Under the pieces are notes generated by a model. The model worked only from the letters and a program-made list of their open reading frames with translations. It did not search any database and was not told the origin of the DNA. Source: the human T2T-CHM13v2.0 reference genome, Homo sapiens. Taken from it: DNA of 64,000 nt. The stretch's first letter is position 1. Every line of letters begins with the position of its first letter. The stretch lies in assembly GCF_009914755.1 (NCBI RefSeq), contig NC_060925.1; one strand, written 5' to 3'. This document shows positions 1 to 64,000 of the stretch, one piece after another. A program made the position numbers and the translations under genes.

Positions 1-1305
1 CAGAGTGCCATAACAGGTGTAGTAAGAGTGGTATCTGCAAGAAACAGAGCTGTACAAAGGAGATGGTGATTAGCTATTTCTTAGAGGCCTCAGTGTGCAG
101 TGGCTTTGGAGTTGTTCAGCCCAGATTCAGATTCCAGCATTAATACTACCTAATGCTACGATCTTGCACATGTTACCTAATTGTCTGAGCCTAATATTTC
201 CTTCCCCTGGGAAGGGGTTTCCTTGGTGTAACACTCACTCCTTCCCAAAAAAGGAAAAGTCCCTTCATTTAATTGGTGAGTTTGGGACATAAGGAAGCTG
301 TTTGCACCAGCCCCTCCCTCTTTCCTTTTTCTTTGAGTTCTGACTGTTTGTAGGAGCCAGGAATTTCCACTACTTCCTGCCACATGGTGACAGAGGTCTG
401 TCTGTTTTGATTTATGGGTGGGAACTGCAGTGGACCAGCATGGTTTGTAAAGGCAAAAGTTGCTGTAACTCATTATTAGAAGGCCACAGGTTTATGCCAT
501 ATTATAAATAATAGCTTCACAAAACTGATATGTGTTTCCCATAGACCCTATTTTTTCCCCTCTCAATTGGTTTAATTGGTTCTCAATTGGACAGGAGAGA
601 AAATACTGTGTTCAGTATCCATCATGCTGGGCCAGAAATCTGAGACTGAGACTGAAATACCACATGGTGAGTCTTTACTTTAGGCCAGGATACAGGAATT
701 TAGACTTCAGTAAGCACATAGCTTTGACGTTGACAACCTAGAGAGGCTACCTTGAGCCGCACAGCTCTTGCCTACAACTCGGTATTTATTTAGCTTTCAG
801 CTGACCTTACCAAAGTAGAAGCTTTAGGCTTCAGGCACAGCCATATGGGACTTTTCACCTTGGTGGTTCACATCAGCTTATGGCAACTTTGTCCACAGTG
901 AGCGGCTGTCTCTATAGAGACAGAGCTGCAAGTACGAGAGCTTTGGAAAAACAGTACAAATGCCTCAGGAAAAATACTGTGTGCTGTGGGGTGTTAGTCA
1001 CCGCAGCTTGACCTTAAACTAGAAGGTATGATTTTTCTAAGCAGTTGTAGCTGAGGTAAGGATTCCATTTTAGGATAAAGAGAACCTTTACATACTCAGC
1101 CTGTTAAGGCATTGGTAGGCAAAAAAATGATAATGATTGTTTTTTTAAATTTTGAGGCAGCTGCACTCCAGGTATGCTCAAGACACGAGGGAGAACTTGC
1201 CTTTAAATGATGAATGTCAAACCTAGGTGAAAAATGCAAGATCTGGCTGCCCATATTCTAACCTGTTTTCTGGACCAAGGAGCAAACTTGAATGATTTTG
1301 CTCAT

Positions 1306-1686
1306 TGGATAGCCTTGAATATACTTAGCTTGTCCAAAGGCTAATGTTTTGAAATACTTGAAGAGTTGCTGAATGAATTTCAAGGAGGTGTAGTCATCTT
1401 GGGGGCATTCAGATACTTTCTATGCTAAAAGGGGGCTGTGAGTGTTTTTTAAGAATGTCACACACTGTTTGAGATAATTAGTACCTTCCTAGTTCTGCAT
1501 TACTGCACTAAAATAACCGATAAATTCTATCTCCATTAAAGCAGGAATGGATAGCCTTGAATACATGTAGCTTGTCCAAAGGCTAAAGTTTTAAAATACT
1601 TGAAGAGTTGCTGAATGAATTTCAAGGAGGTGTAGTTATCTGAGGGGCATTCAGGTACTTTCTATGCTAAGAGGGGCCTGTGAGTT
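1306..1686 (+). repeat. Local direct duplication of ~138 bp (copy A 1306-1443, copy B 1548-1685)
   Basis: TGGATAGCCTTGAATA...CTGTGAGT occurs twice, 242 bp apart; about 11 mismatches by hand count. Confidence 0.95.
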
Positions 1687-2619
1687 TTAGAGAAAGAAAG
1701 GGACAGATTAAAGCAGTAAGTTAAACCATTACAGAAACAGTGGATTGGTTGTAAAAAGAAACGAGAAATGCCAGAGCTGTCTCCCACTCCTGCAAGAAAA
1801 GGCATAGCAGAAGGAAGTGCTACTTAGAGCCTGGGTTATTGAAGCAACACAGCAGAAAATTTGGTCCTTGTTACACTCCAGAACTTTGAAATCATCTACA
1901 GCAGCTGCTGAGCCATTTATTCTCCAGTGGAAATGAAAGACAGGGGATGAGGAAAAACTGTTGCACGGCAGGTGGGATTCACAGACTTAACTCCATAGAG
2001 AGAGGAGTGGCAGCAGCATGTGATGAGTGACCAGAGACACCCCAATGAGGCCAGACCACTGAGAAGAGCCCACCCCTAGGTCAGCATTATGCTCAAAACC
2101 ATGGGCTTCCAAAATGAAATGAAAATGAAGACCTAGGGAATAGGCAAAATAGTAATAAAAGCACTTCAGATAAGACCTGGTTACTTGACGGTCACCCTGG
2201 CAAATTGCTCAACTTTGCATAAATGTAGCAATGCCTCAAATGCTACTCCCCCTGAGAGAGAAAAATGGCATGCACGGAGGTCTATCTGTCCCAACTTCAG
2301 TCATGGTAAATGCCTTGGACCAAAATTAAACACTTGATGGGTAATTTCTTCCAACTCAGTTTAAATTTACCAGTTTGGGCTCTAAACAACTGGGGTGTAT
2401 GAAAAGGGCAAAATTTGAAATTGTTTCCTCCACCTACCTGCTTTTCTTTAGAAACTGTTGAGCATTTTCCCTGGTCTTAGACAATGCTGAGAATGGAGTT
2501 CTCAGAAAATAATTTTGTCTGGATTAACTCTTCTCCGAATTGGGGATTCTTGTTTCTAAATTTGGAGATGGGCAGCAGAAGAGTGGACTTCGGAACTTCC
2601 TGCACTTATGTCTTGGCTT

Positions 2620-2800
2620 GTTCCTAAACCAGCTGAAGCATCTTGGGCAAGTTCCTTAATTTCCAGGCTTCAATTTTTTTTTCATCAAAAATGAGAATAA
2701 CACTACATAAAGAGTTAATGTAGTTATAGCTAAATAGCATAATACATAGAAAAATGTCCAGAACAGAATTAGTGACTAGATATTACTATTATTATTAGCT
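2620..2800 (+). mobile_element. MIR SINE fragment
   Basis: tcttgggcaagttccttaatttcc...ttcatcaaaaatgagaataa resembles the MIR core; boundaries approximate. Confidence 0.6.
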
Positions 2801-3754
2801 TTTTGTCCTCTTTAATAAGTAGGTACATCGAAGAACTGATGTAAAACTAATGTAGTTTCTGAGGCTTTAAAGGACTGAGTTCAGTAAGAGACAAGTTGGC
2901 TTACAGCTGCCGCGGCTGTCCCAACCTCGCCTGAAGCCCATCTAGCTGAGGCAGAGCAGCATAAGTGGTTGGGGAAAAGGGACTTTTGGCTTTTATTTTC
3001 TTGGTTTTTCACTTATCAGGGCAAGGGAAAGGAATCTATCAGCTTTAACTATGCCCTGCAAATGTGATAATGGAAGGGAAGTTATATCCATACGTAAGAC
3101 ATCCCTTTGTTGACATTTTGTCATTAAAGTGTGATAATGTTGTCATCCAGTCTTACTGCAGAACTTCGAAAGTCTGTTTGAAGATATGGCTGGGCATGGT
3201 TTGGAGTAGCAAGTAGAGCAGGAAATAGAATACAGAATAGGGAATGGATTTTCTGCCTTAGAATGTGGGTTTAGAACTAATTTGATTAACGATTTGTTCT
3301 GGTTCATTTCAAACTCCTTTGAAGTTAAATAATAAACTGTCCACCCATGATCCTAAGAGGATGCACAAAGGGACAGTGCTGAGAACACAAGTGTCCTAAA
3401 AAGCCACTGATTTTCTTCCTGGAGATGGTCATTCATGCACTGAGTTTTTAAGCCTTGTGGGTTTAGAAAATAAAAAACTCGAGAGGTTAGTGAACGAATG
3501 CTTCTCCCCTGCTCTTGGTGCCTCCCTCCTTGTGAAGGGAGCTCTGCAGTGAGTCACCTCTGGCCTCTCACTCGCCAACCAAGGGTGGTGAGCATGGGAT
3601 AAAAAACTGTGAATGTGCCATCCAGACACCTGCTTATCTATTTCTCTTTGGAATGGGGTTGCCCGAGGAGCCATTTCTGCTCAATATTCTGCCAGAAAGT
3701 GAAAGAGACCACTCTGGTGATCCCCCACTTCCTGTGACTGAGTAAGAAAATCTC

Positions 3755-4052
<298 letters not shown>

Positions 4053-4199
4053 TCAGCTGGGGCCCCAGCCATGATACCACATTACAGGAAGGACTCGGGG
4101 ACTGGGACAGGGAATAACAACTGAAGGACAAGAAAGCTGTGTTCCAGCCAGCTCCTAAGGAACTTTCCTGAGAGCCACACTCAAGAAGTTCCATGCCAT

Positions 4200-5049
4200 G
4201 TCATTGACAACCCCTAGACACAAAGATAGCTGAAAATGTAGTCACTATGTTAAGCACAGTGACACCCCAAATAAACTTGGGTTCTTATTGGAGACTGTGG
4301 GAAAATAAATGTTGCATAAGCAACCATAAGTCTCTGCCAGGGAGCCCTTAGCGGAAGCCTGAGGGAGGTTTTGAGAGGCTTTTGTTTTTCTCCTAAAGGA
4401 GAAAAGTTGCAGCCTGAAGAGAGGCCCTTGTCCTTTTCTCTCCTAGCTTTGAAAGTGGGTTGACACCAAGAGGTGGAATGGCCATCTTGCAACCCAGAAA
4501 TGAACATGGGGAGGAAGGATAAATGCCAAATAAGTCACAGAGGTTTCTGGTCTTGCCATTGCTGAGCCATTGAGCCAACACTAACAGCTACTTACCTTCA
4601 ATGATCTTATTGTGTGAAAAACTTTTATGTGTTAATTCACTGGTGTATTAGTCCATTCTTGCATTGCTACAAAGAACTACCTGAGACTGGGTAATTTACA
4701 AAGAAAAGAGGTTTAATTGGCTCACGGTTCTGCAGGCTGTACAGGAAGCATGGCTGAGGAGGCATGGCGGAAGGCCAAGGGGAAGGAGATTCATCCTCCG
4801 TGGGTGGAGCAGGAGGAAGAGAGCGAAGCGGGAGGAGCTACACACTTTTAAACAAGCAGATCTCATGAGAACTCACTCACTATTATGACAACAGCAAGAG
4901 AGAAATCCATCACCCCCCACCAGGCCCCTCCTCCGATATTGGGGATTACAATTAGACATAAGATTTGGGTGAGGACACAAATCCAAACCATATCAACTGG
5001 AGTCACATATTTTGCTGCCCTATAAGCAAATATATTCATAACTGATATA
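4200..5049 (+). mobile_element. Old MLT1-family MaLR LTR, interrupted by an MST LTR
   Basis: gccatcttgcaacc...gagccattgagcc motifs; the 3' end resumes after 5000 (...ataactgatata); left boundary approximate. Confidence 0.55.
4644..4995 (-). mobile_element. MST (MSTA/B-like) MaLR solo LTR
   Basis: TGTATTAGTCCATTC...AACCATATCA termini; perfect 5-bp TSD ACTGG at 4639-4643 and 4996-5000. Confidence 0.9.
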
Positions 5050-5087
5050 AATCTTAAATATCAGTCATTTGGTTTGGTTTTAGCTTC

Positions 5088-5092
<5 letters not shown>

Positions 5093-5126
<34 letters not shown>
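5093..5126. repeat. (TG)n microsatellite
   Basis: About 17 TG units. Confidence 0.95.
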
Positions 5127-5128
<2 letters not shown>

Positions 5129-5769
5129 GGTGGAATGTGTTGAAGGAATTAGAGCCTGTCATTTTTCTCACAGAAAAGATAGGAAGTTTGTGAGATAATG
5201 TCAATATAAAAGCTTTCCAAAGGATCAAAAAGATTTCTAGAATTCACTTAATCCATTTCCATATCTACATTGTCTGTATTTTCTAAAGAAAATATCTTCA
5301 GACATACTTCCCATCACTTCAAAGCTCATATACATGACCAGAGATTTTTAGTATTTAATTAGCATCTTGCTGAATTATAAGTCATTTCCCCTTTGTCCTG
5401 GCCTCATTGAATAGGGTGAACAGATGTTCTACTTCCCTTGACAAAATCTTTTCACTCCTCAATGGCTGTAATTAAATGCCTCTTCAGTCTTCTCATCTGG
5501 ACAAATTAATTCAATTTCTTGAAATCTGGACCCTAACGGACTAACACTTGCACCTTTTTGGTCACCACTGTTGTACCTCTCTGGACTCATTTCAAGTTCA
5601 CTGCATCTTACTTCTGTAATTTGTCAGATGCCAGGAAGAAATATAAAAATAAAGGCCCAGAATTGGAAGTGGGTCATCTCAATCTCCTTTCCTGATATTC
5701 TAGCCTCGAAAATATTCCTCACCCATCAACATTGCTGATAAGGTTAGATACGTCTTATTTGTTTGAGGA

Positions 5770-5937
5770 AGTTCTAGCTATATACTGAAGTCATCTGGAG
5801 AACTTTTAGAGAATATTCATGCCTGGGTCCCATTCACAACAATTTTGATTTCATTGGCCGAGAGCAGGGTCTCAGCATTGTTGTTCCGTGAAAGTTTTCC
5901 AAATGCATCTAATGCACAGCCAGGCTTGAGAACCAGA
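5770..5937. mobile_element. MER5-like hAT-Charlie DNA transposon remnant
   Basis: atgcctgggtccca...tctaatgcacagccaggcttgagaacca resembles a MER5 end. Confidence 0.65.
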
Positions 5938-6185
5938 GAGCTATTTCCTCCGGCTATTCTTTACATTTCAGTATCTCCTGTCTCCATTTTGTTTCTGCTC
6001 CGTAAATCTTCTCACAAACTCTTAGGAACTTGCTCTCCATGGCTTTACCCTGTCTGTATACAAACATGCTCACTTCTTCCCCACCTGTAACAAAATTAAC
6101 AAAGCAAACAAACAAACTAAAAAAATGTTAGCCTTCTGCCGTGAGAGCGCCTCTAGCTAGCCTGTCTTTATTCTTAATAGCCAAG

Positions 6186-6573
6186 TGCTTTGGCTTGAAT
6201 GTTTCTCCCCTCCAAAACTCAAGTAGAAATTTAGTTTTCATTCCAACAGTATTAAAAGGTGGAACCTTTAAGTGATCAGCCCATGAGGGCTCTGCTGTCT
6301 TAATACCCTTTAAAAAGTGTGAGTTCAGCCCTGTGAGTTTAGCCCCCTTTCTCTGTTTGCATTTTCATCTTCTGCCATGTGAAAGCGAAGCTTTCCTCCC
6401 CTCTGGAGGATGTAGCATTGGAGGCACTATCTTGGAATCAGAGTTGGCAGACCTGCTGGTGCCTTGATCTCAGACTTCCCAGCCTCCAGAACTGTAAGCC
6501 AACAAGATTTTGTTCACTATAAATTACCCAGTCTGTGATATTCTGTTATAGCAGCACAAAAGGGACTAAGACA
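6186..6573 (+). mobile_element. MaLR solo LTR (MSTC/D or MLT1A-like)
   Basis: TGCTTTGGCTTGAATG...GACTAAGACA termini; perfect TSD CCAAG at 6181-6185 and 6574-6578. Confidence 0.85.
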
Positions 6574-6579
6574 CCAAGC

Positions 6580-8050
6580 TTCTGGAAAAGTCAACCTACA
6601 CACACCCTTTGTTCATCTTTTATTCATTCCTCAATCCACCTGGCTTTTAAAATGTATCTTCCTATCCATGCTGAAAACTATTTCAATCATCAAGGTACTG
6701 AATCTAAAAACTACTTCTTGTTTTTATTTTACTTCACTTCTCTGCAACTGTTGACATTATTGTCCCACACTCTCCTGTCTAAAACACTTCCTCCTCTTGT
6801 CTTTAAAATGCTACTCTTTTTACCTGCCTGTCTTTCCCATTGGTCTGCTTTGCCCAATAATGTTCAAAATGTTGGTGTACCCCAGGCACCATGCTAGTCT
6901 CCCTCTAAAATTTCTAAACACTCTCCCTGAGTAATCCCAATCTCCTCCTTTCTTCAGTCTTCTTGTTGATGTGTTATAAATCTATATATCTCAGCTCCAG
7001 CTTCCTGAGTTTCAGATCCATGCATCCAACTACTTTCTGGCATTATAATATCTAGCAGGTACTTCAAGTTTGATATGTACAAAACATAATTGTTTTCTCC
7101 TCCACACCAAACCTACCTGGTCCTGTATTCTCTTGTCTTTAATTAATTCCATTGTCTTTATTAGTGGTACCACTAATTACCTAGAAACCCCAAGAATCAC
7201 CTTCAGCCTTCATTTGTGATCTCCTCCCATATGTTGGACACCAAGTCTCTTTAATTCTACTTCTAGAAGATCTCTTGAAATTTCCCTCCACTGCTCATGC
7301 CTTAGTCCAAATTCTTAACTCAAAAATTAACATATATAATAGTTTCTAATTTGTCTGTAATCCGTTTCCACAGATGCTAGAATTATCTTCATAAAATAAA
7401 AATTTGATTACATTACAACCCAAAATAAAATACTTCAAATGCTCTTTATCTCTTATAGTACCTCATTCACTCATTCAGGAATTTTTGTAATTTAGCCTCC
7501 TCCTATCTTTTTATTTTCACCTTCTGCCCCTCTCCCAGGTGCACTGAAATTATTGGAGTTTTCTGAACAAATTCATGTCTCCTATCTCAGCACATTATTA
7601 TTCCATTGCTAGGAATGTCACTAGCCAAAGTCTATCTAACAAACCCCTCCTTATCTTTTATGGATGATAAGCTCTCTCAGGGCCATCTCATCTTTACTGT
7701 ACTTACAGCCCTCTGCATAGTATCTGGAACACAGTAGGTACCCACTAAATATTTACTGTGTGAAATCTTTTCTGTCTGCCTACATCCCACTTCAAGCAGA
7801 GTTAGATCTAATAGTTGTGGTCTCATAGCAACATGTACATACAGCTATAATATAATAGTGTTCATCCCATTAGATTGTAATTACTTATTTGTCTGCATCC
7901 TCTACTGAACGATGAGCTCTTTGATGGAAGAGGATGTGTTATGTTTGCTTTTGTATTTCTACCATTCAGCAGTGTCTAATATATTGCAGATACTGCTGAT
8001 TTTTGGCAAGTTCATTAATACATTCATAGAAGTGATGAGATGGGTAAATT
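6580..8050 (+). mobile_element. L2 LINE fragments
   Basis: Pyrimidine-rich L2-like body; L2 3'-end motif atagtatctggaacacagtagg...aaatattt near 7718-7762; a second 3' end near 7950-8030. Confidence 0.65.
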
Positions 8051-8339
8051 GAATTGAGAACTTAAAAACTAAAGATTGTGCAACTTTCAAAAAGTGAAGA
8101 GATACCCAGACATCAAACTATCTTTGTAATGTATATATCATAAGGTTTGAGTGTATACATATTAGAAAGATGAAAATTGTTTACAAAAAGAAAATTACAA
8201 GATAAATTTTCATTTACATATAATGAGTGTGAAAATATATTTCTGGTATTCTAACAATATATACTATCATTCTCTTTTTGTCTCTTATTTAGGAAGAGAA
8301 ATAAATAGTTTCATGACTCAATTTTGGCGTAGCTCTATG

Positions 8340-8530
8340 AAGAAGTTTAGCAAATAGTTTCTGGAGTTGGAATTCCTGGGTTTGAATTCCAACTCTACCG
8401 CTTAGGATCTTGGGAAAATCATTTAATCTGTGCTTTAGTTTACTCATTTGTAAATTTAGAGTTGTTATAAGGGTTAAGTAAGATTATACACATAAAACAT
8501 TTAGAACAGGGCCAGATAGAGTTAGCACTT
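8340..8530 (+). mobile_element. MIR SINE
   Basis: cctgggtttgaattccaactctacc...tttactcatttgtaaa core. Confidence 0.7.
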
Positions 8531-8939
8531 GAGTCTCTGATTCATAACAGCCAACAACCTATTTCTATAAATCATAAATTACTTTGCCTGTGACATGAAA
8601 GACATGTGACGTATTGTTGGCATTAAGAAATGGCCTCAGTTTGGAGGATCAAATTAATTTTCCAATAGAATTTACAGATTTTATAAGAAATACACAAGTG
8701 GTTTATCTACCTGAAATTTGTAAACAGGGTAATTGATCCAGTTATAACTATGTTGTTGGGACTCTGTATTTGTACATTACCACTGATATCTGTGTGCTAG
8801 CAGAGATTTGAATTTTCTGTTCTGTCTCCTGAAGAGCCCCTGACTGACAGAACATTTGAATACTGTGATTATATGGATCCAGTGATCATATGAATCACTG
8901 GATTTGTTTCATTTTTATCATAAATAAATGAAAGAGAAA

Positions 8940-9090
8940 GGATCGTAGAACGTTAGGATCCTAGAATTCTAGAAGCCGTCTTAAAGACTATGTTCTATAA
9001 AACTTCATTTTACAGATGAGAACATTGAAATTTGAAAGGTTGGATAATTTCATGAGATCACATGAGTGGGAAGACAGGGTTGCAATGAGT
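8940..9090 (-). mobile_element. MIR SINE fragment
   Basis: cattttacagatgagaacattga is the reverse MIR core. Confidence 0.6.
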
Positions 9091-9241
9091 CTTTGGCTGG
9101 ACTAAAAGGAATTCACATAAACAGATGAATTAGCTAGACAAAGTGAGACTTAATTTGTCAGTGTGGCTGATGAGAAGGGGGTGCTTCTTAAAGCTTTGTG
9201 AGAAACCCCTCAGTTGCCTTCCTAAAGAGAAAGGCATTCCA

Positions 9242-9430
9242 TTAGTATAAGTAAAGGAAGATAAGATGTATCTTGTAAAGTATAGAAGGTTTGTCACGAG
9301 AACATTTTGTAAAGATAGAAGTTTCAGGTGATTAACAAGAAGTACTAGATAAAGTGAGTAGAAAAATTAGGAATCAGTACATACGTGATCCCAGACTTGC
9401 TGTGGGATGAAGGTGGTCTGATTCACCTCC
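9242..9430 (+). repeat. Donor copy of a ~189-bp segment duplicated at 11954-12451
   Basis: TTAGTATAAGTAAAGGAAGATA...GGTCTGATTCACCTCC occurs at both sites; about 20 differences by hand count. Confidence 0.95.
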
Positions 9431-9646
9431 ACATGATGTGAGCTTTCTGCTCTGCCTAATGGTCAGGTGTATTTATGTGGTGGAGGCAAAGACATTCCAA
9501 GACTATAGGGAGATAGCTCCTTTAAAGCACATGCTCCACTCTATTCTACTGCCTTACTCACCAAGTGAGTTTTTGATAGTTATTTTATTCTCCAGGAAAG
9601 ACTTTCATTCTTTGAATAGCATTATCTGATGAACTGACATAAGTAT

Positions 9647-9954
9647 TTCTTTTCTTTTCTTTGTTTCTTTTGAGACAAGGTCTTTCTCTGTCACTCAGGC
9701 TGGAGTGCAGTGGACCAATCACGGCTCACTGTAGCCTCGACCTCCTAGGCTCAAGTGATCCTCCCACCTCTCCATCTTTCGAGTAGCTGGGACTACAGGC
9801 ATGCGCCACCACACTTGGCTATTTTTTTTTTTTTTTTAAGAGATGGGGTCTTACTGTGTTGCCCAGGCTGATCTCAAACTCCAGGGCTCAAGCGATCCTC
9901 CCACCTTGGCCTCCCAAAGTGCTAAGATTATAGGCGTGAGCAACTGCACCCAGC
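9647..9954 (-). mobile_element. AluJ-type SINE
   Basis: Reverse Alu with AluJ-like CAGCCTCGACCTCC / GCTCAAGCGATCCTCCCACC; flanking AGTATTT repeat. Confidence 0.9.
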
Positions 9955-10009
9955 AGTATTTGTTTTCCCTTACCAGTTACATGTCTGGGATGGAGTCACA
10001 CATTATTGC

Positions 10010-10420
10010 AGTGGATGCTATGGCATGCTACCAAGACCTGCCCTCCACAGCAAAACCAAAGCAATCATTCTCCCAGTTGCCAGGAATGTTGACAGCTGGC
10101 ATCTCCCAGCTAAGTCATTCTTTGGGATTTTCTTTTATCGGAAGAGAGTCACCTTTCCCACCTCTTTTCTGGGAAACCTACAGCTAAGAGAAGAATATAA
10201 TTGCTTAGCCCCCATATATAAAAGAGCATCCTTGCTCCAGAGCTTCCTGTAACACCAGCTAAAGACCTTTTTTGGTGACTTCATTACATTCAAACTTTTT
10301 TTCTTCCCACTCTTACTTTCTTCACTCCTCTGCAAATGTGTTGAGAGAACTCTTCAATAAATTTCTTGCACACAAGTCTCTATTTCAGAGTCTGCTTCCT
10401 AGGAAGCCTGAGGCAAATAT
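10010..10420 (+). mobile_element. LTR16-like ERVL solo LTR
   Basis: tgttgacagctggc; AATAAA followed by ...tcagagtctgcttcctaggaagcc, typical of an LTR16 3' end. Confidence 0.65.
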
Positions 10421-10619
10421 ACAAATCAGTTTCCAATAGGTTTACAGGGATTTAGAACCAACGGCGTGATCATCTCTGCAAATACTGTTTCTGAACCTAT
10501 CAAAATGAAGATCAGATCCTTAAAAGGTGGTGACCTTATCAAGTTTCAATAGATATTTATTGCATGAGACTTCCGAATATTTATTGTTTGAAGTTCTCTC
10601 CTGCCATTCACCTTTTTCC

Positions 10620-11112
10620 ATTACTAGTACTCTAGCTTTTGTTTTGAGATCCACTGCTGTATCAGTGGGTGGGGCTGACCACCTGCAGTTCCAGGACCAG
10701 GTGTAAGAAACAGAGCTGAGACAATTGTTATATTCTATTATTTGCAAGATGATTACTTCAAGGATGAACATCTTAGCCAAATTGGACCAATAATATTCAG
10801 ACCAAGAACATTCCTTCACTCACTTCGTAAAAGAGAAGTCTTTCTTTCCACGGCTGTTAAGCATGTAAGAATGTAGATTTTGGGAGCCATGCCACTTCCA
10901 TGCAAAGCTTGAGACTAAAACCAACATAATAGAGACCAGATAAGAGATAGAAAAGATCACATTCAGAGATGGCTCTATTTATGTGCCTGAATCAAATTGT
11001 ACAGATGAATCTTACCCTTAGCTTTCCAGTTATGAAAGTGAATAAATTATTTTGGTTTAAGCTAGTTTGAGTGAGATTATTCTGTCACTCATACTAAAGA
11101 GTCCCACTGATA
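10620..11112 (+). mobile_element. Old MLT1-type LTR
   Basis: 3' end aataaatt...tttaagctagtttgagt...tctgtcact...actgata; left boundary approximate. Confidence 0.6.
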
Positions 11113-11669
11113 GACAAGTTATAGACATTCTATGAGGTTTAGCTAGAAAGAGACAAGGAGTATTTTAGTTTACTATCGTTTAAATTTAACGTAAATCAGC
11201 TGAGCCACTTATAGACTGATCGGTCAATTGAAATATGATATATGATGTTTTGAGGTTTCATTTTACTTTCCCCAAGTAAGATAGACCAAAATTTAATGTA
11301 TAATGATTTAGTTAAATGATGGTAAATGCTTTCATTTCAATAACTGTGAAGAAATTATGAAAAGTGAACATTTTTAATAATTGGAAAGGCCCAGGCCATT
11401 CCAAATCTATGATTAACTCATCAGCTACACCAGAGATTGAAAATGCGTATGTCCACAAATGCCAGGAAGATATCATAAAAGAACAGAGTACGTCTGGTAT
11501 CAAATAATAATAAGTGGGTAAGATCTAGGACAAACTGGAGATGAGATAGCCTATTAGAATCATCTGGAAATAAAAGCCCAACATAGCCCAATATTTTAAA
11601 TGTTTTCAAGAGAAGACAAGTCCATATTTTAGGCAAAATCCTCTCGATTTTTAAATGTTGGTAATGAGA

Positions 11670-12678
<1,009 letters not shown>

Positions 12679-12765
12679 AACAAGTAATTTAAAAAAATTT
12701 TTGAAAACACTGACCTCTGAGCTAGATCTAGGCTATAAACATCTACCTTTTAATCTCACTTAAGG

Positions 12766-13156
12766 TGTGATGGTTAATTTTATGTATCAACTTGACTGGG
12801 CCATGAGGTGGCCAGATATTTAGTTGAACTTTATTCTGGGTGTGTCTGTGAGGCTGTTTCTGCATGCAGTGAACGTTTACAGTGGACCGAGTAAAGCAGA
12901 CAGCCCTCCCTTACGTGAATGGGCCTCATCCAGTTAGTTGAAGGTTTGAATAGAACGAGAAAGTTGAGTATGGGGGAACTCCTTCTGACTAACTGCCTTC
13001 AAGCTGGGACATTGATTTCCTCCTGTTTTTTGGACTTGAATTAAAACATTGGCTCTTCCTGGCTTTTGAGACTTGGATTTCAGACGGAACTATGTCATTG
13101 GCTCTCTTCGCCCTCCAGCTTAATTGTGTGAGCCAATTTTCTACAATAAATCTCAA

Positions 13157-13191
<35 letters not shown>

Positions 13192-13379
13192 GTATCTAAA
13201 ATTTAAAATATTTTAATTAATATGTTCATCAAATTTAAAAATATTCATATGTATTTATATATTTATGACATATATGACATCTATATGTCTACATTATCTC
13301 TCTCTCTCTATATATATATGTCTCCCTATATGTCTATATCCTATCGGTTCTGTTTCTCTAGAGAACTGTGGCTAATACA
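12766..13379 (+). mobile_element. MLT2 (ERVL) solo LTR with internal (CT)/(TA) expansion
   Basis: TGTGATGGTTAATTTTATGTATCAACTTGACTGG start; ...AGAGAAC...CTAATACA end; AATAAA then a simple-repeat tract. Confidence 0.9.
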
Positions 13380-15440
13380 GAAGCAAAAGGGTGATGTAAT
13401 ATCAATGGGCAGATTTTCCCATTTTCTTACATCATTTTGTGTTTTCTTTCCAGTAGATTAAAGAGGGGTGGAAAATTACAAAATCCAGTGCATGCCACTT
13501 AAATTAAAGTTGCGACCATTTTTATTCGTGCCAGGAGGAAGGACTTTATTCTCCTTGATTTGAGCAAATCCATTATCGGAGCTTTCAATTTCAGGCATTC
13601 CAAATTTAGGTCCACTTGAGGCTGGGATGACTGCTATGTCTGAGAGGGCTTCTTTCTCTGCAGCTTCTTAAAATGCAAGAACAGAAATCAGGAAACATTA
13701 GAGAGACCAACAAAATGATTCAGATATTTATGTAGGTAACTAAGATGCTGTTGCTTTTCTTGACTAGAATTTCATTATAGCTTCATTAGGCAAAGAGACT
13801 CTATTCCTAATAGTGCATCTGATCAACAGAAATGCAACTAGCAAATCAAAAAATGTATGAAAGACAAATAAATGGCTTCCCAGGCTGAGAAGAGCCAAAC
13901 AGGTTTAACTGTGGGTGATTTTGGAGGCCTGGATAGTGGCTTCCCTGAATCCCTAAGCCTAACTTTTCTCTAATTTACCAGAAGTGAGAAACAAATGCAT
14001 ACCCAGACGGCTCCTCTCAACAGCAGGCACCCAAGCCTAAACCCAGATGGTTCATCACTATGAATGACTGTTCTCGTGCTTGTTCAGTAAAAAGACAGAA
14101 CACGAGGCCCGTGATATGATCAGCTGCACATCAACTCAGACATGCTTCTACACAGGATACCAGGAAGGTGAGGGAGTTGTACTTCTGCTTCTTCCATCTA
14201 CGGTTGCCAACCTGCACTAAGGGATGTTTGCTAGAATGAAGCTGAGCTAAAGTAGAGTGTGTCTTGCTGGAGACAGGTCCTAGTCTGCCCTGAGGGTCTT
14301 TTAGCTAAGAGAGCATTGCTGCCCCCTCCTTTGCCTTATCTATCCTTTTGACCATTGTTCCTGCCTCTGAATTGCCATTTTGACCCCAGACACGGTCACA
14401 TTCTTCTGCCTCCTCAACTTGTCTAGGCACCATACCCTCTACCTTCTAAACCTCACATTTGCCTCCTGGACTACCACACTGCCATCTCCACCAATTCAGT
14501 TACTGCTTCCCAAAATAAGAATATTTGACCTTCTTCTCTTTTCCACGACCTCTGATTTTACTTGGCAACCAAGCCACGGTTTGTTAGAATTTGGTCACGA
14601 ACAAGTATTTACACAAAAATTCAACTTCAGGGAACTAAACATGTTTTAGATGGCAAGGAATCTAGAAGTTGCGAGTCAGTCCAGAGCTGATGAAACTGCT
14701 CAAGGAAGTCATCTGGAACCAGATTCTTTCTAGCTTGCTTCTCCTCCATCATCCTTAGCATGTGGTTTCTGTTTTAATGATCTCCAGGATGACTACTCTG
14801 CACCCAAGCAAATTTTAATTCCAGAACAGAAAAAAAAGAAGGAAAAGAAGAGAGAAAGGATGAAGGACAGGTAAATGAAGCAAATGCTACCTGGCTACCT
14901 GGCTGCACCTACTAATAATGCACTTACCCTGCTCCTTTTCAACCATTATTTAATATTTAATCAGGAGCAATACTAACCCCTATTCAGAAAGGAGAACAAT
15001 GAAAGTCACATAGGAGAGACAGTGCCAAAGTCAACACCAAACACCGCCAGGCAGGAAAACTCAGGACTCCTGTGTTCTGTCAGAGGTGCTGTCCTTGGTT
15101 ACCCATTCTGGCATCCTCCCGTCCTGCTTCTGGGGAGATTATTCCTTGTCTCTTTTCATCCATGGCGACATATGAAATGGGTATTATAGAAGATCACTTC
15201 CTTTGAAGCCACAGATATTTTTGGCCCACTTCCTATTGGTCTTAATTTGAGGAAAGGAATAACCTTAGAGGTTTAACAATGACAGGCTCTTATTAGCCTC
15301 CGGCAATACAATGTCCTCAAAAGTTTACAGAATTTCCAGTGTTGGAATAATTTCTCAATTAATTCCATATGTGAATAACCACAGACAAAGATTTCACTTA
15401 GATATGGTATTTAGCTAGAAGATTCCTTTCCTTTACCTTC

Positions 15441-15805
15441 TGATATGGTTTGGCTGTGTCCCCATCCAAATGTCATCTTATACTGTAGCTCCCATAATCC
15501 CCACACGTTGTGGGAGGGACCCGGTGGGAGGTAACTGAATCATGAGGGCAGGATTTCCCTTGTTGTTCTCGTGATAGTGAATAAGTCTCACGAGATCTCG
15601 TGGTTTTATAAGTGGGAGTTCCCCTGCACACGCTCTCTTTCCTGCCACCATTTAAGATGTGACTTTGCTTCTCCTTTGCCTTCTGCCATGATTGTGAGGC
15701 CTCCCCAGCCATGTAGAACTGTGTGAATCCATTAAATCTCCTTTATTTATAAATTACCCAGTCCTGGGTATGTCTTTATTAGCAGCGTGAGAACAAACTA
15801 ATACA
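15441..15805 (+). mobile_element. THE1 (THE1C-like) solo LTR
   Basis: TGATATGGTTTGGCTGTGTCCCC...CTAATACA; flanks CCTTC/CCTAC. Confidence 0.92.
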
Positions 15806-16609
15806 CCTACTGATCTCTGGGTTGTTCCCGGTCCTCTGTTCCATAGCTTAATGGCCAATGCCTTGAGGTCATTCAAAATAATGATGGAGAGATAGCAAGT
15901 GTAATGCCACTGTGCATTTGTCTAAAGAAATCCAAAGAGCCTGGATGGAAAAGTCTTAAGTTACCAATCTATGAAGGCTCCAGGCTTCCTGTCACTGTCC
16001 TTGCCTGCTCAGTTTAGTAGGAATAAATTTCTTTTTTAAAACTCAGCAGTACCCAAAATATAGGATTGTCAGTGAATTTAGAATGCAGGCCACAGGTAAA
16101 GCATTGATCTCTCATTTCCTCTTGCAGACTGGCTAACTTGGATCGAAGTACAGACCACTCCTTCAGAAAAAAAAAAAAAAATCTATAGCCATATGCCAGG
16201 GTTCTGAATTTTTTTCCACTATTTATCCTAATAGCAAAGCTGCCACGGCACATGGTCTGTATCCCAAAGAACAGCGGGTGACAATCTGACCAAATGTTCG
16301 GCCACCACATAAGAAGGGTCACCAGATTTGCAGCCTGAAATACCTGAGACCTCACTATCCAAAGCCCCACCTCTTCCACTCAGCCAATTCCACATTTTTG
16401 AATCTTATTTGCTGCATCCTCCTTCAGGTAGAAAGTACACTTCAGGTATAATGCATTCAGCTGCAGCTACTAAGTAAATCTGCCGGAATACAGTGCCCTA
16501 TAACGCAGCTCACAGAAAGGTGTTTGAATGCAGATTTGCCACTGATAATTCCATCATTTCTTACACTCCAATCATGATATTGTCCATGAAGAATAGCTTG
16601 GGTACATGA

Positions 16610-16800
16610 TCTAATTTATTCCTCACAATATTGATATGGGACACAACTATGATATACATGGGTATATGATAAGATATGGGTATATTATCATCCCCATTTT
16701 ACTGATGAGTAAATCGAGGCTCAGAGCCTAGGTACTTTGCTCAGGTTCTCACATTTGCTAAGTTGTGGAGCTGAGATTTGAACCTAGATCCGAGTGACAC
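16610..16800 (-). mobile_element. MIR SINE
   Basis: attatcatccccattttactgatgagtaaatcgaggctcagag...gagctgagatttgaacc. Confidence 0.75.
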
Positions 16801-17966
16801 AGAAGTTGGTTCTTTTTATTATTTAATCACTTTAATCATTTAATCTATTATTGAGGTAAAACTGCACCACAGAGGACCAAAAGGAGAACTACAGTGCAAG
16901 TCCAGGTGCCTGTAGCCATGGCACAGCTGTGGCATAGTTGTTCCAATGTGGCAACCAGATGTGTCCTTCTGGTTGTCTTGGTACGGAGCCACAGCTCCAG
17001 TACTGAGTCACAGCCACATGCAGATGCCACCACAGAACATGTGATATTTTAGATCTGAGTCGACAGTTTAACATGTAAACATTATCAGAAAATAATGAGT
17101 CAGGCTCTCCCGAGCCATATGCTTCATCTCAGAGCCAAGGCTGTGTCATCACTGTCAAATGCTCCTTCAGGCCACTAAATCACCACAGTAAGATCATAGC
17201 TTCAGGACCTAAGTAGCTCCTGGGGATGTGAAAGAGATGACTGACTGAGGTGGTTGATGGGATTCTTACAGGTAAGTCAAATGGGTTTTTTCACTTGCAT
17301 CACCTTGGGGACCCATTCAGCAGTGCCGTTGGTGGAGGCTGAGAGACCAGGTCCTCTAAAATTGTGACACCTGCTCTCTTTGAAAATGAGGCACTCTCTC
17401 AGTTTAAATATTTTGTTAATGTTTTTCCCCTACAATTCCCTTCAATTAAAAGATGATGTATGGCATTCATGGGATAAATGAAGTTGATGCATTGTGAGCA
17501 TTTCGTGACCTCTCACACCCTGAGGGGTCCAAGTGGGGCTGGAAGTCTGCAGGGAGGCATACCTTTATTCAGGGCTGAGTCATGTTGTTTGCAAGGGCCC
17601 TAGAGCCAAGTGTGTTGAAGACACAGACACCTGAGGGGCACTAGCTCCGCAGACGCCTGGACTTGCCGGTGGATCTTTCAGAGGAGGAGCTAGGCAGGGT
17701 TCTTTCCTTCCAAATGAAGTAAAAGCATGAAAAAGAAGAAAGGGAAGTGTCTGCTTCTGGACACTAGTGATAAAATTGGTTTGAGGGTGTTGCTACTTGG
17801 AAATACCAAGACATCCAGGCACCTGCTCTCACCTGCTGTGCCCTGTGTCTTCTGTTTTTTTTTGCAGACAGAGCAGCTTTATCTGAATCTGGCCTTTCAA
17901 GTGATTAGATCACGTATTTAGTTTTTGTCTCATCAATTGATGATAAACTTGAAGAAGGCAGAGGGG

Positions 17967-18010
17967 TGTGTGTGTGTGTGTGTGTGTGTGTGCATGTGTG
18001 TGTGTGTGTG
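17967..18010. repeat. (TG)n microsatellite, interrupted
   Basis: TG run with a CA interruption. Confidence 0.9.
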
Positions 18011-19121
18011 CATGCCCGTACATGGTGTGTTTATTTCCTGCAGTCTCTAGGACAGCAACAGTGACTTTGCCATTTCATTTGTTGAAGTGGCCTAAAATAT
18101 GATATATGGAAAAGTGGAAGAGACCCATAATCCTCTTTCACTTTTGAAGTGATTTATGCGTTACAACACTAGATTGCAGAGCGGGCTAGAATTAGAAATG
18201 GATAGATTTTTGGGTAAAATACATATCTTGAACAGAGTTTTTATGCTGTATATATACACAAAGAGATATCTATAGAAAAAGACAGAGAGAAAATAGATGC
18301 AAATAGATAAAATTATGTATAAGTAACATTTACCACAAGTATGTTTAACTATTTCACACACAAAAATGAACACAATCACAGAAAATAGGAGAGACCTTAA
18401 GAAAATACAGTATCATCTAAAAGCTGTCCCTTTTGTTGGAGGAAGTGGAAAAGTACAGCTCCTTTTTCTTCGCAGTGTGCCCTTGAGGAAGGACAATGAA
18501 TTTCTCCTTGTCTTCCTCTATATGATACAATGCACTGCCTTCAGTCTCTGTGATACAGATTTTATATTCATAGAATCTTCAATTTTAATGCTGTTATCTT
18601 TTCACCTTGCAGAGCTAATAGGAGTTAATACTATATCCCAGGTATAACTATACCTCTCTCTAATACCTGTATCCCTAGAGAGGAGTGTGTCCACTATGAA
18701 TATTTAAAGGGTTGAATCGTATTTTTTAATGCTTAAGAAGATCTTGTCTCAGAGTATTCATTTATGAATCTTTTGGAAAAATGAATGATTAGTTATTGAA
18801 TTATTACTTAAATATGGATTTGTATGTACTGGGTTTATTCGTAAATCATTCAAATATATAAGATAGTCCTGCAAGTTGAAACTCTAGTAGGATTTTACAA
18901 GATCAGGATGATCTTGTTAAAAAAAAGTCACGAAAAGTCACCAAGAGTGAAAGGTGACTCCAAGCAATAATGTATCTAGACATGGAAATATTTCAAAAGT
19001 CTTATTTCACCTATTCCTTAATACCAGTGCAATAAGGAGAGGTGGTTAATGCTCCTTTCATATTCAGTTAATTCTGCAGGACCGTGCTATAGGTTGAATA
19101 ATTAGAAAATCCCTTTAACTA

Positions 19122-19704
19122 CTGGGAAGTGAGGAGCCCCTCTGCCCGGCCACCACCCCGTCTGGGAGGTGTGCCCAACAGCTCATTGAGAACGGGCCAG
19201 GATGACAATGGCGGCTTTGTGGAATAGAAAGGCGGGAAAGGTGGGGAAAAGATTGAGAAATCGGATGGTTGCCGTGTCTGTGTAGAAAGAAGTAGACATG
19301 GGAGACTTTTCATTTTGTTCTGCACTAAGAAAAATTCTTCTGCCTTGGGATCCTGTTGATCTGTGACCTTACCCCCAACCCTGTGCTCTCTGAAACATGT
19401 GCTGTGTCCACTCAGGGTTAAATGGATTAAGGGCGGTGCAAGATGTGCTTTGTTAAACAGATGCTTGAAGGCAGCATGCTCGTTAAGAGTCATCACCAAT
19501 CCCTAATCTCAAGTAATCAGGGACACAAACACTGCGGAAGGCCGCAGGGTCCTCTGCCTAGGAAAACCAGAGACCTTTGTTCACTTGTTTATCTGCTGAC
19601 CTTCCCTCCACTATTGTCCCATGACCCTGCCAAATCCCCCTCTGTGAGAAACACCCAAGAATTATCAATAAAAAAATAAATTAAAAAAAAAAAAAAAAAA
19701 AAAA
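19122..19704 (+). mobile_element. 5'-truncated SVA retrotransposon (SVA_E/F-like)
   Basis: One VNTR unit (CTGGGAAGTGAGGAGCCCCTCTGCCCGGCC), full SINE-R, AATAAA, poly(A); perfect TSD AGAAAATCCCTTTAACTA at 19104-19121 and 19705-19722. Confidence 0.97.
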
Positions 19705-19814
19705 AGAAAATCCCTTTAACTAGAGTCCAGTGACAAAGTTCCCACTGGCGTGAGATTACTACTGGCTTTTGAGGTCTTTGAACTCAGAGGGTATGCCTGC
19801 CAATGTTCATATTT

Positions 19815-19957
19815 CTTTTCTTTTTCTTTTCTTTTTTTTTTTTTGATGGCTTTTTTCTCTGTTGCTCAGGCTGGCCTTGAACTCCTGAGCTGAAGCAATC
19901 CTCTTCCCTCAGCCTCACAAGTAGCTGGGACTATAACGTGTGTCACAATCCCTGGCT
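19815..19957 (-). mobile_element. Alu monomer (FLAM-like)
   Basis: T-rich tail and a single Alu arm; TSD-like ATGTTCATA(T/C)TTC on both sides. Confidence 0.8.
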
Positions 19958-20759
19958 CATGTTCATACTTCAATCTTCAGCGTGGTGATTTAAATGTAAT
20001 GGGTGCTCATTACATATATTTTAATTTATATTTAATAAATATAAACAAGATTCATCATTTAAATAAGAGGGAAACTAGCATCAAAGCAACACGTCTGGCT
20101 ATTCAAGAGAGAAACATCTCTTATTTCACTCTCTGAATTCTAAGTTGGAGGAAAGGGAACCGGTATGATCGAAAGAGGACAAGAGAGAAAATTCTCAGAT
20201 TTATTTGGAAAGCGATTCTATTCATCTTATGTCGGATTCTTTAAGTGAAACTAGTTAAGTGAAAAGAGAAGGAAAACAGTGACTACAAGAGAATCAATCA
20301 GCAGATATTGAAAGACTTTCATGTAACTAATGGCATCTGCTTAGAAAATATGAATTGGGCCCAAAGTGGTATTCTTTTTGGTCACTTATATTGGAATTTA
20401 AATGTGTAACTAAAAATGAAATCTTTAGAGAAAATTTCATTTCTTAAGCTGAAATCTTTCCACAAGTTGGAGAAAAGAGAGATGTGCATCCGGGAAATCA
20501 AACTGAAAAGACAGGCTGAGCTTATAAATTGAGATTCCCCAATCAGAGGCCATACTTTTCTTTCCTAATTACTGTTCTTTTCCTTGGATCCTACATCCAT
20601 CACTACATTAATTCCAGGCTTAACTTACAGCCAGCTCTTCTCCGTGGCCCATCTCAGCATAATGAACTTTTGCCATTATCTTGATCTTGTTAAATTCTCT
20701 CTAATCTTAACCTAATGAGATACAGTGAATGTGCAACCATAAATTAGATGTTCAGACAA

Positions 20760-21280
20760 TCTCAGTTTGTTCTCAGTGCAGCAATCCTTTTAAATTACAT
20801 CCATCACTCTTTTGCTCAAGCACACTTCATGGCTCCCTATTTTAGTAAAGTAAAAGAAAAAGCCCTTTCAATGGCCTTCACAGGCTGGTGTCTCTGTATT
20901 ACTCCCCGTCCCTCCCCCTAGCACACATGGCTCACTCTCCTCCAGTCACACCAATGTCCTTGGGAAGTCTTCCACCAAGTCTTTGTTCAAATGACATCTT
21001 CTCAATCACCACTCTGTTTAGAAATAGAATCACCTCCTAACCCACACCCTTCTCTGCCCTATTTCTTCTCTCCAGTCCATTTATCACCTTTCAATATACT
21101 ATACAATTTTCTTTTTTATTATTGTGTTTATTGCTTATTTTCTATTCCTCACACACTAGAATAGGAGCTTTGCAGGCATTTCTGCCATGCTTTTCATTGA
21201 GGTATTCTAAGGTCTTAGAACAGTGCCTGACGTATAGTTAGTAGTTACTCAATAGATATTTGTTGAGTGAATGAATGAGG
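20760..21280 (+). mobile_element. L2 LINE 3' fragment
   Basis: ttagaacagtgcctgacgtatag...actcaatagatatttgttgagtgaatgaatg L2 terminus. Confidence 0.8.
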
Positions 21281-21419
21281 AAAGGAAAGAATATGCCCAA
21301 TATTCATGATCATTTATTAAGTGGTAACAAAAATAATGTGAAACGTAAGTTTAATTATATTTGCTTCTGTATACTTTGGACCACATGTCTATATGTTAGA
21401 ATTAAGCATTCTAACGAGG

Positions 21420-21620
21420 CACTGAGATAGAGAGAGAAGAAATAGGCTTGGGAATCAACTACAGTGATGTTCAAATTGTAGTCCTGCCCCTTGCTAGCTA
21501 TGGAAGACTTAAGTCAATTTCTGTGAGCTTCAGTTATCTCCTTTGTGAAACGGCGGTGTTATAAGTATTCAATGAAAAACAAGCACAGCTTTTGGTGCAA
21601 CAGGCACATGATAACTGTGA
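21420..21620 (+). mobile_element. MIR SINE
   Basis: gttcaaattgtagtcctgcc...tgagcttcagttatctcctttgtgaaacgg. Confidence 0.6.
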
Positions 21621-22072
21621 GTTTCTCCTTTTGTCTCTCAGCCCCTGTCAGGCTTCAATTTGCAAAGCTCCATAGTGGATCCCTAAACCTCTCCACACAG
21701 GAAATTGTGCAGGAGACTGGGGGAAAGGTGACGAGACAGGTATCAAATATTTTCTAGTTCTTTGCCGGAGGCCCTGGCCAGTGGGCATACTTTAGAATGA
21801 GGATAAACGAAAAGAGCACCTCTTACCCATGATTATGGTGGATGGAGTCAAGACCAGGCATGGACAAGATGCCAGTGGAGAGTGCTGGAGGGTGAGAACC
21901 ATGGACACCTAAGTCAACATGTCATCAAAGCGAAAACAGCCTGAACCTGGAGTCAAAAGCCAAGTACTAAATCAAAGGATTAGCAAGATAAAGAGATCAA
22001 GCACAAGAAGGTTGGAAATGGCTAGAGGGAACATGGACTTGGTGAAGGCCATTGCCAGTGGCCAAGTGGCTA

Positions 22073-22558
<486 letters not shown>

Positions 22559-23079
22559 TCAGCTTGGGAAAATTGTGGGCGGGGGTGGCGGAGGGGAAGA
22601 GGCAGGACTGGGGAATATTACTTCTCCTCTTCCTCGAGTCAGAGGGAGTATTACTACATACTCTGAAGCCAGAATAAACATTGAAGTGAAAAAATGTGTT
22701 AGCGTAAGTTTAATCCAGCCCTTCACTGTTTACATGAACACAATGAACAATCAACAGCAAGTCAGTAAATGAGTGTTTATTGAGCAAATGCTCTCAAGAG
22801 GCACAGCCGTGCTGCCCACCTTTCATGCAAGCAGCAGCACCAACTTTGACCTCTCAACTTCCCCATTAGGAGTGATTTTGACTGAGAAATTCCCTGAAAT
22901 TTTTAAAAAACCAATGGGATATGTGGACTGCTACTAGATTTCTTTACCTTAGATATGAATATGACATCTTTCATATTTTAATAAGTAACTGACCTGTTAA
23001 GTTCTCTTAAAGGCATTTATGAAATTTGCTCTCAAAGGTGGTAAAACTAGACACTGACAAGCTGAAAAGGTAGGGCTCA

Positions 23080-23437
23080 CGATACGGTTTGGCTGTGTCC
23101 CCACCCAAATCTCATCCTGAATTGTAGTTCCAACAATTCCCATTGTTGTGGAAGGGAGCCAGTGAAAGGTAATTGAATCATAGGGGTAGGTCTTTCCCAT
23201 GTTGTTCTCAGGTTAGTGAATAAGTCTCACGAGATCTGATGGTTTTATAAAGGGGAGTTTCCCCGTGCAAGCTCTCTTCTTTTGGTTGCCACCATGTGAG
23301 ACGTGTCTTTCACTTTCTGCCATGATTGTGAGGCCTCCCCAGCCATGTGGAACTGTGAGTCCATTAAACCTCTTTCTTTTTTAAATTGCCCAGTCTCAGG
23401 TACGTCTTTATCAGCAGCGTGAAAACAGACTAATACA
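23080..23437 (+). mobile_element. THE1B-like solo LTR
   Basis: (C)GATACGGTTTGGCTGTGTCCCCACCC...GTGAAAACAGACTAATACA; flanks GCTCA/GTTCA. Confidence 0.92.
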
Positions 23438-23832
23438 GTTCACACGGCACCACTATGCTCTCCTGGAGCCACTGGGGCCTACAGTCTGGCTCTCATTTTG
23501 ATTCCATAGAATCATTTGGAGATGTCTGATTTCTACTAAAGAAGTTCATGATACAGACAAAACCAGACTTCCAGATTTGGAAAGAATCTTAAGAATGCTC
23601 CTGAAACACTGGTTCCCCAGGATGTTAATCATTTTCCCTTGGGGGAAAAATGTCCATGACCAGATAAGTTTAGGAAATGCTAGAATAAATAATATTAAGC
23701 ATACTTTTTTACTGCAGAATTTTCCAGTCATAACTACTATTCTATATGAATCACAAAGAAAATCACAAACTATAGGAAGCGTCTCCAAAAATTACTTGGC
23801 CATAAAATCCTTTTTACATTGAGCACCTTTAA

Positions 23833-24490
<658 letters not shown>

Positions 24491-24943
24491 ACTTTGCTAA
24501 GACTTTTGTTCTGAGAGGGACTGTTGGGGGAATACTGACTGAATTTCATGTTGTAATTGTACAAGGGAAAAAATTGATTTTCTTCACAGGGAATTGGTTT
24601 TCTCAAGGTCACACAACTAATGCTGGCTAAATTGAGAACAAACACTGATCTACAAAGCAGAATTTCAATTTTAATTTTTAATGGAAGTTGTCTTTTCAAT
24701 GACCAATGTGCTTGTATGTGTTGCCTGGTACCTTCTAAGTTAGAAGATTTTTCCATACAGATTAAATAATCAGATGGTTATTTGGCGAAATAAAGCAAAG
24801 AGATTAAGAGAGTCTTGGAGGACATTTCATGTAGGTTGTGAGGTAACCTGAATATTTTTCCTACTTTACTATGTAGTCCACTTTTCTAGTAACATAAATT
24901 CTCATATCTCTTAGGGATGGTGTCTTTTTTTTAGTCACTAGAT

Positions 24944-24987
24944 ACACACACACACACACACACACACATACGCACACACACACACAC
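24944..24987. repeat. (CA)n microsatellite
   Basis: CA run with a TACG interruption. Confidence 0.9.
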
Positions 24988-26184
24988 TCTTTAATTTTCT
25001 TTGTCCTTGATTAAACATATCACAATACTTGTATATTGTTATAGCCTGAGGCATAACATCATTAATAGGCTAACAGTTTATCTTACATTAGTCTTTGTTA
25101 ATGCTGATAAATTCAACATTCAGTTCTAATCTCCTGTTCTTTGACAGGTACTGTAAGAGGGGTGGAAATTTCAGGAACACCTGAGCTTTTTTTGATAAAT
25201 GTTTCAGAGATTCTCCCATGCCTTTTATAAGCTTTTGGAAGCTTTCATAATTTTATCTTTTATGTTTGGTTATACAGAGTTAGTATGTTTAATTTATGTT
25301 AATTTTTCTGACATTTTTCCTAAATTCCAGAAGTTACTACCATTTGGGGCCAGGTAATCAATAGGGACTGTCAAGAGAAATAATTTAGCCTTCCCTTGGT
25401 TCTAACCACCTTCCCCAAATACATTATCTCTATGAAGTCTATGCATGCAATATCCCAAGTGTCTTATTATAGGTGATTCTATTTTCACAGGCAGCAGGTA
25501 ATATAAAACATTCTAAAACTGTTTCTCATTCTTTCTATTCCATTCAAGATTTTCAAATAGGTGAAGCAAGAATTAGGACTGGCTACTTCAGTGAGTATAT
25601 TGCCCTTTGATGGGCAGAATTCACCCAGGTCATCTTAAGATAGAGTAAATCAGCTTTACAAAGTGAGACCTTGTTGTTAGAGGGTAGCAATGAATTACTG
25701 CCTCTACTGGACATCACTTCATGGGACTCATTACTTTTTCCAAAACCTAATTATCTTACCACATCACAAAGTATTTTACTTAGTCATTAGATGTTTTGAA
25801 TTACAGAGGTGAAATTTTCTATTATTTACAGACAAAATACGGGAAGGGTAGATAATCTAGAGAGAGAGAGAGAACAGAGTGTTTCTAAATTTATGCTATT
25901 GACAATAATAAAAGTTCAGAGAAAAAGAGCAAAAGTCACCAAATTTTAAACACAACATGAATATCTGCTTCAACCAATGAAGAAATGAAGAAATAAAAAC
26001 ATGTAAAGCATCAAGACAAAACCCTGCCTATCGCTGATGCTCAATCAAAATCCGTGAAATTGAATTGGCTTTGTTAATTCATGGTTGATTTATCTCATGA
26101 GACACTCGAGGGCTGCTATTGCGTCTCTTTAAAGAGAGGTAGTTACGCTTTAGACAGCAGCAGTGTGGAAAGTCAGGCTCATGT

Positions 26185-26492
26185 GGTTGTTTTGCTGTTG
26201 TTGTTGTTTGGTTTTGAGACAGGGTCTTACTCTGTCACCTGGGCTGGAGTGCAGTAGTGCGATCACAGCTCACTGCAGCCTCTAACACCTGAGCTCACTG
26301 ATCCTTCTGCCTCAGCCTCCAGAGTAGCTGGGATCATAGGTGCGTGCCATGATACCCGGCTAATTTTTTTTTTTTAATATAGAGATGGGGTTTCACTGTA
26401 TTGCCAGGCTGGTCGCAAACTCCTGGGCTCAAGCGATTCCTCTGCCTTAATTTACCAAAGTGCTGAGATTACAGGTGTGAGCCACCAAGCCC
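26185..26492 (-). mobile_element. AluJ-type SINE
   Basis: Reverse Alu with GATCACAGCTCACTGCAGCCTC and a (GTT)n-degraded tail. Confidence 0.9.
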
Positions 26493-26519
26493 AATGCTTT
26501 TGTTTTATCAATTTTGTTT

Positions 26520-27227
26520 TAGCATTAAATTCTAATAAACTTTTTCATTATGAAAATATTCAGGCATGCATAAATGTAGGAGAATTAGTAGGATGGGCCC
26601 TGTCATAAATCAGCCAGCTTCAGCAACTGCAAATACAATGTCAATTTTGTTCCATCTATTCTGCCTCACCCACTACCCTTACTGTTTTTTTAATGTATAT
26701 ATAACTTTATTGAGGCAGAATTTACGTACCATAAAATTCACCCACTGCACTGCAGAATTTAACGATTTTTAGTAAATTTATAGTTGTACAGCCATCACAA
26801 AAATCTGATTTTAGAACGTTCGTATCATCTACCTAAAAGTTCCCTGTGTTCATTTGGAGTCAATACCCCTTTTGACTACATACCCAGGTAACCACTGATC
26901 TGCCTTCCGTCTCTATATATTTGCCTTTGGGGGACATTTTATATGAACGCAATCATGCAATAGTTCCCATTTTCCACATGCCTTTTTAATTTAGCCTGTA
27001 TCTGAGGCTCATCATTTTCATGGCATGTATTAGTTGTTCTGTCATTGCCAAATAATCTCTCATTGTAAAATTATGCTCGATTTGTTTATCTAGTTAACCA
27101 CTACTGTACATTTGTTTCCAGTTTTTGGCTATTATGAATAATGCTGCTAGAAACATTAATGTCTTTTTGTGAAAAAGTACTTTCGTTTCCCTTCTAGACA
27201 CCTAGAAGTGAAATGACTGGGTCATAT
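26520..27227 (-). mobile_element. Old L1M fragments (L1MB/ME-like 3' ends)
   Basis: taactttattgagg...taccataaaattcaccc...cagtttttggctattatgaataatgctgcta...cctagaagtgaaatgactgggtcata. Confidence 0.75.
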
Positions 27228-28415
27228 TGATACGGCAGCAGCAGGCAGTCCTGAGCGGCCGCTGCCATCGCGCCGGCTGCAGCGGAAAGGTACAAGCGGT
27301 GGCGGCAGGAGCCGCTGTGGGAGCAGCAGTGGCGGCAGTGGGAGCCCTGTGCCACGCGTCCCCTGTGCGCCGTGTCCCCAAGGCAGCTGACTACACCTCC
27401 CCCACCCTCCTGCAGCAGGGTGGATCCCACCTAGCGGGACTCCCCACCCACCCCTCCAGGCCTTCTCCACTCCGGACTCTGGCCACTTGCCACCGTTGTC
27501 GCCCGCCGCCGCTGCAGGGAGGGTGCACGGAGGGAGCAGACCGTCTCCGGAGCCCGCCGCCCTGGGGGCTGCAGTGATGGGGCCGGGCTGAGGCACCTGC
27601 CGGCGGGGTAGCAGGGCAGTCGAGCACGGAGGGAGGGGCGGGCCTCCAGGGGACTTCAGCGGGAGCCGGGCCTGGGGCGGTGCCGCACTTGCACACGGAG
27701 TGTGGGGGGCCAGGCCTGGGACCAGGAGCTGGGGCCGGGCTTCGGCGCAGAGGCAGGAAGAGGAAGCGGCACCCGCTTCGGGGACCCAGCCGGCGGCCAG
27801 GCCACCGCGCCCACCCGGCCGATGGCACCGTGTTCCTGCGCCTCGGGAGGAGGCTCTGCGCGGGACTGCAGGTTCTGCCCCGCATCGGAGTGATCGCTGA
27901 GCCTGACGCTCTCGAAGGCTGGGCCTGGGGCCCGCAATCTACTCCGGAGGCTTTCCCACTGGGCAGGGTCGCTAGCAGGGTGAGAGAAAGCCCCGGGCCA
28001 CCCCCGAGTGCCGGGGCCACAGGAAGAATTTGTGGCGACATCATCCCTTCCCCAGGTGCCACCCGGGTGCAGTGAGGACCTGGAGCCCCTGCCCCAGGCT
28101 GTGAGGAGACTTGACCAGAGCTGCCTGAATGCTCCACGGAGCAGGTGGGAGCCCACCCTCCCAGGTGCAGGACCCGGGAGTCTCTGCACTCTGCACCCTC
28201 GGGGGCCCAGGGGACCCCCTTGCCCTTGCAGGCTTGTATCTGCTCCTGCTGCCTAGGCTCTCCCCACTGCCGGCGCCTGCCTGGATCTCGGAGCAGGGTT
28301 GGGGCCGTGCCCCAGCACTGACAGCCCGGCCAGGTGTGTGCACACACGGGGCAGTGCTGATATGCCAGTCACCTGCCACCTCGGCCGCCTCCGGACCTTG
28401 GGCACCAAAAAGCAC
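27228..28415 (+). mobile_element. MER52-family (MER52D-like) ERV1 LTR, 5' part only, CpG-island-like
   Basis: Starts TGATACGGCAGCAGC...GAGCGGCCGCTGCCATCGCGCCGGCTGCAGC, matching my recollection of the MER52 5' end; very GC-rich; no poly(A) signal or CA end before the L1 junction. Confidence 0.75.
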
Positions 28416-28628
28416 TTTTTAAAAATATACTTTTAAGTTATGGGATACATGTGCAGAACGTGCAGGTTTGTTACATAGGTATACACGTGCCATGGTGGTT
28501 TGCTGCACCCATCAACCCGTCATCTACATCAGGTATTTCTCCTAATGTTATCCCTCCTCTAGCCCACCATCCCCTGACAGGCCCCGGTGTGTGATGTTCC
28601 CTTCCCTGTGTCCATGTGTTCTCAATGT

Positions 28629-32430
<3,802 letters not shown>

Positions 32431-32493
32431 TATGATGCTAGCTGGTTATTTTGCCCATTAGTTGTTGCAGTTTCTTCATAGTGTCAATGGTCT

Positions 32494-33515
32494 TTACAAT
32501 TTGTTATGTTTTTACAGTGGCTGGTACCAGTTTTTCCTTTCTGTATTTAGTGCTTCCTTTGGGTGCTCTTGTAAGGCAGGCCTGGTGGTGACAAAATCTC
32601 TCAGCATTTGCTTGTCTGTAAAGGATTTTATTTCTCCTTTGCTTACTAAGCTTAGTTTGGCAGGATATGAAATTCTGAGTTGAAAATTATTTTCTTTAAG
32701 AATGTTGAATATTGGCCCCCACTCTCTTCTGGCTTGTAGGGTTTCTGCAGAGAGATCCACTGTTAGTCTGATGGGCTTCCCTTTGTGGGTAACCTGACCT
32801 TTCTCTCTGGCTGCCCTTAACATTTTTTCCTTTATTTCAACCTTGGCGAATCTGATGATTATGTGTCTTGGGGTTGCTCCTCTCAAGAAGTATCTTTGTG
32901 GTGTTCTTTGTATTTCCCGAATTGAATGCTGGCCTGTCTTGCTAGGTTGGGGAAGTTCTCCTGGATAATATCTTGAAGACTGTTTTCCAACTTGGTTCCA
33001 TTCTCCCCATCACTTTAAGTTACACCAACCAAACATAGGTTCTCCTTTTCACATAGTTCCCATATTTCTTGGAGGTTTTGTTTGTTCTTTTTCACTTTTT
33101 TCTCTAATCTTACCTTCACACTTTATTTCATTCAGTTGATCTTCAATCTCTGATATTCTTTCTTCCACTTGATCAATTCAGCTATTGATACTTGTGCATG
33201 CTTCACGAAGTTCTCGTGCTGTGTTTTTCAGCTCCATCAGGTTATTTATGTTCTTCTCTATTCTGGTTATTCTAGTTAGCAATTTCTCTAACCTTTTTTC
33301 AAGGTTCCTAGCTTCTTTGCATTGGGTTAGAACATGCTCCTTTAGCTCAGAGGAGTTTCTGATTACCCACCTGCTGAAGCCTACTTCTGTCAATTCGTCA
33401 AACTCATTCTCCATCCAGTTTTGTTCCCTTGCTGGCAATGAGTTGTAATCCTTTGGAGTAGAAGAGGCGTTCGGTTTTTGGAATTTTCAGCCTTTTTGAG
33501 CTGGGTTTTCCTCAT
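32494..33515 (-). pseudogene. L1 ORF1, disrupted
   Basis: EQNWMENEFDELTEVGF and TPRHIIIRFAKVEIKEKMLRAAREK...ISYPAKLS fragments. Confidence 0.9.
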
Positions 33516-34829
33516 CTTCATGGATTTATCTACCTTTGGTCTTTGATGTTGGTGATCTTCAGATGGTGTTTTTGTGTGAACGTCCTTTTTGTTGATGTTG
33601 ATGCTATTCCTTTCTGTTTGTTAGTTTTCCTTCTAACAGTCAGGCCTCTCTGCTGCAGGCCTGCTGGAGTTTGCTGGAGGTCCATTCCAGACCCTGTTTG
33701 CCTGGGTATCACCAGCGGAGGCTGCAGAACAGCAAAGATTGCTGCCTGTTCCTTCCTCTGGAAACTTCGTTCCAGAAGGGCACCTGCCAGATACCAGCCA
33801 GAGCTCTCCTGTATGAGGTGTCTGTCGACCCCTGCTGGGAGTTGTCTCCCAGTCAGGAGGCATGGGGGTCAGGGTCCCACTTGAGGAGGCAGTCTGTCCC
33901 TTAGCAGAGCTCGAGCGCTGTGCTGGGAGATCTGCTGCTCTCTTCAGAGCCAGCAGGCAGGAGCCTTTAAGTCTGCTGAAGTTGTGCCCACAGCCGCCAG
34001 GTGCTCTGTCCCAGGAAGATGGAAGTTTTATCTATAAGCCCCTGACTGGGGCTGCTGTCTTTCTTTCAGAGATGCTCTTCCCAGAGAGGAGGAACCTAGA
34101 AAGCCAGTCTGGCTACAGCAGCTTTGCTGAGCTGGTGGGCTCCACCCAGTTTGAACCTCCTGGCAGCTTTGTTTACACTGTGAGGGGAAAACCGCCTATT
34201 CAAGCTTCAGTAATGGCAGATGCCCCTCCCCCGACCTAGCTCAAGTGTCCCAGGTCAACTTCAGACTGCTATGCTGGCAGCGAGAATTTCAAGCCAGTGG
34301 ATCTTAGTTTGCTGGGCTCCATCAGGGTGGGATCCATTGAGCTAGACCACTTGGCTCCCAGGCTTCAATCCCCTTTCCAAGGCAGTGAATGGTTCTGTCT
34401 CCCATTCCAGGTGCCACTGAGGTATGAAAAAAAAACTCCTGCAGCTAGCTTGGCGTCTGCCCAAACGGCTGCCCAGTTTTGTGCTTGAAACCCAGGGCTC
34501 TGGTGGTGTAGGCACCCGAGGGAATCTGCTGGTCTGCAGGTTGCAAAGACCATGGCAAAAGCATAGTATCTGGGCTGGAATGCATTGTTCCTCATGGCAC
34601 AGTCCCTCATGGCTTCCCTTGGCCAGGGGAGGGAGTTCCCCAACCCCTTGCACTTCCTGGGTTTGCTTTGGCTCACCCTCTGGGGGCTGCACCCACTGTC
34701 TAACGAGTCCTGATTAAATGAGCCAGGTACCTCAGTTGGAAATGCAGAAATCACCTGCCTTCTGCGTTGATCTTGCTGGGAGCTGCAGACCAGATCTGTT
34801 CCTATACGGCCATCTTGTCAGCCACCTAT

Positions 34830-34960
34830 ATGACATTTTTTTCCCAGTCATCCGTTGATGGTTGATGGACCCTTAGGTTGATTCTATATTTTTGATATTG
34901 TAAATAGCACTGTGAGAAACATATGAATGCAAGTATCCTCTGGATATAATGACCTCTTTT
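34830..34960 (-). mobile_element. L1MA-like fragment
   Basis: acattttt...catccgttgatgg...ttaggttgattctatatt...tattgtaaatagcactg. Confidence 0.6.
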
Positions 34961-36473
34961 TAAAGAGCTTGTATCTTTGTTTATCCTACTTTATCAAGAG
35001 CCAGATCTTTGCTCTACCAAATTTATATTCTGACTGAAGTTATCTGATACCCCAAAACTGGTTACTTCAGTAACTAAAAGCTAGTAAAATTCATCATTTG
35101 GAGGAATGTAGACCAAATTTGATTCTTTTCATTTTTTAAAAAGTCAGTTTGTTGATCTCATGTAGGAATCTAAATATTAATGTTAATAAATTAATTTACT
35201 GAGGAAGTTTATTGAGACACACTAAAGGCTCTCTTCAGTGAAAGACACTTATTTGCCCTCATAATGTCTGTACGTCTGTGCTTTCTGAACACAAAGTCCA
35301 TGAAAATTTTGTCCAAACTTTTAATGAAGAGGCAAGACATTGTCTCCAAATGTGCAGTCTCTGAAAATGATCATCTTCTCTTTCTTGAGAGGAAGAGAAA
35401 TCTTGAGTAGTATTAACTCAAGTTTTATCCCAAGCCACTTTAACACAGCAAGCAGTCATTGAGATCTAATAAGCATCAAGTTGATTTGCTTCCAAATCAA
35501 CATACTTCTGGAGCTAAAAATAATGGGGACAAAAAGTTATTGTTGTTTGTTTTCTCTAGTCTTAGTTATTTTAAAAATATAGAGCAGATAGGATTTATCA
35601 CCACACAGATGTAAACATAAGCAATAATACATGCACCCTATTTATTGGATTATCTTAATAATAGTTTATAGCTTTTTATAGCTTAAATGTCATTTTTACA
35701 TTCGTTATCTTATTTCTTATCATAAAAAATACTTTGAAGTCAAAAAGGAAAACATTCTTATTTTTACTTTAAAAGTCAGCACCTGAATGAAACCCAGAGC
35801 AGTTTAGCAAGACGTCCAAAGTCAGACAGCTGTTAAGTGGCAGAATGGAAATTCAGATTCAGATCTCTGAATCACCACATAACCTAGAATGTTGTCATTC
35901 TAATAAATGAAAAATATGACTCTGAATGTTTGTCATTATTTAGCCTGGCTCCTAAATGTAGATTCACTTTCTAATCCTAATAAAATGAGTCCCTTTGGAC
36001 TGTTTATTAAGGAACCTTCAGGGGCATCTCAACAGTACCCCGGATTAGAGTACAACCGAGAAACAAGTTCCAGGAAGAATTATCTTAGAGTCACAGGAGA
36101 CACAGGTTCAAGGAATGGGCAGCTCTTACTGCTTTTGCTAAGTAGGTCCATGGAAGGCAGGTTGGGTTTCTTGAAGGAATGACTGCAGTTTACCCATTGC
36201 CTCCCAACTGACCATTATTATACAACAGTTTGCAGGAAAACAGACACATTTCTTTTCAGCCAGATTACTATTTGTATTTCCTATCAGCATTAAAGTAAAT
36301 AAATGCCATTTAGATGGCTTTTCATGAGTGACACCAATAATTTGACTCACGTAGTGAAAACAACAACATCATAAAAATAGAAGTCAAACAACTCAGTTGG
36401 AAGAGTAGACAGAGGCTAGAGATGAAAACAATGAAGATCCTCTTTGAAATGCTTGCAATGTAGTTCTTGGTGA

Positions 36474-37000
36474 TGAAGGAGTTAAGAATATGCCATCCCC
36501 AAAATATGCTGCTCTGGCATCATGATTATTGCTGTTCAAGGTATTTAAAAAACAGTAGTTGCAAAAAAATCTCTCTGACCATTTTTGTGTTTCTTAAAAG
36601 CAGGAGGAAGCATTCCCATGTGAAAGATGAGCTCCCTATAAAAGCAACGCTCTTATCATCGAGAACAGAAAGTTGAAGCCAAGAGAGAGCTCCACAAGCT
36701 GACCTTGTTAAACTAACCCTTATCTTCTTAGTCGCTTCTTTACCCAATTAACTACCCTAGCCGAAGCCCCTTTGCCTTATTACATTTTGCAACAGTGTTC
36801 GTTGTCCAATTCAGTATACAAGTGAGTGACTCTGGATGCTTTTTGGGGTCTTCGTTTCCTTATGAGGGCTTCTGTGCCATGTAAAACTTGTATTAAATAA
36901 ATTTGTATGCTTTTCTCCTGTTAATCTGTCTATATCGATTGAACTTTAGGGTCCAGTCAGAACCCAAAGAGGATGGAGGTGGAGTTTTGGCTCCTCTACA
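36474..37000 (+). mobile_element. MER34-family ERV1 solo LTR
   Basis: TGAAGGAGTTAAGAATATGCCATCCCCAAAATATGC start; AATAAA; ...TTTTGGCTCCTCTACA end. Confidence 0.75.
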
Positions 37001-37320
37001 GCTATCTGAATAATCAAAATTCAAGATATTCCATGTTCTTTCTGAGTTTCTTTGAAATTAAAAATGCAGACAACCACTCAACTAATACGTCAGCGAGATA
37101 CGTTTTCTGTCCCTATTGCCTTACTGATGAAATTGCCTTTATTCATAAAAAATAAATGTGGGAGTCTTGTTTATTTATTTCTAATGACATTAACTTGACA
37201 TTAACCTTGGTGCTCTTGGGAACCATAAATGGGCCCTGTACTACTTGTTACAGAGTATAAATTCCCAGAACTACAAGTACATCATATTCCTCAAGTTACT
37301 GAAGAATTTCATGATCCATG

Positions 37321-37723
37321 TGTCAGGCCTCTGAGCCCAAGCTAAGTCATCATATCCCCTGTGACCTGCACGTATACATCCAGATGGCCGGTTCCTGCCT
37401 TAACTGATGACATTCCACCACAAAAGAAGTGAAAATGGCCTGTTCCTGCCTTAACTGATGACATTGTCTTGTGAAATTCCTTCTCCTGGCTCATCCTGGC
37501 TCAAAAGCTCCCCCACTGAATACCTTGTGACCCCCAACTCCTGCCCGCCAGAGAGCCACCCCCCTTTTTCCTTTACCTACCCAAGTCCTATAAAACAGCG
37601 CCACCCCTATCTCCCTTTGCTGACTCTCTTTTCGGACTCAGCCCACTTGCACCCAGGTGATTAAAAGCTTTATTGCTCACACAAAGCCTGTTTGGTGGTC
37701 TCTTCACACAGACCCACATGAAA
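37321..37723 (+). promoter_or_regulatory. HERV-H 5' LTR7 (promoter/enhancer)
   Basis: TGTCAGGCCTCTGAGCCCAAG start; duplicated TTCCTGCCTTAACTGATGACATT; ACAAAAGA; TATAAAA at 37589-37595; ATTAAA. Confidence 0.93.
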
Positions 37724-37725
37724 TT

Positions 37726-37743
37726 TGGTACCGTGACTCGGAT
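37726..37743 (+). other. Primer binding site, tRNA-His
   Basis: TGGTACCGTGACTCGGAT, one mismatch to TGGTGCCGTGACTCGGAT. Confidence 0.9.
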
Positions 37744-37866
37744 CAGGGGACCTCCCATGGGAGATCAATCCCCTGTCCTCCTTCTCTTTGCTCTGTGAGA
37801 AAGATCCACCTACAACCTCAGGTCCTCAGACCGACCAGCCCAAGAAACATCTCACCAATTTCAAAT

Positions 37867-37875
37867 CTGGTAAGC
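37867..37875 (+). promoter_or_regulatory. HERV-H major splice donor
   Basis: CTG|GTAAGC at the canonical leader position, ~150 nt after the LTR; GT at 37870-37871. Confidence 0.8.
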
Positions 37876-38329
37876 GGCCTCTTTTTACTCTCCTCTCCAA
37901 CCTCCCTCACTATCCCTCAACTGCTTTCTCTTTTCAATCTTGGTGCCACACTTCAATCTCTCCCTTCTCTTAATTTCAATTCCTTTCATTTTCTGGTAGA
38001 GACAAAGGAGACACATTTTATCCATGGACCCAAAACCCCGGTGCTGGTCACGGACTGGGAAGGCAGCCTTCCCTTGGTGTTTAATCATTGCAGGGACGCC
38101 TCTCTGATTATTCACCCATGTTTCAGAGGTGTCAGACCACACAGGGATGCCTGCCTTGGTCCTTCACCCTTAGCGGCAAGACCCGCTTTTCTGGAGGAGG
38201 GGCAAGTACCCCAACCCCTTCTCTCCGTGTCTCTACCCCTTCTCTGCTTTTCTGGGGGAGGGACAAGAACCCCTCAACCCCTTCTCCTTCACCCTTAGCA
38301 GCAAGTCCCGCTTTTCTAGGGGGCAAGAA

Positions 38330-38570
38330 CCCCCAATCCCTTATTTCTGCACCCCAATCTCTTATCTCTGTGCCCCAATCCCTTATTCCATGCCCCAACC
38401 TCTTATCTCTGTACCCCAATCCCTTATTTCCATGCCCCAACCTCCTATCTCTGCACCCCGATCCCTAATTTCCACACCCCAATCTCTTATCTCTGTGCCC
38501 CAATCCCTTATTTCCATGCCCTGACGTCCTATCTCTGTGCCCCAACACGTTATTTCCACACCCCGACCCC
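38330..38570 (+). repeat. HERV-H leader tandem repeat (~20-21-bp units)
   Basis: Alternating CCCCAATCCCTTATTTC / CCCCAA(T/C)CTCTTATCTCTG units. Confidence 0.85.
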
Positions 38571-38877
38571 TTTCCCACTTTTCTGGAGGGTAAGAACCCC
38601 CGAACCCCTTCCCTCCGTGTCTCTACTCTCTCTTTTCTCTGGGCTTGCTTCCTTCACTATGGGCAACCTTCCACCCTCCATTCCTCCTTCTTCTCCCTTA
38701 GCCTGTGTTCTCAAGAACTTAAAACCTCTTCAACTCACACCTGACCTAAAGCCTAAATGCCTTATTTTCTTCTACAATGCTGCTTGACCCCAATACAAAC
38801 TCAACAGTGGTTTCAAATAGCCAGAAAACGGCACTTCCATTTTTTCCATCCTACAAGATCTAAATAATTCTTGTTGT

Positions 38878-39880
38878 AAAATGGGCAAATGGTCTGAGGT
38901 GCCTGACGTCCAGGCATTCTTTTACACATCAGTCCCTCCCTAGTCTCTGTTCCCAATGCAACTTGTCCCAAATCTTCCTTCTTTCCCTCCCGCCTGTCCC
39001 CTCAGTCCCAACCCCAAGCATCGCCGAGTCTTTCTAATCTTCCTTTTCTACACACCCATCTGACCTCTCCCCTCCTCGCCAGGCCGAGCCAGGTCCCAAT
39101 TTTTCCTCAGCCTCCACTCCTCCACTCTATAATCGTTTTATCATCTCCCCTCCTCATACCCGGTCCGGCTTACAGTTTCATTCCATGACTAGCCCTCCCC
39201 CACCTGCCCAGCAATTTACCTTAAAAAGGTGGCTGGAGCTAAAGGCATAGTCAAGGTTAATGCTCCTTTTTCTTTATCCCAAATCAGACAGCGTTTAGGC
39301 TCTTTTTCATCAAATATAAAAATCCAGCCCAGTTCATGGCTTGTTTGGCAGCAACCCTGAGATGCTTTATAGCCCTAGACCCTAAAAACTCAAAAGGCCG
39401 TCTTATTCTCAATATACATTTTATTACCCAATCTGCTCCCGACATTAAATAAAACTCCAAAAATTAAATTCCAGCCCTCAAACCCCACAACAGGACTTAA
39501 TTAACCTCGCCTTCAAGGTGTGCAATAATAGAGTAGAGGCAGCCAAGTAGCAACATATTTCTGAGTTGCAATTCCTTGCCTCCACTGTGAGACAAACCCC
39601 AGCCACATCTCCAGCACACAAGAACTTCCAAACGCCTAAACCGCAGTGGCCAGGCGTTCCCCCAGAACGCCGCTACAAGTGCCAGAAATCTGGCCACCAG
39701 GCCAAGGAATGCCCGCAGCCCAGGATTGCTCCTAAGCCATGTCCCATCTGTGCAGGACCCCACTGGAAATCGGACTGTTCAACTCACCTGGCATCCACTC
39801 CCAGAGCCCCTGGAACTCTGGCCCAAGGCTCTCTGACTGACTTCTTCCCAGATCTTCTCGGCTTAGCAGCTGAAGACTGA
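38878..39880 (+). pseudogene. HERV-H gag remnant with two zinc knuckles
   Basis: RYKCQKSGHQAKEC (first Cys lost) and CPICAGPHWKSDC in ORF 39566-39880; start approximate. Confidence 0.8.
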
Positions 39881-39939
39881 CGCTGCCCGATTGCCTCAGA
39901 AGCCCCGTAGACCATCATGGACGCCGAGCTTTAGGTAAC

Positions 39940-42300
39940 TCTCACAGTGGAGGGTAAGCCCATCCCCTTCTTAATACAGAGGCTACTCACTCCACATTAC
40001 CTTCTTTTCAAGGGCCTGTTTCCCTTGCCTCCATAACTGTTGTGGGTATTGACAGCCAGGCTTCTAAACCTCTTAAAACTCCCCAACTCTGGTGCCAACT
40101 TTGACAATACTCTTTTAAGCACTCCTTTTAGTTATCCCCACCTGCCCAGTTCCCTTATTAGGCCGAGACACTTTAACTAAATTATCTGCTTCCCTGACTA
40201 TTCCTGGATTACAGCTACATCTCATTGCTGCCCTTCTTCCCAATCCAAAGCCTCCTTTGCGTCCTCCTCTTGTATCCCCCCACCTTAACCCACAAGTATA
40301 GGATACCTCTACTCCCTCCTTGGCTACTGATCATGCACCCCTTACCATCTCATTAAAACCTAATCACCCTTACCCCCGCTCAATGCCAATATCCCATCCC
40401 ACAGCATGCTTTGAAAGGATTAAAGCCTGTTATCACTCACCTGCTACAGCATGGCCTTTTAAAGTCTATAAACTCTCCTTACAATTCCCCCATTTTACCT
40501 GTCCTGAAACCAGACAAACCTTACAAGTGAGTTCAGGATCTATGCCTTATCAACCAAATTGTTTTGCCTATCCACCCCATGGTGCCAAACCCATATATTG
40601 CCCTATCCTCAATACCTCCCTCCACAATCCATTATTCTATTCTGGATCTCAAACCTGCTTTCTTTACTATTCCTTTGCACCCTTCATCCCAGCCTCTCTT
40701 CACTTTCACTTGGATTGACCCTGACACCCATCAGGCTCAGCAAATTACCTGGGCTGTACTGCCACAAAGCTTCACAGACAGCCCCCATTACTTCAGTCAA
40801 GCCCAAATTTCTTCCTTATCTGTTACCTATCTCAGCATAATTCTCATAAAAACACACGTGCTCTCCCTGCTGATCATGTCCGACTAATCTCTCAAACCCC
40901 AATCCCTTCTACAAAACAACAACTCCTTTCCTTCCTGGGCATGGTTGGATACTTTCACCTTTGGATACCTGGTTTTGCCATCCTAAAAAAACCATTATGT
41001 AAACTCACAAAAGGAAACTTAGCTGACCCCATAGATCCTAAATCCTTTCCCCACTCCTCTTTCCGTTCCTTGAAGACAGCTTTAGAGACTGCCCCCATCC
41101 TAGCTCTCCCTAACTCATCCCAACCCTTTCCATTACACACAGCTGAAGTGCAGGGTTGTGCAGTCGGAATTCTTACACAAGGACCGGGATCACGTCCTGT
41201 AGCCTTTTTGTCCAAACAACTTGACCTTACTGTTTTAAGCTGGCCATTATGTCTCCGTGCAGTGGCTGCTGCCGCCCTAATACTTCTAGAGGCCCTTAAA
41301 ATCACAAACTATGCTCAACTCACTCTCTACAGCTCTCGTAATTTCCTTAATCTATTTTCTTCCTCACACCTGATGCATATACTTTCTGCTTCCTGGCTCC
41401 TTCAGCTGTACCCACTCTTTGTTGAGTCTCCCACAATTACCATTGCTCCTGGCCCGGACTTCAATCCGGCCTCCCACATTATTCCTGATACCACACCTGA
41501 CCCTCATGACTGCATCTCTCTGATCCACCTGACGTTCACCCCATTTCCCCACATTTCCTTCTTCCCTGTTCTTCACCCTGATCACGCTTGATTTATTGAT
41601 GGCAGTTCCACCAGGCCTAATCGCCACACACCAGCAAAGGCAAGCTATGCTATAGTACAAGTCACTAGCCCGCCTCTTAAAACCTCTCATTTCCTTTCCA
41701 TCGTAGAAATCTATCCTCAAGGAAATAACTTCTCAGTGTTCCATCTGCTATTCTACTACTCCTCAGGGATTATTCAGGCCCCCTCCCTTCCCTACACATC
41801 AAGCTCGGGGATTTGCCCCCGCCCAGGACTGGCAAATTAGCTTTACTCAACATGCCCTGAGTCAGAAAAACTAAAATACCTCTTAGTCTAAGTAGACACT
41901 TTCACTGGATAGGTAGAGGCCTTTTCTACAGGGTCTGAGAAGGCCACCGCAGTCATTTCTTCCCTTCTGTCAGACATAATTCCTCAGTTTAGCCTTCCCA
42001 CCTCTATACAGTCTGACAACAGACCAGCCTTTATTAGTCAAATCAGCCCAGCAGTTTTTCAGGCTCTTGGTATTCACTGAAACCTTTATATCCCTTACAG
42101 TCCTCGGTCTTCAGGAAAAGTAGAACAGACTAAAGGTCTTTTAAAAACACACCTCACCAAGCTCAGCCACCAACTTAAAAAGGAATGGACAATATTTTTA
42201 CCACTTTCCCTTCTCAGAATTCAGGCCTGTCCTCAGAATGCTACAAGGTACAGCCCACTTGAGCTCCCGTATAGATGCTCCTTTTTCTTAGGTCGTAGTC
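39940..42300 (+). pseudogene. HERV-H pro-pol remnants (RT, RNase H, integrase), disrupted
   Basis: YSILDLKPAFFTIPLHPSSQPLF, WAVLPQSFTDSPHYF, RPVAFLSKQLD; integrase-like ...cagtctgacaacagaccagccttt; multiple stops and deletions. Confidence 0.85.
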
Positions 42301-42913
42301 TCATTCCAGACACCAGACCAACTTGGACTTTGTCCCAAAAAACTTGTCATCCCTACTGTCTTCTGTCTAGTCATACTCCTATTCACCATTCTCAACTACT
42401 CATACATGCCCTGCTCTTGTTTACACTGCCAGTTTACACTGTTTCTCCAAGCCATCACAGCTGATATCTCCTGGTGCTATCCCCAAACCACCACTCTTAA
42501 CTCTTAAAGTAAATAAATAATCTTTGCTGGCAAGGCTATGCTGAACCTCCTTAGGCACTCTCTAATTAGATGTCCTGGTTCCTCCCAATTCTTAGTCCTT
42601 TAATACCTGTTTTTCTCCTTCTCTTATTCTGTTTAGTTTTTCATTTCATACAAAACTGTATCCAGGCCATCACCAATAATTCTAAATGACAAATGTTTCT
42701 TCTAACAGTCCCACAATATCACCCCTTTCCACAAAATCTTCCTTCAGCTTAATCTCTCCCACTCTAGGTTCCCATGCTGCCCCTAATCCTGCTCGAAGCA
42801 GTCCTGAGAAACATCGCCCATTATCTCTCCATACCATCCCCCCAAATTTTTGCCGTCCCAACACTTTACCACTATCTCATTTTATTTTTCTTATTAATAT
42901 AAGAAGACAGGAA

Positions 42914-43316
42914 TGTCAGGCCTCTGAGTCCAAGTTAAGCCATCATATCCCCTATGACCTGCACGTACACATCCAGATGGCCGGTTCCTGCCTTAACTGA
43001 TGACATTCCACCACAAAAGAAGTGAAAATGGCCTGTTCCTGCCTTAACTGATGACATTGTCTTGTGAAATTCCTTCTCCTGGCTCATCCTGGCTCAAAAC
43101 CTCTCCCACTGAGTACCTTGTGACCCCCCACTCCTGCCCGCCAGAGAACAACCCCCCTTTTTCCTTTACCTACCCAAATCCTATAAAACGGCCCCACCCC
43201 TATCTCCCTTTGCTGACTCTCTTTTCAGACTCAGCCCGCCTGCGCCCAGGTGATTAAAAGGTTTACTGCTCACACAAAGCCTGTTTGGTGGTCTCTTCAC
43301 ATGGACGCGCATGAAA
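42914..43316 (+). mobile_element. HERV-H 3' LTR7
   Basis: Colinear with the 5' LTR, about 24 substitutions by hand count, no indels seen. Confidence 0.95.
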
Positions 43317-44809
43317 CATGTAATACAAGGTTCTTGAGAACTTGGGCCTTTTTGACATGACGGCTTTACTGATGAATATCTCACTAGGAAGCAATGTTTG
43401 TTTAAGGCAGTTTTCCTGATCACATAAAAATATCAATAACCCCTGCTGGTACTATGTCCTCCAAACTCAGCTGCCTCTGTGGGAACAGCTATTTATATGC
43501 ATTATAGTTAATTTGCTTTTTAAAGGGAGTGAAAATTGTCCTTCTGATATGTGCAATTCTAATCCTTGGGCCTGGCAACCAAGAAGGTGGTTCATGAGAA
43601 GTATTGCTTTCAGATACATATTGATGACAAGAAACATCCCTTGGGAAGCATATGATGTTGATGTGAAAATTATGGCTTTGCCTGTAGAAGGCTTTCACCC
43701 AGTCATCTCCTCTGCCACTTTCTTCTCACTGGAACTAGAAGTGGAGTGTGGCACCTGAACTGTAGGTGTACCCGATACTCCAGATGGGGAAAAGGTACAG
43801 CTGATGTGGGAGGTGTTTTAGAGCCAGCCCCTCTTCAGCCACATAGACTAGGCAAGCAGGTGGTTCTATCTGTGTCTCTAATGTGGTGTTTGTCACTGCT
43901 TGCCTTGTGTTCTTGTTCTCGGTGATGTGTCTAGATTCCTTCTGTAAAGCAAAAGTTGTGTCCAGCAAATCTCTGTATTCCCCCAAACACATAGGACAGA
44001 AGCACTATGGAATATGTTCAGGTCTATAGAAATGGAAGAAAGGAAAGGAGGAAGAGAGAGAAAGAACGGTGGGGAGGGAGGGAGGGAGGAAGAGAGAGAA
44101 GGAAGGATTCTATTGCTGATAGAGCTACAGTTCCACTTTGGTGCCCATACAAACAAATATTTCCCAGAATTTTTCTAAGCTGTCATAGTTCTTGGGTTCA
44201 TAACTGAGAAGTTCATATATTCCAGTGTGTTAGATTTTTAGTACAATTTAATAAGATTTAACATAGGTAAAAAGAAAAGATAGAAAACTATATTTCTACG
44301 AAAATTTATAGAATGGCACTGTGTGGTGGGCGCTGTACTGACAGTGTGAAGATACATTCAATCACAGATAAATTTGACAAACATTTCTTGTGCACTTAAT
44401 GTGTTTACTGCTCCTTTTGTGGGGAATATAGCAGTTAGCAAAACAAAGTCCCCATCCTCACGGTCAGGCCATGTGGTTAGGCTCACCAATGCAGCCTTCA
44501 AGGAAGTGATGCATAGGGAAGAGGTTAAGATGCACATGTGCCCTCTACATCCTGTCTTCTCTCCCTACTGGATGTCAATGAGACATCAGAAGGTGTCTGT
44601 GTCGAAGATGCAGACCAACTGTCAGCCTTGATCTCTTGATGACTTTAGGGACAGAGTCTCACACCCATCCTCTCAACAGAAACCTCTGCATCAAACTCTA
44701 ACATGAACAACAAATAAACTTTTACTATGTTGGCTACTGAACTTTGAGAGGTTATACATTATAGTATTTATTGACCCTTGTCTACTGTACTCACTCAACC
44801 CCACTCAAC

Positions 44810-45100
44810 CCCACCCAGCCAGGTGAACTCCTTTGAGACTTAGTTTAGATATTGCCTCCTCCAAGAAAACTTTCTGATCACTTTACCCCTTCATTCACCA
44901 GACTAGTTTTAGTATTCCATTTAACACTTCCATATTTCATTTATGAGTTGTGTGTGGTTTTAAAAAATTATGTGTATATTTTTTGTCTTCACTAAAATGT
45001 GAGCTCCTTGAAAGAATAGACTATTTTATTCTTCTTCGCCTCTCCAGAGCTTAGGACACAGACTGACACAAAGAGGTGCAGAAGAAATATTTGTATAAAA
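44810..45100 (+). mobile_element. L2 LINE 3' fragment
   Basis: aaatgtgagctccttgaaag...tctccagagcttaggacacagactgacaca...aaatatttg. Confidence 0.65.
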
Positions 45101-45399
45101 TGTAATAGGTTTTATTGAGGATGTAGTTTATGCTGGAGGATATAGTTTAGAAGACAGAGGACTGAAAGGCATATTTGAAAATTTAGAAGTCTGTCCCCTA
45201 ATATAAAGACTGGGAAATGCTGTTCTAAACTGAAATGTGGAAATAATAATTGCTCAGAAATTTCTTATGGATCTGAAGCTCCATATAAGACTTGGAGGCC
45301 AAGATTAAAAGAATATTAAATCGTATGCATAGATTTGTCCAACCATAGTGTTTTGAAAGGTACATACTGTGACAAGAAGCCTACATTTCCAGGAGGTAC

Positions 45400-45531
45400 C
45401 TGATGATAGTCTTTGAATTCAAGCAAACTTACCTTCAAATCCATCTGCTATCTACACCTTGGGCAAATTACATTCCTTCTCTGAGCATTAGTTTCCTCTT
45501 TTGTAAAAATAGATATAACTCACTGACCATG
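45400..45531 (+). mobile_element. MIR 5' part; its 3' tip reappears at ~46422-46455
   Basis: ccttgggcaaattac...ctctgagcattagtttcctcttttgtaaaa; later cctaacactcagaaagcactcaataaatg. Confidence 0.7.
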
Positions 45532-46214
45532 TGTATTAAGCCATTCTTGCATTGCTATAAAGAAATACCTGAGACTGAGTAATTTATTAAAAAAAGAGTT
45601 TTAATTGACTCGTGGTTCTGTAGACTATACAGGAAGCATAATGCTGACATCTGCTTGGCTTCTGAGGAGGCGTCAGGAAATTTACAGTCATGGCATATAT
45701 TATTCTGTTCTCACATTGCTGTAAAAAATACCTGAAACTGAATAATTTATAAAGAAAAGAGGTTTCATTGGCTCACAGTTCTGCAGGCTGTCCATGAAGC
45801 ATGGCAGCATCTGCTTGGCTTCTGGGGAGGCCTCAGGAAACTTACAATCATGGTGAAGGCAAAGGGAGAGCCAGCACTTCACATGACTGGAGCAGAAGGA
45901 AGGGGGTGTGTGGTGGTACACACTTCTAAACAGCCAAATTTCATCACTATCATGATGACAGCACCAAGGAAAATGGTGTTAAACCATGAGAAACTGCCCC
46001 AATGATCCAATCGCCTCCCACCAGGCCCCACCTCCAACATTGGGGATTCCAATTTGACATGAGATTTGGACGGGGACTCAGATCCAAATCATATCATGGC
46101 AGAAGGATAAGGGGGAGCAGGCATGCCACATGGCAAAAGCAGGAGCAAGAGAGAGCAAGGTGCTTCACACTTTTAAACATCCAGATCTCGCAAGAAGTCA
46201 TTCACCATCACAAG
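45532..46214 (-). mobile_element. Outer MSTB-like LTR, truncated
   Basis: TGTATTAAGCCATTCTTGC start; resumes at 46097; ends at ...catcacaag without its terminal portion. Confidence 0.85.
45696..46096 (-). mobile_element. Inner MSTB-like LTR nested in the outer MST
   Basis: Complete LTR ending ATCATATCA; TSD TGGCA at 45691-45695 and 46097-46101. Confidence 0.9.
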
Positions 46215-46422
46215 TGATGGTGTCTCGAAAAGTGGTGGTCATTTTTGCAATACACCATATGTAACCATCAATCTAGTAGTAAAAACCACAACCACAAAGG
46301 AAGGATTACATGAATGTGACCACTGACCCGTAAGTCACAGCCCAGCTGACCACTCAATCACTATGCATATGCCACAGCAAGTGTCTTAGACTGTGTTTCC
46401 CAGAAGTCTAAGATGGGGACTC
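46210..46422 (+). repeat. Copy of 47081-47310
   Basis: AAAGTGGTGGTCATTTTTGCAATA...AGATGGGGACTC is present at both sites. Confidence 0.93.
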
Positions 46423-46726
46423 CTAACACTCAGAAAGCACTCAATAAATGTAAGATTTTTTTCCTTCATTCTGCCGTATAAGTTGTTTACCTAAGTAGGT
46501 AAGTTAGTGGTAATTCCAACATTTATCTGTCTAAATATCAAGAAAACACATTGATTTAAAAAGACATTTTTGCAGCATATATGTGTGTGTGTGTGTGTGT
46601 GTGTGCACACTTATATTTTTAATGCATACATCATGCTCCATATATTTGCATGGCAGCAATTTGAGCCTAAAGTAGCTATCTGCAAAAATGCATAAAACAA
46701 TATGATCCATCACAATTTATTATACT

Positions 46727-47142
46727 GTATCAATCAGCATATTCTACCTAACAAACAAAATTTAGTGGTTTAATATAATAAACATTCATTTAGCTCATGA
46801 TTCTATGGGTCAGCAATTTGGACTGCATGGTTCTGCTGATATCAGCTTCCTCATGTATCTAAGGTACAGTGCTGTTTAGTTGAACAGCTTTGCTTCTGGA
46901 GACAATGGGGATAATGGGCTTGTGTCTCTCATCCAGCAGGTTAGCCTCACATAGTAGCTCTGGATTCCAAGAACAGCAAAAGAGCAAGCTCGATGTGCGC
47001 ATGCTTTTCCCAACTTCCTTGTTTGCTAATGTCTCATTAGTTAAAACAAGTCACTTGGCCAGTCCAAACTCAATAAATAGACAAGTAGATGCCATCTCAT
47101 GAAGTAAAGAGAGAAAGTGGTGGTCATTTTTGCAATATACCA
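46727..47142 (-). mobile_element. Old MLT1-type LTR
   Basis: ttagtggtttaa...tttagctcatgattctatgggtcagcaatttgg...ggtcatttttgcaatataccaca. Confidence 0.65.
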
Positions 47143-47271
47143 CATATAACCATCAATCTAGTAGTAAAAACCACAACCACAGGGAAAAATTGCAAGGATC
47201 TGACCACTGACCAATAAGTCACAGCCCAGCTGGCTGACCACTCCATCACTCTGCATATACCACAGCGAGTG

Positions 47272-47540
47272 TCTTACATTGTGTTTCCCAAAAGTCTGAG
47301 ATGGGGACTCTTGTGCTGTGATTTATTGTGGGATCCTCCTCAAAAGGACCCTCTAAAGAAATGAGAGACAAAGGATTGGGCAGAGGAAAGAAGTTCAGTA
47401 AAGTTGTAGTTTCACCTAAAGTGTAAACCCAGCCTGATGCCATGGGCAGACAGGCATATGAATGGCACCACAGAGTTGTCCAGACTTGAGGCAATAGTAT
47501 CAAGCTTCTATTCCTGTCCCCTCACCATATCAATCAGTCA
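47272..47540 (-). mobile_element. LTR16-like fragment
   Basis: tgtcttacattgtgtttccc...ctgagatggggactcttgtg...gatttatt resembles a reverse LTR16 3' end. Confidence 0.55.
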
Positions 47541-48432
47541 ATTCTCCTGGAAGTTGAAATGTGTGCATGCCTTGGCCTGAAGGACAGGCTTCTCCTCTGG
47601 GTGTATTCATCCCAAGACCCAACCTTGGCAACGTTCAACTCTGATCCTTTAACTGAGAAGTGATTCCTTTATAGAGCTGCATTTTCCACTCAAAACAGCA
47701 TTTATTTTTGCAAGCACTTTTCTAACATAGATGGTAGGCTTTTCCAGCAGTTTATATTGGTCTGTATTTATCACATAGCTGCCTATTTTCTCTTTCTAAT
47801 TTGATTAGCATTTATTACATAGAATAATATAAATAAAAAATTTAAAATACACTTATAAGAGAAACCAAGGCATGCTAGAAGTGCTCTTTTCTAGGTGTAC
47901 ATGCTAGTACTTGGGGAGTTTGATGTAGAAGAGAGAGGAAAACTTGGAGTTCATGGTCTCAAGTGAATGAGTAGGAGGTTTATGGTAAGGAAGAGGAACA
48001 ATGAAAAGAGAAAGAAATAGTGCAACTGCCATGTGGAAAACACCTTTAAATAAAGAGCAAAAGCGGAATATTGTGTGCAATGTCCTCTTCAATTTCCTCC
48101 TTCGAACTTAAAAAAAAAAATTCCAGTACTCTGACTGCTTTGAGACATAAATAGGGGTAGGGGGTGGGGGAGTATGCAGTGGACAGAAGAGATGGGCAGT
48201 TAGGCTGGGACAACAGCTAAAACTTTACCTAAATCAGGTGCTGGCAAGAGCAACAGCAAATGTAAATGCACAGAGAGTCAGAGATATTTGGGTTACATAT
48301 GCACAAGAAGAAAATCCAAATCACCCTTTCTCATAAACTCAAAGTTTACATTCCAGTCTGGTCTATTTCTTTCACTTCTAAACAGGAAATAAGTGGTAGA
48401 ACAAAGGGTTCTGATAGAAGAGTAAATCACAG

Positions 48433-50515
48433 TTCTGTGGTTTGAATGTGTGACCAAGACAGATACTCGTACCAGAAGTGGGGTGTTATCTAGCAAACAC
48501 CTGGAAATGAGGAGCAGCTTTGAAAGTGGGTAATGCTTACAGGCTGAAAGAGTTTGGAGGTGCATGCTAGAAAAAGCCTAGATTGTTGTGAATGAAGGGC
48601 AATTCTAATGATGGCTTAGAAGAAGAGAGCTGTAGGAAGAGCCTAAATCTTCTTAGAGATTTTCTAAGTGGTCATGATCAGAATGTTGGTAGAAATATGG
48701 ACTGTAAAGTCCATTCTGCTGAGGTTTTATTTGAAAATGAGGAATATCTTATAGGAAACTGAAGGAAAGGCCATTCTTGTTATAAAGTGGCAAATAACCT
48801 GGCTGAATTTTATCCATGTCCTGGTACTCTGTGGAAGGCAGAACCTGAGGACAATGAACTGGAATATTTGATGAAAAGTCTCTCAACAAACCACTCTGAG
48901 TGCTGCATGGCTTCTCTTGACTACTTATAGAAAAATGTAAAAAGAGAGAACTTAATTAAAGATGGAATTTATTATCAAAATGGAAACACAACTTAAAGAT
49001 TTGGAAAATTCTCAGCCTGGCCATGTAAAGAATGAGAAAGTGTGTTTTGGAGTGAATATTAAGGATGTGGCTAAGCAACTGTTTGAAATGGAGGTTAGTA
49101 TGGATAGAAGGAAGCCAGGCGCTATTCACCGAGACAATGAAAGAATGATCCCAAAGGCATTTCTGAAATCTTTGTGGATACCCTACTGTCACAGGCCCAA
49201 AGTGCCATGGCCTTGTGGGCAGAACAGTTTCAAAAGAGGGACCAAGGTGCCTGTGGCCTCACTGCCCAGGGCCACCTCAAATCTCTGCTCCCTGCATTCT
49301 GGTGCAGCATTTCTTGGCTGCCCTAGCTGTTGCTCAAGCCACTCAGGAGGGTACAAGCTGTATTACATGGTGGCATCCATGAGATGCTAACTCTGCAGGC
49401 ACACAGAGTTCATGAGCTGTGGAAGCATGGCTACCTCCATCTAGGTTTCAAAAGATGCCTTGGAGAGCCTTGGAGAATAGGCAGAGAACTTCTACCAGGA
49501 GAAGACTGCCACTGAAAATTCCCACCAGAGCAATGCCAAGCAGAGGCATGAGGTTGGAGTGACCTGTGACATCTGAGACATGTAGGGCCACCAGTGTTCA
49601 GTGACAGCCTTGGGGAGCCACAGCCACTTGACTCTAACCCATAACAGCTTCAGCATGAGCTGAGCTCAGATAATCCACGGGAGTAGGATCCCCTGGAGTC
49701 TTGGGGACCCAACCCCTGCCCCAGTGTGTCTGGAATAAGGGACGTGGAGTCAAAGAATATTATTCTCAGGCCTCAAGATTGAATGTTGTTTGCCTTGTTG
49801 CGTTTTAGACTTACTCAGGACCTATTACCCCTTTCTGCCTTTCTGTTACTTTTTCTTAGAATGGGAATGTCTATCTGATGCCTGTCCCGCTACTGTATAT
49901 TAAAAGTACCTTGCTTTATTTCACAGGCTCACAGCTGGAGAAGGAATTTGAATTAAAGAAATCATACCACAAGTTTCATCTGTACCTGATTTAGATGATA
50001 TTTTGGATGATATTTTAGATGATATTTAGTTTAGAATTTGGACATAGAGTTTTAAGTTGATGCTGGAATAAGTAAAGATTTGGGGGGCTATTGGAATGGA
50101 ATGAATGTATTTCACATGTGAGAAGGACACAAATTTAGGGGAGACTGGGGCAGAATGCTATGGTTTGAATTTGCCTGTCTTTCAAAATTTGTGGTAAAAT
50201 GTAGTCCTCGTTGTTGTAGTATTAAAAGATGGGGCCTATGGGGAAGTGATTGAGTCATGAAGGATCTGCTCTCACGGACGGATTAGTGCCTTGTAACCGG
50301 GATGGAGGAAACTAACTTAGGTCTCTTTTTTCCTTCTGCCATACGCAGCAACAAAGCACCATCTTGGAAGCAGAGAGCCACCCTCACCAGAACTGAATGC
50401 AGGCACCGTGACCTTGAACTTCCCAGCCTCCAGAACTGTGAGAAATCAATTTCTGTTCTTTATAACTTACCCAGTCTCAGGTATTTTGTTACAGCAACAC
50501 CAGTGGACTAAGTCA
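48433..50515 (+). mobile_element. MaLR element (MST/MLT1A-like): collapsed 5' LTR, internal region, 3' LTR at 50156-50515
   Basis: Internal start gtaccagaagtggggtgtt; MaLR-internal motifs (tgttataaagtggcaaataacctggctgaa, LKDLENSQPGHV); PPT ggggcagaa; LTR TGCTATGGTTTGAA...GACTAAGTCA. Confidence 0.85.
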
Positions 50516-51039
50516 CAGTCTCAGGAAGAAAGCATGCATTCCTCTTTTCTCCCTCTTAGTGCTGCCAGGACCTGCAGAACTCCAGATGGATTCCCCTGGC
50601 TGACACTTGAAAGATTTTTGCTCTAACTTAATAGAAATGACAGACTGGCAAAGCCATAGTTAAATCAGTTGGAGGAGCCACAAATCAAATCATCTTTACA
50701 GAAAGGTACACAGCTAACAAGTCCTAATGGTAATGAGATTTGGGAAGTTTTTTTTTTTTAGTTGGGGGGTGGGCATTGTTGTTGCTGTTTGGCTTTCTAG
50801 ACCAGTAAGCCTGCCAGCAGGAATTGCTTACACACAGCTGTCACTTGGGTTCAGAGTGACTCAGAACACTCATAAAGAGATATAAACCACACGTGCCACC
50901 ACATGCTTCTGGGCCACCCGTGACATAGAGTATATCATTCATTTTCTGACACTTCTTATTTGCCATCTGCTCAGGGAAACCTCCAGAGCAAATTAGTGTA
51001 GCCCTCACTTTCAGACATTAAATCTACAGTTATGGGCAC

Positions 51040-51220
51040 AGTAGCTACCATGTGACAAGCATAGTGTTGGGCATTTAACAAATGTTTTCTCATTTAATTC
51101 TCACAACATCCTCCAGCAATGCTGTCCCTTTATGCAGATGAGTTTGTCCAAAGGCACCAGGCACCAGTGGCCAGGGAGAATCTAATCTCAGATTTGTCTG
51201 GAGCCAAAATTCACACATTT
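51040..51220 (-). mobile_element. MIR SINE
   Basis: ctcatttaattctcacaacatcc...ttatgcagatgag. Confidence 0.65.
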
Positions 51221-52306
51221 TTGCAATATCATGATGAGCTAAGGAGAATTTTGCTCGCGGGTCCCTCCCCAAACCCCACCTCCTGGCACACCTTTCCTTG
51301 TCCTCTCTGCAGCCTTTCCCAAGCACCCAAGGCCCAGGTGTCCACTTTTTGGGCCTTGACTTAGGTTTCTATAAAACAGAGTTTTTCCTAGTCCTGTCTT
51401 CTCTCATCAGGGATTTACCCCACAGACCATGACACTATGATATCAGTATCTTCCGTATCCTTGCAGGTCTTTCTAGGTACATGAAATGAGCCACAATAAC
51501 CTGATTCATATCATGGTCTTGATACTTAGCATAGCTTTACATTCAATGCCTCCCATAAAATCTCTTTGTATTTTAAGAGGAGCCATTATTAATAACTCAA
51601 AAGAATGAGTTATGAAAGCACAGCATTATCTAAAATTAATACACTATAAATGAAGGATGTGTTACAAATGTAGACTTTTCCTCTTTCTATAATTTCTCTC
51701 GTCCTAATCTGGAGGCTGTATCCTCACTTATAGCAGCTGGTAAGAAATCTTGGAATTTTCCTGTATAAGGTAATTTTATTTTTTCTGGTAAATAGCATTT
51801 CATATCTCACAATCTAAGTTTTAACTTCTTACCTATAGTGTTTCTTTCCTCCAAACTGTCTGTCTTCCTTATCTTTCCCTATAGATGTGAGTGCACATGG
51901 AAATTTATGGAGTCTCTCAGCATTGTAGAAGAGCCTCTGTTTCTTCTCACTGGTTCCTGTCCTCCTCAGCTTGGTATATAACTCCTGAGGGCTGAATACC
52001 TGGTTGCTGAAGGATCCAGTCCCTTCCCTATAACCGAGGAAGAATTTCTACTTCCCCTTCCTGTCCAGAAGTGATATTCCCAGGTATCACCTTTTTCTCT
52101 CCTGCCCTATGGACTTCAGATATATCTATCTGCCTTTCACTATGACAATAAATGTCACTGATTTGCTTTAATGGTAGAAAAGACTACAGAGAGAGAGAGT
52201 AAAAATAAAAAATGTATTAATATGGGAGAATATACACCCAGAGGAATTTTTGAAAATAGTTTCTCCATCACAGAAGCAAAACTAGAGCTGGGTGGTTTAT
52301 ACTGGG

Positions 52307-52661
52307 TGATATAGTTTGGCTGTGTCCCTACCCAAATCTCACCTTGAATTGTAATAATTCCCATGTGTCAAGTGTGGGACCAGGTAGAGATAATTGAATC
52401 ATGGGGGTGGTTTTCCCCATACCGTTCTCATGGTAATGAATAAGTCTCATGAGATCTGATGGTTTTATAAATGGGAGTTCCCCTGCACAAGCTGTCTTGC
52501 CTGCTGTCATGTAAGATGTGACTTTGCTCCTCATTCACCTTCTGCCATGACTGTGAGGCTTCCCCAGCCATGTGGAACTGTGAGTCAATCAAACCTCCTT
52601 CCTGTATAAATTACCTAGTCTCAGGTATGTCTTTATTAGCAGTGTGAGAACAGACTAATAC
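52307..52661 (+). mobile_element. THE1 (THE1C/D-like) solo LTR
   Basis: TGATATAGTTTGGCTGTGTCCC...GAGAACAGACTAATAC. Confidence 0.9.
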
Positions 52662-52804
52662 TATCTCCTCCTGTAGATAGCAAAGGAGTGATTCTACTGC
52701 ATTAACATTAATCTCATGAATTTAGCATCATTCCAGTCCTGGTTTTAGCTCAAGCCTAATTGGAGGAGAGTAGACAGCAACCAGCTGTAATACAAAAAGC
52801 AACC

Positions 52805-52995
52805 ATTTGGAATCAGAGCTAGATTCAAATCCAGGTCTCATCACTTCATACAATGTTACCTTTGGGCAAGTTATTCTGTCTCTTTGGGCTTCAAGTGGCC
52901 TTTCCAAAATGTCATCTACATCATAAAAGTGTTGCTGATATTCAGTGAAATATTCCATATGAAACCCCTCACAAAGGACCAGGAACATAGTAAGT
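52805..52995 (+). mobile_element. MIR SINE
   Basis: gattcaaatccagg...ttacctttgggcaagtta. Confidence 0.65.
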
Positions 52996-53436
52996 CTAAA
53001 TACATGTTTGTTTCCATTCCTCCACCATTTTCCTTTATAAGATGAAGTGAGAAATTATATGCTCTCTGGGAAATGGCTATCTGCAAAGACTTGTGGCATT
53101 CTACTTTCTGGATATATTGCCTTATGTCTGGCAAACTGTACTGATTAAAACTTTGAACAGAAGAAGGAAAAACTAATTTGGAAGGGCTAATCAAGACTCT
53201 CCATAGTCCAAAAGGGATGATTTCTCAGTTGTGCAGAGAACCAATAAACCTCCATCCTGAGGACAAAAGTAATTTTGTGAAACTGCATGAAGTTTCTCTA
53301 GAGAGAGAGACTTCACAAAGCCCAGTGGTCACAGCTGTGCAGTGGAACCGAACTACTTTGAATCTCTGCCATCAAAGGAAAGAATCTCAGGATTTTCTGC
53401 TACAGAAGCATGATCGTGTTTAAATTCTTAAAATGC

Positions 53437-54224
<788 letters not shown>

Positions 54225-57200
54225 ATTCCACCTCTTATCAATCAACTCATACACATCTTTTTAAACCATACTTAATCTTCAATTAAAGACACTAACAGGG
54301 TCATAATTTTGCCTAACGTGATACAACTATCCTGCATACAACTGAAAACACACTAATCCCTTCCCCAGAAGAGGAGGTAAAGTATTTGAGTGATGTTAAC
54401 TCTTCCCCTTGATATCTTATAACTTTACTTCTATGTAAGATTAATAATACTTAAATACTATGATATAAAGTCAATGCATCTTATGTTACATAAGGGAATA
54501 AGAGAGTGAAAAATATTTGCTTATATATAAATTGATTTATAAATATATAATATATATTCCATATATATTCAAATATTATATATATATATACATGTATATA
54601 TCCACACAAATATACTCATTACAAAACAAGGAGAAAATACTCATGGCAGTTATAGCCCTCATTTTTGTAACTGGTCACTTATTCTTAGCTGGTATTTATA
54701 AATACCTTCTTCTACTATTCATTCTGTATTCCCTTTGCCTTCAGCAAACACCTCAGCTGGTCATGGTTTTTCACCTGGCAGGGTGATCCAAATCTGAAGG
54801 GCCTGGTCATTAGTAGCCCTTGAGTCCTGGTCATTGAGTTGTTATAGTTTTATATTAACCATAATCGCAGCGCATGGTGACACTAAAAGATACCTGAAGG
54901 ATCTCCTGTTTTCTGGACATACTCTTCTCTGTCTCCATTATGGAATAATAGTCCAATTCCTCTTGGTGGTCTGAATCAATCACCTCAGTCAATACCATAC
55001 TTCCATTCTTTACCTGTTGACTCAAAACCAGAAGGAGCCCAAACTGACTGGGCAGCAGTCTTAACTTTCAGTTCAATGGAATCATCATAATGTCTCCTGG
55101 TGAAAGCATTTCTCCCTCACAACTAGAGACCTTTAGGCCGGCACAGTATAAAGTCATAGGAATGGGAAGCAACAATTTTGCTAGCTGGTCACTAAGGGTA
55201 ATGGTGGGTGGTTTTACTTCCATTTCCACCCTTTGATTCTTTGACCCATGAATCCAGTCTATGGAAGAGACAACACCAAATATTGGACACTGACTTAGAG
55301 CACAGAGAACCTTGCCCCAGCACTCAAGGTATTGCCACCTAACTGGCACTATAACTGACTCTTCACAAAGGTATTGCAGCATTTTATCAAGCCATCTGCT
55401 TCAGAATAGTGGAGAACATGGTTAAACCAGTGAATTACATGAGCGTGCATTTATTGCTGCACTTCTTTTGCTGTGGAGTGAGTTCCTTAATCACACGCAA
55501 CGCTGTGTGGAATGCCATGATAGTGGATAAAGCATTCTGTAAGTCCACAGATGGTAGTTTTGGCAAAAGCACTGTGTACAGGGAAGGCAAAGAGAAGTAT
55601 CTATTTCCGAAAAAAACACTGGCCCTTTCATAATGGAAGCAGGCCAGCAATGTAATAAACATGACTCCAGGTAGCTGGCTGATCACCTAGGGATGGTGCC
55701 ATATTGGAGGCTCAGTGTTGGTCTCTGCTACTGGCAGATTGGACCTTTAGCAGTGACCATAGCTAGGTCAGCCTTGGTGAGTGAAAGTCCATGTTTCTGA
55801 TCCTGTGAAAAACCTCCATGTCTGCCACCACGGAAACTTTGGTCATGAACCCATTGGGCAATGACAGGAGTGGCTGGGGAAAGAGGCTGAGTGGCATTCA
55901 CAGAAAGGGTCATCATATCTACTTGATTATTAAAGTTCTCCTCTGCTGTGGTCACCTTTTGGTGATCATTCACATGAAACATAAATATCTTCACAAGTTT
56001 TGCTGATTTGGAGATGTCTATCCACATTTCTGTCTCCTAAATTTATTTGTCACCAATTTTCCAATTACGTTCCTTCCGAGTTCCTGACCATCCGGCCAAA
56101 CAACCATTGGCTACAGCCTATACATAAGTATTTAATCACACATCTTGCCATTTCTCCCTCTAAGCAAAGGGAAAAACCAGGTACACTGACCGAATTTTTG
56201 TCCACTGTGGGGAGTTCCCTTCATGACTGTCTTTCAGGGATGTCCCAGAGAGTGGTTGTAGTGCTACAGCTGTACACTTCTGAGTGGTGCTGCATATCAT
56301 GCAGAAACATCTGTAAACCAGGCCTAATTCTTCTCTTCCTCTGCCAACTGATCATAGGGAACTCTCCATGAAGCCATAGGTACAGTCTGGGAGAGAGAAA
56401 GCAGTGTAGCAGAAGGGAGGACCATGGGCAATTGGGCAACTTCTTCATGTAAGTTACTTATGCCTTCAGAGACTGTTAGAGCTGGATCACATATATACCA
56501 CTTCCATTGATGATGAAGTGCTGCGTGCATGCCTAACTTTACAGCTTGGTGGTCAGATAACACCCAGTTTATTATGGGCAGCTCAGGTCACATGGTAACT
56601 TGGTGCCACACTGTTGAACATTCAGATTCTACTGATGCCCAGTAGCAGGCCAAGAACTGTCTCTCAAGAAAAAAAGAAGTAGTTATTTGCAGAAGATAGC
56701 AGGGACTTGCTCCAAAATCCTAAAGGCCTGCACTCCAATACACTTATATGGACCTGCCAAAGGCTTCAAACAGCATCTCAGTTCACCACTAATATATCAA
56801 GCACTATTGGATATGTTAAATCTTATGACTCAAGTAACAGAGCAACTTGCACAGTAACCTGGACCTATTGCAGAGCCTTGCTTTGTTCTAGGCTGCAGTC
56901 AAAACTAGAAGCTTTTCAGGTCGTTTTGTAAACGGCTCAGCAAAACACACCCAAATGTGGAATATGATGCCTCCAAAATCCAAAGAGGCCCAATATGTGC
57001 TGTGTCTCTTCCTTGGTTGCAGGTGGTGCCAGATGCAACAATTTAACCTTCACCTTAGAAAGGATATCTCCACATGCCCCACACCATTGGACACATAGAA
57101 ATTGCATTGAGTTAGAAAGCCCTTGAATTTTTGTCAGATTTATTTCCCAACTTCTGACACTTAAAGGTCTTATCGTTAAGTCTAGAGTGGTTGCTAATTC

Positions 57201-59950
57201 TCATTCACCAGGTCCAATCAGCAAAATGTGATTAATGTAATGGGCCAGTGTGATATCTTGTGGGAGAGAAAGGTGATCAAGATCCATGAAAACTAAATTA
57301 TGACATAGAACTGTAGAGTTGACATACCCTTGAGGTAGGAGAGTGAAAGTATGTTGCTGGCCTTGCCAACTAAAAGCAAACTGCTTTTCTGGTCCCTTCT
57401 GCTAGTTCCCATGGACAGGGATGATGAAAAAGCCATTTCCCAGATCAATAGCTGCATATCAGTGCCAGGAGATAGTTGATTTTCTCAATAAATGGAACCA
57501 TATCTGGTACAGAATCTGCAATTGGAGTCACCACTTGGTTAGGTTTATGATAATCCACTGTCTTTCTCCAAGACCTGTCTATCATGGGCCAAACAGGATA
57601 GTTGAATGGAGATATGGTGGAAATCACCATGCCTGCATCTTTTAAGTTTCTGAGAGTAGCACTAATTTCTGCATGTAGAATTGCTTCTGATTTGCTATTT
57701 TTCTAAGTAGAGGTAGTTCTAATGACTTCAATTTGGCCTTTTCTATCATAATAGCCCTCACTTCACAGGTCAGAGACTGAATGGAGGAATTCTGCCTGCT
57801 ACTAAATATGTCTATTTTAATTATGCATTCCAGAACTGGAGAAAAAGAAAAACACAGGATAGGTTCAAGGACCCATTGGACTCACTGTGAGACAAATCTG
57901 AGCTAAAACTTTATTGATCATCTGACTTCCACAAGCCCCTACTCTAATGAGAAGACCACTGTGATGTTTTAGGTCTCCTGTAATCAGTGGATAGACAAAT
58001 CCAGCGTCCAGTAGACCCAAAAGGTCTGATTATTTGCTTTTCCCCAGTGTACAGTTATCCTTGTAAAAGGCCATAGGTCCCTTTGAAGAAGGATAGGAGA
58101 AAGATTTAACAGTATAAATTTTTAGTATTATGCTGTGGTTCTTCCAGGGGTCCTAACATCCCCTTCACTCATAAGGTTCCAGGTCTGTAAACTGGCTCAT
58201 CTGGGAATTGATTGAGGGGCCACATCTCTCTGTTTTTATGATTTGAGTTAGACTTTTGTTTTTTGGCCTAGAAATGTTCTGCTTATACAGATCAATTAAG
58301 AATTTGGTAGGCTTCCTATCTATTTCACTTTGAGAAACATCATGATTAACTAGCCAACACCATACGTCTCCTGGAGTCAGACTATTCTGGTTGCTGCTTT
58401 GACTCTGCTGTTCATTATAATAACCATGCCCACTTTGCCTTTGGTGGTTAAGTGCCACTACCATCACTTGATTCCTGCCATATTCTGGGATCTAGAATTG
58501 CTTCTGATTTGTTATTTTTCTAAGTAGAGGTAGTTCTAATGACTTCCATTTGGCTTTTTCTATCATAATAGCCCTCACTTCACAGGTCAGGGGATGAATA
58601 GAGGACTTCTGCCTGCTAAATATGTCTATTTTAATTATGCATTCCAGAACTGGAGAAAAAAAATGGGATCTAGAAAATCCCATTGCATTTAGGTTTTCCA
58701 GTCGAATGACTGTGGTTCCCATTGTGAGGTGGAGCCTACAAAAAAGAGCAACCACAAAGCTTGACAAAGATGCTGGGTATCTCCTCAACATTTATTTATT
58801 TATTTATTCAAAGTATTTCTCAAAGTATTGGTGAAAGGTATGTCTTCTGGACCCTTTCAGCATAGGTGAGTAAGGTAAATGACAAATCCACTCCAATCTT
58901 CCAATCTCCTTAAGCCTTTGAATTTCTTCCTCTCTATTAAACTAAGGGAGGTCAGGCATTTCCAATTCATTTATGGTGGACCATCTTTTCATCTTTGCTT
59001 CACCCTACCAGTTAGAGCCCTTTCTGCCAAGCCACAATATTGAATGCAGAATCTCTGCTTACTGAGCCCATATCAATAAATTCAGCCTGATCCAATTTTA
59101 TGTTCCTTCTACCATTTTTCCACACCCTTAATTCCCACATATGTTCCACATCCATAATTCCCATACATGTTTCCTGGATTTCTGCTTGTATGAACTAATA
59201 ACCTCAAGTAGTTGTTTTGGAATTCAGTGCGCCCTGTTATGGGTCATACTTTGTACCTCACCTTTAGGGCCCTGCTGGGACTTGAGTCCAGTCATAGGTC
59301 TAGAAGCAAAGAGGAGTGGTCATGGTGAGTCCTGCGGAGAATCAGAATTGTCTTGCATGGCAGTTCTCTCAGGGGAGGCCCTTACCATTTTCTCAAGCAA
59401 TGCAGGGTTAAACCCCTCAGACAGAGGTGGACAGGCCAATACCTCTGACACTGGGGAGGCTGCTGTCAGTAGGGCTGGGGAGGCCTCTTCTACTGGGGCT
59501 GGGGAGACATCTCCCTCTGGCAAAGAAGGTTCATCAGAATTTAGGGGCTCAGTAACTCCAGGTTCATCAGGGTCTTCCCACATGGCCCCATCTCAAATTA
59601 TGGATCCCATTCTTTCTCAATCAATGCCCTCACTTTAACAGTAGACACCCTGGGAAGCTGGGATTTCAACTTGTGCTGTAATTTAGCCAATCATCAGATG
59701 AGGTTCTGCATTCAGCTTTCAGCATTTTCAGCCCTGTAACTATTGGAGATAAGGTTGTCCTTCAGGGCACACCTGGAAGCTCTTAGGTCATTTGTGATTC
59801 TTCACCTGGGAATTCAACTCCCTGAACTGAACTCATTTCTTTTTTTTCCACCACATATCCAGTAACATTAGGAGCAACCAACCAGCATCACTATATTCCT
59901 TATTTTTCCATAAATGTTCAAAAGTATCATATAGAGAGTCACTTAGCTCA
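54225..59950 (-). mobile_element. ERV-L (MLT2-associated) internal region with decayed gag-pol
   Basis: gag-like WEDPDEPGVTEPLNSDEP; RT-like SPFNYPVWP..DRSWRKTVDYHKPNQ; RNase H-like HVNDHQK..EENFNNQVD; dUTPase-like GEMLSPGDIMMIPLN; no matching 5' LTR seen. Confidence 0.85.
58493..58660 (+). repeat. Copy of 57676-57846 inserted within the ERV-L
   Basis: TAGAATTGCTTCTGATTTG...CCAGAACTGGAGAAAAA twice; about 9 differences by hand count. Confidence 0.95.
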
Positions 59951-60203
59951 CAACACAATACCTACTAGTGAGTAGTCTTTAGCACCATGTACAATACAGA
60001 AGATCCTGCTTCACCTCTGGCCTCACACATTGGACAGGGAGAGGGACAGGGTACTTCATCCACTGGCAGCCAGTTTATAGATTGAAAACCTTGCTCAAAA
60101 AGGAGAGCTGTCCAATAAGAGTCTTTCTCCACAGAATCTGAATGAAGAAAAAGGAAACAGTCAGGTAGCCACAGAAAATAAATGTGATAGGTATTTGGGA
60201 AAA

Positions 60204-61265
60204 TGTAATTAAAAAGAAAACTTTCTCCCTACCGAGAAATCTTCTCCCTAAAGATAGTTGAAGGGGGAAAAAATAGCACTTTTATTATTGAATAAGTATT
60301 GGCAAAAAACAGAACTTCAACAAATTTAGTTTAAAGATTGAATTGGCTTTTATTAGCAATTCATGAATCAGGCAGCATCCTATCTAAAAATAGAGGAAGC
60401 TCTGTTGGGTAAGGTGGAACAGTTGGTTTTTGTAAGGTGCTATCTTGCAGAATAAGGAAACAATAATACAGAAAAGTGGATTGGTTAACATCAGGTTACT
60501 TTAGGTTACTTTCATTCTTTCCTATAGTGCTGGCTCAGGTTGGCTGAGCCCTTTCTGACTGGTTGCTGTGAATCTCTTGTTTGATTATGTGGCACTTAGC
60601 GTGAATGACTCCATTTTGGTTTGGTCTGTTGAGGCCCAGTGCAGAAGCTCAATCTAAACCTACAGCCTTCCATAAATTTTATTTAATAGCATTAAACCAG
60701 AATGTAATGTGCACCACTAGGAGATTGCAAAGACAGAAAGAAATCTCACATTTTTATATAGCCATTACGTATGTGTTTTCAAGGTAAGCAATAACTAGTC
60801 TTCAAATAAGAGGACTTGACAGCACCAACTGTCACACAAAGTTCATCCTAACTTTACCTAGGCATGGGGCTGACCACCTGTATTAGCTAATTGGCTTTAT
60901 CCAAAGGAAGAAACCAACTTCTCATGTCTTATATTGGGAGGCAGTTTTGCAACTTGGAGCAAGATACTCACTGAAGTCAGACTTCTACCCTGACACAGAA
61001 ACTGGGAGATGGGGGTGCTAAGTCCTTTGATGTTTACATTTCAAAGAGATGGCTGCCAGGTCCTTGGGAAAGACATTCCAGGATAACAAAGCTGAGGAAA
61101 GTCCTACCTAATCTTCAAAAGGATTTAAATACATTTCAAAGGGAGAAGAAAATACTTACAACTAGAAGTTTTCTAAGGTAAATGCTTAAAGAAAAAGGAA
61201 GAGAGGAAAATCTCTTTTCTTATTTTCAAGAGGAATAATTAAGCCTTTTAATTTTAGTTTGTACA
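60204..61265 (-). mobile_element. ERV1 LTR (MER67-like) with a nested LTR
   Basis: ttattgaataag...gcattaaaccagaatgt continuity across the insert; the right end resembles a reverse MER67 5' end. Confidence 0.55.
60298..60688 (-). mobile_element. MER57-like ERV1 solo LTR nested in the outer LTR
   Basis: rc reads TATTAAATAAAATTTATGGAAGGC...CAACAGACCAAACCAAAATGGAGTCA. Confidence 0.65.
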
Positions 61266-62086
61266 TAGTAAGTCCTCAATTAATGTAGTGGATAGGTTCT
61301 TGGAAACTGACTTTAAGCAAAATGATAATGAAACCAATTTTACCATAGGCTAATTAATATAAAAAAAGAGTTAAGTTTCTGTGACTTTTCTGGTCACAAA
61401 AACATTACCAAACCTCTAACAAAAGACTGAAAATACTTCTAATATTAAACCTTGAAATAAATGAGAGCTACACATACATTTAAGAAAGATCAATAAAAAC
61501 AGGTAAGATAATTATTTACCCAATTTCTGGAATCAGTGAGTGAAGGCAACCATAGGTAGTTTCAATCAAGGAATAAATGTTTTCACAGCTAAAATCATAA
61601 GGAGCACCCCCAGTCACCACGTGGCTTAAAAAACCAACAATCACATATGGCGGCTCACTGAGTGCTTTATTGCTGCATCCTTTATTGTTGTGCCTTTGTA
61701 TGATTATTGTATACTTTACACATTTTTCTTTGGCAATGACTTATGTTTACTCATTTACTCATTTTCCAACCCATTCATTCCAGTTCAGGGTCATGGGTGG
61801 CTGTGAAGCCCATCCCAGCAGCTCAGGACTCAAGGCCAGAACCAGCTCAGGACAGGACACCATCCCATTGCAGGGTACAGTCACACACACACACCCACTC
61901 TCACTCACACTGGGACCACATAAACACACCGTTCCACTCCACGATGTGAGAGGAAACGCGAGTATCCAGAGCAAACCCATACAGACAAGCGGAGAATGTG
62001 TAAACTCCACAGAGAGTGGCCCCAGATGGGAATCTATTTTTTTCTTCCAATGTTAAAATGAAACAAAGTTATGCTAGGAGCCGCTG
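61266..62086. mobile_element. MER6-like TcMar-Tigger DNA transposon
   Basis: AGTAAGTCCTC...GATAGGTTCTTGGAAACTG start; internal ggacaggacaccatcccattgcaggg; ...GGAGCCGCTG end. Confidence 0.8.
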
Positions 62087-62924
62087 CATTTTCATGAAAA
62101 GGTTCTGTTGTAGAGGCTGGAGGGGTCATGAGAAACCTGTGTGAGCTGGAGTTACGTGGTAACACAAACAACGAATAAGCAGAAACTATAAGGTAGATAG
62201 AAGACACCTATCTCAAGATCCATATAAAGATCTATAATTGAGAGAGTGCTAATAGAGATGCATGAGAAGCAGGCATGTGCCAAGCCACTGAGACTATCTG
62301 AGCAAATTCACCACTTTGCTGTTGCAGTTGCCTTCAACACGGAACCACCGCTTTCCAGGCTTGGCTGTCCAGATACCCCTGAGCTCCCCTGTGTATATAT
62401 TATCACAACAACCACCACTCCTTCCTCCATATACATGCAATTACTTGAAGGAGCATGAGGTAGGTCTTCATTTCATGGCTAAAAAAGCACTTGCTTAAAA
62501 CATGATGGAAACAGTTTTTCCTGAAGGGCTTTCTGGAAAACCTGGGATGCTACTGCGCTGAACACACTGTCATCCAGATAAAAGTGACTCTTCCTGGGGA
62601 GCCTTGAAATCCAGAACATGGGAAGGTCATTCTGTGGATTCAGGATCACTCTGACAATACTAAAAAGGGCCTACACAGTGTTATATGCATGCAAATAAAT
62701 GTCCTCGGGTGCAGGAAGGACATTTATACTAGCTCTGGTTTGTGAAAGGCAATCTTTGATTGTCTTAAACAAAGGGTTTTTTTGTGTTGTTGTTTTTTGT
62801 TTTGTAAGATTCTTGGAATCTGCAACTCTAAGCAAAATGACATGTGATGACCTTGGCTATATGTTGTTGGTAAGACCTCCTTGGTAAGAATTTAATAGAA
62901 TTAGCCTTTGTGCAAGGTATTCAT

Positions 62925-63160
62925 CTGTTCGTCTGTTGCTTTGCTTATTTGTTCAACCAACCAACAATTTCCAGGCCATGCAGGGTTCTATGCTGAGAAC
63001 ACAACAGCTGATAAGCTAGACCAGGGCCCTGCTGTTGAGGCACTTATATCCCACTGGGAGACAGAAAACAAGCAGAGGCATATAAAGACAATATATCAGC
63101 TGCAAAGTTCAGGGGGAAATAAAGCAAGGGAGGGTGGATACTATCTCAGACACTGTTCAG
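62925..63160 (-). mobile_element. L2 fragment
   Basis: ttgttcaaccaacc...atgctgagaacaca...ggccctgctgttgaggcactta. Confidence 0.55.
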
Positions 63161-64000
63161 GGAGATCACATATTATCTTGTGTTCATTATCACTTAGGCC
63201 AGCAGTATGAGCTAAAACGTGGCAAATAACATTTTTTCCAAGGGTCAGAAAGAAAGAAAGCACTGTAGATGACTGGAGTTGGTTTCTCTAAAGAAGTAAA
63301 TATGAAAATTTCCTTTCTGGGCTACAGAGGTGTGGCAGCTTTTAAGAACCTTTTCTCTAGCTTCCCTCAGAGATCACTTAAAGAAGCTAAATGAGGTATC
63401 TAGTCTTTGTCATTCCTATTAAAGATCCTTCATCACCGAAGGACCCCTGACACATCTTTCAAAAGTGATCCAGTCATAATGCCCTACAGGAGGGCAGTGC
63501 TGCCAAATGGGGAGAGCATCAGTCTAGCCACCCAGAGACCCCAGTCCTATTCCAGATTGATGCCAGATACTTATTTTTATCCTTATATGATGTGTCTGGT
63601 CCACCTGAAGTCTCAGTATCAGTCTCAAGTAGATGAGATCAGGGAGTTCAATGCTGTGCTTTGTGTGAACTTCAATACAGTGAATGCAAAACCACTTCTG
63701 GGGTTGTAATGCAGCTGATTTCATGCATGCCTGCTTCATACATGTCTGCTTAACAAGTAAGATCAAATCAAATCAAATTATTTAGTAACAGCACTGACTT
63801 CCTTGTCCTTGATAGGCTTCTCTTTGAAGCAAACAAAGTGGAAGAAATGGTGATATGATTTCTGTTGTAAACTGTCTCGTACTCTATTTGGTGAAAGTGA
63901 ACTGCTTTTTATAAAATAAATGGCTAGGGTTGGGGAGTTTCGATATAACTCTTAAAGGTAAAGGTTTTGCGTCCCTGGAATGAAACGCTCAATAAAGCTA

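What the first reader, a model, noticed from the sequence alone, without database searches (positions are those of the whole stretch)
1306..58675. Four independent local 'copy a neighbour' insertions with a shared architecture
Seen: four 140-230 bp segments are copied in direct orientation from donors 0.24-2.7 kb away (1306->1548, 9242->11954, 47081->46210, 57676->58493). Three copies are bracketed by 12-13 bp target-site-like duplications, three have 4-5 bp microhomology at the left junction, and none has a clear poly(A) tail. Hand-counted donor/copy divergence runs from about 5% to 11%, suggesting events at different times. The copied segments are arbitrary (unique DNA, an LTR junction, ERV pol), so they are not units of a TE family. 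Known: templated insertions can arise by replication template switching (FoSTeS/MMBIR), polymerase-theta end joining or L1-mediated reverse transcription. Inference: the narrow size range plus short flanking duplications point to one recurring germline mechanism, such as repair of a staggered break by copying a nearby template or local nascent RNA. Repeat and segmental-duplication tracks would largely miss this. I cannot say whether four per 64 kb exceeds background.
Basis: partly seen in the sequence, partly recalled or inferred. Interest (0 to 1): 0.8.

Follow-up and report, generated by a model that had tools for sequence, protein, structure and literature searches.

The report
Known repair-made local DNA duplications
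These short stretches of a human intergenic region are real copies of DNA lying a few hundred to three thousand bases away, the scar of error-prone chromosome-break repair that was catalogued in primates in 2009, and only their crowding into 64 kb looks unusual.

Summary
All four direct local copies exist at the stated places. A fifth exists: 1441-1546 is a 93% copy of DNA 2.96 kb upstream, just outside the window. The segments are not repeat-family units. Three are unique in the genome apart from their partner. The fourth lies inside an old retroviral element whose relatives lack the insert and carry the target once. Three copies are bracketed by 12-13 bp duplications, far beyond chance. None has a poly(A) tail. 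The fourth instead has a deletion and a 9-nt fold-back filler. This matches the "repair-mediated duplications" of Pace et al. 2009 (PMC2671141): 824 human cases, donor under 5 kb away, median 147 bp, microhomology, filler, deletions, sometimes target duplications. The kind is therefore known. "Events at different times" is not supported, because the divergences (5.7-10.4%) are statistically homogeneous. The 1306/1548 pair can equally be read as a 172-bp tandem duplication. The possible surprise is density: five events in 64 kb and none in 247 kb of comparison DNA. I could not obtain a genome-wide control.

The parts
1306..1446 (+). P1 left member (A), 141 bp
   Evidence: 91.5% identical to 1548-1688. 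Unique in the genome.
1441..1546 (+). Fifth event (B): a copy of DNA 2.96 kb upstream (chr1:240806481-240806583, window -1520..-1418). It fills the spacer between the P1 members.
   Evidence: 93% identity over 103 bp, with no homology beyond either end.
1535..1547 (+). Left copy of the 13-bp flank of P1 (ATTAAAGCAGGAA). Its first 8 bases are also present in the upstream donor of B.
1548..1688 (+). P1 right member (A')
1689..1706 (+). 18 purine-rich bases between A' and the second flank copy. They are either filler or ancestral sequence of a 172-bp tandem unit.
   Evidence: No convincing local template was found.
1707..1719 (+). Right copy of the 13-bp flank of P1 (ATTAAAGCAGTAA)
9246..9430 (+). 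P2 donor, preceded by TTAG at 9242-9245, which matches the end of the target
   Evidence: Unique in the genome except for its copy.
11945..11957 (+). P2 target duplication, left copy (CCTACCTTCTTAG)
11958..12449 (+). P2 acceptor. It was 184 bp when made and is now split by a later Alu.
12017..12318 (-). Alu inserted into the P2 acceptor after the duplication, flanked by AAAAAC
   Evidence: About 65 similar copies occur in 264 kb.
12450..12462 (+). P2 target duplication, right copy. It overlaps the end of the copy by CC.
46203..46222 (+). Fold-back at the P3 acceptor's left junction: CACCATCAC-AA-GTGATGGTG. The left arm is the last bases of a truncated LTR-like repeat and the right arm is filler.
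   Evidence: An inverted repeat of this kind occurs at 551 of 200000 random positions.
46227..46422 (+). P3 acceptor (probable). It abuts an LTR-like unit cut at about position 288 of 432, followed by 14 filler bases.
47112..47310 (+). P3 donor (probable)
   Evidence: Unique in the genome except for its partner.
56150..59580 (-). Decayed retroviral element that holds both the P4 donor and the P4 acceptor
   Evidence: Colinear with dispersed copies. RVT_1 on the minus strand at about 57090-57464, E 1.2e-7, 32.1 bits against a cut-off of 29.6, stops read as X.
57681..57849 (+). P4 donor, preceded by TAGAA at 57676-57680, which matches the end of the target
58486..58497 (+). P4 target duplication, left copy (TGGGATCTAGAA)
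58498..58663 (+). P4 acceptor, 166 bp
   Evidence: Absent from paralogous copies of the element. 93% identical to the local donor against at most 82% for any other scored genomic copy.
58664..58675 (+). P4 target duplication, right copy

Best explanation
These are repair-mediated duplications. A germline chromosome break was mended by letting a broken 3' end prime on DNA a few hundred to three thousand bases away, probably on the sister chromatid or homologue out of register. The end copied about 100-190 bases and was then rejoined to the other end.

Shown here: the copies are local, direct, single-donor insertions without poly(A), and their junctions carry microhomology, filler, a deletion or a short target duplication.

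Inferred: that a two-ended break was the lesion; that the 12-13 bp duplications come from a staggered break filled in, or from a short first round of correct copying before the wrong template was used; and that the fold-back filler at 46214-22 is snap-back synthesis by an end-joining polymerase.

The window holds four or five such events: B, P2, P3 and P4, with P1 either a fifth or a 172-bp tandem duplication.
For: 1. Local origin. P1, P2 and P3 have no other copy in the 3.1-Gb assembly. The P4 copy is 93% identical to its neighbour, against at most 82% for the other 38 scored copies.
2. Insertion status. Four of six fetched paralogues (L004-L007) are colinear on both sides of the P4 site without the insert. 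The three aligned across it each carry the target once.
3. Target duplications of 12-13 bp at three copies and at none of the partners. Binomial P is about 2e-6.
4. Microhomology between the target end and the donor's upstream flank: TTAG in P2 and TAGAA in P4.
5. The P3 acceptor sits 14 bases after a truncated repeat, and 9 of those bases are a fold-back copy of the repeat's end.
6. No poly(A) tail at any copy.
7. Every property matches the published class: donor under 5 kb away, mean 162 and median 147 bp, no poly(A) in 39 of 39 inspected cases, microhomology 2-9, filler 1-68, deletions, target duplication 4-21 nt in 6 of 39, and chimeric acceptors with two nearby donors (PMC2671141, sections read).
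8. Divergences of 5.7-10.4% fall in the range of the rows labelled 'All primates' in part 1 of their Table S1.
Against: - No outgroup genome was available, so an empty site is shown only for P4 (through paralogues) and indirectly for P3.
- Target duplications are a minority feature of the published class (6 of 39), yet occur here in 2-3 of 5 (Fisher P 0.05-0.22). The strand-annealing model does not itself explain a 12-13 bp duplication, and the paper offers no explanation (the word 'staggered' has 0 occurrences).
- P1 fits a tandem duplication of [141 + 18 + 13 bp] whose first unit had its 18 bases replaced by B. On that reading its 'target duplication' is just the end of the unit.
- The sequence alone cannot separate a two-ended break from a replication-fork template switch.
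- The local density is far above what the published catalogue implies.
Confidence: 0.8

Rival explanations
1. Replication-based template switching (FoSTeS, MMBIR or serial replication slippage). A nascent strand leaves its template, copies DNA behind the fork and returns a few bases behind its point of departure. This may have happened several times in one episode.
For: - The P1 locus can be written as one strand making three switches: from the end of A to the upstream donor, then to the 13-mer through 8 shared bases (ATTAAAGC), then to the start of A.
- All eight unique local pairs in 264 kb are direct.
- The donor lies upstream in four of the five events.
- Ages are homogeneous (P 0.54).
Against: - The return junctions of P2 and P4 have 0-2 shared bases, which looks like end joining rather than annealing.
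- P3 has a deletion of at least 144 bases of the repeat plus a fold-back filler, which is typical of a processed two-ended break.
- The events lie 10-35 kb apart.
- Donor side is mixed in the published catalogue: both U and D occur in the part of Table S1 that I read.
Confidence: 0.1
2. L1-mediated reverse transcription of local nascent RNA at an endonuclease nick (target-primed reverse transcription without a tail).
For: - Target duplications of 12-13 bp lie in the usual L1 range (recalled).
- Microhomology at the junction far from the priming site is known for truncated L1 inserts (recalled).
- Pace et al. note that the rate of these duplications tracks L1 activity.
Against: - No poly(A) or poly(T) at either end of any copy.
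- By direct reading, none of the three flank pairs starts or ends at a T-rich/A site resembling the L1 endonuclease consensus as I recall it.
- 0 of 39 proximal duplications in the published set had a tail, against 17 of 29 distant ones.
- P3 has a deletion and no target duplication.
Confidence: 0.06
3. The pairs are leftovers of larger tandem duplications whose second unit was later mostly deleted.
For: P1 is fully compatible with a 172-bp tandem duplication. A-M-t-A'-t is formally what remains of A-M-t-A'-M'-t after M' is lost.
Against: - For P2 and P4, a second, independent deletion of about 2.5 kb and 0.65 kb would have to stop 13 and 12 bases from the unit's end in both cases.
- The microhomology at the left junctions is then unexplained.
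- P3 has no flank repeat at all.
Confidence: 0.04

Closest known systems
[quoted passage not shown] I read the abstract, sections 6, 7, 8, 11, 14 and 17, passages, and part 1 of 15 of Table S1.
   Same: Donor within 5 kb on the same chromosome. Copies of about 100-200 bp (published mean 162, median 147). No poly(A). Microhomology, filler, deletion and occasional target duplication. Acceptors built from two nearby donors. Mostly 5-15% diverged.
   Different: None of these five could have been found by their method, which needs an acceptor inside an annotated repeat and a donor that is unique. They saw no tendency to cluster, whereas here there are five in 64 kb. Target duplications are more frequent here (2-3 of 5 against 6 of 39).
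'Doublets', short paired duplications: Thomas et al., PNAS 2004. Known to me only from Pace et al.'s description and from recall, because the paper is not held.
   Same: Short local duplications lying close together. The tendency to the same strand and the roughly 1 kb spacing are recalled. The pairs here share exact runs of 24-45 bases.
   Different: Doublets were defined by exact matches of 25-100 bp (recalled) without junction analysis. Here the junctions are resolved.
Templated insertions of MMBIR/FoSTeS and of polymerase-theta end joining. I saw only the search listings; the mechanisms are recalled.
   Same: Microhomology-primed copying of nearby DNA. The fold-back filler at the P3 junction resembles snap-back synthesis.
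   Different: Theta-type insertions are usually only tens of bases (recalled). MMBIR events are mostly described in disease and cancer and are often inverted.
L1-mediated retrocopies and the L1-type templated sequence insertion polymorphisms (recalled)
   Same: Target duplication of 12-13 bp.
   Different: No tail, no endonuclease-like site, and the donor is adjacent rather than distant.

Membership tests
Repair-mediated duplication (Pace et al. 2009) | The inserted sequence has exactly one other copy, within 5 kb on the same chromosome. | tested here: met
   Whole-assembly searches. P1 and B, P2 and P3 have only the partner. P4 is repeat-derived, but its nearest copy by 11 points of identity is 816 bp away. 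Distances are 242, 2962, 2712, 885 and 816 bp.
Repair-mediated duplication (Pace et al. 2009) | The acceptor is an insertion relative to the ancestral sequence (an empty site exists). | tested here: inconclusive
   Met for P4 through paralogous copies of the element. Indirect for P3, which lies next to a truncated repeat with fold-back filler. Not testable for P1, B and P2, because no outgroup genome was available.
Repair-mediated duplication (Pace et al. 2009) | Not tandem: donor and acceptor are more than 50 bp apart. | tested here: met
   The smallest gap is 101 bp, at P1. P1 may nevertheless derive from a tandem unit.
Repair-mediated duplication (Pace et al. 2009) | No poly(A)/poly(T) tract of 5 bp or more added at an end. 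| tested here: met
   Junctions were read directly. The A8 at the end of the P4 copy matches an A-rich run in the donor.
Repair-mediated duplication (Pace et al. 2009) | Junctions show microhomology, filler, deletion or a target duplication. | tested here: met
   P2: 4-bp microhomology plus a 13-bp duplication. P4: 5-bp microhomology plus a 12-bp duplication. P3: 14-nt filler plus loss of at least 144 bases of the repeat. P1: 18-nt filler plus a 13-bp duplication, or a tandem unit.
L1-mediated retrocopy | Poly(A) tail at the 3' end of the insert. | tested here: not met
L1-mediated retrocopy | Target duplication beginning at a T-rich/A endonuclease site. | tested here: not met
   Direct reading of the three flank pairs on both strands. 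The consensus itself is recalled and was not taken from a call.
Interspersed repeat family | Many dispersed copies sharing the same boundaries. | tested here: not met
   P1-P3 are unique. For P4, homology in other copies runs straight through the donor's ends.
Segmental duplication | At least 1 kb at 90% identity or more (definition as quoted). | tested here: not met
   The copies are 103-196 bp long.

The most novel reading that the evidence does not exclude
The five events are not independent. One possibility is that this 57-kb stretch was a long-lived germline break hotspot. Another is that several of the copies were made in one burst or one multi-switch replication-repair episode. This would be consistent with the homogeneous ages, the uniformly direct orientation and the donor lying upstream in four of five. 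Separately, the 12-13 bp duplications may mark a distinct sub-class made at breaks with a fixed stagger, produced by a specific nuclease.
Probability: 0.12. Interest if true: 0.55.

Novelty: new member of a known kind. Interest (0 to 1): 0.25.

Why it matters
The result shows that careful reading of raw sequence recovers a real but little-used class of germline mutation, which repeat and segmental-duplication tracks do not label. It also shows that the published catalogue (824 cases, all inside repeats) misses cases in unique DNA and cases copied from repeats. If the crowding seen here is real, these duplications are not scattered at random as reported. Their local density could then mark ancient break-prone DNA. 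The window contains no annotated gene, and no copy overlaps either RefSeq enhancer given in the hub's annotation, so no functional consequence is apparent.

Tried and rejected
- Chance or dispersed-repeat explanation: rejected by whole-assembly searches and by the flank-repeat nulls. The loose null gave 4.7% at 12 or more. The strict null gave 0.5%.
The only controls are therefore 200 kb flanking the window and 47,006 bases in 15 loci fetched for other reasons. These are neighbours or repeat-centred places, not a fair genome sample.
- Thomas et al. 2004 is not held.
- Pfam on 18 open frames of the P4 element gave nothing useful. A read-through with stops failed. Reading stops as X gave RVT_1.
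- A local template for the 18-nt stretch after the P1 copy: only a 10-mer 1.7 kb away, which is about what chance gives.
- Extension of the B/upstream homology into the flanks: none. Local alignment scores were 10-11, against a mean of 9.8 and a maximum of 14 for shuffles.
- Remainder of the truncated LTR-like unit after the P3 acceptor: not found.
- Inverted repeats at the other junctions: nothing beyond an 8-nt one at the end of the P2 copy, which largely pre-exists in the donor.
- Pace et al. Table S1 has no row whose coordinate starts 2394-2397. That hg18 position for the window is my estimate from recalled gene coordinates. I read only part 1 of 15 of the table.
Full report
**Observation.** A self-comparison of the window finds all four claimed direct pairs:
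- P1: 1306-1446 vs 1548-1688, 141 bp, 91.5% identity.
- P2: 9242-9430 vs 11954-12451, in two pieces.
- P3: 46229-46422 vs 47114-47310, 87%.
- P4: 57667-57849 vs 58483-58663, 92%.

The P2 copy is split because an antisense Alu (12017-12318, flanked by AAAAAC) landed in it later.

Three right-hand members are bracketed by short direct repeats:
- P1: ATTAAAGCAG[G/T]AA at 1535 and 1707.
- P2: CCTACCTTCTTAG at 11945 and 12450.
- P4: TGGGATCTAGAA at 58486 and 58664.

Their partners and both P3 members have nothing longer than 7 (9 for the upstream donor of B) under the same strict scoring. With a loose search window, a repeat of 12 or more turns up beside 4.7% of 1500 random segments. Requiring it to abut the homology ends cuts this to 20 of 4000, and to 10 of 4000 for 13 or more. 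Three of ten members scoring 13-14 is therefore far beyond chance (P about 2e-6).

**Not repeat units.** The assembly that holds the window can be searched.
- P1 with flanks matches only itself and one other place.
- P2 matches only itself and its copy.
- The two P3 members match only each other.
- The P4 donor has at least 389 candidate relatives, of which 40 were scored. The best non-local one is 82% identical, against 93% for the neighbour.

The six fetched relatives show that the donor lies inside an element more than 3.4 kb long. In four of them (L004-L007) homology runs on both sides of 58490-58663 without the insert.

I aligned four paralogue stretches across the site. Three (L004, L005, L007) aligned, and each carries the target once and no insert. 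The fourth (L003) did not align, because its homology ends at 58327. This is an empty site by paralogy, and it proves that the 12-bp duplication is real.

The element has a reverse-transcriptase match on the minus strand when stops are read as X (RVT_1, E 1.2e-7).

**A fifth event, and an ambiguity at P1.** The extra hit shows that the 101-bp spacer between the P1 members (1441-1546) is itself a 93% direct copy of chr1:240806481-240806583. That place is 2.96 kb upstream, just outside the window, and the homology does not extend beyond it. The left 13-mer of P1 is the end of this segment, and its first 8 bases are shared with the upstream donor.

Two readings fit the P1 locus:
- (a) A' plus 18 filler bases was inserted with a 13-bp target duplication exactly at the edge of B.
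- (b) A 172-bp unit (A + 18 nt + 13-mer) duplicated in tandem, and B then replaced the 18 nt in the first unit.

Reading (b) needs no coincidence of sites and makes the "target duplication" part of the unit. Reading (a) matches P2 and P4 in flank length. I cannot decide between them without an outgroup.

**P3.** The left member starts 14 bases after an LTR-like unit (about 432 bp, TG...CA ends) that is cut at about position 288. The remainder of that unit is not found nearby. Nine of the 14 bases are a perfect fold-back of the unit's last nine bases: CACCATCAC-AA-GTGATGGTG at 46203-46222. An inverted repeat of this kind occurs at 551 of 200000 random positions. This looks like a processed break with snap-back filler.

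**Junction details.**
- At P2, the last four bases of the target (TTAG) also precede the donor segment. The copy's last two bases (CC) overlap the second target copy.
- At P4, TAGAA is shared on the left and nothing on the right.
- No copy has an added A or T run.
- By direct reading, none of the three flank pairs sits at a site like the L1 endonuclease consensus as I recall it.

**Ages.** Mismatch fractions are B 9.4%, P1 8.5%, P2 10.2% (20 of 197, pooled from the two pieces, 11.9% and 9.2%), P3 10.4% and P4 5.7%. A homogeneity test gives P 0.54, so different dates are not shown. The values resemble those of the rows marked "All primates" in the published table. They suggest roughly 20-50 million years, depending on the rate used.

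**What is known.** A full-text search led to Pace et al. 2009 (PMC2671141). They found 824 human duplications with these properties:
- The donor lies within 5 kb.
- Mean length is 162 bp and median 147 bp.
- None of the 39 inspected had a tail.
- Junctions show microhomology of 2-9 nt, filler of 1-68 nt, and deletions.
- A target duplication of 4-21 nt occurred in 6 of 39.
- Twenty acceptors were built from two donors.

They assign these duplications to synthesis-dependent strand annealing at double-strand breaks. They place the peak at 30-42 Mya, in step with L1 activity, and they equate the class with the "doublets" of Thomas et al. 2004. Every feature in the window fits, so the kind is known.

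Their method needed an acceptor inside an annotated repeat and a unique donor, so it could not have found these five. No row of their Table S1 starts at the estimated hg18 position (that position is estimated from recall).

Further searches listed work on template switching and templated insertions. In those listings, which are all I read, nothing supersedes this description.

**Density.** I scanned the 264 kb formed by the window and 100 kb on each side. Non-tandem pairs at 85% identity or more, 60 bp or longer and no more than 5 kb apart comprise four Alu-Alu pairs and these five events, and nothing else. All five acceptors lie in the window. A more sensitive pass adds only three old direct pairs in the flanks, at 61-77% identity. 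Fifteen unrelated loci (47,006 bases, pair range 3 kb or less) have none at 85% or more.

Conditional on five events in 264 kb, all falling in the window has P 8e-4. The published count implies 0.04-0.34 events per 64 kb for assumed detection efficiencies from 100% down to 5%.

These figures are inflated by the fact that the window was flagged because of these pairs. I therefore regard the crowding as probable but unproven.

**Verdict.** The mechanism class is already in print. "Different times" and a single uniform architecture are overstated. The remaining points of interest are the local density and the recurrence of 12-13 bp duplications.

Noticed in passing
It forms the spacer between the P1 members.
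   Followed up: yes
window 45529-46214: An LTR-like unit of about 432 bp (TG...CA ends, over 1400 candidate copies in the genome) is split by a full second unit of the same family at 45695-46096. The second unit is flanked by a 5-bp duplication, TGGCA. The outer unit is then cut short at 46212.
   Followed up: partly
window 38160-38661: A minisatellite of roughly 21-bp C-rich units, about 60-85% alike.
   Followed up: no
window 12017-12318: An antisense Alu with a long T run, flanked by AAAAAC, lies inside the P2 acceptor. It gives a relative date: the duplication is older than this Alu.
   Followed up: partly
outside the window: window coordinates 141657-141764 vs 143089-143201 (loci L045-L046): An older unique direct local pair (77%, 118 bp, 1.4 kb apart) without a flank repeat. 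It may be a decayed event of the same kind.
   Followed up: partly
outside the window: -38365..-38202 (locus L034) and 101030-101362 (locus L041): Two simple tandem duplications: 81 bp at 95% identity, and about 167 bp at 73%.
   Followed up: no
window 12429-12452 and 9408-9430: The P2 donor segment ends exactly at a short hairpin-forming inverted repeat (AGGTG...CACCT, 8 nt in the copy). It may be chance, or it may mark where copying stopped.
   Followed up: no
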